DNA from: a virus
Lineage: Duplodnaviria; Caudoviricetes
Direction: 5' to 3' (one strand)
Virus record (IMG/VR): IMGVR_UViG_3300047409_000788
Coordinates: 1-53,391 of that record
Length of the DNA: 53,391 nucleotides
Of this stretch, positions 1 through 53,391 are shown piece by piece. Made by a program: the position numbers and the translations under genes. The notes under the pieces are model-generated. The model had not been told where the DNA came from, did not search any database, and was given only the letters and a program-made list of their open reading frames with translations. Numbering within the stretch: the first letter of the stretch is position 1; the number at the start of each line of letters is the position of its first letter.

Positions 1-129
1 CAATCCTTGAACAGTGAGTATCAAAGCGGTAAAACGCAACAACAACCCTTGCAAGACCCTTGTATAGAGGGAATGCCACCATGCCAGAAGACGCCTCAGT
101 AATGCAATAGCACTTGACTTATCAAGCAT

Positions 130-1239
130 CTATTTCACCTTGAAAAATCGCTTCCCCTCCCCATAGATGCCCTTGGATGGTATAGAGACACGCCGGTTCT
201 TGTCCCTTTCCACATGGCCGATCTTATAGGCTTGCTTTCCGCGGGAACGCACAATGGAGAGGACACGTTCTGCCTCATCAGCACGGACGACTATGCAGAA
301 CCCTATACCCATGTTATACACGCGGAACAGCTCTGTATCGTCAACATTTCCGAGCTGTTTAATGAGAGAAAAAATAGGCAGGTCTTCAGGCAGGTACTCA
401 ATAACATACCCTACCTCTGCCTTAACACGAGTTAGATTGAGAAACCCATCGCTTGTGATATGGATAAGAGCCTTGACTGGTAAGCCATGCTGAAGAATCT
501 CTAGTACCTCTTGTACATAGATATGGGTTGGCTTGAGTAGCTCTTCCCCGAGAGTACACGTAAGAGTTGGAAACAATGCATCCACAGAGTAATTATGATG
601 TTCAAAGAAGACATGACGAGCTAGCGTTAAGCCATTACTATGAATGCCATTGCTCTCTATACCAATGACGGCATCCCCTTCCTGGATATCCTGTCCAATA
701 ATGATTTTATCGAGAGGCACAGTGCCAACAGCCGTCCCGGCTAGATCAAAACCATACCCTTCTCTATCCCTATGGCTCTTCACAATTTCTCGCAGTTGGG
801 CAATCTCGCCGCCACAGATAGAAATATTCGCGCGTCTCGCTCCTTCACAGAGACCCTCGGCTATCGCTTCTAGGAAGTCAGGATGAGGTTCTTGCAGTGC
901 AATATAATCAACCATGGAGATCGGTGTCGCCCCGACGCAGAGTACGTCATTCACATTCATTGCCACGCAATCAATGCCAATGGTGTCGTACTTTCCCATC
1001 ATCTGAGCGACGAGCGCCTTTGTCCCTACACCATCAGTAGAGATAGCAAGCCCGATACCACCAAGGTCAATGACATTGGCAAAGTAACCAAGTGGAAGCT
1101 TGACCGCTCCTATGCCTTCGCTCGAAGGCCATGTTTGCTGCACCTTCTTGGTCAGGCGCTTGAGGCCGATGTCTGCTTGTTCGGTATCAACGCCTGCCGT
1201 TTGATATGCCGTGGGATGTTGGGGAGAAGTAGGGCTCAT
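130..1239 (-). CDS. purM: Phosphoribosylformylglycinamidine cyclo-ligase (AIR synthetase)
   Basis: PurM motifs YQTAGVD, STDGVGTK, IGIDCVAMNVND, FDLAG, SNGIHSNG, HIT, YNMGIG; 369 aa; lower GC than the downstream element. Confidence 0.92.
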   Translation of the reverse strand: MSPTSPQHPTAYQTAGVDTEQADIGLKRLTKKVQQTWPSSEGIGAVKLPLGYFANVIDLGGIGLAISTDGVGTKALVAQMMGKYDTIGIDCVAMNVNDVLCVGATPISMVDYIALQEPHPDFLEAIAEGLCEGARRANISICGGEIAQLREIVKSHRDREGYGFDLAGTAVGTVPLDKIIIGQDIQEGDAVIGIESNGIHSNGLTLARHVFFEHHNYSVDALFPTLTCTLGEELLKPTHIYVQEVLEILQHGLPVKALIHITSDGFLNLTRVKAEVGYVIEYLPEDLPIFSLIKQLGNVDDTELFRVYNMGIGFCIVVRADEAERVLSIVRSRGKQAYKIGHVERDKNRRVSIPSKGIYGEGKRFFKVK

Positions 1240-1294
1240 ATATCGTTCGTATCTCTACTTGGTTTTTGTGTCTCTACTCAGTTTTATAAGTGCC

Positions 1295-1362
1295 TTAGGG
1301 AGGGAGCCAGTAGGGAAGACTCCCCCTCCGACCCTAGCTCTCTATTCCCTATCTCCCTTCCC
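1295..1362. repeat. Purine/pyrimidine-asymmetric short-tandem-repeat hairpin element, copy 1 (intergenic)
   Basis: Minus strand reads GGGAAGGGAGATAGGGAATAGAGAGCTAGGG...TCTTCCCTAC...CTCCCTCCCT, similar to the element at 40372-40486. Confidence 0.6.
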
Positions 1363-2799
1363 TCACCGATCGTACACCAGGAACGGCAAAATCCGCCCGT
1401 CCGAACTGCCGCCATCGATCGCCGGGCTGAGCCCCCCGAGCGACACCAGGCCATTGCCCTTCCACATGGTCCGGATCACCACCGGATAACTCGTCGTATT
1501 GAGGTCGAGGGCGGTCCCCGTCCCCAGATAGACCAGGCCTTCGAGCGTCGCCATTTGCACGTTCCGGAGCTTCACCCCCTGACTGTTTTCCGCGCCATGC
1601 AGGTACGCGAGTTGGAGGTTGAGCAAGCCGGTCTGATGCTCAATGCGGACCAGATAGCCCGGACTATTGGTGCTCTGCTCCCAGCGCACATGCAAGAGCG
1701 CCAGATTCCAGCTCTGAACCGTGGTCGTGGTATCGACCCACTTGAGGCCATCACTGCCGCGCGCCCAGGCCTGATCGCCCTCAAACGTGACATTGCTAAG
1801 ATTGACGCCGCTATCGATCAGGACCACGGGTTGCACCATCGCCGTGGCCGTGAGGGTGAGATCGCGAAACATGGTATGGTCGAGGTCCACTGCGCTGTTC
1901 GGGTCGCCGGAAATCTGGAGGGGAATATCCCCGTAAATTTCCGCCCCTTCGACCAGGTTATTATCCCTCCCATGGAGCCACAGGCCAATACTGGTCGCCC
2001 CCGTCCAGGCCTGGTCCGCACCGATCTGGACATCCGTCATCAGGAACCCCGAACAGTCCACCAGGTTCACCCCCACCTTTTGCACCGTGGTATTCGTGGT
2101 GAGAATCGAGAGACCCCGGAGCGAGGAGCGGAAATTGATCCCGGTGCCGTTGGCAAAATGAAACACCCCGTTGGTGCTTCCGCCCGTGGGCGCATAGTGC
2201 ACCATCGTCGAGGCTTTCCCGGCGCCGGTAATTTGGATGCCGCTGGCCGCCGCCAAGACGGGCGCCGTGAGCTGGTAATGCCCGGGCGGGAGCACATACG
2301 TGGTACTGCCTTGCCAACTAGTCAGGGCGGTATCCCATCCGGTCCAGGGCGTCGCCGCCGAGCCATCCCCCGCCGTACTCAAGTCGCGCACGTTGACCGG
2401 GGTATAGAGCAGCGTGAGCTTGCCCGTGCCGGTGTGCCAGGTCGCCGACTCCGTCATCGGCGGGCTGTTGAGGGTCAGCGTCACGCCGGAGTTAATCTGC
2501 ACCACCGTGCCCGTGGGGGCCCAGAGGGTCAGCGTGGCGGGCACGGTCACATTCCCCGCTAACACCCAGACGCCGGCTTTCAGCCACAGCGTTTTCCGCG
2601 CCGTGCCCTGGGCCGCAATCGCGGCGTTGAGCGTCGTATGGGTCAACGCGCTGCCATAGGCCGGTAAGGTGACATCGACCAGGGAGGCAGGCTCTTGCAT
2701 CATCGCTCTATATGTCTGGCTGTAACCATTTGTATAGAATATGGTTACAGCAAAAATGGGGAACAAAAATAGCTTAAAAAAACCCCAGTTGAGTCGCAT
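1363..2799 (-). CDS. Beta-helix (pectate-lyase-like) tailspike/appendage protein A with N-terminal signal peptide
   Basis: Hydrophobic N-terminus ending GYS-QT; about 100-aa domain shared with the 10162 and 11895 ORFs; LPPGHY and beta-helix-like repeats. Confidence 0.65.
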   Translation of the reverse strand: MRLNWGFFKLFLFPIFAVTIFYTNGYSQTYRAMMQEPASLVDVTLPAYGSALTHTTLNAAIAAQGTARKTLWLKAGVWVLAGNVTVPATLTLWAPTGTVVQINSGVTLTLNSPPMTESATWHTGTGKLTLLYTPVNVRDLSTAGDGSAATPWTGWDTALTSWQGSTTYVLPPGHYQLTAPVLAAASGIQITGAGKASTMVHYAPTGGSTNGVFHFANGTGINFRSSLRGLSILTTNTTVQKVGVNLVDCSGFLMTDVQIGADQAWTGATSIGLWLHGRDNNLVEGAEIYGDIPLQISGDPNSAVDLDHTMFRDLTLTATAMVQPVVLIDSGVNLSNVTFEGDQAWARGSDGLKWVDTTTTVQSWNLALLHVRWEQSTNSPGYLVRIEHQTGLLNLQLAYLHGAENSQGVKLRNVQMATLEGLVYLGTGTALDLNTTSYPVVIRTMWKGNGLVSLGGLSPAIDGGSSDGRILPFLVYDR

Positions 2800-3535
2800 A
2801 GTCCCTCCTCAATCTAAGTCTTGATGTTGGATCTTTCCTATATTGTTCGAGGAGTATCTGCTTCCTCGCACAATGAAAATAGAATCCTGCACTTACAGCA
2901 CTCGGAAGCGACAGCCTATAATGTAGCTGTCGCTTTGTTCCATAGGGGCCGCCATTATTTGCACTTACTGTTGTATGGATGCCAATACTTGCACAGAGCT
3001 TACCAAACTCCTGTACAAATCCATGAGCACCGGCAAACCTCAGATAATTGTCTCGACACTTCTTTTTTTTGCTCACTATCCCCAGCGAAATGGATCCATC
3101 CGTATCCATGAGCCCTGCCAGGAACGCCAGTCGTGCGCCCTCTGACGCCTTCCAGATATACTGCGGCATGCGCTTCTTCTCATTCGTTGCACATAGGAGA
3201 AACTGGGTCAGTGGGATACTGTTCCACTGCACGATATAGATAACCGTTCCTTGATTGACAATCCGTTGCCCTATTCGCGCTTCACGCATCTCCGGGAAGA
3301 ATGCCTTGATCTCTGCGTTACACCTCGTGCCAATTTCTTCCTCGGCACATGCCATGCGCACATAGTAGCGCTTTTTCTCCGGCGCATACGCTGCGTACCC
3401 ATCTCCAAGAAAAGCCCCAAAGAAATACGAGAGCGGACTGAGATCGCGCAAGAACCAAGATGCCCAGGCGGTAGAACCTGCCCAGGACCACGGCAGATGT
3501 TTCGGACCAGATACGGTATGCTTACTGCTAGCCAT
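2774..3535 (-). CDS. Free-standing intein-type (DOD) LAGLIDADG homing endonuclease
   Basis: Motifs YFFGAFLGDG and FLAGLMDTDGS; no intein splicing termini; RBS AGGAG before ATG at 3535; AT-rich. Confidence 0.85.
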   Translation of the reverse strand: MASSKHTVSGPKHLPWSWAGSTAWASWFLRDLSPLSYFFGAFLGDGYAAYAPEKKRYYVRMACAEEEIGTRCNAEIKAFFPEMREARIGQRIVNQGTVIYIVQWNSIPLTQFLLCATNEKKRMPQYIWKASEGARLAFLAGLMDTDGSISLGIVSKKKKCRDNYLRFAGAHGFVQEFGKLCASIGIHTTVSANNGGPYGTKRQLHYRLSLPSAVSAGFYFHCARKQILLEQYRKDPTSRLRLRRDYATQLGFF

Positions 3536-3566
3536 GCTCATCTCCTGCATAGATGGGTGTGGTCAG

Positions 3567-3609
3567 AGACGCTCCCGGTATTCCAGTACCGGGAGCGTCT
3601 TGTATTTTA
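3567..3609 (-). promoter_or_regulatory. -10 box followed by a perfect 14-bp leader hairpin upstream of the LAGLIDADG gene
   Basis: TAAAAT (3604-3609, minus) then AGACGCTCCCGGTA-6nt-TACCGGGAGCGTCT. Confidence 0.55.
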
Positions 3610-3670
3610 CAACGTATTATATCATATAACTATTTATATTACAATTACTTATAGAAATTGTCATGCGTGC

Positions 3671-3895
3671 CTATGGTGATGTTTCTCGTATCCTCTGGCA
3701 TTGTTCGATCGTGGCGCCCCCGGTGGCCGTAATACCATGCAGGGCCACATAGGGACCGCCGTACCCCTCATAATACAGACAACTCGTCACCTCGCGCAGA
3801 TTCAGCATCTCCGGGAGCGACACCTGTTGCGTGCAGCCGCCGAGCACCAGCCCCAGGGTGACGAGCACACCTCGATACAATCTGCGCTGTAGCAT
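3671..3895 (-). CDS. Small lipoprotein
   Basis: Basic N-terminus, hydrophobic stretch, lipobox LGGC. Confidence 0.55.
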   Translation of the reverse strand: MLQRRLYRGVLVTLGLVLGGCTQQVSLPEMLNLREVTSCLYYEGYGGPYVALHGITATGGATIEQCQRIRETSP

Positions 3896-3959
3896 ACCGC
3901 TCGTTTCTAGTCAGAAATAAATCCCTGACTTTTTTCTGTATTGAAACTATCTCGCCTCC

Positions 3960-6476
3960 CTACGCAGGGACCTGCACCCCACTCACGGCATGCACATGGT
4001 TGCCAAACGGCCCGGGCCCGCCCAGCGTCCCTAGGGCGCGCACCATGAACCACGCATCGGCGCTCAAGAGATTGGCCACGACCATGGACGTCCCCATCGT
4101 CGCATCCAGGGCCGCCAGCAGCGCAAAATGTGCCTCATCCAGTGGCGAGCGCCAGACCTCGAACCCCAGGAGGGTATCGCCGGCCGGCAGCCCTGGCAAA
4201 CTCCACGTGAGCCCAAAGATGTCCGGCCCCGCGACGGCCACGCCACTGAGCCACGGCCCCGTGGGCGGCCCCGCCGAGACGGTCAGCGGCGGCGCCGGCG
4301 GCAGGGGATTGTCCTGCGGCTCCGGGTAGTCGTACAGGGTGGGGACGTAGACGGACCCGGCGAGGCGGTACCCGTCCTGATCCTGGGTGACCTGTTCGAT
4401 GACCAGATGATGCAGACTCGTGTTGGTCACGCCGAGTGCCCACAGATCGCCGGTCACGGGCGGCACACTGAGCGGCACGTCCAACAGCACTGCGCCCCAG
4501 GGGCCGCTCGGCGTGACCACGGCCCGCGTCTCCATGAGGTTCGTCGCCATATGGCGCACCAACACGCTATAGCTGGTGCTCGGCACCAGCGTCGCGATCG
4601 TGCCCAGCACGAGCCGCTCGGTCGTGCTGTCGTCGCCCAGAAACCCGGACACTCCGCGCGCAAAGTTGGTGGTGGGATAACTGACGGCGACATGATCCAG
4701 CGGCTCCGAGACCAGGGCGCCGAGCGGGGCCGTCCAGGCCACATGGCGTTGCACGAGCCGCAGGCGTTCGAGCAAATACCGCGCCATCCAGTAGGCATGC
4801 GCGAAACTGGTCAGACTATACAGCGTGACGGCGGGGGCTTCCCGCTGCGGCTCGCTCTCCGTCCCTGGGGCGCGATAGGTCAGGAGATGGGGACGGAATC
4901 CCATCGCCTCATCCGGAAACTGGACGAAAATCGTATTGGGCGGCAGCCCGTCCCCCGCCCCCTGGGACGGCCGGGCACTGCCTTCCACCATATTCCCAGG
5001 GCTACTGTAGAGCAGTCCCGGCTCCCCCGCCTGGTCGATCACGAGCTTGAGGCCACTCTGCGAGGGCACGAGCGCCGCCCGGCCTTCACTGAGGAGGATA
5101 TTGATCCAATCCGGCGCCGGCCGCCGATCATTGATGAGGAGGTCACAGCGATCCTTGGGAAAGCCGACATGGCTGCCGGCCTGGGTGGCCCAATACGCCG
5201 CCGCGGCCAGAAAGGAGGGCAGATCGAGCGTGGCGGGATCGACGCGATGGCCCAGCCCCACCCGGACATTCGTGAGCAGATCATAGAGGACCCAGGCCCG
5301 GTTGTTACTCCAGGCCGTGGTAAACGTGGTGCCATTCCAGATGGGGACCAGCCGCCCATAGAGAAACGCCGACCCTCGCATACTGTCAAACGACTGAATC
5401 TGCGCTGAGGAGATGCCGCGAAAGGCGAGCAGGGGCTGCCCGAGATACAGCGGGTCGCCCCCTTGCTCTTCCATCACGTTGTAGAGCGTGGGCAAGACGC
5501 CTTCCTGGTTGGTGGTATCGAGGAGCCGCAGGCGGAAGAGCCATTGCGTGGAGTCGGGCAGGTCATAGCGCCGGGTGGCAAAGAACTGGGGACTTTGGGT
5601 CGTGCCACTCCACGTCAGCGTCGCATCGGCCACACTCCAGGTGGCATCGGTGATGCGCCGAAAGTCCACGCTGAGATGTTGCGTCGCCGCCCCACCGCCG
5701 GCCGTCCGGAGCACCGGGATCGTGAGAAACAGGGTGACGGCGTTGGTGCGCGTGCCACGGGTTTGATAGATGACATCTTGCGCCAGGGGGAGTTGGCGCC
5801 CGTCCGTCCACACCTGCGACAGGGTGGCGAAGTCGGGGTGAATGAGGGTGGCGTTGTCGGCCCCGCCGAGCCGCACATACGTTTCAATGCCCGCGTACTG
5901 ATTGACGTCGATATCGTCAATCTGCGCATCCTTCATGCCCGAGATAGGGCCTTCTCCCATGCTGTAGAGAATGCCAAAGGTCAGGGCCCGGGTACTCGGC
6001 GCTACCGCACACCGCGTCGTGAGGATGTGCCCGTACACGCGCTGGGTGCCGTAGCATAAGGACTTTGGGGTGCCCTGGGCGGTGGTGTTTGTGCGTCCGC
6101 TAATGCCGTAAGCCGCTTCCGTTTTGCCTTCCGTCTGGTGCGGGGTAGGCATCAGCGCCCGCAGGACATACCCGAGGCCCAGGCTGACGGCGGAGCTGAC
6201 TACGGCGGTCAGGGCCGCACTGGCGATGATGCCCCAAATCGTGGCGCCCGCGGCGAGGGTCGTAAACAAGGCGCCGGTTTTGAGGTAGACCCGCAGGCGG
6301 TCGCTCTGCTGGGGTTCGTAGGCCGGCCAGTCGTCACGGAATGCTCCATTGACCATGACGGCGGTGATGTGCTCGTAAACGTCGGGGCGAAACCAGGTGC
6401 CCAACGTCTGCCCTGGGACGGCAGGGGCCTGGAGATGGTGTGGCTCGTCCAGGGGGGCGAGGAACGTCAGGTGCAT
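3960..6476 (-). CDS. Tail tip/central fibre protein (lambda gpJ-like, N-terminal gpI-like region fused)
   Basis: YGTQRV, GEGPI, WSNNRAWVLYDLLTN..GLG motifs, C-terminal FN3-like segment; position in the tip module. Confidence 0.8.
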   Translation of the reverse strand: MHLTFLAPLDEPHHLQAPAVPGQTLGTWFRPDVYEHITAVMVNGAFRDDWPAYEPQQSDRLRVYLKTGALFTTLAAGATIWGIIASAALTAVVSSAVSLGLGYVLRALMPTPHQTEGKTEAAYGISGRTNTTAQGTPKSLCYGTQRVYGHILTTRCAVAPSTRALTFGILYSMGEGPISGMKDAQIDDIDVNQYAGIETYVRLGGADNATLIHPDFATLSQVWTDGRQLPLAQDVIYQTRGTRTNAVTLFLTIPVLRTAGGGAATQHLSVDFRRITDATWSVADATLTWSGTTQSPQFFATRRYDLPDSTQWLFRLRLLDTTNQEGVLPTLYNVMEEQGGDPLYLGQPLLAFRGISSAQIQSFDSMRGSAFLYGRLVPIWNGTTFTTAWSNNRAWVLYDLLTNVRVGLGHRVDPATLDLPSFLAAAAYWATQAGSHVGFPKDRCDLLINDRRPAPDWINILLSEGRAALVPSQSGLKLVIDQAGEPGLLYSSPGNMVEGSARPSQGAGDGLPPNTIFVQFPDEAMGFRPHLLTYRAPGTESEPQREAPAVTLYSLTSFAHAYWMARYLLERLRLVQRHVAWTAPLGALVSEPLDHVAVSYPTTNFARGVSGFLGDDSTTERLVLGTIATLVPSTSYSVLVRHMATNLMETRAVVTPSGPWGAVLLDVPLSVPPVTGDLWALGVTNTSLHHLVIEQVTQDQDGYRLAGSVYVPTLYDYPEPQDNPLPPAPPLTVSAGPPTGPWLSGVAVAGPDIFGLTWSLPGLPAGDTLLGFEVWRSPLDEAHFALLAALDATMGTSMVVANLLSADAWFMVRALGTLGGPGPFGNHVHAVSGVQVPA

Positions 6477-6877
6477 GGCAGAAAGCCTTTCCACCGCAAA
6501 CCATGGCGAAACCACCGCCGCCAGGGGCCTTGATCGATGGCAAACCGGGCCACGCCATTAGTCAGCCAACTGCAATGAAACCCCCAGGTGGACGCCACGA
6601 AGAGTCCGACATGGCGGGCCGTGGGTTCGGGGCTAAGGCGCGCGAGCATGACATCAAAGGGCTGGTAGGGCGGCGGGATGATGGTAAAACATGCGTGCCC
6701 CTCTTCGGCCGTGGGCGGGAGGGCAATACCACTCTGCGCAAACGCTAGGACCACAAGGCCATAGCAACCTAACCCGGTCGTAGGGTCAAGTCCCCCCTGA
6801 CACCACGGCACCTGCCGCAGGACCAGGGCTTGTAGAGAGGCCCGCACCGGCTCCGGATCAGGCAGGGGCAGCGGCAT
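6467..6877 (-). CDS. NlpC/P60-like tail tip protein (gpK-like)
   Basis: GLGCYGLV and HVGL..FH catalytic pattern; directly upstream of the J-like gene. Confidence 0.75.
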   Translation of the reverse strand: MPLPLPDPEPVRASLQALVLRQVPWCQGGLDPTTGLGCYGLVVLAFAQSGIALPPTAEEGHACFTIIPPPYQPFDVMLARLSPEPTARHVGLFVASTWGFHCSWLTNGVARFAIDQGPWRRWFRHGLRWKGFLPCT

Positions 6878-7673
6878 CCACCGCCCTCCTCCGGTCTACC
6901 CGTACCCATTTTTCAATGTACTGCGTACTCGTCGCTTGACGAATACACGGCTGGTCCGCCAGGTCCCACTCCTCCTCGTACCCGTACCACGTCAGATACG
7001 GGTGGAAGACGGGCCGAAAATAGTCCACATCCTCCGGGGTAAACCAGTGGCGCCATTCCCCAGGTGTGCCCCGGCGCAGAATGCGGGCATAGGGCCGTGG
7101 CGGCGGCCGGACCACCTGCCCGACGACGGGCCTGATGAGGTCTTCATAGTACACGGTCTCGCAGCGTGGGAGCAGGCTATGAAAGGTCAGAAAGCTGTGT
7201 TGGAGTGCTTGAAGCATGGGCAACGCTCCTCTGGGATGCAGGCGAAACCGCACCCACATCAGGTGTTTGAAGAGCGTGGCCGTCGCCACCCGGGCCGGCG
7301 CCGCCACTTTCCGCTGCAGCAGGTCCAGGTAGCGCGCCAGGCCGGTCGGCTGGGCCTGCCAGAGCGGCGGATACGTGGCATTGGACCACAGCGGCAGAAA
7401 GAGGAGCAGACTAATGAGCCGGTCGCGGGGGTCGCGCACCAACACATAGCACTCGTCAAAATCCTCGGCGTGCCACTGGGGCACCAGTTCCTCGCCTGGC
7501 AGGCTGCCGACGAGCGTCTTGACGAGGAGATGGTCCGCCGCACGGATCGTGGCAGCCAAGCTGGGCATGGCGGGCTCAAAGAGCGTCAAGGTCTCTGCCG
7601 GCATGGCGGCCTGCTTGGCCAGAAAGAGGGCCGTGGTTCCACTTCTTGGTTGTCCGCAAATGAGCACTTTCAC
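6858..7673 (-). CDS. PAPS-dependent sulfotransferase
   Basis: 5'-PSB loop GQPRSGTT, 3'-PB VRDPRDRLIS, YED, C-terminal RRGTPGEWR. Confidence 0.8.
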   Translation of the reverse strand: MKVLICGQPRSGTTALFLAKQAAMPAETLTLFEPAMPSLAATIRAADHLLVKTLVGSLPGEELVPQWHAEDFDECYVLVRDPRDRLISLLLFLPLWSNATYPPLWQAQPTGLARYLDLLQRKVAAPARVATATLFKHLMWVRFRLHPRGALPMLQALQHSFLTFHSLLPRCETVYYEDLIRPVVGQVVRPPPRPYARILRRGTPGEWRHWFTPEDVDYFRPVFHPYLTWYGYEEEWDLADQPCIRQATSTQYIEKWVRVDRRRAVDAAAPA

Positions 7674-7700
7674 GGGCTGTGATCCTTAGATTGTGGCCAA

Positions 7701-7919
7701 TTAAATATCCTCCGCTTCATCACGGATAGAAGAGACATAATTTTCCGCATCAACCCCGTCAAAGTACCGACCAACGAGGGCACGTAGTTCATTCATGGCC
7801 TGTTCAGGCGTTTTCGTGCTGCTTACCTTCAAAGACTGAACACGAAATTCTTGAACTTCCCATTCTTTGGGGTTCCATGACGCAACCCCGTACAATTCTG
7901 CAACCTCATGAGTTCGCAT
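7701..7919 (-). pseudogene. AT-rich short ORF, possibly the C-terminal fragment of a larger gene
   Basis: 72 aa, composition unlike neighbours, weak start context. Confidence 0.3.
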
Positions 7920-7960
7920 TGGGTTTTCCTTTGACTTTTGGTGCAAAGCCCCTTTAAGCG

Positions 7961-7997
7961 TTGTTTTTGTGGCTACACTGTGGTAGCATTGTAGCCA
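7961..7997 (+). promoter_or_regulatory. Promoter with overlapping inverted-repeat operator; leaderless transcript
   Basis: TGGCTACA(7970-7977)...TGTAGCCA(7990-7997) flank a TAGCAT -10 that lies 7 nt before ATG 7997. Confidence 0.55.
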
Positions 7998-8200
7998 TGA
8001 AACATTCTACACACTTTCGATTGTCTGATGAGGCCCTGGCCCTTTTGGATGGCTATGCCCAGGCGCGGGGGCTGACCCGCACGGCGATGCTCGAAATGAT
8101 GATCCGTCTCTTTGCTCCCCATGACGCCGTCGCGGGATTTCAGCAGATCGATCTCTCCCCTCGGCGTTGTACATCTGACACGCTACCAGATGGGGCCTGA
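7997..8200 (+). CDS. Ribbon-helix-helix (CopG-like) DNA-binding protein
   Basis: THFRLSDEALALLDGYAQARGLTRTAMLEMMIR fits the RHH pattern. Confidence 0.75.
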   Translation: MKHSTHFRLSDEALALLDGYAQARGLTRTAMLEMMIRLFAPHDAVAGFQQIDLSPRRCTSDTLPDGA

Positions 8201-8224
8201 GAGGCCCCATAGGAAGAAGGTTGT

Positions 8225-8731
8225 ATGCGTTCTCTCGCTCGCTGGGGCGGCCCCCTGCTCCTGTTGACCGGCCTCGGCTGTACCCAAGCTCTGACGCCGG
8301 CCTTGCCCAACATGCACAATACCTGGCTCGATACCACCACCACAAAAGCCGAGGTGGCGCGCCAGTACGGCCAGCCGGCGGATGTGATGCAGGAGGAGGC
8401 CGGCCACAGCACCTGGTTCTACTTTGCGATGACCTCGAAGCCGGCCACGGCCAGTTTCGTCCCCTTTGTTGGCTTGTTTGCTGCCGGGTCGACCGTGGAA
8501 CTCCAGCAACTGCGCCTGCATTTTGCAGGCGACTACTTTGAGACGACGGATCAGGATGCGATTACGCGGTACCAAAATATGTATGCCGGCATCACCGAAA
8601 AGGCACCGCTCTTTGCCGCCGAACACGCCCACGTCGCGACCGAAATGGCGGCCCTGGGGCGGGCGTTTGATCCCGAGTCCTGGCGCACGGCGCAACACAC
8701 GTTGCGGATGTGGCAGATGCTGCGCCAGTAG
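8225..8731 (+). CDS. Lipoprotein with SmpA/OmlA(BamE)-like domain (moron)
   Basis: Lipobox LTGLGC; TTKAEVARQYGQP...WFY motif; RBS AGGAAGAAGG. Confidence 0.65.
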   Translation: MRSLARWGGPLLLLTGLGCTQALTPALPNMHNTWLDTTTTKAEVARQYGQPADVMQEEAGHSTWFYFAMTSKPATASFVPFVGLFAAGSTVELQQLRLHFAGDYFETTDQDAITRYQNMYAGITEKAPLFAAEHAHVATEMAALGRAFDPESWRTAQHTLRMWQMLRQ

Positions 8732-8761
8732 AGTATACACCAACCCGTGGAGGGCTACCCC

Positions 8762-9013
8762 ATGCCGACCTTGCTGTGTCTCGACGGCTATACCTGGCTC
8801 AACCTCGACCTGGTCACCCAGATTCAGTACGCCGCCGGCGGCTGGCACGTGCGCCTATGCGGGGACGCGGCCTTCCTCTCTCTGACGCCAGAGCAGGGGG
8901 CCGTGCTGGCGGCCTGGGTCCGCGCCCATGCGCCGACCAGACCTGGGGCGCCCACGGCCAGCCCGCGTCCGGTGGCCCCCAGGCGGCGGATCAGACCGCC
9001 GGTGCACGGGTAA
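8762..9013 (+). CDS. Hypothetical small protein
   Basis: RBS GGAGG; WLNLDLVTQI beta-rich pattern. Confidence 0.5.
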   Translation: MPTLLCLDGYTWLNLDLVTQIQYAAGGWHVRLCGDAAFLSLTPEQGAVLAAWVRAHAPTRPGAPTASPRPVAPRRRIRPPVHG

Positions 9014-9026
9014 AGGGGGCCAGTAG

Positions 9027-9527
9027 TTACAAGATGCTGGCCCGTCGGAGATCGGGCGCCCCGGGTTCCCCCTCCGCGCTGTAGAGGGTGCGTGGTAACA
9101 CCTCGTTGAGGCCATACTCCAACCCACAGTGCACCGCAGCCATCGTCCAGTCCCAGTCCGCCGTCAGCATCAGGAGGCGGAGGGTGTCCGCCTCGGTCAC
9201 GAGCCCCATGCGATCCAGGTGCACAATCTGTAAGGTAATCGGCTGGCCAAAGAGGTCGTGCTCCTCGAGATAGGCGCCGATCTGGCCCTGGATATTCGCC
9301 ACCGTGATGGTGACCGCCGGTAAGCCCTGCTGGCTCGTCTGCTCCATGCCTTCCCAGCGCATGGGCACGGGTTCATACGTGTGGCCGGCCAACACAAAGG
9401 GCTCTTGCACATCGGCGAGATAGAGCGTGGTCCCGGGGGCAATGGTGACCACGGCCGCCACCGCAAAGACGCCGCCCCCACCGAGGGCGTTCAGCGCACT
9501 GATGATTGAGGAGCTCAAATGTTTCAA
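9027..9527 (-). CDS. Minor tail/hub protein (gpL-like)
   Basis: TTG start after AGGGGA; GHTYEPVPM, VTITVANI motifs; located between the distal tail and K-like genes. Confidence 0.65.
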   Translation of the reverse strand: MKHLSSSIISALNALGGGGVFAVAAVVTIAPGTTLYLADVQEPFVLAGHTYEPVPMRWEGMEQTSQQGLPAVTITVANIQGQIGAYLEEHDLFGQPITLQIVHLDRMGLVTEADTLRLLMLTADWDWTMAAVHCGLEYGLNEVLPRTLYSAEGEPGAPDLRRASIL

Positions 9528-9546
9528 TTTAATTTCCCCTGCACCA

Positions 9547-10119
9547 TTACGGCACAAACTCCAGTAGCGTGACGCCCTCGTGACTATACAGGTGCTCGGC
9601 CAGGTTGCTGGCCGAGAACAGCACCTCCCCCTTGAGCGCAAACGTCACCTTAAAGACACACCGATACGTGGCCGTGAGGGACCCCACCAGGGGGGAGGGA
9701 AGGGTAATCTGCCCCGCCGCGCCATCGATCCCCGGCGTGGGGACCACCAACACCGTATTGCAGTAGACCTGTAAATCCCCCGTAATATAGCGATTAGGCA
9801 GCAAAAACTCGGTCTGCACGCCATCGCCATACCCCACATAAAGGGGGGTACTGATCGTCCCCGCTTCGCCGCCGTCCCAAAAGAATGGGGTATCCCCTTG
9901 CACAAAGGTGACAAACCCAAACAGGGTATCCATGCGGGCTTTATCCGCCTGTGCGTCCCGCAAGGTAAAGCGGGAGAGGGGGCGCCGATACTGGCGCCGG
10001 AACTGGCTGGCGCCGGCCCCGAGGGGCGTCGCGAGGTGGGGCGCAATGAGTTCCTGGGTAACCGGGTAATGGGGCGTAAACCCTAGTTGAATTTCGGGAC
10101 TGACATCAAAGTAGGGCAT
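9547..10119 (-). CDS. Distal tail protein (DUF2460-like)
   Basis: QG..PFFWD and GYGDGVQTEFLL motifs typical of DUF2460/GTA distal tail proteins. Confidence 0.7.
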   Translation of the reverse strand: MPYFDVSPEIQLGFTPHYPVTQELIAPHLATPLGAGASQFRRQYRRPLSRFTLRDAQADKARMDTLFGFVTFVQGDTPFFWDGGEAGTISTPLYVGYGDGVQTEFLLPNRYITGDLQVYCNTVLVVPTPGIDGAAGQITLPSPLVGSLTATYRCVFKVTFALKGEVLFSASNLAEHLYSHEGVTLLEFVP

Positions 10120-10161
10120 AGGCGCATTTCCTTACAAGAAAATCTTGTCGCCACGGCCGCG

Positions 10162-11883
10162 TCAATTCTGCGCTTTGAAGCAGCGGAAGACGTCCACAAT
10201 TTTGATCGCCTGCGCCCCCGTGCCACTGCCGGCACACGTATTATCCGCTCCACTGGCGACGGTGCAATCGGCACAATACATCGAGGAGCCTGCCGCGCCA
10301 AACGAGACGAGCGTGCTAAACAGCACGGGGCCACCGAGGAACATGGCGCTTTTGTTGAAGTAGGGATAGGTGACGCCAGATACCCAGTTGCCACTCACCA
10401 TGCCGCGGAGGTCGGTCACGGCGGGGGTCAGAATCCCTGACGAATTACTCGCATTGTTGCCCGTAATCGTATTGCTGCTGATCATAAAGAGGTTCGGGTT
10501 ATTGCCAAAGCCATCCTCCGCGAGCAGGATGGCGGCACTATTGGCCCGGGTCACGCCGAGCACATTCCCGTTAATCGTAATGTTGCTCAGGGCGCCCGAG
10601 AGAGCAATCAGCGCATTCGTGGTCCCCCCTTGTAAGAGCCCGATTTGATTACTGTTGATGTGAATATTCACGCCCGATTTGTCGGCGGCCCCGGTCTGAA
10701 TGAGAATCGCATACTGGTCCTGGTTTTCCAGGCTATTATTGGCAATGAGCAGATCGGCGAGGGGAAAGGTCGTGGCCGGATGGGCTTCAATCCCATACGC
10801 CAACCCGAGAAACTTATTGCCCAGGACCCGAATGCCATTGGTCTGAATCCCGAGGCCCGTCCCCGTCCCAACACTGCCCCCAAAGACGTTGTGCGCCACG
10901 ACGAGATCCCCGGCATCCGGGTTGCTGAACGTGTGGACGAGCATCCCCACGCCCCGAATATTGGAGAGGTGATTGTCGGTAATGTGGCCATAGATGGAAT
11001 TGAGGAGGCTAAAACACGTATAGTGATGGAGGCACCAGATATTGCTAATCGCCAATTGGACTTGTGCGGCATCCGTCGTCGGGGCGGGCGTACTGGCGAG
11101 CAGCGCCGCGCCTCCCGTTTTGGCGGCGCTGGCGGTCAGGGTCATATCGCGAAAGGTCCAGCGTGCTTTATCGCCCACCACGGCGGTCGTCACCAGCATG
11201 TTTCCAGTGGTACTATAATCAACGAGGAACGTATTGGCGGGACCGGCCCCGACCACCGTCCCCCCGCCTTTGAGCGTGACGGTGCTGTTCAGTCGAAAAC
11301 TCCCGGCCGGAAAGCGCAAGACGGCGGCACAGCAGCCGAGGCCCGGGGACGTCCCGCCTGGGGCGAGATAGGCCATGCTGTCTGCAGCCCGTTGTACGGC
11401 CGGGGTATCATCGGCGGAGAGGTCGCCTACTGTGCCAAACCAACACACATTGAGGTCCATCACCTTGGGCAAGAGGATGGTCCCGGCCCCGGCAAACGCC
11501 CCGCACCCATCAATGAGGATGGTGCCGAGGACGGTCACCGTACTGCCTCCGGCGATCGTCATCGTGGTTCCGGCCGGGAGCCAGAGCGTCAGGGTGGCCG
11601 GGATGGTGAGGTTGCTGGTGATGTCCCACGTCCCCGGCGACAGGACCAGCGTCTTGCGCCCGCTGCCCAGGGCCGTCAACGCTGCTTGCAGTGTGGCGCT
11701 GGTCCGCGCCGTCGGGGTGGCGCCATAGCGAAGCGCCTTGATGACGCCCACGTCGTCTTCCATCACCATAAAGCGGGTTGTCTGGGCAGAAGCGGTGTGG
11801 GCGCCCAGACTCACCAGGAGGCCAAGGATCAGGCCCAGGACACGGAAGTTCCAGCGAGCGCGGCTGCTATGAATACATGACAT
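10162..11883 (-). CDS. Beta-helix tailspike/appendage protein B with signal peptide and Cys-rich C-terminus
   Basis: RBS AGGAG; LGLILGLLVSLGAHTASA-QT; FGTVGDLSADDTPAVQRA (Pectate_lyase_3-like); CADC...C...C end. Confidence 0.7.
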   Translation of the reverse strand: MSCIHSSRARWNFRVLGLILGLLVSLGAHTASAQTTRFMVMEDDVGVIKALRYGATPTARTSATLQAALTALGSGRKTLVLSPGTWDITSNLTIPATLTLWLPAGTTMTIAGGSTVTVLGTILIDGCGAFAGAGTILLPKVMDLNVCWFGTVGDLSADDTPAVQRAADSMAYLAPGGTSPGLGCCAAVLRFPAGSFRLNSTVTLKGGGTVVGAGPANTFLVDYSTTGNMLVTTAVVGDKARWTFRDMTLTASAAKTGGAALLASTPAPTTDAAQVQLAISNIWCLHHYTCFSLLNSIYGHITDNHLSNIRGVGMLVHTFSNPDAGDLVVAHNVFGGSVGTGTGLGIQTNGIRVLGNKFLGLAYGIEAHPATTFPLADLLIANNSLENQDQYAILIQTGAADKSGVNIHINSNQIGLLQGGTTNALIALSGALSNITINGNVLGVTRANSAAILLAEDGFGNNPNLFMISSNTITGNNASNSSGILTPAVTDLRGMVSGNWVSGVTYPYFNKSAMFLGGPVLFSTLVSFGAAGSSMYCADCTVASGADNTCAGSGTGAQAIKIVDVFRCFKAQN

Positions 11884-11894
11884 ATCGAGGACTC

Positions 11895-13598
11895 CTATGG
11901 GCAAAACCAGCCGGCGCCGCCCCGGTGCGCGGGGCGGCCCCCGCCGCCGGCGATACAGGTGGCGTCCGTGCCACTGGTCGGCCCGCAATCGATACACGTC
12001 ACGCGACTGCCAATCGCCGTGGCCAGGGGGCTCGGTAAAGTGGCGAAGGTAAAGAGGCCATCTTTCAGCAACACGCCGGCCACCGTATACGGCGTGGTGA
12101 AGCCATTGATAATATTCTCGGTGACGACCGTCGACCCCACGTCCAGGTTCACCCCCACACTTCCCCCGGACCCACTCAGGAGATTCCCCCCAATATAATT
12201 GAGATAGGGGAGGGTGACGCCGTCCCCAAACCCGTGAATGCCGGTCGAACTCGGCGAGGTGCCAATCACATTCCCCCCGGTAATCATGATGCCGCCCACA
12301 TTGCCCGCGAAGACAATTCCCTGGGTCGCGGACACCTGTGCCGGTGCCAAATTATTGCCACTCACCGTTACATGGTTGACGCCCGTCGGCGCATGCGCCA
12401 CGATATACAGGCTGGCGACCGTATACATGTCGAAGTTGTTATTGACGATGCGAAACTCCGTCAGCGGCACCACGGTACACGAGGGGTGGGGCGTCAGTTG
12501 GAGATTGTAGCCCCAACCGAGGGCCTGATTGTGGGCCACCACGAGGCCCCCGCCGGCCTGATGCCAGATCGCTTTGGAATCCGTGACCGTGGTCTGGGAG
12601 GGGCCGAGGAACACGTTATTTTCAATCTTGCCAATATTCGCATCACAGTTATTATCGGTGTCCACAATCACAATGCCCGCCGCGTCGGCATCATCGGGGG
12701 CAGCAACAATCGTGCTGTTTTGAATGGTTATCCCCGCCGTCCGTCCCAGGAGGATGCCGATGGGTTGATCCCGAATCTGCACCCGCTCAATGGTCAAGGC
12801 CTGGCTGGCGCCGCCGGCCTGATCGACATAAATCCCTGCCCCGGAAATGCGGGCCACGCTGCTCCGGAGGAGCAAATCCGTGAGGACCATCGCCTGGCCT
12901 TGCACGGTCAGCATGTGGCCCGTGGGGGCACTCGTCACGAGCGTGGTGGCACTAAAGGGGCCATAGCCTGCCCCATGGAAAATGCCGCCGCCCGCCCCCA
13001 GGGTAATGGGTGCCGAGAGCAGAAACGTCCCCGCCCGCAACCGAATGCTACTCACCCCCGCACTGTCCACCGCCTTCTGGAGCGCCACGGTCTCATCGGT
13101 GACGCCATCGCCGGTCACGCCAAACCAGCAAGGGTCGACCTCGACGAGCGGGCTGAAGCGGACCTGGCCTAGCCCCGTAAACACATTGCAGCCATCAATA
13201 CGGACCGGCCCCAGAATCGTCAACGTGACGCCCGTATTGATGCTGACGACGGCCCCCGTGGGGAACCAGGGCGTGATGGTTTTCGGCAGGGAGAGATTGC
13301 TGGTAATCGTCCAGGTGGCGGGGGGCAGATACAGCAGGGTGGGCGTACTGCCGAGGGTCGCGAGGGCGCTGGTCAGGGTGGCGGTCGTAAACGCGGTCGG
13401 CGTCACCCCGGAACGCAAGGCGTTATAGGCGCCAATGTGCTCCTGCATCAGGCCATGGGTACTTGTCTGGGCGAGGGGCAGGCTCGGCACGAGGCACCCG
13501 CAGAGTCCAAGCACGGCGGCGAGCAGGCCGCGGCCCAGCTTAGGCCGGCTGGAGGTAGCCTGGCTGGCGATTATAGACCGATACTTCAATGGGTTCAC
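11895..13598 (-). CDS. Beta-helix tailspike/appendage protein C with signal peptide and Cys-rich C-terminus
   Basis: GTG start after GGAGG; LLAAVLGLCGCLVPSLPLA-QT; FGVTGDGVTDETVALQKA; CIDC...C...C end. Confidence 0.7.
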   Translation of the reverse strand: MNPLKYRSIIASQATSSRPKLGRGLLAAVLGLCGCLVPSLPLAQTSTHGLMQEHIGAYNALRSGVTPTAFTTATLTSALATLGSTPTLLYLPPATWTITSNLSLPKTITPWFPTGAVVSINTGVTLTILGPVRIDGCNVFTGLGQVRFSPLVEVDPCWFGVTGDGVTDETVALQKAVDSAGVSSIRLRAGTFLLSAPITLGAGGGIFHGAGYGPFSATTLVTSAPTGHMLTVQGQAMVLTDLLLRSSVARISGAGIYVDQAGGASQALTIERVQIRDQPIGILLGRTAGITIQNSTIVAAPDDADAAGIVIVDTDNNCDANIGKIENNVFLGPSQTTVTDSKAIWHQAGGGLVVAHNQALGWGYNLQLTPHPSCTVVPLTEFRIVNNNFDMYTVASLYIVAHAPTGVNHVTVSGNNLAPAQVSATQGIVFAGNVGGIMITGGNVIGTSPSSTGIHGFGDGVTLPYLNYIGGNLLSGSGGSVGVNLDVGSTVVTENIINGFTTPYTVAGVLLKDGLFTFATLPSPLATAIGSRVTCIDCGPTSGTDATCIAGGGGRPAHRGGAGWFCP

Positions 13599-16500
13599 CC
13601 GGTATATCCTCCAGAAGGGTTCCGGTGAGTTCGAGCACATCGAATTCTTGTTGTTGCGTGCGCACGAGTGCCCGCCATTGCAGATGGGGGCACCGCACAA
13701 TCACGCCCATCCGCCAGGCCGTGGGCACACTGACGAGCGACCGTGAAAGGCCGTAGCCCCCCAGACTATCCATCCACAGGTACCAGGTCTGGCCGTCCGG
13801 ATCGAGCAGGAGGGCCAGTTCCAGTACATGCGGGGTCTCGCCCACAAACGTGGTTGGGGTGAGCACGACCTCCCCCAGCACGTCCACCCCCACGCGGTAC
13901 CGCCAGCCATCGATCGCCTGGAGTTCCAGGCCCAATCCCTGCTGGACCCCGATGCCGGCCGGGGGTGTGGACGCGAGCACGAGTTCCCCCAGCGTATCGA
14001 CGGAGAGATACCAGGGCGTGGCGGCACTATCGAGGACCTGCCACCAACTGGCGTGCGCGGTGCCGGCGGTGAGGAGCGTGGCGGGGGTGGGGGGACTGGT
14101 GGCCAGGGCGAGATCACCGGTGGCCGTGATCCAGAGATACCAGGGCTGGCCGGTGCTGGTTTGCAGGGCACACACCTCGACGGCGCCTGGGATGCCCACA
14201 AAGGTGCTCTGCGCCAGGAACAACTCCCCCTGCGGGGTGACACTGAGCCGGGTCTGCCAGCCATCGAGGCCGAGCAGGAGTTGGCCGGCGCCGACGTCGA
14301 CCCCGGCCCCTGCAGGGCGCACCGGACTGAGGGTCGGCTCCCCCCCCGGGGCGAGGAAGAAATACCACGTGCCGCCCTGGCTATCCGTGAGGTGGTGATA
14401 GCAGGGGAGGGTCGAGGCCGGGGGTGCCGTGATGGTGACGCTATCGAGGGCGTCATGCAGACACTGCCACTCAAAGGCGAGGTGCCGTTGATCGAGATAG
14501 GTGGCGAGGTCCCGGGCTTCGTCCGCAGACCTGACTTGCAACGTCACCGACAGCGTCAGACTTTGGCGCGTGGCATGAAAATTACTGCGCACGTTGCCGC
14601 CGCCCACGCGATACGCGTCGTTGGTGAGGAACTCATTGAGGCCCTGCAGGGCGACGTGGAGCACGCGATTGGAGATGTCCATGGCGGTCGGCCCCAGGGT
14701 GCTCGTGCCTTGGACGGGTGGCCCCAGGACCAGTGGGACCTCCGTGACATCGGCGAGATACAGCCGGGAGTTGCCCCAGCGGAGCCAGGGCTCGTCGAGG
14801 CGGGCCGGAGGCTCCGCCGGAGGGGCTTGACTGAGGACGAGCGTGCCCGCTTCTACCCAAAAATACCACACGCCGTCCGTCCCGTCCCGCAGGGCAAAGG
14901 CTTCCAGCCTGGGGATGCCTTCCACGCTCACTGCGGTGACGGTGATGGTCCCGTTTGAAAGGACCCCGACCTGATAGCGCGTCCCGTCATTGGCCAGGAG
15001 GCGGACCCCGGCCCCCACGGCCAGGGTGCTCCCGAACGCGGGGACCGTCCCGAGCACGACCCCGCCGCTCCCATCGGGAGAGAGATACCAGGGCTGGCCC
15101 AGTTCGTCCGTGATGCGGTGGGAGGTCGGGGGCAGGCCGCTGGTCACGACCGTGACGTCCCGGAGCGTGGGCACGGTGGCGATGTGGGCCCCGGAGCCGA
15201 CGAGCCCACACCGCAGTTGGAGATAGGCCCCATTACTTTCCAGGGTGCATTCCTCCGCCTTGACGCCCGGATAGATCGTGTAGAGGTTGTGCTGATGGCC
15301 GAGTTGTGCACTAATACTCGGGAGCTGCGTCGGGGGGGCGAGCCGGAGGGTATGCCGGTAGGCCGTGAGGAGCGGCTGTTGTTCGGAGGTCACCTGGCCC
15401 AGCATCAGGCCGAACAGCCCGGCAATCGTGTGGGGCGTCGTGCGCGGTTGGGTCAGGGCCAGCCGCATGCTGGCCCTGGTGCGCTGTTGACTGGAGGCCA
15501 GTCGATACCCCACCCGCGTGAGGTCATTCCCCACGACCGTGTCATCCCAGCGCTCGTGCACGCTGTCGTCATCGATCGCCGTCATCACGGTGGAGGTCAC
15601 GACGGTCCATTCTGCCACGGGCTCGCCATACGTTGGCTCCCGCCGTTGGAGGGTCAACAGGAGTTCATCCGCCCAGTGGCGCTCTTCCAGCGGCCGGGGG
15701 GCGGGGGGCGGGGGAACGACCACGGGAAGTAACAAGACGGCCATGCCGAGGGCCGTGTCCTGTTCCATGCCCACCGCGACCAACCGGGCGAGGGCCGTCC
15801 CCGCCAGGCCCTGGGCCGTGTTGGTACTCAGGACCTGCGTGAGGGCCTGGGTAATCAGCCGGCGGAGGATGTTTTGGGCCGTCTCGCTGGCGGTGCTCTG
15901 GGCGACCAGCCGTCGCAGGGGGCTCCAGACGACCGCTTGCGCCGTCTCGGTGGCGGAGGCCTGGGGCAGGGTCACATTCCCAATGGCGGGGCGTACGACG
16001 GCCAGGGCGGTGGCGGTTTCGGTCGGCGGCGTCAGGAGCAGGACATAGCCGCCGCCTGTGGGCGCCGTCAGGCTCAGCGTCAGTTGGCCATCTTCGATCC
16101 ACAGATACCAGTCCTGGTCGCTACTATCGCGCACCACACAGAATGTCAGGAGGTTCGCCGCCGCTGTCCCCACTACGGTGAGTTCGATGCTGCCTGTGCT
16201 GCTGACCCCCAGCCGATACTGGGTACCATCCACGGCTTGCAGCATCAGGCCGGTGCCCACATCAATGGTCGTGCCCCCGGGCGAGACCGGGGCGAGTGTC
16301 ACGCCGCCGAGGCCATCGGGGTAGAGGTACCACCCGACGCCCAGATCATCGGTGAGGCGCTGGGAATGCGGGGTGGTGCCCACGGGGATCAGTTGCGCGA
16401 CGGCGAGGGCGGTCCCCGTGTCGGTCACCTGGGTCACCAGCCGGGCCAGTGGCGCCCAGGTGAGGGCCTGGGCGGTCTGGAGACTGGTCACCTGGGCCAG

Positions 16501-17025
16501 GATATCGCTGAGGAGGTGCCGGCCGATGGTGTTGGCGGTCTCGGTGTCGGTGACCTGGGTCACGAGGCGGCTGCGGGGCGCCACAAAGATGCCCTGGGCC
16601 GTGTCCGTCTCGGTCACCTGGCCCGTGTCCCGGACCGTACGGCTGACCGTGCGGGCGGCATCCGTCTCTTGGAGCAGCGTCACGAGGCGAATGAGGGGGA
16701 CGCGGCGGATCGGCTGCGCCAGCTCGGTCGTCGGGGTTTGTGTGGCCAGGCGCAGGAGCGTCAGGCTGACGGGCTGTGCCGTCTCCGGGGTCAGCGGCGC
16801 TGTGACGAGGCGGCTGCGGGGCGCAACACTGACGGTCTGGCTCGTGGCGGTCTCGGTGGGGGCGGTGACCGCCACGACGGCCAGGGGGAATTGCAGGGAC
16901 TGCGGGCTGTCGGTTTCCAGGGGGAAGGCGAGGGCCGCCGTATGCGGCGCTGGCGCGGCGGAGAACGGGACCCACCGGGTCAGGCGCCGCGGCGGCCGGC
17001 GCATGGCTTGGAGAATGACAGGCAT
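13540..17025 (-). CDS. Large tail-tube paralog with TETAQ repeats and four ~105-aa repeat domains
   Basis: Three blocks align by eye to the tube protein at 21348-22454 (e.g. LPSISAQ..YPGVKAE vs LPSIGVQ..YTGVKAE; YRVGGGNVRS vs YRPGGGDVRS). Confidence 0.75.
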   Translation of the reverse strand: MPVILQAMRRPPRRLTRWVPFSAAPAPHTAALAFPLETDSPQSLQFPLAVVAVTAPTETATSQTVSVAPRSRLVTAPLTPETAQPVSLTLLRLATQTPTTELAQPIRRVPLIRLVTLLQETDAARTVSRTVRDTGQVTETDTAQGIFVAPRSRLVTQVTDTETANTIGRHLLSDILAQVTSLQTAQALTWAPLARLVTQVTDTGTALAVAQLIPVGTTPHSQRLTDDLGVGWYLYPDGLGGVTLAPVSPGGTTIDVGTGLMLQAVDGTQYRLGVSSTGSIELTVVGTAAANLLTFCVVRDSSDQDWYLWIEDGQLTLSLTAPTGGGYVLLLTPPTETATALAVVRPAIGNVTLPQASATETAQAVVWSPLRRLVAQSTASETAQNILRRLITQALTQVLSTNTAQGLAGTALARLVAVGMEQDTALGMAVLLLPVVVPPPPAPRPLEERHWADELLLTLQRREPTYGEPVAEWTVVTSTVMTAIDDDSVHERWDDTVVGNDLTRVGYRLASSQQRTRASMRLALTQPRTTPHTIAGLFGLMLGQVTSEQQPLLTAYRHTLRLAPPTQLPSISAQLGHQHNLYTIYPGVKAEECTLESNGAYLQLRCGLVGSGAHIATVPTLRDVTVVTSGLPPTSHRITDELGQPWYLSPDGSGGVVLGTVPAFGSTLAVGAGVRLLANDGTRYQVGVLSNGTITVTAVSVEGIPRLEAFALRDGTDGVWYFWVEAGTLVLSQAPPAEPPARLDEPWLRWGNSRLYLADVTEVPLVLGPPVQGTSTLGPTAMDISNRVLHVALQGLNEFLTNDAYRVGGGNVRSNFHATRQSLTLSVTLQVRSADEARDLATYLDQRHLAFEWQCLHDALDSVTITAPPASTLPCYHHLTDSQGGTWYFFLAPGGEPTLSPVRPAGAGVDVGAGQLLLGLDGWQTRLSVTPQGELFLAQSTFVGIPGAVEVCALQTSTGQPWYLWITATGDLALATSPPTPATLLTAGTAHASWWQVLDSAATPWYLSVDTLGELVLASTPPAGIGVQQGLGLELQAIDGWRYRVGVDVLGEVVLTPTTFVGETPHVLELALLLDPDGQTWYLWMDSLGGYGLSRSLVSVPTAWRMGVIVRCPHLQWRALVRTQQQEFDVLELTGTLLEDIPGEPIEVSVYNRQPGYLQPA

Positions 17026-17076
17026 ACGGGTACGGCTTCCCTAGGAAGAGTGCGCGCCGCCGTCCTGGCCGGGCTA

Positions 17077-20000
17077 TCACCCGGCTTTGAACGTCCTTCT
17101 TATGGGTCCATTCGATCTATAATCATCGATAATATGCTTAATGATCTCACGCTTGCCCGTCTTCAGTTGTGATGGGGGCAGGGCGTTACTGTAGTCATTA
17201 TGAATTTCTATCACGATGGGTGGTTGCGGCTGGGCTTGTGACCCCCGCATGTCCACGGGGATGCTCCGTCCCCCACTTAAAGGCACCACCGCCTCCGGTG
17301 TCCCCAGCTCTGCGAGCGTTGCCAGACTCGGCCTCTGCACAATCCCCCCGCCGGCGAGGTGGAGGATGCTACCAAAGCCATGAGGCGCCACGCCGCCGGC
17401 GGCAAACATCGCCTCGAACCCAGGGGCGGCGGTACTCGCCGGACTCCCCCCGAGGGCCGACAGCCCCACGCCGACTACCCCCCGGGCCAGGACGCCTTCC
17501 CAGCCGCCTTGCTCATTCGTCGTGCCCGTCGCCGCGTTCAGGAGCATATTCATGATTTGCGAGGTCAGTTGCGCGAACATCTTTTGCAGGGACTGGACCA
17601 CGACCTGCCCGAGCTGTCTAAAACTGGTCACGCCCCCGGTAAAGACCTGCTCCCACAGGCTATCAAACGTCTGGCGTAGGTTGCCGGCGAGGCGCTTGGC
17701 GATCTGCTCCATTTCTTTTTCTTGGGCGAGCGTTTTACTGCGGGCGGTAATCGCCCCGAGTAGGGCGTCTTCCTGTGGCCCGATCTGCACGCCTTGGCGG
17801 GCGGCGAGTGCCCGCAATTGGGTTTCGACTTTCTCGGCATGGGGCGCATTCAGGACGGCCAGCGTGTCGCGGAGTTTCGCGGTATAGTCGGCCTGGGCTT
17901 GCTCGGCGGCGCGGGTGGCATCGGCGGTTTGCTTGAGGGCGACAAACCGTTCATCGAGCGCCTCCACCTCGGCCTTGTACGCTTCCCGCGTCCTGGCTAA
18001 GCCCAGCACGGTCTCGGCGGCTTGTTGAATGGCCTCGTTCTGCGGGAATCGGGCTTGGAGCACGGCGGCGGTGTCCTGGTCCCGGGCCTCTTTGGTCTGC
18101 GTATAGCCGGCAATGAGGCGTTGTAAGGCGGCCGCGGCTTGGTCCGTGGCCCGTATCTCTTCATCGATGGCCTGGAGATGGGCGCGCCCAGTCGCCATCG
18201 TCTGCGCGAGGGTCTCCCGATCGGGTTTCCCCGCGTCCACGGCGGCCCGGAGCTGGGCTTCTTGCCCCGTCGCCTGCCCCAGCACGCCGCTGACGGACGA
18301 GGGGAGGCGGGCCAGGACCTCCCGCGCAAAGGTGGCATTTTCCCCCGCTGCTTGGGGAATCCCCCCGCCCCGGGGCCCGGCGTTATAGGCCGTGAGGGCT
18401 TTGTTCACATCCCCGCTAAACTGCTTCAGGAGATCGGCGAGATAGTTGACGGTCGCCCGGATATTGCTTTCGGGGTCGAATTCCCGGCCCGTAATCCCAT
18501 ATTGGGCCGCCGTCCCGGGCATGAACTGGCCGAGCCCTTTGGCGCCTTGTCGCGACACGGCTTGGGGATTATTCCCCGACTCCTGGGTAATCAGGGCCTC
18601 CACCAGGGCCGGATCGAGGCCACGCTCTGCCGCCAGCGGGCCAATCATGGCCCGGAAGGGGGAGATCGCGCCACTGGGGGGATTCACCTGGGCGCGGCGC
18701 AAGGCCTCGGGGATTTTCTCAAACTCCTCCCGGATGGCCTTGAGTGTCTCTTGCCAGGACTTGAGCTTGTCTTCGGCCGTGGTGAGCGAGGGGAGAAAGG
18801 TGGCATTCAGGTCAATGTCGACAAGCTTTTTCTGACCTTCGACCATTAATTGCTGAATGGTCGCCAGGTGGGACGCGAGCGGTCCTGGTGCCGGCATGCC
18901 CACGCTCGGCGGTTCCAGCCCGTGATCTTGGAAATCCTTAATCGCCTTCTCTTGCTCTTGGAGCAGCCCGCGGATACGTTGGCGCATGGCCTCCCGGTCC
19001 GTCTCGCGCAGGGGGCCACCGAGGTCGGGGATCTCTGCCATTTGGGCGAGGGCAGAGGGATTGAGCTGCGCTTGAAGTTGCGCGATTTCCCGCTGGCGCC
19101 GCTGAATATCCGGCGCTAGCCCTTGCAGATTCCCGGGGAGGGCTGGGAGCGGCCCGCCCGCGTCGCGCTGCCGCGCCTCCGTCGCTTGCCGCCCCGCTTC
19201 CAGGGCTTTGGCCGCCGCCGCCGTGATGGCGGTCACGGCTTCGAGGACCCCCGACTCGGCAATCCGGTTTTTGAGGAGCACCACCTCATTGCCCAGGCGG
19301 GCAAAGGCCGTCGTGGCCTGGACGCCAATATTCTCTGCAATCCCACTCGACATCCGCCGCATTTCTTCCGCCACGGCGGGCAAGCTCTCCGTCGCCAGGA
19401 GGGTGCCTGATTTGGTCATCTCCGCGAGCCCGGCGGTCGTAGTCCCGAGGGCATGGGCAAAGGCTTCCATGGAGCCCGGCATCGCCATGCTCAATTGCCG
19501 CAGTTCCCGCATGTTGATGACATTCGTCTGCATCATGCGATCGAGGGCAAAAAAGACGCGCGTCAGATCGGCGCCCTGGATGCCTAAGCCGCGGGCGGCG
19601 GTGGCAAAGCCTGTAAAAATATCGCGGGCGGCCTGGCCTTCCAGGACGGTGCCTTTCGCCGCCGCTTCAAAATTGCGAAAGGTCGTCGCCGTCGAGAGGA
19701 GTTCCAGGCCCAGGCGTTGCGACTCGCGCACGATAAAGCCAAAGGCGGCGGCCCCATTTTCGGTGGACTGATGCAACCCGGTAAACGCCAGTTGTAACCC
19801 TTGGATTTTGGCGCCGACCTCCACCACACTCGTGCCAAACGCGATCACGCTCCGGAGCGCCCCTTCCAGAGACGTGACCAACCCGAGGGCGCCGCCGATG
19901 CTCAGGAATTGCTGCCAGGCGGCACTCCACGCCTGGGTCGCCGCCGTGGCGTGCTGTTGCGCCTGCTGGTGGGCGATGAGGGCCGCATTGGCCTGGACAT

Positions 20001-20250
20001 AGCCCTGCGTCTGCTGCTGGATGGCCTGGGCCATGGCCGTATAGGCGGTGGCGAGTTGGTTGGTGCTCTGGGTCGTGGCCTGGGCCGCTTGCTGCTGGGT
20101 GCCCAGGAGGGTCGACAACTGGGTGACCCACGCCGCATTGGACTCCCCCGCTTGTTCGAGGCGCTGGAGGCCGGCGATAATGCGATCGAAGGCCGGTGTT
20201 GCCTGATCTTGGGCTGTGATGATGATCTGAGGATTGTTCGTATCGGCCAC
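17077..20250 (-). CDS. Tape measure protein with embedded SLT lytic transglycosylase domain
   Basis: N-terminal IIITAQDQAT, Ala/Gln-rich helical body, ALITQES..GAKGLGQFMPGTA..AYNAG, C-terminal AELGTPEAVVPL. Confidence 0.9.
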   Translation of the reverse strand: MADTNNPQIIITAQDQATPAFDRIIAGLQRLEQAGESNAAWVTQLSTLLGTQQQAAQATTQSTNQLATAYTAMAQAIQQQTQGYVQANAALIAHQQAQQHATAATQAWSAAWQQFLSIGGALGLVTSLEGALRSVIAFGTSVVEVGAKIQGLQLAFTGLHQSTENGAAAFGFIVRESQRLGLELLSTATTFRNFEAAAKGTVLEGQAARDIFTGFATAARGLGIQGADLTRVFFALDRMMQTNVINMRELRQLSMAMPGSMEAFAHALGTTTAGLAEMTKSGTLLATESLPAVAEEMRRMSSGIAENIGVQATTAFARLGNEVVLLKNRIAESGVLEAVTAITAAAAKALEAGRQATEARQRDAGGPLPALPGNLQGLAPDIQRRQREIAQLQAQLNPSALAQMAEIPDLGGPLRETDREAMRQRIRGLLQEQEKAIKDFQDHGLEPPSVGMPAPGPLASHLATIQQLMVEGQKKLVDIDLNATFLPSLTTAEDKLKSWQETLKAIREEFEKIPEALRRAQVNPPSGAISPFRAMIGPLAAERGLDPALVEALITQESGNNPQAVSRQGAKGLGQFMPGTAAQYGITGREFDPESNIRATVNYLADLLKQFSGDVNKALTAYNAGPRGGGIPQAAGENATFAREVLARLPSSVSGVLGQATGQEAQLRAAVDAGKPDRETLAQTMATGRAHLQAIDEEIRATDQAAAALQRLIAGYTQTKEARDQDTAAVLQARFPQNEAIQQAAETVLGLARTREAYKAEVEALDERFVALKQTADATRAAEQAQADYTAKLRDTLAVLNAPHAEKVETQLRALAARQGVQIGPQEDALLGAITARSKTLAQEKEMEQIAKRLAGNLRQTFDSLWEQVFTGGVTSFRQLGQVVVQSLQKMFAQLTSQIMNMLLNAATGTTNEQGGWEGVLARGVVGVGLSALGGSPASTAAPGFEAMFAAGGVAPHGFGSILHLAGGGIVQRPSLATLAELGTPEAVVPLSGGRSIPVDMRGSQAQPQPPIVIEIHNDYSNALPPSQLKTGKREIIKHIIDDYRSNGPIRRTFKAG

Positions 20251-20253
20251 GGC

Positions 20254-20580
20254 TCACCTTGTCCAGTTTAAGCCCATAGGCCGTGTCATCTGTTTTAAGA
20301 CGACACTATTACTGCGATCGCTCTCCGCCGCGGTAACATTATAGGCACTGGCGGTATAGGTGCCCGCAGGACACAGCAGGGTGACGGTGGTCTGGTCCGT
20401 ATCGGCGACGACTTGTTCCACCGTACTTCCCGTGGGAATAAAGTACAATTTATACTTGATCCCAGCCGCCGCAGTCCCATCGGTGGTGGTGGTCACCGGA
20501 CTCCAGGTGAGGGTACATGCCAGGGCGGGACTTCCAAGACTGAGAAGGAGTGCGAGACAGCCGAGAACTCGTTGTATCAC
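20254..20580 (-). CDS. Small secreted FN3-like protein
   Basis: Signal peptide ending ALA; TLTWSP..Y.LY..Y..SAYN..ES..SN FN3 pattern. Confidence 0.6.
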   Translation of the reverse strand: MIQRVLGCLALLLSLGSPALACTLTWSPVTTTTDGTAAAGIKYKLYFIPTGSTVEQVVADTDQTTVTLLCPAGTYTASAYNVTAAESDRSNSVVLKQMTRPMGLNWTR

Positions 20581-20644
20581 AATGTGCTCCTCCGCGCGCG
20601 TCCTGGCGCGGTATCGGGCGCTGCTTCTTCTCCCCAGAGACGTG

Positions 20645-20878
20645 CTAGGACCCGTTGTGCCGTACTTCCCGGCGTATCTGATTGAGAAACGCCGTCAGCG
20701 AAGGGTCATCGGGCAGCTGCTCGCGCTGGAGTGCGGGCGCGGACGGTATCTGGTCGGGCCAGGTGAGGAGCACATTGAAATACAGCTCCCTGCTCGTACA
20801 CTTCATCACCTCACTCGGCAAGACTTGATACTGTTCCGCTAACGCCCGGACGATCTTCGCGCTGTGGGTCTTGGCGAA
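20645..20878 (-). CDS. Tail assembly chaperone gpT portion (reached by +1 frameshift)
   Basis: +1 frame from TTT-CGC at 20879-20874 is open for 77 codons (FAKTHSAKIVRALAEQYQVLPSEV...), fills the gap before the next gene and is missing from the ORF track. Confidence 0.65.
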   Translation of the reverse strand, partial: FAKTHSAKIVRALAEQYQVLPSEVMKCTSRELYFNVLLTWPDQIPSAPALQREQLPDDPSLTAFLNQIRREVRHNGS

Positions 20879-21305
20879 ACGCCTCGACTGCTACGGCATC
20901 CCCCGTCGTCATCCCCATCTTGGCCGAGATGGCCTGGAAGAGGAACTCAAAATCCGCCTGATCCAACTCACTCACATGGAGATAGCTTCTGGTGGAATAG
21001 ACGGGTTCGCCCTGGTCATTGCGCACGTCGGACATGGGCGGGGCAATGACGCCGGCCGCCACAATGCCTTGCTTGAGCCGCAGAAACTCGGTGGCGGGGA
21101 TGTTGGCCGCCGGCGGCTCCGCGGGGGGGCCGTCTGGGGCATCCGCCGCCGGAGCCGCCGGCGGGACGGCGGAGGGGATGAGCAGTTCGCCCAGATGCAG
21201 CAGCTTCATTTGATCCGGGCGCCGAATCGCCACGAGGAGCCCGGAGACCGGTAAGGTCACTTCTTCATGGAGATAGCGCAGAAACTCGTCCAGGGTGGCA
21301 GCCAT
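20811..21305 (-). CDS. Tail assembly chaperone gpG
   Basis: Between tube and tape measure genes; ends ...VEAFR plus a short tail. Confidence 0.7.
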   Translation of the reverse strand: MAATLDEFLRYLHEEVTLPVSGLLVAIRRPDQMKLLHLGELLIPSAVPPAAPAADAPDGPPAEPPAANIPATEFLRLKQGIVAAGVIAPPMSDVRNDQGEPVYSTRSYLHVSELDQADFEFLFQAISAKMGMTTGDAVAVEAFRQDPQREDRPGVSGTVSSLAE

Positions 21306-21347
21306 ACAATCCCTTTCTGTGATCCAGAACAAGAGAAACTTGTACTA

Positions 21348-22454
21348 CTAGACCAAGTAGGCCGCCTGGGTGCCGTAGACAAAGCCGACGGCCATGGGGT
21401 TGGTCTTGTCGTCGAACACCGTGGCCTCTAACTGCAGGTCTTCGAGTTGATTGGTTTGTGCCCGCGTAAAGGGCTGGAACTGGACGCGGGGAATCAGGAG
21501 CGTGACGCCGTAGAACATGGCCCCGCCCACGGTAATGACCCCGCCCACGACGTCGGCCCGGGCCATCTTGAGATTTAATTCGAGGGCAAGCTTGCTCTGG
21601 CCCGTATAGTGCGCCAGATAGGTGGCTTCGTCTTCGGACCGGAGTTGGAGCCGCAAGGAGACCGTCCCCGCCCGCCGGGTGGCATCGAGACCGCTGCGGA
21701 CATCGCCCCCGCCCGGACGATACCCAAAATCCGCCGGGATGTTATTCAACCACCGAAACGTCCACGCGAGAATCCGCGATGACCAATCGACTTCCGATCC
21801 GCCGAGATTGGCCGTCGTTTGGGAAGGGGTGGTAGGGATACTAATAGGCGTCCCTCCCGTATCTTTGAAGTACAATTTCGCCGCGCCAATCCGGAGCCAA
21901 TTTTCGGTGACCGATGCTGGAAACGCGTCGGCGGCAATCACCCGGCTGCCCGAGCCAATGAGCACGGTGGAACAGCGGACATACGGGTCGGCCTGGGCCA
22001 TGGACAGCTCAAAGCTCTCGGCCTTGACGCCTGTGTACTTATATTGGACCCCGCCATCATGCAAGGCCTGCACCCCGATGCTTGGGAGGTCGAGCGAGGA
22101 CCCCGGCGTAATTTTTTGACGGTACGCCGCCAGCGCCCCATCTTGGGTGCCTACAATGGTGCCGAGCGTGAGCCCGAGCATGGCGGCAACCGTATAAGGT
22201 TTGGTCCGCGTCTCGGTATAAGTGAACCGATCGGAAAAACGCGCAATCTCTTGCTGCGTGACGCCTTCATAGCCAGAAATCATCTGCGCATCATTGGCAA
22301 TATTGTCATCCCACTGCTGCACGCTGGCTTCTTCATACTGGGTAAAGGTCGCCGCGGCGGGAAAGGTCCAGAGCGCAGGGCCAGCATCATAGACTGCCTC
22401 TTTATCTCCGACACTCATCATCAATTTTCTCAAGAAGACCTTCTGGGGTGGCAC
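21348..22454 (-). CDS. Major tail tube protein
   Basis: GTG start after AGGAGG; 368 aa, beta-rich, YTGVKAESFELS motif; upstream of TAC and tape measure. Confidence 0.75.
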   Translation of the reverse strand: MPPQKVFLRKLMMSVGDKEAVYDAGPALWTFPAAATFTQYEEASVQQWDDNIANDAQMISGYEGVTQQEIARFSDRFTYTETRTKPYTVAAMLGLTLGTIVGTQDGALAAYRQKITPGSSLDLPSIGVQALHDGGVQYKYTGVKAESFELSMAQADPYVRCSTVLIGSGSRVIAADAFPASVTENWLRIGAAKLYFKDTGGTPISIPTTPSQTTANLGGSEVDWSSRILAWTFRWLNNIPADFGYRPGGGDVRSGLDATRRAGTVSLRLQLRSEDEATYLAHYTGQSKLALELNLKMARADVVGGVITVGGAMFYGVTLLIPRVQFQPFTRAQTNQLEDLQLEATVFDDKTNPMAVGFVYGTQAAYLV

Positions 22455-22520
22455 TGCTGACCCTCCTGTCCATCTCCCATACCGGCTGCACCAGCGCAGT
22501 CCCCCCGACATGCATGTCGC

Positions 22521-22715
22521 TTACGGCGCATCCTCCTCCACCGTCCACGAGACAAATCGTCCTGCCGGGTACTCGGCCACAATACGATATTGCTGCCGGA
22601 TCAGGAGCAGCCCATCAATCACCTGCCCGTCGGCATTCGTATAGTGCACCTCGGGACTCTCTAGCCCCGCGGCGGCTTGCTCCTCCTCAGTGATGATGAC
22701 AGAGACGGTACTCAT
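22521..22715 (-). CDS. Hypothetical protein
   Basis: ATG overlapping the upstream stop, RBS GGAGG. Confidence 0.5.
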   Translation of the reverse strand: MSTVSVIITEEEQAAAGLESPEVHYTNADGQVIDGLLLIRQQYRIVAEYPAGRFVSWTVEEDAP

Positions 22716-23581
22716 AGGCGTTTCCTCCAGATGCGCCACGGCGGCCGCCGTGGGGGCGTTGAGACCAGGCGCACGGCCGGCGGCGCCGCCGGCCAGGTCA
22801 GGAGCCGGAGGCTCCGGTGCCGCGTCACCGTAAAGAGTTGGGCGAGCGCCGCCGGGGTCAGCGCATAGTTGAAAATCAGCACCCCATCGAGACTGCCGAC
22901 CCAATACGCCGTCCCGGCCCCGGGAAAGTGTCCAATTTCACACGGGAATGCCCCAGACGTGAAGGAGGTCGTGGTATCAATATCACTGACCGTGCCTTCG
23001 GCCTTGCCATTGAGATACAGCGTGCCATTCACTCCAGTGATGACGAACGCGCCCATATACCAGCTATTGAGCGCAATGGTGGTCGTGCCGTAACAGAACG
23101 CCAGGACATTCCCCGCTTGTTTATAGAGCCCGGCCAGACGACAGGGCCCCGCGCCATAGTTATCGGTGTACAGTCCCCAGCCGGTGGAGCCGACATCCCG
23201 ACACATCGTCAGGATGCGTTGCTCACTTTCCAGGTCCATTTGGGTTTGCTTGAACCAGGCCACCACCGTGCGGGCCGTCGTGGTCGCGTCGTTATAGGCC
23301 GACGAATTGCCGATGGCCACCGCCCCGATGCCGGTATTGGGAAACCGGAGCTCGCCATAGCCGCCCGGCCGGGTCGTGGCGCCCCAGCCACTCACATCGC
23401 TACTGGGGAGCAAACTCGTGAGGGTGCCGTGATTCCGCCCCGTGAGATCGAGCCACCGCAGCCCGCCGGCGGTGCGCGGCAGGACCACCCAGGCCGCCAG
23501 CACGCCATGCCCCAGGAGCCCCCGCGGATTGAGCGGGCGGGGGTAGGCCAGTTGTCGGAGCGGCCAGACACTGACGGGCAT
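22712..23581 (-). CDS. LamG/concanavalin-A-like virion protein
   Basis: DLTGRNHGTL, TVVAWFK, LYLNG, GSLDGVLIFNYALT. Confidence 0.8.
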   Translation of the reverse strand: MPVSVWPLRQLAYPRPLNPRGLLGHGVLAAWVVLPRTAGGLRWLDLTGRNHGTLTSLLPSSDVSGWGATTRPGGYGELRFPNTGIGAVAIGNSSAYNDATTTARTVVAWFKQTQMDLESEQRILTMCRDVGSTGWGLYTDNYGAGPCRLAGLYKQAGNVLAFCYGTTTIALNSWYMGAFVITGVNGTLYLNGKAEGTVSDIDTTTSFTSGAFPCEIGHFPGAGTAYWVGSLDGVLIFNYALTPAALAQLFTVTRHRSLRLLTWPAAPPAVRLVSTPPRRPPWRIWRKRL

Positions 23582-23593
23582 CGCACGTGACTC

Positions 23594-24361
23594 CTAAATA
23601 GCCGTGAAGTAGCACCCGATCTGGGTGAGGACATGATTCCCGCCCGTCGCATGCAGGGCCGCCACGGTGTTATGCGTCAGATACAGCCCCCAGCGCGTGG
23701 GGCAATGGCCAAACGCCTCCGCCAGCGTGAGCAACTTGGGATAGTAGCCCACATTCGAGGTCGCGGAGTTCGAGGTACTTCCCATCAGGACAAAGCCGCT
23801 ATCGAGCACATACGTACTGGTGATGGTCACGGCGGCATCACTGCCGGTGATCGTATCCGGGTAGAGCGGCGTATCGTTGAGCACCGCGTAGGCGTACACG
23901 CGGATTTCTTTATCGACGGTCGCGGTGGTGCCGGTCGTGATCTTGGCGGTAATGCGGTAGTCCACATACAGGTTCGTCGTGTTGACAATCGCGGTGGCTT
24001 CGCGGCCGGCCACAAACGTGGTCGAGCTGGCGAGGGAGGCGAGGGTACAGGTGAGGGCTGCGGAGGCCGCGTAGGCGATTTTGAGATTGGCGTTCTCAGC
24101 ATAGGTGCACCACCACGGCGCCCAGCCAAGCCGCTCAAAGAAGCGATCCCGAAAGCGGCGGGGGAGCGTGCGCCGGGGGGAGAGAACCTCAAAGGCGTGC
24201 TCCCGGTGTTTGGCTTCCCATTCCCACAGCTCTTGCGTAAAGCCCTGGGGCGTGCGGCCCAGGCGGTGGCGGTGGCGGCAGGTGTGGCACACGGCATCGA
24301 GGTCAATGCGCACCAGCGCCTCATCAGGGCTATGCACCAGGGGAGGGCTCAGCATCGCCAT
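23594..24361 (-). CDS. Putative virion structural protein with N-terminal CxxC/His extension
   Basis: Thr/Ala-rich beta body starting ANLKIAY; in the late operon. Confidence 0.55.
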   Translation of the reverse strand: MAMLSPPLVHSPDEALVRIDLDAVCHTCRHRHRLGRTPQGFTQELWEWEAKHREHAFEVLSPRRTLPRRFRDRFFERLGWAPWWCTYAENANLKIAYAASAALTCTLASLASSTTFVAGREATAIVNTTNLYVDYRITAKITTGTTATVDKEIRVYAYAVLNDTPLYPDTITGSDAAVTITSTYVLDSGFVLMGSTSNSATSNVGYYPKLLTLAEAFGHCPTRWGLYLTHNTVAALHATGGNHVLTQIGCYFTAI

Positions 24362-24369
24362 CCTTGCTC

Positions 24370-24951
24370 CTACGGTAAGGCCCAGGCGGCCAGAATGTTC
24401 GCAATACTCAACGGCCCTTCGGCCCCGGGCGCCATCGTGGCGGGACTCGCGGTACTCCCGGTGCCCGTGGCGTAGAGTTTTTCGGCCCGCGTCAGTTTGC
24501 GGCGGCCCATGAGAATCAGATTGGCGCGGGTCGTGGTGCCGGCGGCGAACGTATCGGTAATCCCCCCGCGCACGTTACTATCCGCCGCATTGATGGGCAG
24601 GGTGAGCTGGCCCGTCAACCATTCAAAAATGCGGGCCTTGCCGACCGTTAAGGCATCGACTTCCGTCCACACGATGCCGCCGGTGCCGCGATACTCGGCG
24701 GCCGGGACGATCGTGCGCCAGGCCCAAAAATCGGGCGCACTGAGCAGGTTGTAGACGCCGGCAATGGCGTCGGCGCTGTCGGAGTTCTGGGGCAGTTGGC
24801 TCAGCGTCCCATCGGCCGCCATATCCGCCTTGAGCGTAGTCAGTTGGGCCACGCTCAAGGTCATGGCGGCACCGCCGCCCGCCACGGCGCCCAGGAGGGC
24901 GAGGGCGAGGAGGAGGATGGGTCCGAGTCGTCTGGGGTGCACCATCACCAT
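24370..24951 (-). CDS. Putative virion protein, possible signal peptide
   Basis: RRLGPILLLALALLGAVAG N-terminus followed by LSVAQLTTLKAD; TRAEKLYATGTGS. Confidence 0.55.
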   Translation of the reverse strand: MVMVHPRRLGPILLLALALLGAVAGGGAAMTLSVAQLTTLKADMAADGTLSQLPQNSDSADAIAGVYNLLSAPDFWAWRTIVPAAEYRGTGGIVWTEVDALTVGKARIFEWLTGQLTLPINAADSNVRGGITDTFAAGTTTRANLILMGRRKLTRAEKLYATGTGSTASPATMAPGAEGPLSIANILAAWALP

Positions 24952-24963
24952 ACGTGGGCCTTT

Positions 24964-25296
24964 CTAGCTGTGGCGCACGGCGACCATGAGCCGGATGGAC
25001 CAGGTGCCGTGCTGGTCCGATCCATTGTCCGCCGTGGCGACAAACAGATACTCTTGCCAGGGGTCCAGGGTGACCGTATCCCGCAGCACCCCGATAAAAT
25101 CGCCGTCGCTGCCCGGAAGATAGGCCATGGCGACCGGCCAGGTTTCTCCCGGGACATCGACGCCGTCCAGCGTCTGGATACGAAACGTGATGACCGCGCC
25201 CGCGCCCAGGGGCGTCGCCAGCCCGGTCGTGAGGGCGATCGCCTGCGCCCCCGTCAGGCGGACCACGTTATCGTTGCCGATATAGGCGGTGAGCAT
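24964..25296 (-). CDS. Small beta-rich putative structural protein
   Basis: ATG after GGAGAG; YIGNDNVVRL..WPVAMAY. Confidence 0.55.
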   Translation of the reverse strand: MLTAYIGNDNVVRLTGAQAIALTTGLATPLGAGAVITFRIQTLDGVDVPGETWPVAMAYLPGSDGDFIGVLRDTVTLDPWQEYLFVATADNGSDQHGTWSIRLMVAVRHS

Positions 25297-25335
25297 CGAT
25301 GCACTCTCCGGGGGACACGCCTGTGCCCCAGGCAC

Positions 25336-25378
25336 AAAAAAAGCGGCACACCACGCACGTGCACGTGAGGTACCGCTT
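25336..25378 (-). terminator. Intrinsic terminator inside the late operon
   Basis: AAGCGG...CCGC stem followed by T7 on the minus strand. Confidence 0.6.
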
Positions 25379-25444
25379 CCACTAGGCCCGACGCCTGGAG
25401 GCCAAGCCAGGCGCGGGACACAGGACGTCTCAGAGTATGGGCAA

Positions 25445-25693
25445 CTACTTTCTCTGTTCCTCGTCCGCATGGCGACTGATGATGCGTCGAAGGGCCGCCA
25501 TAATCACCACGACATCGGCGTCATTCTCTGGGGTCATCGGGACGGCAATCTCCAGCGCGCCATCCACGATGGTCTCGCCAGGGGCATCGAAGGCATAAAT
25601 ATGATAAAAGCTCGGACGGCCTTTGAAATCGCTGAGGTTTTCATAATCCCAAGCCAATCCATACTCATCCTCAGATGTGCTATAGTCTGACAT
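25445..25693 (-). CDS. Acidic hypothetical protein (moron with its own promoter)
   Basis: RBS AGGAGG; own -10 plus hairpin leader. Confidence 0.55.
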   Translation of the reverse strand: MSDYSTSEDEYGLAWDYENLSDFKGRPSFYHIYAFDAPGETIVDGALEIAVPMTPENDADVVVIMAALRRIISRHADEEQRK

Positions 25694-25727
25694 CCGTTCA
25701 ACCTCCTACTCAGGTTGGAAGGGTTTG

Positions 25728-25767
25728 GCGTAGGCGAGTACGTCTCCACTCGCCTACGCTGAGTATA
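25728..25767 (-). promoter_or_regulatory. -10 box plus perfect 12-bp leader hairpin
   Basis: TATACT then GCGTAGGCGAGT-8nt-ACTCGCCTACGC. Confidence 0.55.
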
Positions 25768-25792
25768 ACAGGTTCTTGCGGGCGTGCCCTCG

Positions 25793-26734
25793 CTACATGC
25801 CAAACAGTGTCGTCTGGCTTGGTTCATTCCTCACAATTGTTGGTCCTGTACGACGGTGCTCATGACAGGTTCGACACTTCCGAAATCCTTCAGAATCCCG
25901 CAGGGTATTCTCTGGGGTATACGGATGGCCATGTACGCAGGCGGTCTTTTGCCCAGGCGGGAGGCCGCGTTCCTGAAAGTGTTGGCGCTTGCGTGTGTGA
26001 TTCCTCCGACATTCTTTACACGAGCGCTTCCCGTTGTACAGATAGAGGTTGTCACCTTCAAGGGGATGGCCTTGCGGACAATGCGTTTTCTGGGCATTGA
26101 GGCCGGTAATCGTCTCGCCGCGCAAGGTGTTTTCTTTGCTGGTCACGGCTTCGAGATGCTCAGGGTTGACACAACGGCGCACCCGGCAGAGATGGTCAAT
26201 CTGGAGGCCGTCAGGGATCGCTCCTTTAAAGATTTCATAAGCAACACGATGTGCCCGTTTGTACGGTGTACCAAACATGCCATACCCATCTTCGGTGCAT
26301 CTTCCCCACCATATCCAGCATCCATTCGGAATAATCTCAACATGATGAAAGAAATACATTACACGCTTATCAAGGTGTGACCGTTTTGTTTGCTTCCGAG
26401 TCCGCCGCTTTTCCTCATAGTGTTGACGTTCTTCTTCTGAGAGTGGCGACTCTTTCCAGCGGCGTACGTTTTCTCCTTGAGTTACGGCCTCAAGGTGAGC
26501 AGGATTGACACAACGTCTATTGCGACACAAATGGTCAATAACAAGTCCTTTTGCTATCGGACCAACAAAGTTCTCATACGACCATCGATGCGCAACAAGA
26601 GCAATGCGTCCGTTGGCAGTAAATTGGCCATAGCCTTGCTGCTTCAATCCAGCAGTCCAATTCCAGCATTCGGTGACAGTATCTTTCTCGACTTTGGCCA
26701 TAAAAAGGGCTTCTGTGGTAGACTTGTCCAGCAT
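25793..26734 (-). CDS. HNH homing endonuclease with two HNH domains and two Cys/His zinc-finger-like repeats
   Basis: Two CW.W..GYG..AHR..DHLCR.R.CVNP.HLEAVT units; CPQGH..CKEC and CVHGH..CRTC; AT-rich. Confidence 0.9.
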   Translation of the reverse strand: MLDKSTTEALFMAKVEKDTVTECWNWTAGLKQQGYGQFTANGRIALVAHRWSYENFVGPIAKGLVIDHLCRNRRCVNPAHLEAVTQGENVRRWKESPLSEEERQHYEEKRRTRKQTKRSHLDKRVMYFFHHVEIIPNGCWIWWGRCTEDGYGMFGTPYKRAHRVAYEIFKGAIPDGLQIDHLCRVRRCVNPEHLEAVTSKENTLRGETITGLNAQKTHCPQGHPLEGDNLYLYNGKRSCKECRRNHTRKRQHFQERGLPPGQKTACVHGHPYTPENTLRDSEGFRKCRTCHEHRRTGPTIVRNEPSQTTLFGM

Positions 26735-26767
26735 TGTGTTGCCTCTCTATCAGGTAACATGGTGTGA

Positions 26768-26812
26768 GGGAATAGAAGCATGTTCTCGCATGCTTCTATT
26801 CCCGTTAGTATA
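26768..26812 (-). promoter_or_regulatory. -10 box plus perfect 15-bp leader hairpin upstream of the HNH gene
   Basis: TATACT then GGGAATAGAAGCATG-6nt-CATGCTTCTATTCCC. Confidence 0.55.
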
Positions 26813-26841
26813 ACACAAAAGTACTCACAACGCACTGATTT

Positions 26842-27322
26842 TTAAGAGCTTGTTGCTCGGAACCAGCCTGTTGCGGAAATTTGGGCTGTAATATTTGAGC
26901 CGTCTGGAATCACCACAAAATCGTGATGCGTCAACGGCACAATCAGCGACGCCGTGACCCCGGTAGACGTGGGGTCATAGCCGATGACAATATCATTCCA
27001 GCCATCTCCCGCCGCCACGCTGGTCCACGTCTGATCCGCACAGTCCAGGTCCACGCGGTCGTTCGTATCATCCGGGGCAAACGCGGCGATATCCGTATCC
27101 GTCAATATCTTCCGCGCATAGCCGGCGTTCGTCACCTCATTGGTCGTACCGGCCACGACGGCGGCTAGCGTGTCCAGGTCGCGTAACACCGAGTCCGACT
27201 CAATGCCGGCCGTGGCGAGCACGGCGAACACGAGGACGGCGGTACTTGGATCATTTGCGTCTACTCTATTGTAAAGCTCAGCTACTCGACCTAGGGCTAT
27301 GTTATATACGAAAATTAGCCAT
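26842..27322 (-). CDS. Virion structural protein requiring a +1 shift at codon 4 (or frameshifted pseudogene)
   Basis: RBS AGGAGG; ATG GCT AAT TTT CGT ATA TAA in frame 0; the +1 frame continues FVYNIALGRVAE..GYARK..PDGSNIT to 26842. Confidence 0.65.
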
Positions 27323-27368
27323 ATGGCTCTGTGTCCTCCTACAGGGCATGCCCTGTCGTTGGTGGTTG

Positions 27369-27920
27369 TTACTCTCCCACGAGCTGGCGGGGTTGGTCTT
27401 CCACGACCCCGCCCGTCGCCGGGCCTTTCTTTCCCTCCCCCCGGCGTACCGCCGGCGCCGCCGCCTTCGCCGCCTGCACCGCCTGGTGATTCCACCGGGC
27501 GTGCTGGCTCTCCTCCAGCACGCACTCGTAGGCATGGGACATCCGAAAGCCGGCCGGGTTGGCGGGATCGGGCGAGGCGGCGCCGGCATGGGCTTGGGCC
27601 ACATGGTCCCGCCCCGCCTGGCCCGAGGGGTCGTCCCCCACATCGGCCTGGCAGTGACAGCAGTACTGGCCCGGGGGCCGCACGATCGTGTACGTGAGGT
27701 CCTCATCCTCCGTATGCAGGATGAGCTGGCCCTTCGCCATACTCACCCAGCCTTGCGCCAAGCCTGCTTCGACCAGGCGGCGCGAGAAGTTCTGCTCCTT
27801 ATGCGTGCCCGTGTGATGGAGACTCAGCCCTACGACGGGCAAGGGGTTGAGCAACCGGCCATCCGGTGCCCGCTCCGGCTCCCAGTCTGCGGGCTTGTCA
27901 TATAACCGTTTCAACAGCAT
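27369..27920 (-). CDS. Hypothetical protein (YCCHC motif)
   Basis: RBS GAGGAGAGG; GC-typical ORF in the operon. Confidence 0.6.
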   Translation of the reverse strand: MLLKRLYDKPADWEPERAPDGRLLNPLPVVGLSLHHTGTHKEQNFSRRLVEAGLAQGWVSMAKGQLILHTEDEDLTYTIVRPPGQYCCHCQADVGDDPSGQAGRDHVAQAHAGAASPDPANPAGFRMSHAYECVLEESQHARWNHQAVQAAKAAAPAVRRGEGKKGPATGGVVEDQPRQLVGE

Positions 27921-27935
27921 TGTTTCCTCTCCTCT

Positions 27936-30023
27936 CTATCCGGGATCCATGTCAAACGCGCCCACGAGCGCAGGCTCCGCGTCCCAGTCTTCGTCGGGGG
28001 CAATAACCGGCTGCACCTCCCACGGCTCCTCGGGGGTGACGACCGGGGTCGCGGTCCAGGCGGTCGCCGTGAGTCCGGGGGCGATGGCCCACGGCCCGGC
28101 CAGGCTGAGCACGGGGGTGCAACTCCAGGTCCCTTCGATCAGCACCGTGCGGAAACCGACAAACACGGCCCAGAGCTGGGAGGCGTCCCCTTCCGTGCTG
28201 AGCGCCACGAGGCGGGTGAGTTGGTGCCCCAGGAGCGCCAGCGCGGCATCGATCGCCGTGGCGGCCCCCAGGAGGTCCCCCTTCACGATCGCCAGAGGGG
28301 ATGCCGTCGCGTCGTCAAGACTTCCCGTGAGCGGCACGAGCAGCGCGCGCGCCAGGGGCTGCCCGGCGTCCGTCTCCCCCGTGAGGGCCAGGCCCAGGAG
28401 TTTGGCGACGCTCATGGGCTGGCCGGTGGCCTGATCACTCGCCGGCCCGAGCAGGGCCTGCTTGATGTTCGCCAGTGTTTGCGCCACGTCACTGGCGAGT
28501 GCCGGCGCCACGAGGGCCGCCCCGGGGGCCGTAAGCACTTGGGAGGCGTCGGCCTCGGTGAGTTGGGCCACCAGCCGCGAGAGGGGACTGCTGGCCATCG
28601 CCTGCGCTGTCTCTAGCTCGGCGATGTGTGCCACCAGCCTGGTCAACGGCGTCCAGGCCAGGCTCTGGGCGGTCGCCGTCTCGGGAGCGCTCCCGAGCAA
28701 GCGGCTGCGCGGGGCGCTGGCGAGCCCTTGCGCCGTGTCCGTCTGCGTCAGGAACGCCAGCAAGCGGGTGAGCGGTGCCCAGGTGAAAAGCTGCGCCGTG
28801 TCCGTCGTCATGGCCTGGGCTACAAGGATGGCCCCTGGAGCCGTCATTCCCTGGGCGGTCTCGGTCGCCGTGAGCAGCCCGACCAGTCGCACCGGAGACC
28901 ACGCGAGGCTGAGCGCGGCGTCCAGGGCCAGCGACTGATCGAGCCCCAGGGTTTTGACGCGTGCCGCCGGCTGCGCCAGCTCGAAACTTCCGGCCTGCGT
29001 CAGCAGCGCGGTCTTCAGGGCGCTGACGCCCTGACCCACGGCTCCCTCGCTGGCCTGGAGGAGCAACCGGCTTAGCGGATTCTGGGTCAGACTCTGGGCC
29101 GTCTCGGTCGTCAGCACTTGCACCAGCAGGCGTGTCAACGGTCTCCACGCCAGGGTCTGGCCCGTCTCGGTCGCGTCCACCGCGGCCAGGAGCCGTGTCA
29201 GGGGTGTGGCCGTGAGACTCTGTGCGGTGGCCGTGGCCACGGCCTGCTGCAGCAAGCGGGTGAGTGGAGCCACGGCGGCCGCCGTGGCGGTATCGGTGGC
29301 CTGGACTTGGGTCACCAGGCGGACGAACGGCGTCCAGGCGAGACTCTGGGCGGTCGCGGTCGCGAGGGCCTGGGTGAGGAGCCGCGTCAACGGATTGGTG
29401 GACAGCGGTTGGCTGGTTTCGGTGCTACTGATCTGGGCAAGCAACGCCGTTTTGAGTGCCAGGCAGTTTTGGGCCGTGGCGGTCGCACTGGCTTGGCCCA
29501 GCACCACGGTCTTGAGGACGGTGCACGCTTGCGCCAGATCGGCGGCGAGGGTCTGCGTGACGAGGCGTATCTGAGGCGCGACCGCGTGCGGCTGCGCCGT
29601 GTCGGTTTCCAGCGGCTGGGCCACGGTACGGGCTTTGGGGCTCCAGGCATGTGCTTGGGCGGTGTCCGTTTCTAGGGGCTGTGCCGCTAGGCGACTGAGC
29701 GGGGTGATGGTGGTCACCTGCGCGGTGTCCGTCTCGATCGGCAGGGCTACGAGGCGGGTCTGCGGCGCCACCGCGTGTGGTTGCGCGGTATCGGTTTCTA
29801 GGGGTTGTGCCGCTAGCCGGCTCAATGGGCTCCAGGCCATCGTCTGGGCGGTGTCCGTCGCCACGGCTTGGATCACGAGCCGCGTGAGTGGGGTGACACT
29901 GAGGACTTGTGAAGCACCCGTCTCAGTCACTTGCCCGATCGTCAGCACGAGGGGGGCTTTGCTGGGAATAGCCCAGCGGCGCGGGCGCCCTCGACGAACC
30001 AATTTTTGCTTGATGAGCGGCAT
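27936..30023 (-). CDS. Repeat-rich fibre-like protein (about 20 repeats of ~23 aa, PLTRL..Q..ET.TAQ)
   Basis: Repeats visible in the translation; PLSRLAAQPLETDTAQ occurs twice exactly. Confidence 0.7.
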   Translation of the reverse strand: MPLIKQKLVRRGRPRRWAIPSKAPLVLTIGQVTETGASQVLSVTPLTRLVIQAVATDTAQTMAWSPLSRLAAQPLETDTAQPHAVAPQTRLVALPIETDTAQVTTITPLSRLAAQPLETDTAQAHAWSPKARTVAQPLETDTAQPHAVAPQIRLVTQTLAADLAQACTVLKTVVLGQASATATAQNCLALKTALLAQISSTETSQPLSTNPLTRLLTQALATATAQSLAWTPFVRLVTQVQATDTATAAAVAPLTRLLQQAVATATAQSLTATPLTRLLAAVDATETGQTLAWRPLTRLLVQVLTTETAQSLTQNPLSRLLLQASEGAVGQGVSALKTALLTQAGSFELAQPAARVKTLGLDQSLALDAALSLAWSPVRLVGLLTATETAQGMTAPGAILVAQAMTTDTAQLFTWAPLTRLLAFLTQTDTAQGLASAPRSRLLGSAPETATAQSLAWTPLTRLVAHIAELETAQAMASSPLSRLVAQLTEADASQVLTAPGAALVAPALASDVAQTLANIKQALLGPASDQATGQPMSVAKLLGLALTGETDAGQPLARALLVPLTGSLDDATASPLAIVKGDLLGAATAIDAALALLGHQLTRLVALSTEGDASQLWAVFVGFRTVLIEGTWSCTPVLSLAGPWAIAPGLTATAWTATPVVTPEEPWEVQPVIAPDEDWDAEPALVGAFDMDPG

Positions 30024-30043
30024 GGCGTCAGGTCCCTACGATC

Positions 30044-30760
30044 TCACGCGGTATACACTTTTTGTTGCACACGGCGCCACGGGTTGCGAAACCCTGGGAA
30101 GGAGGGGTGCGCCACGACCCCGGCGCTGCGGCGGGGCATCGTGGGCCGCAGCGACCAGGCAATCGGCGGGCCTTGTTCGGTCGCTAACGTGCCGCCGACG
30201 GTCCACGTCGCCCCATATTGGCTGACATCCGTATGCAGCAACATCGGATGCCAGGAAAGCAGATTTGCCGTCCGCACGGGCATATACACGCGCATTTCCG
30301 CTTTGATCTCATCGGCAGTCAACACGGCACTATAGACCTTGATCCCCGCGACCCGACAATTACAGGCATCACCCCCTTGATTGTTGCCGACATAGATGGA
30401 CGCTGCCGTGACGACCGCATCGGCCGTGAGTGTTTGATTCAACACCCCATCGCCATAGATCAGCAAGGCACCGGCGCCCGTCCCACTACACGTCATGGCC
30501 ATGTGATACCATGTGCCCGTCGTCAGCGTTGCGGCGCTGTAGCTCAGGCCACTATCATTAAAGGCCACCTGCTTCAGCGTTCCCGATACCCCCAGGCCCA
30601 GTGCATAAAAAGCCGTTGCGTTCCCAAAGCTCAACGCTGATTGAATGGCGGTGCCGCTATTGACGATCAAATTGACCCACGTCATGAGCGTACAGGCCGT
30701 GATCGTCGGCAACACCGTCGTGCGACTCAGGGAGTCGGTACTATCACAGCGGGCGGCCAT
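30044..30760 (-). CDS. LamG/concanavalin-A-like virion protein
   Basis: TLMTWVN, WYHMAMT, IYGDG, GIKVYSAVLTADEI. Confidence 0.8.
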   Translation of the reverse strand: MAARCDSTDSLSRTTVLPTITACTLMTWVNLIVNSGTAIQSALSFGNATAFYALGLGVSGTLKQVAFNDSGLSYSAATLTTGTWYHMAMTCSGTGAGALLIYGDGVLNQTLTADAVVTAASIYVGNNQGGDACNCRVAGIKVYSAVLTADEIKAEMRVYMPVRTANLLSWHPMLLHTDVSQYGATWTVGGTLATEQGPPIAWSLRPTMPRRSAGVVAHPSFPGFRNPWRRVQQKVYTA

Positions 30761-30763
30761 CGG

Positions 30764-31273
30764 TTACGTCTCTTTGCCCAGCAACGCCCAGGCTTCGGCA
30801 TTACCGGCCATGGTATCATTGGCATGGTTGGCTTCCCGCCGCACCCGCACGATGGCGAGTTCCCCATCCGCCCAGTTATCCATATCGGCCCCATTGGTAA
30901 ACGTGATGCTGCTATAGAGCGGGGTGCCGGAGGTGGCCGGCGCTGTGGCATCGAGCACGTTATAGTCGTAGGTCTGACTGGTATCAATATCTTCCGTGCT
31001 ATCGTTCAACCGCCGAATAGCAATCCCCCACCGCGTCACGTTCGTCGTGGCACTGGCGGCCGACCACGGAATGACAAACGTCAGCCCGCCGCCCCCATAC
31101 CCGCGTAAGGCACACAGAAAATCGAGATACCAGATCGTGGCGGCGTCAAACTGCCAGACGTTAAACCCCTCTGCCGGCGTGGAGCCCCCGACCCGCCGCC
31201 CGAGCACGGCAGAGAGCGACGTCGGGGGGAAAATCTCGATCACCTGCACGACCGGGTCGCCACTAGCCATCAC
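30764..31273 (-). CDS. Putative virion structural protein
   Basis: Translationally coupled in the operon; YGGGGLT..W..DGELAIVRVRR. Confidence 0.55.
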   Translation of the reverse strand: MMASGDPVVQVIEIFPPTSLSAVLGRRVGGSTPAEGFNVWQFDAATIWYLDFLCALRGYGGGGLTFVIPWSAASATTNVTRWGIAIRRLNDSTEDIDTSQTYDYNVLDATAPATSGTPLYSSITFTNGADMDNWADGELAIVRVRREANHANDTMAGNAEAWALLGKET

Positions 31274-31527
31274 GCCCCCTTGTCATAGCGCTTTTGCAGC
31301 ACGAGGCTGAAGATTAAGGCTTTCTGCGCCGCCGACAGTGCCCCCCGGCCTGGTTGCGGCAGGGCCGTATTGAAGGCGCTGGCATTGGTGACGACCCAAT
31401 CATCGACAGCATTGATGACGGCCCGGAGGTCCTGCTTGGTGATACTCACGGTGCCGAGGTCCAGGCGCCGCATCAGGTCTGCCCAACAGTCGACCCGGTC
31501 TCCATCCACTAAGGCTGCCATCGGCAT
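31270..31527 (-). CDS. Small putative structural protein
   Basis: RBS GAGGAGG; coupled to the next gene. Confidence 0.55.
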   Translation of the reverse strand: MPMAALVDGDRVDCWADLMRRLDLGTVSITKQDLRAVINAVDDWVVTNASAFNTALPQPGRGALSAAQKALIFSLVLQKRYDKGA

Positions 31528-31554
31528 TCCTCCTCTCCGGCCAGAACGGGGACC

Positions 31555-32040
31555 TCAGAACTCTTTGACAAACGCCGTGATTTCGATGGTGATATCATCG
31601 ATCACGGTGGACTCACAGCGCACTAACAAGACTTCACCCTGCCGGGCCGTCGGCGCCATATCATCGTCCCACCAGGGCGTCTCATACGGCGTTTGGCGAA
31701 TATTCCAGGCAAACTCTTCCATGATGGTACTCGTGCCGCTGGTCGTGGCCACGGTCGTATTGTTCGCCTCGGCGGTAAAGCCGGCGGCGACGTCCACGCC
31801 CGGATCATTCTTGATCGGCGTGACGGCCGAGCCGCCAGAGCCGGAGGTCACCGTCGCCGCCATATGGCGGATCGTGATGCGCAGGCTCTCTTCCGCTGAG
31901 TCCCCGAATTCTGAGCTTTGGGAGAGTTTCAGATAGACCAATTTGCACGGGCGATCATCTGCTGGGGTCAGTTCAAAAAGGTCCGAATCTGTCCCTGCTA
32001 GTGTTAATGTTCCTGTAAATGGCACCCTGTATATGCGCAT
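31555..32040 (-). CDS. Putative virion structural protein
   Basis: Thr/Ser-rich beta protein; AT-rich 5' part. Confidence 0.55.
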   Translation of the reverse strand: MRIYRVPFTGTLTLAGTDSDLFELTPADDRPCKLVYLKLSQSSEFGDSAEESLRITIRHMAATVTSGSGGSAVTPIKNDPGVDVAAGFTAEANNTTVATTSGTSTIMEEFAWNIRQTPYETPWWDDDMAPTARQGEVLLVRCESTVIDDITIEITAFVKEF

Positions 32041-32054
32041 GAGTACTAGTCTTT

Positions 32055-32315
32055 CTACCTCAGCCGGTGGGCAAAGCGCGGCAGCGGCTCCGCAAAATAG
32101 TCCAGCACTTCCGCCCGCAGTTCCGGCGCCAGGTCCCGGAGCATGCGGACGAGCACCCGTGCCTTGTGCGAGACATGCTTATCGTCATGCGCCAGGAGTT
32201 CCGCCGCGTCGAGCTGGCGCGGCCCCAGTACAGTGCCATCGCGCGCACGCAGTTCACAGCCTGCCGTACACACCGCAACGTAGACACGCGGGGGGCCTGG
32301 GGGTTTATGGGCCAT
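32055..32315 (-). CDS. Hypothetical protein
   Basis: RBS AAGGAG. Confidence 0.5.
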   Translation of the reverse strand: MAHKPPGPPRVYVAVCTAGCELRARDGTVLGPRQLDAAELLAHDDKHVSHKARVLVRMLRDLAPELRAEVLDYFAEPLPRFAHRLR

Positions 32316-32326
32316 ACGGACACTCC

Positions 32327-32788
32327 TTACACCTGGATACGTGGGTCAGCTAAGGAAACTTTATAGTCACATTGATAGGATATATCGGCCCCTGCTAATC
32401 GTTCGGTACTTTCTAGATATATATATTGCGCAGATTGCACTAACGTGTACTCTGCATACCCGCCCCGCTGGCTATCCACCTCCAGCACGCGTTGGACATC
32501 GCATATCAGGTCTTCGAGGCGATGGCCCGTGTCAGCGAGCGCCACGTCCACCCAAAGGCGCACCGTGAACAGGAATTCCCACCAGCGGGCGCCGACGCGT
32601 ATCTCCGTGGTGGCCGAGACGGGGATCAGGGACGCCGTGGGAAACGCAAAGGTTTCCAGGGGTGTCAGGTGCCCACGTGACACGGCGCCGATGTCCCAGG
32701 CGTAGCCACTGGCGATGGTGATGCCGGCCAGCGTGGTCAGGATGTTCTCCTGGAGGAGTTCGAGAATCGACGCTTGCGGTGCCGCCAC
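32327..32788 (-). CDS. Tail terminator (gpU/gp17-like)
   Basis: LAGITIASGY, FPTASL, DVQRVL..GG; position after the neck gene. Confidence 0.65.
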   Translation of the reverse strand: MAAPQASILELLQENILTTLAGITIASGYAWDIGAVSRGHLTPLETFAFPTASLIPVSATTEIRVGARWWEFLFTVRLWVDVALADTGHRLEDLICDVQRVLEVDSQRGGYAEYTLVQSAQYIYLESTERLAGADISYQCDYKVSLADPRIQV

Positions 32789-32797
32789 AAGGAATCC

Positions 32798-32826
32798 TTG
32801 TATTTAAGTACAAAATGATATATAAT
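32798..32826 (+). promoter_or_regulatory. Sigma70-type promoter for the antisense-oriented HNH gene
   Basis: TTGTAT-17nt-TATAAT. Confidence 0.7.
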
Positions 32827-32836
32827 TACAGACTAA

Positions 32837-32896
32837 TGCGGCACGCTGGAGCCTGATCCGTTTCAGTGCCCTCGCCCACAGACGAGGGACGCCGCA
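32837..32896 (+). ncRNA. Candidate c4/CI-like structured antisense leader RNA
   Basis: TGCGGC...GCCGCA closing stem with two internal hairpins; loops CCTGAT and CCCACAG are complementary to downstream ATCAG and two CTGTGG near the RBS. Confidence 0.45.
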
Positions 32897-32941
32897 GCCT
32901 CTTCCTCTGTGGTCACATAACCCGCTGTGGAGGGTATCAGA

Positions 32942-33670
32942 ATGAGCCGTAAGCCAACTACTCCAAGCACCGCCTGTCAATACTGTCAAAACCTTTTTGT
33001 TGCATGGCCTAGCAGTATCCAACGTGGCGGCGGAAAATTTTGTTCTAGGGAATGCCGCATATTGGCGAAACAGCCCGTGCCTAATATGGGTTGTTTGTAT
33101 TGCAAGCAGCCATTTTATGTATGCGAAAGTGATAAGGCAAAACGTAATGTCACCTATTGCTCTCGGCAATGTCGCGAAAAAGCACGCGGCACGCCTGAAG
33201 AACGGTTCTTGACAAATGTCAACCAGAACACTTGCCTTGGTGAAGAATGTGGTTGCCAGAAAGGTCTCGGCCATTGCTGGCCCTGGACAGGTGATTTTCA
33301 TACGGAAGGCTATGGCCGACTCTCGGTCAAAAACAAACATATCTTGACTCATCGTTTTGCTTTTGAACTGAGCAATGGCCCACTGCAACCAGGAGAATGC
33401 GCGTGCCATCACTGTGATAATCGCCCTTGTTGTCGCCCTAGCCATTTGTTTGCAGGTGATAAGCCTAAAAATGTTGCTGATGCTGTATATAAGAGACGAC
33501 ATTCCCATGGGGAAACTCATAACGTCGCAAAACTGCATGATCCAGATGTTTTTGCAATACGCGGCTTGCAAGGCAAGAGTTCTCAGTCTCAAGTAGCTAT
33601 TGAGTTTCATGTTTCGAGACAAACGATAGGCCGTATCTGGCGCCGTGAAATATGGAAACATCTACTCTAA
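32942..33670 (+). CDS. HNH homing endonuclease with N-terminal zinc ribbons and C-terminal HTH
   Basis: CQYC..FCSREC, CLYC..YCSRQC, CWPW..GYG..HR..CHHCDNRPCCRPSHL..N; AT-rich; opposite strand to the operon. Confidence 0.9.
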   Translation: MSRKPTTPSTACQYCQNLFVAWPSSIQRGGGKFCSRECRILAKQPVPNMGCLYCKQPFYVCESDKAKRNVTYCSRQCREKARGTPEERFLTNVNQNTCLGEECGCQKGLGHCWPWTGDFHTEGYGRLSVKNKHILTHRFAFELSNGPLQPGECACHHCDNRPCCRPSHLFAGDKPKNVADAVYKRRHSHGETHNVAKLHDPDVFAIRGLQGKSSQSQVAIEFHVSRQTIGRIWRREIWKHLL

Positions 33671-34284
33671 CCTTTCAAAACCTGGGCTATATTACTTTGC
33701 AAATCCGAGACAATGAGCGGAAGAAACTTGTCTACAGTAGGGCGAAGTGCTGGCCTTGGCTTAATCCGTACTTCAGACCTGAGCAAGAACAAGGGGCGAA
33801 TCTCTTTATTTCCTAGTCTTTCAAAAACTATCAAATTGCCTGCGCGGCTTCTCGCAATAAACGTATTCGGGAAGTCTCGGGGGCCGCCTTTCGCCACACC
33901 AGCCGCTGTGCGGGCTGCTGGCAAGGGAATAGCCAAAAATTTCCCTCGCGTAGGCCGGATAACGGTTTCGCTGCGCCCATCGATGCCCTCATGCACGCCC
34001 GCGTATGCGGCCACCCCTGTCCCGACATACCCGAGTGTCCCGGTCACCGTGTGCCCTGTGACCTGCACGCTGCTGCCCAGCGCTGCCCGCAAGGCCCCGG
34101 TCCTGACCGCCGTCGCCGTGGGCGTCGTGGCACTCGCACTGCGGTAGGTTGCCCGGGCATACGTCACGGCTTCGGTGAGGCGCCGGGTCAGGACCTGACC
34201 CGTGATCTCCACCAGGCGGTGCCCGGCCAGCGCATACTGCTCCCGTACATTGGCAACCCCTGTCATCTGTATCGTCCAGGGCAT
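33667..34284 (-). CDS. Neck/tail-completion protein (HK97 gp10-like)
   Basis: VRTGALR, YAGVHEG, IKPRPALRP motifs. Confidence 0.7.
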   Translation of the reverse strand: MPWTIQMTGVANVREQYALAGHRLVEITGQVLTRRLTEAVTYARATYRSASATTPTATAVRTGALRAALGSSVQVTGHTVTGTLGYVGTGVAAYAGVHEGIDGRSETVIRPTRGKFLAIPLPAARTAAGVAKGGPRDFPNTFIARSRAGNLIVFERLGNKEIRPLFLLRSEVRIKPRPALRPTVDKFLPLIVSDLQSNIAQVLKG

Positions 34285-34287
34285 CGG

Positions 34288-34509
34288 CTACTCCTTCCCG
34301 CTTCCCGTGAGGTGCGGCGGCGTCGACAACGAGGCTTGCAGGTCTTTGCACAGGAACATGATGCCGGACACCGTCGCTATCAGCCACGCGCCCGGCTTCA
34401 CCTGACCATCGCCGGTCATGGACCCGAGCAACAGCGTGCCCGCCCCCATCAGGCCCGTGGTGAGGGCGGATACCGCCATGCGCAGCAGCCGCGCCGTGTT
34501 CGGGGTCAT
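34288..34509 (-). CDS. Small two-TM membrane protein, possible holin
   Basis: Two hydrophobic stretches in 73 aa; start overlaps the upstream stop. Confidence 0.4.
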   Translation of the reverse strand: MTPNTARLLRMAVSALTTGLMGAGTLLLGSMTGDGQVKPGAWLIATVSGIMFLCKDLQASLSTPPHLTGSGKE

Positions 34510-34889
34510 GCGGGCGGCAGGCGGCGGCCCTGCATCTGCCAGAAAGGATACCCGGGCCCGCCCTGGGGATTCATGATCCGCCAATGGCTGCCATCGGCCC
34601 GGAGCACCTCATCAAAGGTGGTGACCGGCCAGGTGACCTCCTGGGTGGCGATCCGGAGCCGCCGGTCTTCCCGCAGGACGTGGGTGCTGCGGTCCCCTGC
34701 CGTGAGCCCCTGCAGGGCAATGACCTGCTCGCTATACTGCTCAAATTGGACGGACAGCCCTGGATAGTCGATCGGCGTGGCGGAGCTGTGCGTGCGCGAG
34801 CGATAGGTGACCGCTTCCCACCGAGCCGGGAGCACTTGCTGGACCATGGTGGCCATACGATCCATCAGGGCTTGGGTCAGGACTGGCAT
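34506..34889 (-). CDS. Head-closure protein (putative)
   Basis: Size and position after the adaptor; VTYRS..D.R..I..P..D..WRI. Confidence 0.6.
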   Translation of the reverse strand: MPVLTQALMDRMATMVQQVLPARWEAVTYRSRTHSSATPIDYPGLSVQFEQYSEQVIALQGLTAGDRSTHVLREDRRLRIATQEVTWPVTTFDEVLRADGSHWRIMNPQGGPGYPFWQMQGRRLPPA

Positions 34890-34893
34890 AAGG

Positions 34894-35415
34894 TTAGACC
34901 CGCAGCAAGGGGATATTCACGCCGCCGCTCATCGTGCCATAGCAGCGGAGGAGAAACCGCACCTCGGCAGGCATGCGCCGCCAGGGGGTCGCTGGGAGCC
35001 CCGCCGTGCGAAAGACGATGGTGGTATCCCCCGCTTTCACGGACGCCAGGGCGCCTTGCTCCTGCATCCCCACGTTTTCACTGGTGTCCCGGCGCAAGGC
35101 CAGCGCATAAAGGGCCGTCGCCAGTGCGATATCCGGAGGGATCGTGGTGGGGTCGAGCGGCCGGCCCAACGCATCCTGTTGGCCCGCCATAGGCCAGGGC
35201 AGGGCCTGGGTCAGGGTGGTGGGCCTGCCGTCCCAGAGTATATGCTCATTGAGGAGACGGGTTGCCCAGATCAGGGCCCGGGCGGAGTCCTCCATCCAGT
35301 CGTCGCCTGCGGTCCACGGCTCCGTGTGCAACCGGCCCGTGAGGAGATCGGTGGCGTGTTGCAAGGTCACATAGGAGTTGGCCAGCGGGCTGCCGGCGAT
35401 CGCAATGAGATCCAC
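34894..35415 (-). CDS. Head-tail adaptor (DnaT-like ssDNA-binding family)
   Basis: ANSYVT..A, ALIWATR, QALPWP, IPPDI. Confidence 0.75.
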   Translation of the reverse strand: MDLIAIAGSPLANSYVTLQHATDLLTGRLHTEPWTAGDDWMEDSARALIWATRLLNEHILWDGRPTTLTQALPWPMAGQQDALGRPLDPTTIPPDIALATALYALALRRDTSENVGMQEQGALASVKAGDTTIVFRTAGLPATPWRRMPAEVRFLLRCYGTMSGGVNIPLLRV

Positions 35416-35429
35416 ACTTCCTCCCTCCG

Positions 35430-35705
35430 CTACTTTTTCTCCGGGGGTTGCGGCCCACTCGGGTGCAGAGGGCTCGCGTGGACCTCTGGGACTTTCGCGG
35501 GGTCTGCGCCTTTGAGAGCGCCTTTCCCACTGGAGGCCGCCCCTTCGACATAGACGGGCCAGTCGGCGGGGTTATAGGCCAGGCCCTGCTGATACATATA
35601 CTGCGGCAAGCCTTCCCGGTAGTCGGCCTGATTAATAATCATGTAGCCTTCCGGTGTGTCCGGCCGGGCCACTTTCACCGTCGGTATTTGCTGATACTCG
35701 GCCAT
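35430..35705 (-). CDS. Small protein of the type usually encoded just after the major capsid gene
   Basis: IPTVKV..GYMIINQADY; RBS AGGAG; first gene of the leftward late operon. Confidence 0.55.
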   Translation of the reverse strand: MAEYQQIPTVKVARPDTPEGYMIINQADYREGLPQYMYQQGLAYNPADWPVYVEGAASSGKGALKGADPAKVPEVHASPLHPSGPQPPEKK

Positions 35706-35718
35706 GGGATGTTCTCCT

Positions 35719-35786
35719 AAAAAGGCGTGTGAGAGACCCCTCACTTTGAGCGAGGGGAGGCACACACGTGGCTCGCACGAGCCACA
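35719..35786 (-). terminator. Two hairpins ending in a T-run at the head of the late operon (possible attenuator)
   Basis: GTGGCTCG..CGAGCCAC then GTGTG..CCCCTC..GAGGGG..CACACGCCTTTTT on the minus strand. Confidence 0.4.
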
Positions 35787-36124
35787 ATCTTTGTTCAAGG
35801 TTTTTCATAGCTTTGTGTAGTCTTTGTTCACTGTTCCTAAACAAACCAATGTGGTATACTTTCTCTGTTGTGCCATGCTCTTTCTAATCCGTGTAGGTGG
35901 TTGGCTATCGGAGGGACAGCCGTAAAACACGTACCGTACCGTAGCACGCACATGAAGTATGGCGTCGCGCGACAGTTGTTCAGCCATCGGCTGGCTGTCC
36001 CACATGGACGCTCCACGATACTTCTTAACGCGCTTGTTGCTGGCGCGGGCGCCAACGGGACGAGAACTGTTGGTAAGTAAGAGACACGGCATAGGTCTCC
36101 CCTCGGGACGTCGAGGGCCGGTTT

Positions 36125-36161
36125 AGGGAATCCCCCGGATTTATCTGGGGGAGGACGTCAA
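36125..36161 (+). mobile_element. IS200/IS605-family right-end-like remnant (no tnpA/tnpB)
   Basis: GGAATCCCCCGGATTTATCTGGGGGAGGACGTCAA: subterminal hairpin followed by GGANGTCAA, as at tnpB element right ends. Confidence 0.55.
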
Positions 36162-36308
36162 GATCCCCTGGTAGCCCTCTGGCGTGCCCCGAGCCGCCCC
36201 CGCAACTGGCGTCCCTGGACCATCCTCGCACAAGAAATCCTTGTCTTCCGCGTGCCAAGCGTGTAAGGTTAGCGTACGCGGGTTGGTACGCTTGCCTGAG
36301 AGGTTTTT

Positions 36309-36740
36309 ATGACGCCTTTTACTGCTCCGCTCTCCTGGTTGCCGGCGGCGAACGATCCGTGGATGATCGCCCCGTGCGTCGTCACCGCCGCGACGGCGGC
36401 AGACTGGGATGCGGCCGTGCTCACCGATGCCGCGTATGAGCCGATCTGGCGCGAAGTCCTGGCCGCCACCGCTTGCCAAGGAGTCTCCACGCTCATGCAC
36501 CTTTGCTCTGATACGTGTCAGAGGCACTCCCATCTCCTCACCCAGGACCTGCACTGCCCCTGCGCCGCGAATGACGATGTGCTGGGCGGGGCCGCCGCCG
36601 TGGCCGTGCCCGTCGTCCAGCCGTCGGAGGGCAGCGCCTACGTCTGCCCGGCGCAGCATTGGCATCGCTGGCTCGTGGGAGCCGTCCTGTGTGCGCTGGT
36701 GCACCTCGGCGGGAGCCTGCTCGGCTGGAAACGGACGTGA
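36309..36740 (+). CDS. Hypothetical Cys-rich protein with C-terminal TM segment
   Basis: RBS GAGAGG; stop overlaps the terS start. Confidence 0.45.
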   Translation: MTPFTAPLSWLPAANDPWMIAPCVVTAATAADWDAAVLTDAAYEPIWREVLAATACQGVSTLMHLCSDTCQRHSHLLTQDLHCPCAANDDVLGGAAAVAVPVVQPSEGSAYVCPAQHWHRWLVGAVLCALVHLGGSLLGWKRT

Positions 36741-37282
36741 TGAAGCGAGAGCGGCCCTTATCTCCGAAGCAGCAACGATTTATCGATGAGTATTTGGTGG
36801 ATTTAAACGCGACCCAGGCCTACCAGCGTGCTGGGTATCACGGTACTGGGAATGGAGCCGAAGTCAATGCGCATCGTTTACTAAGGAGCGCTAAGGTTGC
36901 GGCAGCTATCCATGCGGCACAAGTGGCCCGCTCCCACCGCACCCATATTACCCAAGATGCCGTCCTGCATGAGATTGCCCTCCTCCAACATTCCGACGTG
37001 ACCCACTACCAGGTTGACGATTACGGCAATGTGACCTTAGCTGCCAGCGCTCCCCCGGAGGCCATGCGGGCGGTGGCGAGTCTCCGGAAGAAAATCGTGC
37101 ATACCGAGGCGGGCATCAGCTACGAAACCGAACTGAAACTCTGGAATAAGCCGGCAGCCTTGCGCATGGGCGGGGACCATTTGGGCTTGTTTAAGAAAGG
37201 CGAGGGATTACAAGAGTTGGGCGCGGGATTGGCGGCCTTGTTAGCCGCAGCAGGCGCCCAGAAGAACGTCGAAGACCCTTGA
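36740..37282 (+). CDS. terS: Terminase small subunit
   Basis: LSPKQQRFIDEYLVDLNATQAYQRAGY, HLGLF. Confidence 0.92.
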   Translation: MKRERPLSPKQQRFIDEYLVDLNATQAYQRAGYHGTGNGAEVNAHRLLRSAKVAAAIHAAQVARSHRTHITQDAVLHEIALLQHSDVTHYQVDDYGNVTLAASAPPEAMRAVASLRKKIVHTEAGISYETELKLWNKPAALRMGGDHLGLFKKGEGLQELGAGLAALLAAAGAQKNVEDP

Positions 37283-37292
37283 GTGAGCGTGT

Positions 37293-38747
37293 ATGTCCGT
37301 CACCACACCGTCCCCGCCGCATCTGGAAGAGTATCTGGCGTTGCGCCAACTCTGGAAAGACGCGCCACGCCTCTACGTCAAGCAACGCTTTGGCGTGACA
37401 CCGACGTCGCAGCAGTATCAAATTCTTGATGCGATTGTGCCGCCTGGCGCGAAGGTGACGGTGCGGAGCGGGCATCTGACCGGCAAAAGCTCGGCAGCCT
37501 CATGGATCATTTTTTGGTTTTTAGAGACGTTTGACTTCTCGCGCATCCCATGCACCGCACCATCGGCTCACCAACTCACCGATGTGCTGTGGGCTGAATT
37601 GTCCAAGTGGCGCCGGGCCGCTGATGCATTGAGTGCCCAGCGGAAGGACCCCCGTAGGTTCTGGCTTTCTGCCCTGTTTACCTTGACGACCGAAAGCTTG
37701 TATGATCCTGGGGCCCGGGAATGGGGTGCGGTGGCCCGCACCGCCAAAAAGGAAAACCCCGAAGCGTTGCAGGGCATGCACGCCGAGCATATCTTATATG
37801 TGATCGATGAGGCATCCGGCGTCCCCGAGGAAGTGTATGAAGCGGCAGAAGGGGCGCTGGCGTCTCAGAACGCCCGCGTGCTGATGCTCGGCAACCCGAC
37901 CCGTACCACGGGCACGTTTCATGCCTCCCATCATCAAAACCGTCGGGAATATACGCCCCTCCATTTTCGCTCGCAGGATTCGACGCTCCCGACGGCAGAC
38001 CCGGATTACCGGCCCCGCCTCGTCCGCAAGTGGGGCGAAGGGTCGAACGTGGTCCGCGTCCGCGCCGACGGAGAGTTTCCCCGTCAAGAGGATGACGTCC
38101 TCATCTCCCTGGATCATACAGAGCCGTGCACCACGCGCGAGCCCCGGCCGGGGGAGGGCCGGCGGCGGCTGGGCGTGGACGTCGCCCGGCAGGGGAGCGA
38201 TCGCAGCGTCCTGGTCTTGCGCCACGGCGGCGTGGTGGAGCATATCCAGATTTTCAGCAAGCAAGACACGATGCACACCGTGGGCTGTATTGTCGCGGTC
38301 CTGGCGCCCTGGCAGGTGGAAGAGGTCGACGTCGACGTGATTGGCCTCGGCGCCGGCGTCTATGACCGCCTCGCCGAGCTGAAGCGGCAGGGGGCGATCT
38401 CCTGTGCCGTGCTGGCCGTCAACGTGGCGCAGGAGGCCCCGCCGGTCCGCCATCCGGCCGATGCCAAGCCGCGCCTCCTCCGGGATTTTCTGTGGCTGGA
38501 AATGGCGCGCTGGCTGCGAGAGGAGAGCCCGGTGTTCACCGCCAGCGATCGGGAGGCATGCCAGGACCTGGCCGGGGAACTGGCCACGGTGAAGTTTCAC
38601 CTGGATAGCAACGGGTGCGTGGTGATTGAAGACAAGGATGCGATGAAAAAAAGGCTGGGGATGAGCCCCGATCTGGCCGATGCGCTCGGCTGCACCTTCT
38701 GTCCCCCGGCCCCGCGGGGGGGACCCATTGCGGTGAGAGGGTATTAA
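37293..38747 (+). CDS. terL: Terminase large subunit
   Basis: Walker A RSGHLTGKS, Walker B YVIDEA, GNP, nuclease LGVDVAR and SPDLADAL. Confidence 0.92.
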   Translation: MSVTTPSPPHLEEYLALRQLWKDAPRLYVKQRFGVTPTSQQYQILDAIVPPGAKVTVRSGHLTGKSSAASWIIFWFLETFDFSRIPCTAPSAHQLTDVLWAELSKWRRAADALSAQRKDPRRFWLSALFTLTTESLYDPGAREWGAVARTAKKENPEALQGMHAEHILYVIDEASGVPEEVYEAAEGALASQNARVLMLGNPTRTTGTFHASHHQNRREYTPLHFRSQDSTLPTADPDYRPRLVRKWGEGSNVVRVRADGEFPRQEDDVLISLDHTEPCTTREPRPGEGRRRLGVDVARQGSDRSVLVLRHGGVVEHIQIFSKQDTMHTVGCIVAVLAPWQVEEVDVDVIGLGAGVYDRLAELKRQGAISCAVLAVNVAQEAPPVRHPADAKPRLLRDFLWLEMARWLREESPVFTASDREACQDLAGELATVKFHLDSNGCVVIEDKDAMKKRLGMSPDLADALGCTFCPPAPRGGPIAVRGY

Positions 38748-38751
38748 CGCC

Positions 38752-40206
38752 ATGCCCGTCGATAGTCAACACCCCGCGTATGTCCGCTATTTTCCCCAAT
38801 GGCAACGCTGTCGGGATGTCATGGAAGGCACCGACGCGGTGAAGGGCCGGGCGACCGGGGACCAGGCCGTGCCGCATGGCAGTGGCACGGCCTACTTGCC
38901 GCAACCAAGTGGGATGCAGGCGAGGGACTATCAAGCCTATAAGACCAGGGCGGCGTTCTTTGGGGCCAGTGGCCGCGTGCGGCAAGGGCTGGAAGGTCTC
39001 ATCGAACGCAAACCGCCCGCCATCGTCGTTCCGCAGATGATTGAAGCGCATCTAGCCGATATTACGGGAACGGGGGTCAGCCTCCACGCCCTGAGTAGCC
39101 ATCTGATTACCGAGCATTTGACGACGGGGCGGATTGGGATTCTGGTGGACTTGCCCGAAGAGGACCAGGTGGCCGGGCAGGTGCGGCCGCGCTGGACGCT
39201 CGCGACCGCGGAGCAACTTATCAATTGGCGCCACATGCGGACCCCACTCGGCACGCAGGTCTATCGGCAAGTGGTCTTCGAAGAAGAGATCGACGAGGAA
39301 GACCCCACCGATCCCTATCGCCATCTCGTCATCCCGCAATGGCGGGAAACGGTCTTGGAAGACGGACACTATACCGTGCGCATTTGGCGCAAGGTCCAGG
39401 GCGTGACGGGGGAGACGTTTCTCCTCCGCGATGAGCGCCACCCCCATCGCCGGGGGACCCCGCTTGCGGCGCTCCCGGTCTTTATCCTCAACGCGGATTC
39501 GCTCGATATGACGCTCGGGCCGCCGCCGCTCTTGGATGTGGTGGATTTGAACCTGGCCCATTATCGGACGAACGCCGACTTTAAACATTCGCTGCACATG
39601 TCTTCCCTAGCCACGGCCTACATCACGGGTTGGGAGAATGAAGAGGCAGAAATGCGGGTGGGGGCCCTCACGGCGTGGGTGATTCCCCCCGCCGACGCCC
39701 GGGTGGGGTACCTCGAACCTTCCGGCGCGGGCTGGCAGGGGATGCAGGACGATATGCGCGCCACGGAGGCCCAAATGGCCGTATTGGGGGCGCGGCTCCT
39801 CGAACCGCAACGGCGGACGATCGAAGCGGCGGAAACGCATCAAATCCGGCAATCGGCCGAGCTGAGTATCATGGAAGCCTATGCGCTGGCCGCGTCGGCC
39901 CTCATCACCAAGGCGCTGCGGTGCCACGCCTGGTGGGCCGGGGCGACCGACGACCCCGACGATGCGGGCATTACCTTTACGCTCAATACCGATTTCCTCC
40001 CGACGACCATTGATGCCCCCACGCTGACGGCGTTGACCGCGGCCTGGCAGGCCGGCGCGGTGACCCAAGAAGACCTCTATTATAACCTGGTGCGCGGCAA
40101 TGTGGTCCAGCCGGGGGTGCCGTTTGCCGAGTGGCAGCGCACCCTCCAGGCGCAAGTGCCCGCGATTGACCCCCGCACGCTGGTCCCGGGCGCGCAGGAG
40201 TTCTAG
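38752..40206 (+). CDS. Portal protein (DUF4055-like)
   Basis: HPAY..W..G..VK, YLP, GRIGILVD, PPLLD..LNLAHYR..AD. Confidence 0.85.
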   Translation: MPVDSQHPAYVRYFPQWQRCRDVMEGTDAVKGRATGDQAVPHGSGTAYLPQPSGMQARDYQAYKTRAAFFGASGRVRQGLEGLIERKPPAIVVPQMIEAHLADITGTGVSLHALSSHLITEHLTTGRIGILVDLPEEDQVAGQVRPRWTLATAEQLINWRHMRTPLGTQVYRQVVFEEEIDEEDPTDPYRHLVIPQWRETVLEDGHYTVRIWRKVQGVTGETFLLRDERHPHRRGTPLAALPVFILNADSLDMTLGPPPLLDVVDLNLAHYRTNADFKHSLHMSSLATAYITGWENEEAEMRVGALTAWVIPPADARVGYLEPSGAGWQGMQDDMRATEAQMAVLGARLLEPQRRTIEAAETHQIRQSAELSIMEAYALAASALITKALRCHAWWAGATDDPDDAGITFTLNTDFLPTTIDAPTLTALTAAWQAGAVTQEDLYYNLVRGNVVQPGVPFAEWQRTLQAQVPAIDPRTLVPGAQEF

Positions 40207-40210
40207 CGCC

Positions 40211-41206
40211 ATGCCCTTTCGCGTCACGTTCACCTATCAGCCCGCGCCCGCGGCCCGCCCCCCGGACCCGCGGCGGGCCGCCCTGGTCCTCCGGCTCCAG
40301 GCCCTCGCAGATCGGGCCACGACCCGCCTCCGCCAGCTCTGGCAGGGCGTCTTGACGGACCTGCACAGCGAGGGGAAGGGAATAGGGAATAGGGAGATAG
40401 GGAATAGGGAGATAGGGGGCGGGGGGAATCTCTCCCTACCTCCCTACCTCCCTACCTCCCTACCTCCCTCTTTCCCTTCCCCCCCGCTGACGGAACAAGG
40501 GGTGACCGGGATCATCGCCGCCGCCCTGACCCAGCCGGCGCAACGGCTCCTGCCGGTGGTGCTGGAGGAGGCGGTGGTGCGTGCGGGAACGCAGACCCTG
40601 GCCACGCTGGGCGTGGCCCTGCCCTTGCAGCCGGGGACGGCGGCGGTCCACCAGGCGATCGATGCGTATGTCGGGACGCAAATTCAGGCCATTAGCGAGA
40701 CGACCCGCGAGGCGATCCGCGCGGTCTTACAGACGGGATGGCAGACGGGCCAGCCGCTGGCGGAGGTCACGCGCGCGGTGCAGGCCGTCCTCGGGCTGAC
40801 CCCGCGCCAGGCCCAAACAGTCGCCCGGCTTCAGGCGCGGCTCACGGCGGAGGGGCGCACGCCCCTCCAGATTCAGCGGGCGGTCGCGACCGCCAGTCGG
40901 GTGGCGCTGCGCCAGCGGGCGTTGCAAATTGCCCGCACCGAAGCGCAGTATGCCAGCAATCTCGGGAGCCATCTCGCCCTCCTGCGGAGCGTGGACGCGG
41001 GGCTCCTGGACGCCCAGGCGGTGCGCCGGGTGTGGACGACGGCCGTCGATGAAGCCCTCTGCCCGGACTGTGCGCCGGTGCCGAGCATGAATCCGGACGG
41101 CGTGGGGGTGCAGGAGCCGTTTCATACGCCGCTCGGGGACACGCTGTTTCCCCCGCTCCATACAAATTGCCGCTGCGTGGCAGATACCATCTTTGCCTCG
41201 CAGTGA
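40211..41206 (+). CDS. Minor head protein (Mu gpF-like) carrying an in-frame repeat insertion
   Basis: RALQIARTE, W..D..C..C, PPLHTNCRC. Confidence 0.85.
   Translation: MPFRVTFTYQPAPAARPPDPRRAALVLRLQALADRATTRLRQLWQGVLTDLHSEGKGIGNREIGNREIGGGGNLSLPPYLPTSLPPSFPSPPLTEQGVTGIIAAALTQPAQRLLPVVLEEAVVRAGTQTLATLGVALPLQPGTAAVHQAIDAYVGTQIQAISETTREAIRAVLQTGWQTGQPLAEVTRAVQAVLGLTPRQAQTVARLQARLTAEGRTPLQIQRAVATASRVALRQRALQIARTEAQYASNLGSHLALLRSVDAGLLDAQAVRRVWTTAVDEALCPDCAPVPSMNPDGVGVQEPFHTPLGDTLFPPLHTNCRCVADTIFASQ
40372..40486. repeat. Purine/pyrimidine-asymmetric short-tandem-repeat hairpin element, copy 2 (inside the gpF-like gene)
   Basis: AGGGAAT/AGGGAGAT units followed by (CTCCCTAC)x4. Confidence 0.75.
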
Positions 41207-41219
41207 GGAGACGAATGTC

Positions 41220-41459
41220 ATGAGTGACGTCCCCCTTGCGCCGTGTCTGCTCTGCCATGCAACCACCTCGCTCACGGTGCAGGCCGCCCGTGATCCCTTC
41301 TTCGGGACCGCCGCCGTCCCGGAGGGCGTCTCTCCGGCAGGGTGGGCCGTGCGGTGTACCGCGTGTGCCCTCCGTGGTCCCTGGCGCGCCACGGCGGCCG
41401 CCGCCCGCCAGGTCTGGAATGTACAGGTGGCCCCCAAAACCATAGACAAGGAGGAGTGA
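41220..41459 (+). CDS. Lar-like zinc-ribbon protein
   Basis: LAPCLLC..V.CTAC..GP..A..WN. Confidence 0.6.
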   Translation: MSDVPLAPCLLCHATTSLTVQAARDPFFGTAAVPEGVSPAGWAVRCTACALRGPWRATAAAARQVWNVQVAPKTIDKEE

Positions 41460-41462
41460 GCC

Positions 41463-42236
41463 ATGGCCCTCAAAGGGTCGTTTGACCATCCGGATGATGC
41501 CCCAGAGTTTTTACGAGACCATGTCGTCGAGAAAGAGGGGAAATGGGTGCTCGATGTTGAGGGTTATGTCAGCAAGGAGACCCTCGACTCGTTTCGGACG
41601 AATAACCGCCAACTGAAGAATGAAGGGGATAAGCTGAAAAAAGACCTCGAACTCCTGCACAAACAATTCACCGACACGGAGACGCGCTATGCGGGCGTGG
41701 ACCCGGAGGAATATCGGGCGATGAAGGCCGCCCCAACGGATGTACAGAAACAGATTGCGGAAGCCGAGGCGCGGCTCAAAGCGAGCTATGAGAAAACCTA
41801 TGGGGAACAGTTCGCCCGCGAACAAGCGCGCACCAAAGAAGCCGAGGCCAAATTCCATCACGCCCTCATCGCCAACGAGGTCGCCCTGGCGGCGCCGGGC
41901 GTGGGGGTCCAGGAGACCGCCCTGGAAGACCTCCAGACCCGCGCGTCCCGCGTCTTCCGCGTCACCGAGGGCAAGGTGGTCCCCTTCCGAGGGGAAGACC
42001 CGCTGTATAGCGAGAAAGAGCCCTCGCAATTTCTCAGTATGAAAGAATGGCTGGGGGGCTTGCAAAAAGAGTATCCCCACTATTTCAAACCGAGTGCGGG
42101 CGGCGGCGCCGGCGGCGGCTTGGGGGGCCGCAGCCAGAACGGCCGGCCCGTTATCCCGGCGAGCGATCAACGCGCCTTCATTGCCCGGCTGGAGGATATC
42201 GCCTCGGGCAAGGTCGAGGTCGATCTGAACGCCTAA
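41463..42236 (+). CDS. Head scaffolding protein
   Basis: GKWVLDVEG, coiled coil, YFKPSAGGGAGG C-terminus; follows portal and gpF-like genes. Confidence 0.75.
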   Translation: MALKGSFDHPDDAPEFLRDHVVEKEGKWVLDVEGYVSKETLDSFRTNNRQLKNEGDKLKKDLELLHKQFTDTETRYAGVDPEEYRAMKAAPTDVQKQIAEAEARLKASYEKTYGEQFAREQARTKEAEAKFHHALIANEVALAAPGVGVQETALEDLQTRASRVFRVTEGKVVPFRGEDPLYSEKEPSQFLSMKEWLGGLQKEYPHYFKPSAGGGAGGGLGGRSQNGRPVIPASDQRAFIARLEDIASGKVEVDLNA

Positions 42237-42266
42237 GCGCCGGGCGGCGGCCTGGGGCGGCTGGCG

Positions 42267-42294
42267 TTGACATGATGAACGACTAGGTTATACT
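42267..42294 (+). promoter_or_regulatory. Near-consensus sigma70 promoter, probably leaderless
   Basis: TTGACA-16nt-TATACT, 6 nt before ATG 42301. Confidence 0.7.
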
Positions 42295-42300
42295 GAGGCT

Positions 42301-42639
42301 ATGACAGAACATCATCTCCACATTCACCTCGACGTATTCGCCCTCGCTGAGGAGCTACGTCAAGGCTTTGCGCAACTGACCACCACCCTGACAAGACTAG
42401 GAGAGCATATGAGTGACGCTGCCGACGCGTTGACCGCTGCCGTGACGGGCATGCAAGAGCGCCTCGATACGCTCAACACCACGATCCAAACCGAAGTGCA
42501 GCAAATTACCGCGGCCCTGACCACTGCCGGCACGGATCAGGCGCTGCGGGATGCCGCGGCCCTGGCGGTCGACCGGCTCAACGCCATGGGCCAGCAGGTG
42601 GACGCGTTTAATACCACGGTCCAGGATATCATCGCATGA
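42301..42639 (+). CDS. Coiled-coil hypothetical protein
   Basis: Heptad pattern; alternative RBS-preceded ATG at about 42409. Confidence 0.55.
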   Translation: MTEHHLHIHLDVFALAEELRQGFAQLTTTLTRLGEHMSDAADALTAAVTGMQERLDTLNTTIQTEVQQITAALTTAGTDQALRDAAALAVDRLNAMGQQVDAFNTTVQDIIA

Positions 42640-42977
42640 CCTCCCCTGAGGCCATTCTCTCTGAAGAAGCCCTTGAACGCATTGGCTGGTTTGCCGCCCA
42701 AGCCAGCCAACCGCCCGTGTCCGTGATCCAGGTTCCTGATGACTATGACCCCGTCGAATGGTGCCAAGATGCGCTGTTGCGTACCGTAGGGGAGCGCTGT
42801 TACGGGGTGGCCCTCGGCACAGCGGAGACGGTGCAAGGCGGGGTCGCTCTCATGACCGCCTTCACCGGCAATGGGTCGGCCAGTCTCGCCAATGCCAATT
42901 TCTATATGCTCTGCCATACGGCCATCCCCTTGCTGATCGAAGAGATACGGCGCTTGCGCCGCAAGAGCGATACGTAG
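42636..42977 (+). CDS. Phage hypothetical protein (ead/Ea22-like C-terminus)
   Basis: ANANF..IPLLIEEIRRLR; ATGA overlap with the upstream gene. Confidence 0.55.
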   Translation: MTSPEAILSEEALERIGWFAAQASQPPVSVIQVPDDYDPVEWCQDALLRTVGERCYGVALGTAETVQGGVALMTAFTGNGSASLANANFYMLCHTAIPLLIEEIRRLRRKSDT

Positions 42978-43149
42978 CAGCGGGCCGCGTTCATCAGCGT
43001 CCATGTTCGCTCCTTCTAGGGGGCCGTACGGCCCCCGTGGGGTGGGTTAGTCGTACACGAGATAGGCTTTCCGGCACACGACGTGCGTTCTTGAAGTGGG
43101 TGATACGGTATCGCACCATATAATAGCATGCCGCAAGAGAAAGGCCCCC

Positions 43150-43467
43150 ATGCCCAAATTTCAGATTGATGCGTGTTCCCCCATCCACGAATGCCTTCCG
43201 CTCTGTCGTGCGGACGAGCATATGTATTTGCTTCACATTGATAAGGACTGTCGCTATGGGGAACAGGACGTGCTGGCGGCGGCAAAGACCCCGGAGCTGA
43301 CGGCATTTATGGGCATAACGCCACGACGGGTACGTCGGGCACTCGAAGCGGATAAGATGTCCACAGATGCGCCAGACCCGCAACGGTACCAAGAGGCGTG
43401 GCTCGTCTTTGGGGTCTTGGTCTCCACCTGTAAGCAACTGCTGCCAGGAGAGGATGCGTCTCTGTGA
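43150..43467 (+). CDS. Hypothetical protein
   Basis: RBS AAGG; coupled to the next gene. Confidence 0.45.
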   Translation: MPKFQIDACSPIHECLPLCRADEHMYLLHIDKDCRYGEQDVLAAAKTPELTAFMGITPRRVRRALEADKMSTDAPDPQRYQEAWLVFGVLVSTCKQLLPGEDASL

Positions 43468-43694
43468 CCCCACAACAGGCCTTCGTCAAGCTCGAAATTG
43501 CCATCCCCTTCGCGCTATGGCACACATGGGACACGGATGAGGGGCTGTTGGCAACCCTCCAAGCCCATGGGCTGTTCCCGCAGGGGATCGACCGTCGTGC
43601 CTGGACCTATCGCACACGCGTCGACGGCGCCAACCAGACCTACATTGTGGCACTCGCCGTCGGCTTCCCGCTGCCAGCCAAGGCGCAGGTATGA
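43464..43694 (+). CDS. Hypothetical protein
   Basis: RBS GGAGAGG; GTGA overlap. Confidence 0.5.
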   Translation: MTPQQAFVKLEIAIPFALWHTWDTDEGLLATLQAHGLFPQGIDRRAWTYRTRVDGANQTYIVALAVGFPLPAKAQV

Positions 43695-43736
43695 AGCCGC
43701 TCCCGGCGGCTGGGCTTTCGCTAGAGCGAAGTGTCA

Positions 43737-44012
43737 CTATTGGAGGCAGAGCGGGCATCCATCCCCATCGACGCTCTTGGCCGTACTGGCCTCTAAGAGC
43801 CGGTCACTCCATTGTCGCGCCAGACACGCCGAGCCCTCCCGCCCGACAACCCCCAGAGGGTAGACACTAGCGTGCAGAATCTCTTCCTCGGTCACCGCTG
43901 GCCAGCAGCGGCGCACATCGGCGATGGTCAATGGCTCCCGATAGGTCGTCAACCACGTGACAACAGCCTCGATCGCTTCCTGCGCGTGGGCAACGGTGTG
44001 AATGCAGGCCAT
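43737..44012 (-). CDS. Early-region hypothetical protein
   Basis: Hairpin plus RBS AGGAGG. Confidence 0.55.
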   Translation of the reverse strand: MACIHTVAHAQEAIEAVVTWLTTYREPLTIADVRRCWPAVTEEEILHASVYPLGVVGREGSACLARQWSDRLLEASTAKSVDGDGCPLCLQ

Positions 44013-44069
44013 ACTGGCTCCTCCTGCGGGGGCGCAGCCCCCGGGTGGTGGTTTCGCCGATGAAGCTGG

Positions 44070-44273
44070 TTACTCTTGCTCTGTATCGACAGACTCGATT
44101 TCCGTACTATCGACCGCAAATAGGATGGCGTCTCTGCCATTCTTCCTCGTGGGATATTCAGCCGTCAAGCCCTGGTCAAGGGAGCCATAGACGTAGACCA
44201 GGGTGCCGATGGCGAAGTGACGACCCTCGTCAGTGTCAATGGGCTTCGTGAGGCGCATAGGGTGCTTGTTCAT
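44070..44273 (-). CDS. Early-region hypothetical protein
   Basis: RBS AGGAG. Confidence 0.55.
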   Translation of the reverse strand: MNKHPMRLTKPIDTDEGRHFAIGTLVYVYGSLDQGLTAEYPTRKNGRDAILFAVDSTEIESVDTEQE

Positions 44274-44350
44274 GATCGTTCTCCTGTGTGTGGGGCCGCA
44301 CGGGCGTCAGGACGCGTACACGTCATTTCGTGTACGCGAAAGGACGGCGG

Positions 44351-44569
44351 CTAATAGTGGTTGCTCTCCTCGCCGAGCGCTTCTCGCACCGCATGGGCTC
44401 GGATACGCTCGGCGGTCTCGTCGGTCCAGAGCTCGAGGCACACCCCGCATTCCCATACCGGCAAAACAAGATGAAGCGTGGGACCACCGAGCAGCGGGAT
44501 CGCCTGCTCACGGTGGGTCACGGTTGCCTCATTACACGTGCCACAGAATGGACACACTATTGTTGCCAT
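44351..44569 (-). CDS. YgiT/MqsA-type zinc finger protein
   Basis: CPFC..VLPVWECGVC.E. Confidence 0.65.
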   Translation of the reverse strand: MATIVCPFCGTCNEATVTHREQAIPLLGGPTLHLVLPVWECGVCLELWTDETAERIRAHAVREALGEESNHY

Positions 44570-44582
44570 GGCCTTCCTCCTT

Positions 44583-44615
44583 TGTGTGTAAGGGGGAGCA
44601 GCCTCCCTGCTCCCC
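44583..44615. repeat. 33-bp direct repeat copy 1 (hairpin immediately upstream of an RBS)
   Basis: TGTGTGTAAGGGGGAGCAGCCTCCCTGCTCCCC identical to 45061-45093. Confidence 0.9.
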
Positions 44616-44625
44616 CGGTGGCGGC

Positions 44626-44823
44626 TCAGGCGCCCTCGCGCGCCTGTCTGCCTTCGTGTTTGCCGTGCCAGTAGGCGAGCCACCACTGGCTCTCGTCCTC
44701 GACCTCCTCGGGCACATCCGGCGTGTGCCCAGCCTCCTCGACCGGCCCTTCGAGGGCCTCGACATAGCCCAGGCGGTAGGCCTGCGGATAGGCGGCGCAG
44801 CTCGTACAGTGGGGCTCAGGCAT
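44626..44823 (-). CDS. Small hypothetical protein
   Basis: AYRLGY..AYWHGK; overlaps the upstream stop. Confidence 0.5.
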   Translation of the reverse strand: MPEPHCTSCAAYPQAYRLGYVEALEGPVEEAGHTPDVPEEVEDESQWWLAYWHGKHEGRQAREGA

Positions 44824-45046
44824 GGCAGTCACCGTCACAGACCGTGTGGCAGCGTGGGCAGAGCGTCCCCGTCACGACCGGGCGCACGAGCCGCCAGCCG
44901 TACACGCCGGGGGCGCGGAGCATCGCCTGCGCCTGGGCGGTGTCAGGCAGTGTCCAGGTGCGACCGTCGAAACGGCCCCCCACCTTGCGAGCGTTGGCGA
45001 CGCCCCTGGAAAACATCTGGCCGCTGGCTATCGTAATGGTGGCCAT
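44816..45046 (-). CDS. Small Cys-rich hypothetical protein
   Basis: RBS GAGGAG; CPRCHTVCDGDC. Confidence 0.55.
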   Translation of the reverse strand: MATITIASGQMFSRGVANARKVGGRFDGRTWTLPDTAQAQAMLRAPGVYGWRLVRPVVTGTLCPRCHTVCDGDCHA

Positions 45047-45060
45047 CCTCGTCTCTCCTC

Positions 45061-45093
45061 TGTGTGTAAGGGGGAGCAGCCTCCCTGCTCCCC
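45061..45093. repeat. 33-bp direct repeat copy 2
   Basis: Identical to 44583-44615. Confidence 0.9.
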
Positions 45094-45100
45094 AGTGGCG

Positions 45101-45748
45101 TTACCGGCCTTTGCACCACCCCTCAGCGGTCTTGTGGGACCACCAGGAGCGGCCGTCCTTCCCCTGATTCAGTTTCATCGGCGTGGCGTGGGGGACACAC
45201 CACCCGTCCGGTGTCGGCTGGGCGCCGTGGGGCACGCTCGGCGGACTGGCCGGTGCCGCCGGCGTCTCCATCAGGCCCTCGATCTGGGTGAGGTGTGCCT
45301 GGAACTCCGCCCACGTGGTGCCGCGCGCCGTCAGCAGCGCGTCTCTGCCGCGCACGGTCCCTTTCAGCGTGATCGAGAACGTGGCTTCCGGCATCGACGC
45401 CGCCGTGCGAGGGGCGGGTGACGCCGTCGGCTCCTCCAGGCTGGGCGTCGTGCTGGGTTCCTGGAGCCGGGCGGTGGCCCGCAGGTACAGGCCGCGCGCC
45501 AGCCGATGCTTGCACAGGTGTTCGGGGGCCTGCAGGTCGCCACAGGCGCAATGCCCGTTGACGGTGTACCAGGTCGTGTCATCACTGGCGCGCACCTGGC
45601 ACAGGCCGGCATCGTCGAAGAAGACGCCGCCGTGCAGGACGATGGCGGTGGCCCGCTCTAAGCGGCCATGGAGCGTGGCCGGCAACTTGGCGGAAGCAAT
45701 CGCGGACACCTGCAAAAGTGCGTCGAGGAACGGGGTTGCGGTCGCCAC
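45101..45748 (-). CDS. SWIM zinc-finger protein
   Basis: Y.V..CACGD..CKHRLA; C-terminal C..H..WWSH..WC. Confidence 0.75.
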   Translation of the reverse strand: MATATPFLDALLQVSAIASAKLPATLHGRLERATAIVLHGGVFFDDAGLCQVRASDDTTWYTVNGHCACGDLQAPEHLCKHRLARGLYLRATARLQEPSTTPSLEEPTASPAPRTAASMPEATFSITLKGTVRGRDALLTARGTTWAEFQAHLTQIEGLMETPAAPASPPSVPHGAQPTPDGWCVPHATPMKLNQGKDGRSWWSHKTAEGWCKGR

Positions 45749-45828
45749 GGTCAGGTCCTTTCTCTGGGCCGGGGCTCTTCACCCCGGCATCGTTCGGTTG
45801 TCGAGCGTTCTCTTGTACTCATGATAGG

Positions 45829-46062
45829 CTACCGCAGGGCTGCCAGGGCCGCTGTCACTAATGCCTGCTGGGAGACGTTTTCCTGCAATCCGTATTCACT
45901 CCAACTCCAGCCGCGTCCCTCGTCCTGCCGCAGCGTGATGCTCTCGGCCACATACCGGGCGCGCTGCGCCGGCGTGGTGGTGTGGGTCATGGCCCGGCGG
46001 TGCAAACGCCGGGCCGCTGCAGCGGACTTGTCAGAGGAGATCGTCTCGTGTAAAGTATGCAT
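45829..46062 (-). CDS. Early-region hypothetical protein
   Basis: RBS AAGGA. Confidence 0.5.
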   Translation of the reverse strand: MHTLHETISSDKSAAAARRLHRRAMTHTTTPAQRARYVAESITLRQDEGRGWSWSEYGLQENVSQQALVTAALAALR

Positions 46063-46178
46063 GATCTTTTCCTTCTGGTTGGGGGGAAGGGTGCTTTTCG
46101 GGGCCTGGGGGAAGCCGCCAAGCTGAAACCCCCAGGCCCGCGCTGTCTCTCGTGGCTCATCCAACCTGACGCTCTGAT

Positions 46179-46415
46179 CTACACGTCTTCCCGCATTGTG
46201 CCCGCCGCAAACCGTGCCTGGATGGTCGTCAGGTCCCATCGGGTGACGCCCGTGACGCCATACGCCTGTTGCCGGAGCGTGCTCACCTCGATATGGACCT
46301 GGGGGCCGGCAGGACTGGCCACCCGCCGGACACGGTCAACCACATAGATGGTATCCAGGGGCGTCCCGCGCTGGGTGAGGTCCTGAATCTTCATGCCGAC
46401 TTTCAATGTTGCCAT
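46179..46415 (-). CDS. First gene of the leftward early operon, hypothetical
   Basis: RBS AAGGAG. Confidence 0.55.
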   Translation of the reverse strand: MATLKVGMKIQDLTQRGTPLDTIYVVDRVRRVASPAGPQVHIEVSTLRQQAYGVTGVTRWDLTTIQARFAAGTMREDV

Positions 46416-46443
46416 GATCGTCTCTCCTTGTCTGTGGTGTTAT

Positions 46444-46494
46444 GAGGTTTCGTCGTTTTCGACTTATCAATACGGGTACACACCCGCAGACCTC
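46444..46494 (-). ncRNA. Type III hammerhead ribozyme (U3-A8 core variant)
   Basis: GAGGU-C^-UGCGGGU-GUGU-ACCCGUA-UUGAUAA-GUCG-AAAA-CGAC-GAA-ACCUC: all three stems pair and the cleavage triplet is GUC. Confidence 0.85.
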
Positions 46495-46605
46495 CTGTCG
46501 TCTTGGCCTGTCCCTCCTTCCCCCGTGGCTTCTCAGTGTTGAGCCCACTTGTCCCAGAGTCGGAAGCGGCACCCGCTTGCGCGGTCGCTGTTCTGTTATG
46601 CTCTA

Positions 46606-46634
46606 ATAATAACGTATACGTAATTACCATGCAA
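46606..46634 (-). promoter_or_regulatory. Leftward early promoter with palindromic operator in the spacer
   Basis: TTGCAT-17nt-TATTAT; ACGTATACGT palindrome at 46612-46621. Confidence 0.7.
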
Positions 46635-46784
46635 GGGATTTCTGTATCAAAATGAGGTTTTTTGTGTAGAAATTTTTCTCGACACACGCTAACGTAGGCG
46701 CTATACTCTTTTCTAGTATTTGCTAGATGTTCTAGCAAATACTGTCACCTATGCGTGAGGAAAAGCATGCCAAGAGGGAGCGGC

Positions 46785-47105
46785 ATGGATGATCACGAGG
46801 TTATGCTACTTTTCGCCGAACGCGTTGCGCAGGCGAGAGACAAACGCGGCTGGAGCCAGCAACGGCTGGCCGAGGAAGCCCGCACGACGTATCAAACGAT
46901 TTGGCGCATTGAGAAAGGATCGCATAAGGATGTCGGGATGCTACTCGTGCGGCGGTTAGCCCAGGCATTAGGGGTAGGTGTGGATCGGCTTATTGGAACC
47001 TATGAGGACTCTAGCCGGCGGGCCGGTAGCGACCAGGGTGGCACCGAGTGCGCTACCGGCAAAACCAAGACCACTCTTGAGAGAGAGGTCTTGCAGGGAG
47101 TATAG
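46785..47105 (+). CDS. XRE-family HTH regulator
   Basis: RDKRGWSQQRLAE..TIWRIEKG..LAQALGV. Confidence 0.85.
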   Translation: MDDHEVMLLFAERVAQARDKRGWSQQRLAEEARTTYQTIWRIEKGSHKDVGMLLVRRLAQALGVGVDRLIGTYEDSSRRAGSDQGGTECATGKTKTTLEREVLQGV

Positions 47106-47107
47106 CA

Positions 47108-47743
47108 ATGTCGAAACGTGGCGGCTATATCTATGCTATAGGTATGCAGGAAACGTCCTATGTGAAAATCGGAAGTACGCGAGCACCTATAGCAAAACGT
47201 ATGCAAGAACTGCAAGTTGCACATCCACTCCCCTTGGAAACATTGGCCGTCATAGAAGTCGAGTCCGATCTTGCGCGTATTGAGGCTCAGGTCCATAAGT
47301 TTCTCGCCAAAGAATGGCAACGGGGGGAATGGTTTGACACGGTGATGAATCCTGACCGGCTGGCTCTTTTGGTCAAGGATGCCGTTAGGGTCGTCCTTGA
47401 AGAAGGCGCTACCCATCCTGTACGTAAATCGCCGAGAGATTTTCCTCTGGGACGACGACTGAGGCTAGTACGGCGTGCAAAGAATTACACCCAGCACGAG
47501 CTTGCACAGATGTCCGGGATGAATGCGATTTCTCTTTCACGGCTGGAATCCGGCAATGCGGAGCATGCCTATGCTCGCACGGTACGTGATCTCGCCCAGG
47601 CGCTTGGGGTAAGTGCTGATTATCTGCTGGGATTGACGGAGGAGTCAGGGATGGAACACTCGGAAGAGGCCGCCGCTGAAGCGCTGGTTGGGGCCGGAAC
47701 TTCAGCGGCAGACGATGCCCTCACGAACGAGGGCATCGCGTAG
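47108..47743 (+). CDS. GIY-YIG (T5orf172/Mug113-like) domain fused to an XRE HTH
   Basis: GYIYAI..VKIG..R..L..GEWF; RRAKNYTQHELA..SRLESG..LGVSADYLLG. Confidence 0.8.
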   Translation: MSKRGGYIYAIGMQETSYVKIGSTRAPIAKRMQELQVAHPLPLETLAVIEVESDLARIEAQVHKFLAKEWQRGEWFDTVMNPDRLALLVKDAVRVVLEEGATHPVRKSPRDFPLGRRLRLVRRAKNYTQHELAQMSGMNAISLSRLESGNAEHAYARTVRDLAQALGVSADYLLGLTEESGMEHSEEAAAEALVGAGTSAADDALTNEGIA

Positions 47744-47770
47744 AAGTGTAGCAGAAAGGAGGCCAAATAG

Positions 47771-48076
47771 ATGCCCCAGTCGGTGAAGAAACACGAGCAG
47801 CTCCAACGCCAGCTCGCCGACACGCAGGCCGAGCGGCAGAAGCTGGCCGAGCAGGCGGCGCGCCTCGAAGCCGCCCTGCGCCACATGCAGCGGGAGGAGC
47901 GCCGGAAGCTCCAGGCGGAAGTGGGGAAAATAGCGGACGCGGCGGGGCTGCTGGCGTATGACCTGCCGACGCTAATGCAGGCGTTTACGCGGCTGGCGGC
48001 GGCGTTGGGGGCGGGCGCTGACACACCTCCTGGTGCGACGGGTGACGCGGACGCCCCCCTTTCTCCCAGTGGGTAG
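47771..48076 (+). CDS. TraC/TraD-like relaxosome accessory protein (putative)
   Basis: Coiled coil then RRK..VGKIADAAGL..L..AF..LA, resembling Ti-plasmid TraC/TraD; upstream of the relaxase. Confidence 0.5.
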   Translation: MPQSVKKHEQLQRQLADTQAERQKLAEQAARLEAALRHMQREERRKLQAEVGKIADAAGLLAYDLPTLMQAFTRLAAALGAGADTPPGATGDADAPLSPSG

Positions 48077-48124
48077 ATGGGGATGCCGATTGCAACTCTC
48101 TCAGTAGAAGAGGAGGAATCACCC

Positions 48125-48265
48125 ATGCCGTACCGCTCGCAAGACGAAAACGAGTATTTGCGGGATACCGAAGAGGATGTCCTGGAGGAAGCATGTCTGA
48201 TCCAAGAAGAAGAGGACGTGAAACCTGCACCGCCGGTTGTGCCGCTCCCTGCCACGCACCAGTGA
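48125..48265 (+). CDS. Small acidic protein
   Basis: RBS GAGGAGG; D/E-rich. Confidence 0.35.
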   Translation: MPYRSQDENEYLRDTEEDVLEEACLIQEEEDVKPAPPVVPLPATHQ

Positions 48266-48369
48266 GGAGGTCGCGGACCGAGGCGATTTACGGCATGTGG
48301 AAGTGGGCAACTTACCAGCCTGGGCGCAGGGCTTGCCCGCTCTTACAGTCCTGATGGCGGGGAGGAGGC

Positions 48370-49230
48370 ATGAGTACCACGACGAGGAAGAGACGCAAAG
48401 GGGGATGTATGGTTTGTGTTTCGCCAGCGCGCGTATGGATCGAGGCCAGACTAGGGGAGGAGCACTCGACGGCGTGTATTGCCTGGGAAGCCTTGCGCCG
48501 GGATATTTCTGTGACCGCGACAGCACTCTATCGCCATCAAAAAGACTGTCTGACCCCTGGGAAAAAGCTGCACCAATTTGATGCCTCTCCCTGGTGGTAT
48601 ATGCCTCCCCCGGTGACATCGTTTCCTGTGACATGGCCCCCAGAAGTCCTGCTCATTCGTGGGCTCCCTGGCACGGGAAAAACGCGGCTGGCGCGGTGTT
48701 TTGAAGATACGCATTTCCATGTCGAGAATGATCAGTTCTTTCTTCAACCCTACGGGGATCTGCGGTACGAGAAACATCGGGCCTCCGAGGCATTTCTTTG
48801 GTGCTATCTTTCCGCAAGGGACGCGTTGAGTGATGGGGTCTCTATTGTGGTCGCCAACACGTTTCTCTGGAATCGGAAGCTGGATGATTACTATGCACTC
48901 GCTTCCAGATATGGTGCGACGGTGCGAGTCCTCACGCTGCCTGATACCCTTCCACGCTCTCTCCGAGAAGCACGGGAAAATGGCAGCACTCTTTTCGAAC
49001 GGATACCCATTTCACGCATAGGGCGGATGCGCAATCTGTGGGAGGATACACTGGCTCCAGAGGGGTATCCCGGTCTGTCCTTTACCCTAGAACATATCTC
49101 TGCAGATGCAGGGGGTATCCCATTGCCCGTGGTGCCCTATTTTTGTCAGCCTGGGCTGTGTCCGCATGCAGAACACTATGACTTTGCCGGTACGGCAGAA
49201 CGGCTGCGAAAACTGGCCCTGGGATGGTAG
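48370..49230 (+). CDS. P-loop kinase (AAA_33/PNK-like) with N-terminal CxxC..RH..C domain
   Basis: LLIRGLPGTGKT, VVANTF; N-terminal CMVC..RHQKDCL. Confidence 0.7.
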   Translation: MSTTTRKRRKGGCMVCVSPARVWIEARLGEEHSTACIAWEALRRDISVTATALYRHQKDCLTPGKKLHQFDASPWWYMPPPVTSFPVTWPPEVLLIRGLPGTGKTRLARCFEDTHFHVENDQFFLQPYGDLRYEKHRASEAFLWCYLSARDALSDGVSIVVANTFLWNRKLDDYYALASRYGATVRVLTLPDTLPRSLREARENGSTLFERIPISRIGRMRNLWEDTLAPEGYPGLSFTLEHISADAGGIPLPVVPYFCQPGLCPHAEHYDFAGTAERLRKLALGW

Positions 49231-49235
49231 GGGGA

Positions 49236-49277
49236 AACGGTGCAAAGACCGCTAAGTGTTTCTCTAGCGAGAAACAC
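49236..49277. other. Candidate MOBQ-type origin of transfer (oriT)
   Basis: GTGTTTCTC-TAGC-GAGAAACAC hairpin, close to the RSF1010/R1162 oriT inverted repeat GTTTCTCGAAGAGAAAC, 19 nt upstream of the relaxase start. Confidence 0.55.
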
Positions 49278-49296
49278 CCAACAATAAGGCGGGGAA

Positions 49297-50433
49297 ATGG
49301 CGGTCTACCATGTCGATGCCAGTTACATTTCGAAAGGCAAAAGTGAGGGCGGAGCCAGTCGGTTTTCTGCCTACTTGGAACGGCGAGACCCCGAACACGC
49401 AACCCAGCATGCGCGGTACTTAGCACGGGATGGGAAAGGGCAGGAGGACTTGGTGGCAAGTGCATCGGCGTATCTTCCCCAATGGGCCAAAAATGGAGAG
49501 GGGTTTTGGTTGGCCGCAGATCGGTATGAACGCCAAAATGGCGTGGTCGCGCGTGTGTATCAATTTACCTTGCCACGGGAATTGTCAGCGGAGGGACAGC
49601 GCGCCTTGGCAGATGATTTACGAGCGGTGTTTTTTGAGGGCTACCCCCAGACGTGGGCTATTCACAATCCCCCGGCGCAGGATGGGTCAGGCGAGAACGC
49701 CCACTTGCACATCATGTTTTCGACACGAAGGGAGGAGGAAACACGGACAGGTGGCCCAAAGGTATGGTTTAGTCGCGCGGCGAATGCAGGACAGGATGCG
49801 AGGAGTGGAGGTGTCAGAAAAGATGGATGGTGGGATCAAAAGGCCGCCCTGCAGGGCGTGCGATATGAAACGGCCATTCTCATCAATGCGGCCCTAGAGA
49901 GGGAGGGGATAGCGAAAGCGGTGTCGCATGATCGGTTGCGAGGGCAAGGACACCAACGACAAGGAGTGCACTACCTTCAGTTTGGCAAGGCTGAGCAGCG
50001 GTCGAGGCTGCTTGCCAAGCAAGAAGCCTTGCATACGAACGGCACCCATAAGCAAGAAGAAGCGGCTGCGCGGCAGGCATGGGAAGACCAGAAAAGAAAG
50101 GAGGGGCTGAGTATATTGAGTCGAGAGCATCTCGTGGCATCATCCCGTGCCCGGTACTGGGCGCATCATCCTGACCCTAGGAGGATACGTCCACAGGAAT
50201 GGGAAGCGCGGCGCATCGACCTTACCGACGCCTTCGCCCAGACGCAGACGCGCCTCCACACCCTCGACGCCCAGGCGCGACTCCTGACGCGGATGGTGGG
50301 CCAGGCGCCGGCGCCTGGGGGCACGCCGGCCGCACGGCCGGCGCACGCCGTCGAGGAGGAGGAGACCCAGGGCATCCAGCGGGGCCGCCCCCGGCTCCAC
50401 ATCTTTGACGAGGAGGTCGGCTATGGCCGATAG
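49297..50433 (+). CDS. mobA: MobA/MobL-family (MOBQ) relaxase
   Basis: MAVYH N-terminus, AY, FW..AD..ER, TLPREL, WAIH..NAHLHIMFSTR. Confidence 0.88.
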   Translation: MAVYHVDASYISKGKSEGGASRFSAYLERRDPEHATQHARYLARDGKGQEDLVASASAYLPQWAKNGEGFWLAADRYERQNGVVARVYQFTLPRELSAEGQRALADDLRAVFFEGYPQTWAIHNPPAQDGSGENAHLHIMFSTRREEETRTGGPKVWFSRAANAGQDARSGGVRKDGWWDQKAALQGVRYETAILINAALEREGIAKAVSHDRLRGQGHQRQGVHYLQFGKAEQRSRLLAKQEALHTNGTHKQEEAAARQAWEDQKRKEGLSILSREHLVASSRARYWAHHPDPRRIRPQEWEARRIDLTDAFAQTQTRLHTLDAQARLLTRMVGQAPAPGGTPAARPAHAVEEEETQGIQRGRPRLHIFDEEVGYGR

Positions 50434-53233
50434 CTGGGGCGCTAAGGGCATCGCCGTGGGGGCCGGGCTGCTCTGCGGCCTCAGTCTCGCCACGGAACTC
50501 TTCGCCTATCACGCGCGCCTGTCCCCCGTCCTGGGGCCGCCGCTGTGGCGCCAGAGTCTCCTGGCGTTCTACCCCCCGTGGGCGGTCCTGGGGTGGGCGT
50601 GGCAGTGGGCCGGCCGGGTGCCGGCGGCGTTTCAGTGGCCCCTGGTGGCCGGGGTGGTGCTCGCCGGGGTGACGATCGCGAAGACCTGGCCACGGGCGCG
50701 GAGCACGACCCAGCCGCAGGCGCACTGGGCAAGTTGGGTCGAACTGAAAAAGGCCGAGCTGCTTGGGCGCACAGGCGTGGTGCTCGGCACGAGCGGGAGA
50801 GCCCTCCTCCAGTATGGGGGCGTGGGGCACATCCTCGTGGTGGCGGGGACGCAATGCCACGCCCCAGGGGCAAAGATTCTCATGGGGGATGGAGCCCTCA
50901 AATGCGTTGAAACGATTACGGTAGGTGACAAGGTAATGGGGCCTGACTCATTGCCGCGCACAGTGCAGGCGCTGTTCCACGGGGATGGGGAGATGGTAAG
51001 GATTCTTCCCAAGAAGGGCGAGCCTTTTACCGTGAGTCTTGACCATATCCTCGTTCTTAAGCGCACAAACAAGATACGCTATGCCCATAACCCCGTCTAT
51101 CCCCGCGCAAGCAAGGAAGGAGAAATTGTCGAAATATCGGTGCGGGATTGGCTTGCATCAAGCAAGAAATTCAAGCACCTCTATAAGCTATTTCGGGTAG
51201 GCGTTGAGTTTCCTATGCAGGAGCCTCTCCCTATCGACCCCTATTTACTTGGGGTCATTCTGGGCGACGGCACTATACGCCGCTACGGTGTCGTTATCAC
51301 CAATAACAATAAGGGGAGGTTAAAGCGAAAGATTGCAAGCATTCTCGATAAAACAGATTTGCATATCTCTGGTGCATATAATGACCAGCGCAATGGTACG
51401 CACACCTTTGCGATCACCTCCCGAACAGTAGCGAGGCATCCAGGCAATGGAAAAAACAGAATCCTTCGGTGGGGCAGGGAGCATAATAGCCTGACCAAAG
51501 CTCTGAAAGCGCTCGGCCTGGCGGGAGCACGGTCTGGAACAAAATTTATCCCAGGGATATACAAAGTGGCGAGCAAAGAAGCCCGGCTATGGATATTAGC
51601 TGGGCTCATGGACACCGATGGCTCCCTATCTGGTAGCAACCTCAAGTGCCTCGCAAAAAACTACGACTACATTACGAAATCTCAGGCATTGGCCGACGAC
51701 GTCTGTTTTATCGCCAGAAGTCTGGGGTTGGCGGCATACAAAAAGGAGTGTGAGAAAGGATATAAGACCGCATCTAGTGCCTTCCGTGCGACGTACTATC
51801 GCGTGTCTATTTTTGGCAATACCAGCACCATTCCATGCCAAATAGAAAGTAAACAAGTGCGACTAAGGAGGCGCCAATGGGGACACCCCCATCTCTACGA
51901 GAAGACCCAGAAGCTTGAGTATAAGCATTCCCCGCTTGTGACGGGGTTTACGGTAGAGGCGGCTGGAGTAGGTCCATGCTGCGGGGTGACCTGTGACGGG
52001 GATCAGCGCTACCTCATGGGTGATTTTACGGTCACGCATAACAGCGGGAAGACCGTCTCGATTGTGCTGCCAACCTTGCTGGCGGAAGAACCAGGGCAGG
52101 CACGGTCCATGATTGTCCATGACCCGAAGGAAAACCTGTACCCGAAGTCGGCGGGCTATCGGAGTACGCTAGGGAAGGTGGTACGGCTGGCCCCGTTGCA
52201 TCCGGAGACCGACTTTCTCAATCCCTGGGATGCCGTGCGGCTGGGCACCGAGGATGAATTCCGTGATGTGGAACTCATTGCGACTTACCTCACGAACCCG
52301 GAAGGCAAGGCCAGCCGGGATGATGTCACGGAGCATTTTCAGGAACTGGTCAACCAGTTTTTCTGCGGCGTCTTTCTCTATGGGCTGCATACCGGCATCG
52401 CGACCACGGGCGGGGCGTTTAACGACCTCGTGAACGGGACGGCCTGGCGCGACCTCCTCACCGTCATGGAGGCCCATGGGCACCCGGAAGTCCAGCGGGC
52501 GGCCGTGATTGCCTCACGGCCGGGGGACAGGGAGCTCGGCGCCTTACAGACGACGGCGGCCCGGGCCCTCCGCATCTTTAGTGACCCCCGGATTGCCCAC
52601 ATGACGAGCACGAGCAGTTTCAGTCTGGCGGAGTTACGCGAGGCGGAGCAGCCGTGCACCGTCTACCTGAGTGTCCCCTTTGGGGACCAACAACGGTTGC
52701 GCCCCCTCACGCGGCTCCTCTTACGGCAGTTGCTGGACCATTGTACGTCCAGGTTGCATGGCTGGAAGCACCGCATGCTCGCCATGATCGAGGAGTTTCC
52801 GTCGTTGGGGCGCTTTGACCCTATCAGTGACGGACTCAACTTTGCCGCCGAGTTTGGGCTGCAATACTGCTTAATTACCCCGAGCATGGAGGAACTGATT
52901 GACACCTACGGCAATCACCACAACCTGCTGGAGGGCTGTCGCGTGCAGGCGGTTTTTGGCCTCAGCGACGACGCCACGGCCAAACGCTTTAGCGGACGCG
53001 TTGGCACCCGGGAGCGCCGCACCCAACGGATCACAACCCAGCAAGGAGGGAGGCAGAGTCGTACAGAAGACGTGAAGGAGGAGCCCCTGCTGAACGCCAC
53101 CGGCTTTCTCGACCTGGGGGAGCGAGAGGTGGCCGTGTTTGCGGGCCGCTACAAGGTGATTTGTGAACAAAGTCGTTATTACGAGCACAAAGACTGGGCA
53201 CGGCGGGCCTTGCTCCCGCCGCCCAGGCCATGA
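50423..53233 (+). CDS. virD4: Type IV coupling protein (VirD4/TraG family) containing an intein
   Basis: N-terminal TMs, AHWAS, Walker A AGTQ/SGKT, IVHDPK, NPWD, IEEFPSLG. Confidence 0.88.
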   Translation: MADSWGAKGIAVGAGLLCGLSLATELFAYHARLSPVLGPPLWRQSLLAFYPPWAVLGWAWQWAGRVPAAFQWPLVAGVVLAGVTIAKTWPRARSTTQPQAHWASWVELKKAELLGRTGVVLGTSGRALLQYGGVGHILVVAGTQCHAPGAKILMGDGALKCVETITVGDKVMGPDSLPRTVQALFHGDGEMVRILPKKGEPFTVSLDHILVLKRTNKIRYAHNPVYPRASKEGEIVEISVRDWLASSKKFKHLYKLFRVGVEFPMQEPLPIDPYLLGVILGDGTIRRYGVVITNNNKGRLKRKIASILDKTDLHISGAYNDQRNGTHTFAITSRTVARHPGNGKNRILRWGREHNSLTKALKALGLAGARSGTKFIPGIYKVASKEARLWILAGLMDTDGSLSGSNLKCLAKNYDYITKSQALADDVCFIARSLGLAAYKKECEKGYKTASSAFRATYYRVSIFGNTSTIPCQIESKQVRLRRRQWGHPHLYEKTQKLEYKHSPLVTGFTVEAAGVGPCCGVTCDGDQRYLMGDFTVTHNSGKTVSIVLPTLLAEEPGQARSMIVHDPKENLYPKSAGYRSTLGKVVRLAPLHPETDFLNPWDAVRLGTEDEFRDVELIATYLTNPEGKASRDDVTEHFQELVNQFFCGVFLYGLHTGIATTGGAFNDLVNGTAWRDLLTVMEAHGHPEVQRAAVIASRPGDRELGALQTTAARALRIFSDPRIAHMTSTSSFSLAELREAEQPCTVYLSVPFGDQQRLRPLTRLLLRQLLDHCTSRLHGWKHRMLAMIEEFPSLGRFDPISDGLNFAAEFGLQYCLITPSMEELIDTYGNHHNLLEGCRVQAVFGLSDDATAKRFSGRVGTRERRTQRITTQQGGRQSRTEDVKEEPLLNATGFLDLGEREVAVFAGRYKVICEQSRYYEHKDWARRALLPPPRP
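50855..52042 (+). mobile_element. Full-length intein (396 aa) with LAGLIDADG endonuclease
   Basis: Starts CHAPGAKILMGDG, block B SLDH, PYLLGVILGDG and LAGLMDTDG, ends VTHN followed by Ser; lower GC than the exteins. Confidence 0.93.
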
Positions 53234-53247
53234 CAGGAGGTGGACCC

Positions 53248-53391
53248 ATGTTCGTAGGGAGCGCGTGGGCAGCGGCCTCGGCGATTCCGATTGCCGCCAC
53301 CATCAACATTTTAGTCCTGGCCGTGCAAGCGGCCGGCGGGGGCTTTATCGCCCTGAAATGCCTCTACCTGGGCATCACCTGGCGCCGGGGG
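53248..53391 (+). CDS. Probable VirB2/TrbC-like pilin, truncated by the window end
   Basis: RBS AGGAGG; SAWAA then hydrophobic helices, immediately after the T4CP gene. Confidence 0.4.
   Translation, partial: MFVGSAWAAASAIPIAATINILVLAVQAAGGGFIALKCLYLGITWRRG

Follow-up and report, generated by a model that had tools for sequence, protein, structure and literature searches.

A siphovirus morphogenesis region linked to a conjugative transfer module in DNA of an uncultured soil bacterium

Virion genes and conjugation genes found side by side on one contig raise the question of whether they belong to a single element that spreads both by particles and by mating, or to two mobile elements that have become joined. 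In the window analyzed here, the whole stretch of 53,391 nt, siphovirus morphogenesis genes occupy about 41.6 kb (1363-42977) and are followed by 3.7 kb of small ORFs and then by XRE regulators, a hairpin, a relaxase and a coupling protein. The initial annotation interpreted this arrangement as a dual-route element, possibly under one switch. Our best reading, held with moderate confidence, is a composite in which a prophage has become joined to a conjugative element of different evolutionary origin.

Physical linkage of the virion and conjugation genes

The virion genes and the conjugation genes are physically linked on one DNA molecule, as initially annotated. Each internal boundary is bridged by independent Logan unitigs from several soil runs; the region between the two phage operons is spanned by X1 rec3 (36132-36900) and X3 rec17 (35876-36966), and the junction zone by X1 rec5, X3 rec22 and X2 rec12. 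Even coverage had been proposed as a check, and depth in the likely source run is indeed near equal in the phage part and in the transfer part (~10.5 and 9.6). Furthermore, the same arrangement recurs at 95-100% identity in other soil runs, and both parts occur in runs from four studies. No RNA run was listed among those containing the window sequence.

An assembly chimera of a phage contig with a plasmid or ICE contig is very improbable. Unitigs do end at both copies of a 39-nt repeat in the leftward operon of the junction (44577-44615 and 45055-45093), where a false join could have formed, and the unitig data contain odd low-depth joints. The chain of unitigs over these copies (40190-44612, 44586-45090 and 45064-52995) nevertheless has equal depth (10.5, 12.3 and 9.6), the copies lie 478 nt apart and on the same side of the phage boundary, and X1, X2 and X3 each contain a single unitig that spans this boundary (42977-43737); the occurrence of both parts in four studies likewise speaks against a chimera. 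The weak joints (53337->40699 in X1 and X4, 53339->36553 in X2 and 38144->45176 in X1) were given no weight. In X2-X4 the contig depth, when summed, drops beyond 48.7 kb, in X4 partly to zero, and uncovered parts are not readable as absence.

The left flank of the phage genes is formed by purM (130-1239, minus strand), encoding phosphoribosylformylglycinamidine cyclo-ligase (NCBIfam TIGR00878, 339.6 bits against a cut-off of 236), with a GC content of 0.489 compared to ~0.63 in the phage part. Its nearest homologs are cellular (92-73% in soil contigs, 71% in a Candidatus Tectomicrobia MAG), whereas phage purM genes show at most 39.6% identity to it. These affinities suggest that purM is probably a flank from the host chromosome, although it could be a phage auxiliary gene, being co-oriented with a fiber gene and located 123 nt downstream of it. 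The window is real DNA of an uncultured soil bacterium, which may belong to a Tectomicrobia-like lineage, and this DNA is probably part of the chromosome. An AGGGA/TCCCT-rich simple repeat (1296-1364) lies in the purM-fiber gene spacer and has an inverted relative at 40370-40480; the copy of this repeat type at 40396 is covered by contigs of depth 58-283 in all four runs.

The phage operons and the missing capsid gene

The phage part consists of two operons on opposite strands. The neck and tail operon (1363-36704, minus strand) was delineated using Pfam, PHROGs, repeats and homologs in G001, the nearest viral contig (65.5 kb; portal 65%, scaffold 64%). Pfam and PHROGs identify pectate-lyase-like fibers (1363-2799, 10162-11997 and 11895-13700), a J-like central fiber (3960-6515), an NlpC/P60 protein (6467-6877), a tape measure with an SLT domain (17077-20250), a tail tube (21348-22511) and an adaptor-like DnaT_2 protein (34894-35415), with weak matches for tail-L (9027-9641), a tail terminator (32327-32788) and Neck1 (33667-34284). 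The operon also encodes two proteins with 21-aa repeats (13540-17025 and 27936-30023), two Laminin_G_3 proteins, a LAGLIDADG endonuclease (2774-3550) and an HNH protein (25793-26734). Few of the tail genes have detectable relatives, and an Atlas search with the 285-aa ORF at 32804-33661 returned only scores of 0.82 or lower.

A divergent region defined from sequence (36540-36740) separates this operon from the packaging and head operon (36741-42977, plus strand), which has homologs in G001 and in portal-related viral loci. It encodes TerS (36741-37282), TerL (37293-38747), a portal (38752-40206), a MuF domain (within 40100-41206), a scaffold (41463-42236) and two small genes (42301-42639 and 42636-42977); the last gene with a phage homolog ends at 42977. 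A search for the MuF protein in IMG/VR produced no match. The terminase, portal and scaffold of the initial annotation were all recovered, and the near-complete siphovirus tail and neck set that it described stands for the tape measure, tube, fibers and adaptor-like protein, and more weakly for tail-L, Neck1 and the terminator; in the absence of a recognizable major capsid protein, the virion set as a whole is not near-complete.

The head operon stops after the scaffold and the two small genes, at the place where its relatives carry a P22-like coat gene, and this stop is also the boundary with the transfer module. The gene order in G001 and in Dinoroseobacter phage R5C is portal, MuF, scaffold, coat and adaptor on a single strand. 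A tblastn search with the R5C coat protein found nothing in the window, yet it detects the G001 coat gene (25% over 388 aa, E-value 1e-16), and a profile of 43 coat proteins from portal-related viral loci reached a best E-value of 1.7 against all six-frame window ORFs of at least 40 aa. PF11651 and PF05065 had no match in the window, PF11651 being a weak test that also missed the G001 coat. The terminase, portal, tape measure and tube of a tailed-phage virion are therefore present in the window and its capsid protein was not found, although a very divergent one may lie among the unannotated ORFs. Particle formation from the window genes alone is not possible without a capsid gene.

The window portal is 29-33% identical to those of DUF4055-portal siphoviruses (R5C/Nanhaivirus, Xanthomonas phage Xp15 and Vibrio phage MAR10), which have in common with the window a scaffold, MuF, an adaptor and a long tail module. 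In contrast with these phages, the window operons are arranged head to head instead of collinearly, and the P22-like coat gene is absent.

Such a layout, unusual with respect to G001 and R5C, might be expected of a degraded prophage that has lost its capsid, lysis, replication and integration genes and persists as a remnant, either next to a conjugative element in the chromosome or carried by a large plasmid, without functional interplay. Consistent with this explanation, the 41.6 kb of phage DNA yielded no recognizable genes for the capsid, lysis, replication, a repressor or an integrase. The long phage ORFs, however, are all intact and have a high third-position GC content, the element is kept at 95-100% identity in several soils, and its homing endonucleases and intein suggest recent activity, all of which make simple decay quite unlikely.

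The junction zone and the transfer module

The junction zone (42978-43736) contains a GC hairpin (43020-43037) and two rightward ORFs (43151-43467 and 43464-43694) with no Pfam, PHROG or NCBIfam match, which meet a leftward operon (43737-46415, minus strand) that was delimited by frame plot and sequence and comprises about nine small genes. Several genes of this operon encode CxxC pairs, and each is preceded by a hairpin and a ribosome-binding site. A 30%-identical homolog of one of them (45101-45748) adjoins the relaxase relative in loci L039/L044. No host gene is recognizable between the two modules, in agreement with the initial annotation.

An AT-rich control region (46416-46754, GC 0.47) carries a promoter-like site (46679-46707) and a perfect 13+13 palindrome (46715-46743) upstream of an XRE repressor-like gene (46755-47105, plus strand). 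The XRE switch region noted initially comprises two XRE-type regulators, the second being a T5orf172/MUG113 protein with an HTH domain (47108-47743, plus strand). The operator half-site is matched at five places in the window (expected number 0.17), of which two make up the palindrome itself, and a copy with two mismatches lies 48 nt inside terS. Two further plus-strand genes follow the regulators, a 101-aa ORF (47771-48076) and a gene at 48370-49230. The latter had been annotated as TraC/TraD-like, an assignment that we rejected: it has no TraC or TraD match and encodes an AAA_33/polynucleotide-kinase-like ATPase.

The oriT-like hairpin of the initial annotation is present at 49256-49277 (plus strand), with a perfect 9-bp stem and a 4-nt loop, 20 nt upstream of the relaxase start, and its role as oriT is putative. 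Of 71 relaxase relatives, 45 have a perfect hairpin of 7 bp or more in the 140 nt preceding the gene, compared to 4.6% in shuffles and 3/70 in an in-gene control; those of 14 relatives are located 10-21 nt upstream and have seven different stem sequences. The relaxase itself (49297-50433, plus strand) was correctly identified as MOBQ-like, its MobA/MobL domain (residues 33-222) scoring 70 bits with PF03389 against a cut-off of 26.7. An alignment of 26 relatives shows H123 and H136 in every sequence and Y26 and H138 in 90% or more of them; we take Y26 and the histidine triad to be the catalytic residues by reference to RSF1010 MobA. With 70.3 bits against the NCBIfam MobQ model NF041496, below its cut-off of 200, the relaxase is, judging from profile scores, a distant MobQ member and no equivalog.

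The VirD4/TraG-type coupling protein (50405-53233, plus strand) was likewise confirmed, with TraG-D_C and TrwB_AAD_bind domains (PF02534, E-value 4e-45, 155 bits; PF12696, 50 bits; PF10412, 42 bits) and 30-32% identity to plasmid TraG. Overlooked in the first reading was an intein of 396 aa within its P-loop (50855-52042, plus strand), containing Hint (PF05203) and LAGLIDADG (PF14528) domains. The first residue of the intein is C and its last two are HN, with S as the residue that comes next, and it splits the Walker A motif so that the exteins join to AGTQ-SGKT. These features are those of an intein and splicing is predicted. Furthermore, runs X2 and X3 hold a precise intein-free allele (joint 50853->52046) with exactly the AGTQ-SGKT join. 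The nearest relatives of the intein in GenBank phages lie within phage helicase-like genes, and its endonuclease shares 35% over 74 aa with the free LAGLIDADG gene of the tail operon, the common part being the motif region only. A table in a 2015 survey includes VirB4 and VirB11 among intein-bearing proteins, and in the passage concerned VirD4 is named only as part of the system name (PMC4760082).

The coupling-protein gene ends 158 nt before the contig end. The ORF that follows (53248-53391, plus strand) is cut by this end, and the probable pilin of the initial annotation amounts to its first 48 hydrophobic residues, which have no family and no detectable relative. One Logan unitig extends 1584 nt past the contig end.

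Relatives of the two modules and the nature of their join

The relatives of the two modules are distributed separately. Neither the relaxase nor the coupling-protein extein was found in any of 80 portal-related IMG/VR loci or in G001, where coupling-protein matches are confined to the intein (residues 171-564). Searches of IMG/VR with the relaxase, as a single protein and as a profile, and with a coupling-protein profile returned no other contig, nor did an exact 32-nt pattern from the right end. The relaxase family was found in soil metagenome contigs only: a profile and pattern scan of genome contigs from 185,579 species returned nothing, the profile had no match in the five purM-nearest genomes or in 17 genomes of the G005 phylum, and 401 genomes of the G004 order yielded only 10 distant matches of at most 117 bits. 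Conversely, no window gene left of 42977 matched any of 80 relaxase loci at an E-value of 1e-5. The initial annotation considered that modules never co-occurring elsewhere would refute a single element, and this is largely the situation in the data reached. A GenBank "Bacteriophage sp." (MT835580.1) with a coupling-protein-like gene was rejected as a precedent, its terminase being unconvincing (18 bits).

Relaxase relatives have VirB4 and other secretion genes downstream, and together they carry VirB4, B6, B8, B9, B10 and B11 and a TraF-like peptidase. Among 119 ORFs from 12 long relaxase loci, the families recognized were T4CP (8), S26 peptidase (4), VirB4 (3), TrbL (2) and one each of VirB8, VirB9, VirB10 and VirB11; one ORF matched Sf6_terminase. 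The relaxase locus L070 contains a three-gene cassette that weakly resembles window genes of the tail operon (24951-22712) in the same order, with pairwise E-values of 6e-6, 7e-4 and 0.006; no match in GenBank phages was found for either the 193-aa protein of this cassette in the window or its counterpart in L070.

The tetranucleotide usage of the two parts differs modestly. Phage windows correlate among themselves with a mean of 0.75 (0.64-0.84) and with the right part with a mean of 0.62 (0.42-0.75), while the right part correlates at 0.74 with relaxase locus L004 and the phage part at 0.71 with G001. Taken together, these data do not support a single dual-route element under one switch, because the place of the missing capsid gene coincides exactly with the module boundary, relatives of each module occur without the other, the XRE promoter/operator region lies apart from the divergent late-gene region (~36.55-36.74 kb), the tail genes have a purM of cellular type as their neighbor and the composition of the two parts differs somewhat.

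The boundaries of the modules were searched for signs of integration. Tyrosine and serine recombinases (PF00589 and PF00239) had no match in the six-frame window, with positive controls; no tRNA gene and no Rfam match were found in the window; and no word longer than 10 nt is common to the left phage boundary and the 42.9-46.8 kb zone. The 42.3-47.8 kb interval was also searched for an att site or a target duplication, which the initial annotation had proposed as the mark of an independent ICE inserted beside a prophage, and neither was found. With no recombinase, tRNA or long boundary repeat, no boundary of an independent element is demonstrated, and without an integrase or att site in the window the independence of the two elements is not proven either. 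Integrase and att repeats, which would define an ICE or a phage-ICE tandem, were thus not found within the window, and the far ends of the elements lie outside it.

These results bear on the alternative that the window represents three quarters of one co-evolved temperate phage or phage-plasmid of ~70-80 kb, spreading by particles or by conjugation with its own oriT, relaxase, coupling protein and secretion system. The capsid and replication genes would then lie in the missing quarter, purM would be auxiliary and the oriT XRE-gated. The contiguity, even depth and repeated junctions also fit one element and count against a composite, as do the lack of a recombinase, tRNA or att-like repeat at the join, the possible auxiliary role of purM, the phage-like intein in the coupling protein, the L070 cassette and the Sf6_terminase match among relaxase neighbors. 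In addition, a CheckV completeness of 73% implies a genome of ~73 kb, compared to 72-79 kb in portal relatives, homing endonucleases occur in both parts, and a copy of the operator half-site lies inside terS. Set against this are the absence of a capsid gene at its expected place, the lack of transfer genes in all 80 related viral loci, the otherwise plain VirB-type contexts of the relaxase family, the cellular type of purM and the difference in composition, and we regard such a hybrid as rather unlikely.

In the favored composite, part 1 (1363-42977) would be the morphogenesis region of a siphovirus-type prophage related to Xp15/Nanhaivirus-like DUF4055-portal phages, and part 2 (~43.7 kb to the contig end and beyond) a conjugative element of the soil-metagenome family with its own XRE-controlled promoter/operator, oriT-like hairpin, MOBQ-like relaxase and VirD4/TraG coupling protein. 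Since the head operon ends where a coat gene would be expected, we infer that the conjugative element is most likely nested inside this operon of a chromosomally integrated prophage ("ICE::phage") or truncates it. By analogy with relaxase relatives, a VirB-type mating-pair apparatus would lie just past the contig end. The XRE protein is proposed to bind the palindrome, gating the rightward transfer operon; the relaxase would nick near the hairpin, and the coupling protein would become active once splicing of the intein restores its P-loop. DNA would exit via the secretion system, and linked phage DNA could go along in cis.

Among known systems, phage-ICE tandems also place a prophage directly beside a conjugative element on one replicon, so that the ICE machinery could conduct the phage DNA; 612 curated cases, including nested ICE::Phage and Phage::ICE forms, are described by Huang et al. 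(Sci Adv 2026, PMC13651849). As presented there, the tandems build up through site-specific accretion that involves integrases and att sites, neither of which was found in the 53 kb of the window. The window differs further in that its break lies inside the head operon at the capsid-gene place, its host is an uncultured soil bacterium and both modules are remote from characterized ones. Phage-plasmids (P1, N15 and SSU5 groups) resemble the window in combining virion and plasmid-type genes on one molecule, and according to a review they carry plasmid replication and partition genes, not conjugation genes (PMC12282955). In contrast, the window has a chromosomal-type purM flank and no recognized replication or partition gene, with no Rep, ParA or ParB family among ~70 ORFs scanned in a window that is itself incomplete. 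Plasmids and ICEs with MOBQ, VirD4/TraG and VirB-type (MPF-T-like) systems have, like the window, MobA/MobL with conserved Tyr/His, an upstream hairpin and a TraG/VirD4 ATPase. The window relaxase, however, is at most 37% identical to that of any PLSDB plasmid, over the N-terminal 60%, and the coupling protein is set apart from these systems by its identity of only 30-32% to TraG and by its P-loop intein.

If composite, the locus adds an uncultured soil lineage to the phage-ICE composites described recently, in a form with the conjugative element at a break in the phage head operon and no recombinase nearby, and it raises the questions of what produced the join and whether conjugation also carries phage DNA. 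If a true hybrid, it would be the first element spreading both as virions and by mating, and would overturn the assertion, made in a review from 2025, that none of the phage-plasmids or prophages is conjugative. Irrespective of whether the element is composite or hybrid, the P-loop intein of the VirD4-type coupling protein and its intein-free alleles constitute a clean natural intein polymorphism in a conjugation ATPase.

Phage genes and the missing coat gene

The window is the entire IMG/VR record (53,391 bases, classed linear), with a GC content of ~0.62, an estimated CheckV completeness of 73%, no tRNA genes and no Rfam matches. Because the record and the longest contig listed for the window proteins both measure 53,391 bases, both ends are assembly ends. 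Pfam and PHROG matches define a single leftward tail and neck operon (1363-36704, - strand) encoding pectate-lyase-like fibres, a J-like central fibre (phrog_31, E 2e-55), an NlpC/P60 protein, a tape measure of 1057 aa that carries an SLT domain, the tail tube, a pair of Laminin_G_3 proteins, an adaptor-like DnaT_2 protein, weak Neck1 and tail-terminator matches, and both a free LAGLIDADG and an HNH endonuclease. Two large proteins of this region, of 1161 aa (13540-17025, - strand) and 695 aa (27936-30023, - strand), share diverged tandem 63-nt (21-aa) repeats and match no family except a PHROG of unknown function.

A spacer of ~200 nt (36.55-36.74 kb) separates this operon from a divergent packaging and head operon (+ strand, to 42977; Pfam and PHROG matches) comprising TerS, TerL, a DUF4055 portal, a MuF-domain protein, a scaffold (phrog_206) and two small closing genes. 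The true start of the MuF gene is probably near 40501, since the ORF call (40100-41206) reads through a simple repeat. Such repeats occupy two intergenic spacers in mutually inverted orientation (1296-1364 and 40370-40480), as (AGGGAAT)n / (AGGGAGAT)n, then (CTCCCTAC)n. The family is abundant in these soils, given that the copy at 40396 reaches contig depths of 58-283 in all four soil-metagenome runs compared (X1-X4), against no more than ~10 for the element.

The portal has 1412 relatives in GenBank phages, none above 33% identity, with the best matches in Dinoroseobacter phage R5C, Pseudanabaena phage Pan1 and Xanthomonas phage Xp15. IMG/VR yielded 176 relatives, 80 of which were kept for comparison; the nearest, G001 (65.5 kb), shares with the window its portal (65% identity), scaffold (64%), the small gene at 42636-42977 (60%) and adaptor (45%), as well as the tape measure and J. 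In G001 and R5C these genes all lie on the same strand, in contrast with the divergent operons of the window, and a P22-like coat gene follows the scaffold, whereas none was detected in the window. The R5C coat query matched the G001 coat gene and nothing in the window; a profile of 43 coat proteins from portal-related viral loci gave a best E of 1.7 against all six-frame window ORFs of at least 40 aa; and two Pfam capsid models found no window match, one of them (PF11651) being a weak test that also misses G001. Homology places the end of the last gene with a phage relative at 42977, and to the right of this point viral-locus matches are limited to an intein. As judged from these comparisons, the head operon stops after the scaffold and two small genes, exactly at the onset of non-phage DNA.

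The transfer operon and its relatives

Immediately right of 42977 lie a GC hairpin and two small rightward ORFs, followed by a leftward operon of approximately nine small genes (43737-46415, - strand), with a hairpin and a ribosome-binding site ahead of every gene. Two of these small genes are headed by copies of a 39-nt element (44577-44615 and 45055-45093; 97% identity), consisting of a 9-bp GC hairpin and CACACA-AGGAG, and similar units of hairpin plus RBS lie ahead of other genes in the operon, several of whose products contain paired CxxC motifs. Beyond it, a 340-nt AT-rich control region (GC 0.47) carries a perfect 13+13 palindrome along with a promoter-like site. Copies of the XRE operator half-site with two mismatches occur at 36789-36801, 48 nt inside terS, and at 48153-48165, in the spacer upstream of the AAA_33 ATPase gene. 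The window holds five half-site matches against 0.17 expected, two of the five being the palindrome itself; the excess may reflect chance in AT-richer patches.

The rightward transfer operon comprises an XRE gene, a T5orf172+HTH gene, a 101-aa ORF and the AAA_33 ATPase gene, then a 9-bp hairpin followed by the relaxase and coupling-protein genes, and ends in a hydrophobic ORF represented by its first 48 residues only. The initial annotation had called the ATPase gene TraC/D-like and the last ORF a probable pilin; the former name has no family support, and the 48 hydrophobic residues present do not sustain the latter.

The MobA/MobL relaxase has 37 relatives in a large protein collection (39-61% identity), one of them a Candidatus Tectomicrobia MAG protein, and 99 on soil metagenome contigs, 80 of which were kept as loci. 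H123 and H136 are invariant across 26 aligned relatives, and Y26 and H138 nearly so. Known plasmids are more distant, at no more than 37% identity for the relaxase and 30-32% between the coupling protein and plasmid TraG. Among the 119 ORFs of the 12 longest relaxase loci, recurring families include the coupling protein (8), S26 peptidase (4), VirB4 (3), TrbL (2) and HTH regulators, with VirB8, VirB9, VirB10 and VirB11 found once each; one ORF matches Pfam Sf6_terminase, a small terminase-like family (E 1.8e-6). By gene content, the neighbourhood of this relaxase family is that of an ordinary VirB-type conjugative system and, since its relatives sit in one, the window probably continues into such a system.

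Of 71 relaxase loci, 45 have a perfect hairpin (7 bp or longer) in the 140 nt ahead of the gene, compared to 4.6% of shuffles and 3 of 70 control stretches of equal size taken from within it. The distance from the hairpin to the relaxase start is 10-21 nt in 14 loci, which show seven different stem sequences. These features fit a candidate oriT repeat, the arms of which may be similar to the repeat adjoining the RSF1010 nick site.

The P-loop (Walker A) of the VirD4/TraG coupling protein is interrupted by a 396-aa intein (50855-52042, + strand) with Hint and LAGLIDADG domains, which begins with C and ends in HN followed by S. Runs X2 and X3 carry a precise intein-free allele: their contig omits 50854-52045 and has four other letters instead, yielding exactly Q-S-G-K-T, the changes at the join being synonymous. 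The full coupling protein matched 300 GenBank phage records, all via the intein, the nearest relatives of which lie within helicase-like genes (33-37% identity); the C-extein matched two records and the relaxase one, all weakly.

Physical linkage and origin of the two parts

The stretch at 40.5-50.5 kb is present in four soil-metagenome runs from four studies (word shares 1.00, 0.93, 0.79 and 0.32), the first of which may be the source of the window, and Logan contigs of these runs were placed on 33392-53391. Contigs from X1 (36132-36900) and X3 (35876-36966) span the head-to-head junction at 36.7 kb; the end of the phage part with the junction zone is bridged in X1 (40190-44612), X3 (42604-43351) and X2 (43115-43855), while a single 7.9-kb X1 unitig (45064-52995) spans the leftward operon, regulators, relaxase and coupling protein. 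The only breaks in the unitigs fall at the 39-nt repeat, whose two copies lie 478 nt apart and both right of the phage boundary, and depth is equal across them (10.5, 12.3 and 9.6). X1 depth is flat at ~9.6-10.8 in 28 of 30 bins (33392-53391). Given these bridged boundaries and even depths, an assembly chimera of the two modules is very unlikely. The initial annotation's placement of phage and conjugation genes on one DNA therefore holds in the main, its TraC/D-like and pilin labels aside.

Its interpretation is only partly supported: the linkage holds, whereas the proposed single element spreading both by particles and by conjugation is not supported, with no capsid gene detected and relatives of the two modules largely separate. 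Neither the relaxase nor the coupling-protein extein occurs in any of the 80 portal-related viral loci (portal +/-10 kb) or in the whole of G001, no other IMG/VR contig holds relatives of either transfer gene, and at E 1e-5 no match to window genes left of 42977 occurs among the 80 relaxase loci. The one weak exception is L070, a 15.8-kb soil contig with a relaxase 44% identical to that of the window. Some 7.6 kb upstream of this relaxase, L070 carries a cassette (2-2366, - strand) of three consecutive genes (189, 177 and 291 aa, the 291-aa product carrying Laminin_G_3) weakly similar to genes in the same order in the window tail operon (24370-24951, 23594-24361 and 22712-23581; pairwise E 6e-6, 7e-4 and 0.006, phmmer finding the first only). 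After the cassette come an XRE gene, a primase-helicase and an S26 peptidase, then the relaxase, a coupling protein, a pilin-like gene and VirB4; GenBank phages contain no match for the window cassette protein or its L070 counterpart.

Tetranucleotide correlations average 0.75 among phage windows (range 0.64-0.84) and 0.62 between these and the right part without the intein (0.42-0.75), compared to 0.74 between the right part and relaxase locus L004, a soil contig, and 0.71 between the phage part and G001. The most economical account, towards which we lean, is that two elements of separate ancestry form a composite, in which a conjugative element lies within, or truncates, a prophage head operon. 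Composites of this kind have just been described, with 612 curated phage-ICE tandems, nested forms included (PMC13651849). A true dual-route hybrid appears unlikely, even though no element boundary was found in the window, the same layout is conserved in several soils and the window lacks a quarter of the predicted genome. A prophage remnant without function, lying next to a conjugative element, appears slightly less likely still. No tyrosine or serine recombinase was found in six frames of the window, and the att site or target duplication suggested as a mark of independent insertion did not emerge, no word longer than 10 nt being common to the left boundary and 42.9-46.8 kb.

The left flank carries purM (130-1239, - strand; TIGR00878, 339.6 bits against a cut-off of 236), the nearest relatives of which are cellular (soil contigs, 92-73% identity; a Tectomicrobia MAG, 71%; Entotheonella/Tectimicrobiota genes on megabase contigs, 60-64%), whereas phage purM genes reach at most 39.6%. 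Its GC content is 0.489, against ~0.63 in the phage part. These comparisons favour a chromosomal flank, and purM could still be a phage auxiliary gene. A hydrophobic ORF (1-129, - strand; 43 residues visible) begins 4 nt past the purM stop; it does not resemble purN, and the usual purMN pairing is not seen at this end.

At the right end, low-depth contigs join 53337 to 40699 in X1 and X4, the 19 filler letters being almost identical in the two runs; other low-depth joints connect 53339 to 36553 (X2) and 38144 to 45176 (X1), and all of these joints may represent rearranged relatives or artefacts.

Follow-up and report, generated by a model that had tools for sequence, protein, structure and literature searches.

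A probable compact type III hammerhead ribozyme with a U3-A8 core ahead of a leftward phage operon

Does the transcript of a leftward operon in an uncultivated phage cut itself ahead of its first gene, and would this give the mRNA a defined 5' end? The question is raised by a 339-nt intergenic region (47% GC) in the window, i.e. in the whole stretch of DNA analysed, which is the IMG/VR virus record IMGVR_UViG_3300047409_000788 (53,391 bases, linear, ~73% complete); the sequencing runs that contain DNA of the window are soil metagenomes, with no RNA run among them. The region lies between the gene of an HTH regulator and the operon, with the following features at and around it.

46179..46415, minus strand: 78-aa gene that opens the leftward operon, ATG at 46415, GC3 0.77 (coding-type)
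46416..46443, minus strand: 28-nt spacer from the ribozyme to the start codon, containing the Shine-Dalgarno (SD) sequence AGGAG at 46428-46424
46444..46494, minus strand: type III hammerhead motif, U3-A8 core variant (Rfam alignment 46442-46496)
46755..47105, plus strand: divergent HTH_3 regulator of the XRE/Cro-C1 type (PF01381, 6.5e-10)
47108-47743, plus strand, immediately behind the regulator gene: N-terminal T5orf172/MUG113 (GIY-YIG-like) domain fused to a C-terminal HTH_19/HTH_3 domain

On the evidence given below, the region most probably holds a genuine type III hammerhead of a compact subclass, with a U3-A8 core and on the sense strand of the operon, which would render the operon leader self-cleaving and define the 5' end of the mRNA. 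The HTH_3 regulator is likely to be the repressor for this intergenic region.

The earlier note had described a complete type III hammerhead at 46444-46494 with the core UUGAUAA, read as a covaried U3-A8 pair, and our analysis agrees with it on both the coordinates and the core. The junction is composed of the following elements.

46494-46491 with 46447-46444, minus strand: stem III, GAGG with CCUC, plus the pair U16.1 (46490)-A15.1 (46448)
46471..46488, minus strand: stem I, 7 bp, 46488-46482 with 46477-46471, loop GUGU
46464..46470, minus strand: core strand UUGAUAA (positions 3-9), with U3 and A8 in place of C3 and G8
46463-46452, minus strand: stem II, GUCG-AAAA-CGAC, 4 bp, loop AAAA
46451-46448, minus strand: 3' core GAAA (G12 A13 A14 A15.1)
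46488..46489, minus strand: predicted self-cleavage site between C17 (46489) and U46488, in hammerhead numbering on the alignment

All conserved core positions are found, C3 and G8 being jointly exchanged for U3 and A8, with a C at N17 and a G-C pair at 10.1-11.1. As in the type III arrangement, loops cap stems I and II and stem III is open; the stems in the descriptor match have 7/4/4 bp. The minimum free energy structure of the isolated 61 nt is exactly the hammerhead junction (-18.6 kcal/mol, z -2.1). Hammerheads cleave 3' of N17 in a Mg-assisted reaction, which leaves a 2',3'-cyclic phosphate and a 5'-OH end. From these family rules we infer a cut after C46489, with 46488 as the new 5' end. 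The U3-A8 pair is an isosteric, compensated replacement of C3-G8 and an already documented, rare core variant. Natural U3-A8 covariation, with such variants active in vitro, was reported in 2011 (excerpts of PMC3088659), where the pair seen in the window is one of the natural core variants, and U3-A8 variants were described in Penelope-like elements in 2014 (excerpts of PMC4209133); the pair has no novelty of its own.

A search with the Rfam hammerhead models, which the earlier note had proposed, matched Hammerhead_3 (RF00008) with 38.1 bits across the full 54-position model (positions 1-54). The E-values are 6.3e-7 in a local scan of 351 nt against all families and 2.2e-8 in a single-family search of the whole record. 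The score is ~10 bits short of the RF00008 gathering score of 48.5, and the ribozyme site is reported neither by Rfam at the gathering threshold nor by a filtered scan of the whole window by E-value. The gathering threshold is a cut-off set by curators and no structural feature. With a loose descriptor, which allowed either core and stems of at least 4/3/3 bp, one match was found in the window and none in 300 dinucleotide shuffles of the window; the analytic estimate for an equally strong chance match to the descriptor is roughly 1e-6 to 7e-6 per window. As this could still give a few chance matches over very many windows, evidence independent of the stems and the core was therefore sought. 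It was provided by a model, R3, which was trained solely on seven canonical phage hammerheads and from which the window ribozyme was left out. R3 scores the window site with 53.6 bits, without gaps and colinear over 49/49 positions (filters off), while the runner-up in the window reaches 12.9 bits among the 21 matches listed, and it is mainly because of these two scores that the motif is taken as genuine. In addition, loops I (GUGU) and II (AAAA) are free in both patterns and in the descriptor, yet equal those of the canonical hammerhead L277. A chance look-alike, or a dead relic that no longer cleaves, would be in keeping with the score under the gathering threshold and with the few matches that chance may supply over very many windows. 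Against this stand the absence of matches in the 300 shuffles and the 53.6 bits obtained from a model trained on other sequences, together with the identity of loops that were left unconstrained, and we regard such an origin as very improbable. Judged by its sequence, the window element looks like a true member of a phage class of type III hammerheads that has been described before.

The closest resemblance was found to a group of canonical phage hammerheads. A scan of IMG/VR with a pattern for the canonical core gave at least 118 loci and 110 usable matches, and 20 distinct canonical hammerheads among the 110 usable matches listed passed the strict type III descriptor. Among the matches listed, 7 of these 20 share a compact design, in which stem I has 7 bp and the loop GUGU or GAGU, and stem-loop II reads GUCC-NAAA-GGAC (IMG/VR loci L277, L287, L316, L330, L349, L351 and L359). 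All helix and loop lengths of the seven are equal to those of the window ribozyme, and the loop sequences of the latter are identical to L277; the window differs in having U3-A8 where the seven have C3-G8, and in the fourth pair of stem II, which is C-G in the seven and G-C in the window. The start codon follows about 19-39 nt downstream in the seven, and the window ribozyme is likewise adjacent to a start (28 nt). According to protein searches, the window phage is unrelated to the phages that carry the seven. Natural hammerheads are made fast by a tertiary contact between stem I and stem II. The GUGU and AAAA loops of the window equal, or fit the pattern of, those of 7/20 canonical phage relatives among the matches listed, which argues that loops I and II are conserved; they are candidates for a stem I-stem II contact of this kind.

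For the U3-A8 core, the variant-core pattern gave 10 loci in one scan of IMG/VR. Among the usable variant-core matches listed for viral contigs, 3/125 are full hammerheads, compared with 0.18-0.36 expected from shuffled 5' flanks.

L007, in the provirus record G001: viral U3-A8 hammerhead
L078, in the complete, terminally repeated record G004: viral U3-A8 hammerhead
L120, in the record G005: viral U3-A8 hammerhead

On metagenome contigs, 2/119 of the matches listed are full U3-A8 hammerheads, L135 and L138, which are close relatives of each other. Duplicates (L001, L004, L012 and L013) were dropped before these counts, as were matches less than 90 nt from a contig end (less than 70 nt in the table of distances to start codons, which removes L138 there). 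Rfam scores of the other U3-A8 examples resemble that of the window, with 41.4 bits for G001 and 35.6 bits for L138, both below gathering. The hammerheads of L078 and L120 were not reported by Rfam in a filtered scan of 30 kb of loci or in an RF00008 search of their records, and a 6.8-kb Rfam scan of L129, L131, L135 and L138 reported only that of L138; we take the misses of L078, L120 and L135 as a loss at the filter or first-look stage rather than as absence. A variant model, R2, finds exactly one site in each of the four viral records (window, G001, G004 and G005), and type I or II hammerheads are absent from G000 and G001. When the U3-A8 hammerheads were aligned by model, all 59/59 pair cells of the four viral examples were standard and 10/16 pairs were changed on both sides. 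Since pairing was the criterion by which the members were chosen, and since they were aligned to the model, the pairing count is circular, and both counts show only that the helices differ in sequence; they are no unbiased test of covariation.

Other pattern matches were judged to be chance or partial matches (L006, L009, L070, L086, L095, L115/L119, L117, L123, L149/L179, L152/L220, L178, L213 and others). Some further observations were made at the relatives. In L135 a pistol-ribozyme-like match is found at 546-592 on the minus strand (33 bits, gathering 34.5, model positions 22-68), ~460 nt downstream of the U3-A8 hammerhead, and a small gene between the two would be bracketed by two classes of ribozyme, an arrangement already known for genes of this sort. 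By means of R2, a canonical type III hammerhead with the core CUGACGA was seen in L162 (321-371, minus strand), away from the pattern match; an ATG follows 21 nt past it, and a weak partial match lies 1 kb off at 1385-1429. The ~125-nt leader ahead of the hammerhead in G001 (L012 1400-1500) contains at least five spaced copies of GAACC, and the operon behind this hammerhead includes a RadC-like JAB gene.

A feature shared with the relatives is the position just before a gene. In the window, 15 nt separate the end of the ribozyme from AGGAG (46428-46424), in agreement with the distance of ~15 nt to the first ribosome binding site (RBS) given in the earlier note, and 28 nt separate it from the ATG at 46415. 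The ATG of an ORF of at least 40 codons follows the ribozyme after 28 nt in the window, 13 nt in L007, 21 nt in L078, 27 nt in L120 and 25 nt in L135; in L138, an ATG preceded by AAGGAG was recognized by eye about 30 nt past the ribozyme. In the canonical set, the start of an ATG-led ORF lies within 35 nt in 15/20 among the matches listed, and the ORFs mostly encode 64-112 aa. In the window, G001 and L120 the ribozyme occupies the far 3' end of non-coding, divergent intergenic regions of ~340, 500 and 590 nt, respectively, the divergent genes of L120 being those of the small and large terminase subunits, while in L078 it is located between two small cistrons. Hence, the leader position is common and not universal, and the closeness to the next start codon is the constant feature. 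The survey sharpens a regularity that is testable at scale, namely that hammerheads of this compact phage type stop only some tens of nucleotides short of the next start codon. The sense-strand, intergenic and start-codon-adjacent position, which is common to the relatives, also speaks against a chance look-alike.

At the locus itself, natural variation was seen in one contig. A blastn search with a 611-nt region against phage records gave no match. The 78-aa protein appears to be an orphan by sequence, its searches in viral contigs and in a set of 5.8 billion proteins returning the protein itself only. Its Atlas model is confident (pLDDT 0.82), and small phage proteins and CarD/TRCF-RID-like barrels come closest to it in structure, each of them below the bar for naming a family; the model suggests a small beta-barrel, which we note as a lead only. 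For the 215-aa neighbour protein no relative was found in viral contigs, for the T5orf172-HTH protein none in genome contigs, and for the 942-aa terminase-like protein none in genome contigs or viral contigs. Because these protein and DNA searches did not find an orthologous locus, conservation of the locus rests on one variant contig. This contig, which is 344 nt long and comes from run X3 at a depth of about 4, has three differences from the window, all of them in ribozyme helices and with the core untouched. At 46477 the closing pair of stem I changes from U-A to U.G, the state of 6/7 canonical relatives; at 46487 a G.U pair becomes A-U; and at 46494 the outermost pair of stem III is lost, whereby three pairs and the A-U pair remain, as in several canonical members. 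Two changes that keep pairing and one that breaks it are compatible with a constrained ribozyme and statistically indistinguishable from neutral drift. For a relic it may be said that purifying selection lacks an orthologue as witness; against it, the core is intact in the natural X3 variant. All three X3 differences fall within 51 of the 344 nt, a clustering that is unexplained, and an assembly error is possible at a depth of ~4. The X4 and X5 contigs end at 46416/46424 and resume at 46652/46712, a gap that carries no evidential weight.

The stretch could also be read as coding, either through a 26-codon mini-ORF (GTG 46483 to TGA 46403) or through a longer, real ORF that spans the leader. 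An SD-like AGGAGG at 46496-46491, 7 nt ahead of the GTG, would suit the mini-ORF; the same AGGAGG is, however, the 5' strand of stem III. ORFs crossing the ribozyme have a GC3 of 0.44-0.55, compared with 0.77 for the downstream gene and 0.72-0.86 for neighbouring genes, and because of this low GC3 the site is read as non-coding. The frames in question here, with 0.44-0.45, differ in the same way from the 0.72-0.86 of the neighbouring genes, and translation would leave the hammerhead match unexplained, so that we give this reading almost no credence.

Upstream of the ribozyme, the analysis was concerned with the promoter, the operator and the leader, for which the following features were noted.

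46606..46634, minus strand: candidate promoter TTGCAT-17-TATTAT, 8/12 consensus positions, no call by the promoter scanner
46607-46626: near-perfect palindrome with 11-nt arms, over the spacer and the -10 element of the candidate promoter
46679-46707, plus strand: promoter-like site TCGACA-17-TATACT, 10/12 positions, ahead of the regulator gene
46715-46743, plus strand: inverted repeat, perfect over 13 bp and with 3 nt between its arms, just past 46679-46707 and just before the HTH regulator gene
46490..46599, minus strand: leader, ~110 nt if transcription starts near 46599 (start site inferred), the predicted 5' fragment
46583-46572, minus strand: hairpin CCGC-GCAA-GCGG within the leader
46524-46505, minus strand: purine-rich stretch in the leader, able to pair with hammerhead strands

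The earlier note had proposed a promoter with an operator at 46606-46634. The palindrome is real, and the element ACGTATACGT in the promoter spacer is an exact palindrome with a single occurrence in the window; the promoter, with its 8/12 positions and no call by the scanner, is less certain. The palindrome at 46607-46626 is a plausible, putative operator because it is genuine and stands beside a regulator gene. The inverted repeat at 46715-46743 may serve as an operator, or may form a hairpin at the 5' end of the regulator mRNA. A 9-nt direct repeat was also seen, in which the 3' end of the ribozyme (46442-46450) recurs at 46652-46660, upstream of the candidate promoter, maybe by chance.

Of the structured leader that had been described with a GCAA hairpin, the hairpin at 46583-46572 is present; the 112-nt leader as a whole is no more stable than shuffles (z -0.25). 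The leader has no Rfam match in a local scan against all families and, outside the ribozyme, no similarity to the leader of G001. A role of its own for the ~110-nt upstream RNA, as the earlier note had suggested, thus finds no backing in an Rfam match, in its ordinary stability or in similarity to the leader of this second example. Overall, the earlier note is partly confirmed, in that its main observation holds and its weaker sub-claims less so, and its interpretation as a whole is partly supported.

In nearest-neighbour folding, the equilibrium probability of the complete hammerhead fold is 0.002-0.26 in the presence of the leader, compared with about 0.5 in isolation; in the competitor fold (-25.3 kcal/mol) the purine-rich stretch at 46524-46505 is paired with hammerhead strands. 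The folding models used leave out tertiary contacts and the co-transcriptional order of folding, but the complementarity behind the competitor is truly there in the sequence. On this basis the element might be a real descendant of phage hammerheads that is slow or conditional, so that most transcripts stay uncut, owing to the U3-A8 core and the competing leader helix, and cleavage is regulated or negative rather than a constitutive insulator; the leader fold may gate the ribozyme, or the 5'-OH product may be degraded by host nucleases that depend on the 5' end. In favour of this are the advantage of the competitor by about 4-6 kcal/mol, the low probabilities of the full hammerhead in context, and two mutually exclusive small hairpins that share the GCGG at 46583-46561. 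For a loss of the product there is a parallel in Bacillus, where RNase J1 attacks the RNA that glmS ribozyme cleavage leaves with a 5'-OH end. We nevertheless consider a slow or conditional ribozyme rather unlikely. Loops I and II equal those of canonical relatives and offer a candidate tertiary contact, a stabilization that the thermodynamic models omit, and stems I and II are local hairpins that would form before a co-transcriptional resolution of the competitor. Moreover, the leader has no more structure than shuffles, and the leaders of the other examples are unrelated.

With an active hammerhead as the preferred reading, the operon transcript would cut itself between C46489 and U46488, as the chemistry of the family predicts. 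If transcription starts near 46599, this would remove the promoter-proximal ~110 nt, which would carry a 2',3'-cyclic phosphate end. The mRNA of the operon would then begin with a 5'-OH and the hairpins of stems I and II, ~60 nt ahead of the RBS. With less confidence, such a defined, leader-independent 5' end may be expected to alter the stability or the translation of the mRNA in the manner of RiboJ, and an insulating or stabilizing role of the 5'-OH hairpin end is a reasonable inference. RiboJ is a synthetic insulator in which a hammerhead between promoter and RBS generates a promoter-independent 5'-OH end; it was engineered from the ribozyme of a plant satellite RNA and has an extra 3' hairpin that exposes the RBS. 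The order of parts in the window is alike (promoter, variable leader, hammerhead, RBS) and the same outcome would be expected. RiboJ has the added 3' hairpin whereas none is evident in the window, and the likeness is an analogy of mechanism that implies no membership. An unmasking of the RBS by cleavage finds no support, the predicted accessibility being equal before and after the cut (0.59 vs 0.58 for the SD sequence, 0.04 in both states for the AUG). Because the accessibility of SD and AUG is unchanged, no benefit for translation was computed.

Hundreds of bacterial and prophage hammerheads have been described, many of them beside small genes, with activity both in vitro and in vivo; among them is one directly upstream of ardA (Perreault et al. 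2011, excerpts of PMC3088659). The window shares with these phage hammerheads the junction, the core and a small, non-conserved phage ORF alongside; it differs in that its hammerhead is in a promoter-proximal leader, while the prophage type in the excerpts of PMC3088659 is found between cistrons. Many of the described prophage hammerheads come as pairs or triplets that flank genes, whereas the ribozyme of the window is single. The window record has no further Hammerhead_3, _II or _1 match, and R2 finds one site only. Other ribozyme families gave no match within 2 kb downstream (44300-46450, E up to 5). In these searches the locus does not show a ribozyme-flanked gene cassette, which would have a second self-cleaving ribozyme within about 1-2 kb on the same strand. 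In RNA mycoviruses, cleavage by hammerheads in the 5' UTR is reported to enable translation (2026, excerpts of PMC13725137). The two settings agree in that a hammerhead is located in a viral 5' UTR just before an ORF, with translation, and not replication, as the proposed beneficiary of cleavage; the mycovirus elements are, however, type I hammerheads of eukaryotic RNA viruses with cap-independent translation (excerpts of PMC13725137), while the window has a type III hammerhead in a DNA phage with an SD-led start.

As a described class with a described variant, the ribozyme of the window adds no new kind of element. Prokaryotic hammerheads are known to occur beside small non-conserved ORFs and to be linked to phages, their function not being established in the excerpts of PMC6155905 and PMC6765202, and the task of genomic hammerheads in bacteria and phages is treated as an open question in these excerpts. 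For this question the locus is a clean test case: its ribozyme is single, its promoter-proximal leader is defined, a regulator gene is adjacent and one SD-led gene follows downstream, and its natural U3-A8 core can be compared with canonical relatives. A more far-reaching reading, which we regard as speculative and less probable than not by a clear measure, is that a compact hammerhead ~13-30 nt before small phage genes forms a functional unit, in which cleavage is needed for the translatability or longevity of the mRNA and the leader acts as a switch. If so, the ribozyme would head an operon under repressor control, transcribed away from the regulator and packaging side of the genome, and would do in nature what RiboJ does by design, much like the ribozymes in mycovirus 5' UTRs. 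Mispairing of the purine-rich leader would then make cleavage conditional and thereby switch the expression of early genes.

Two other RNA-like signals were observed elsewhere in the window. At 40355-40495 there is a long hairpin of very high stability (-86 kcal/mol, z -5.4), flanked by a minus-strand ORF and by a gene on the plus strand whose end is near 40206. One of its arms consists of tandem purine units (GGGAAUA/GGGAGAUA-like) and the opposite arm of complementary CCCUACCU-like units, and it gives miRNA-precursor-like Rfam matches on both strands. At 3528-3600 on the minus strand, Rfam gives a sub-threshold match to an R1162-like plasmid antisense RNA, with 40 bits against a gathering score of 55 (E 0.002).
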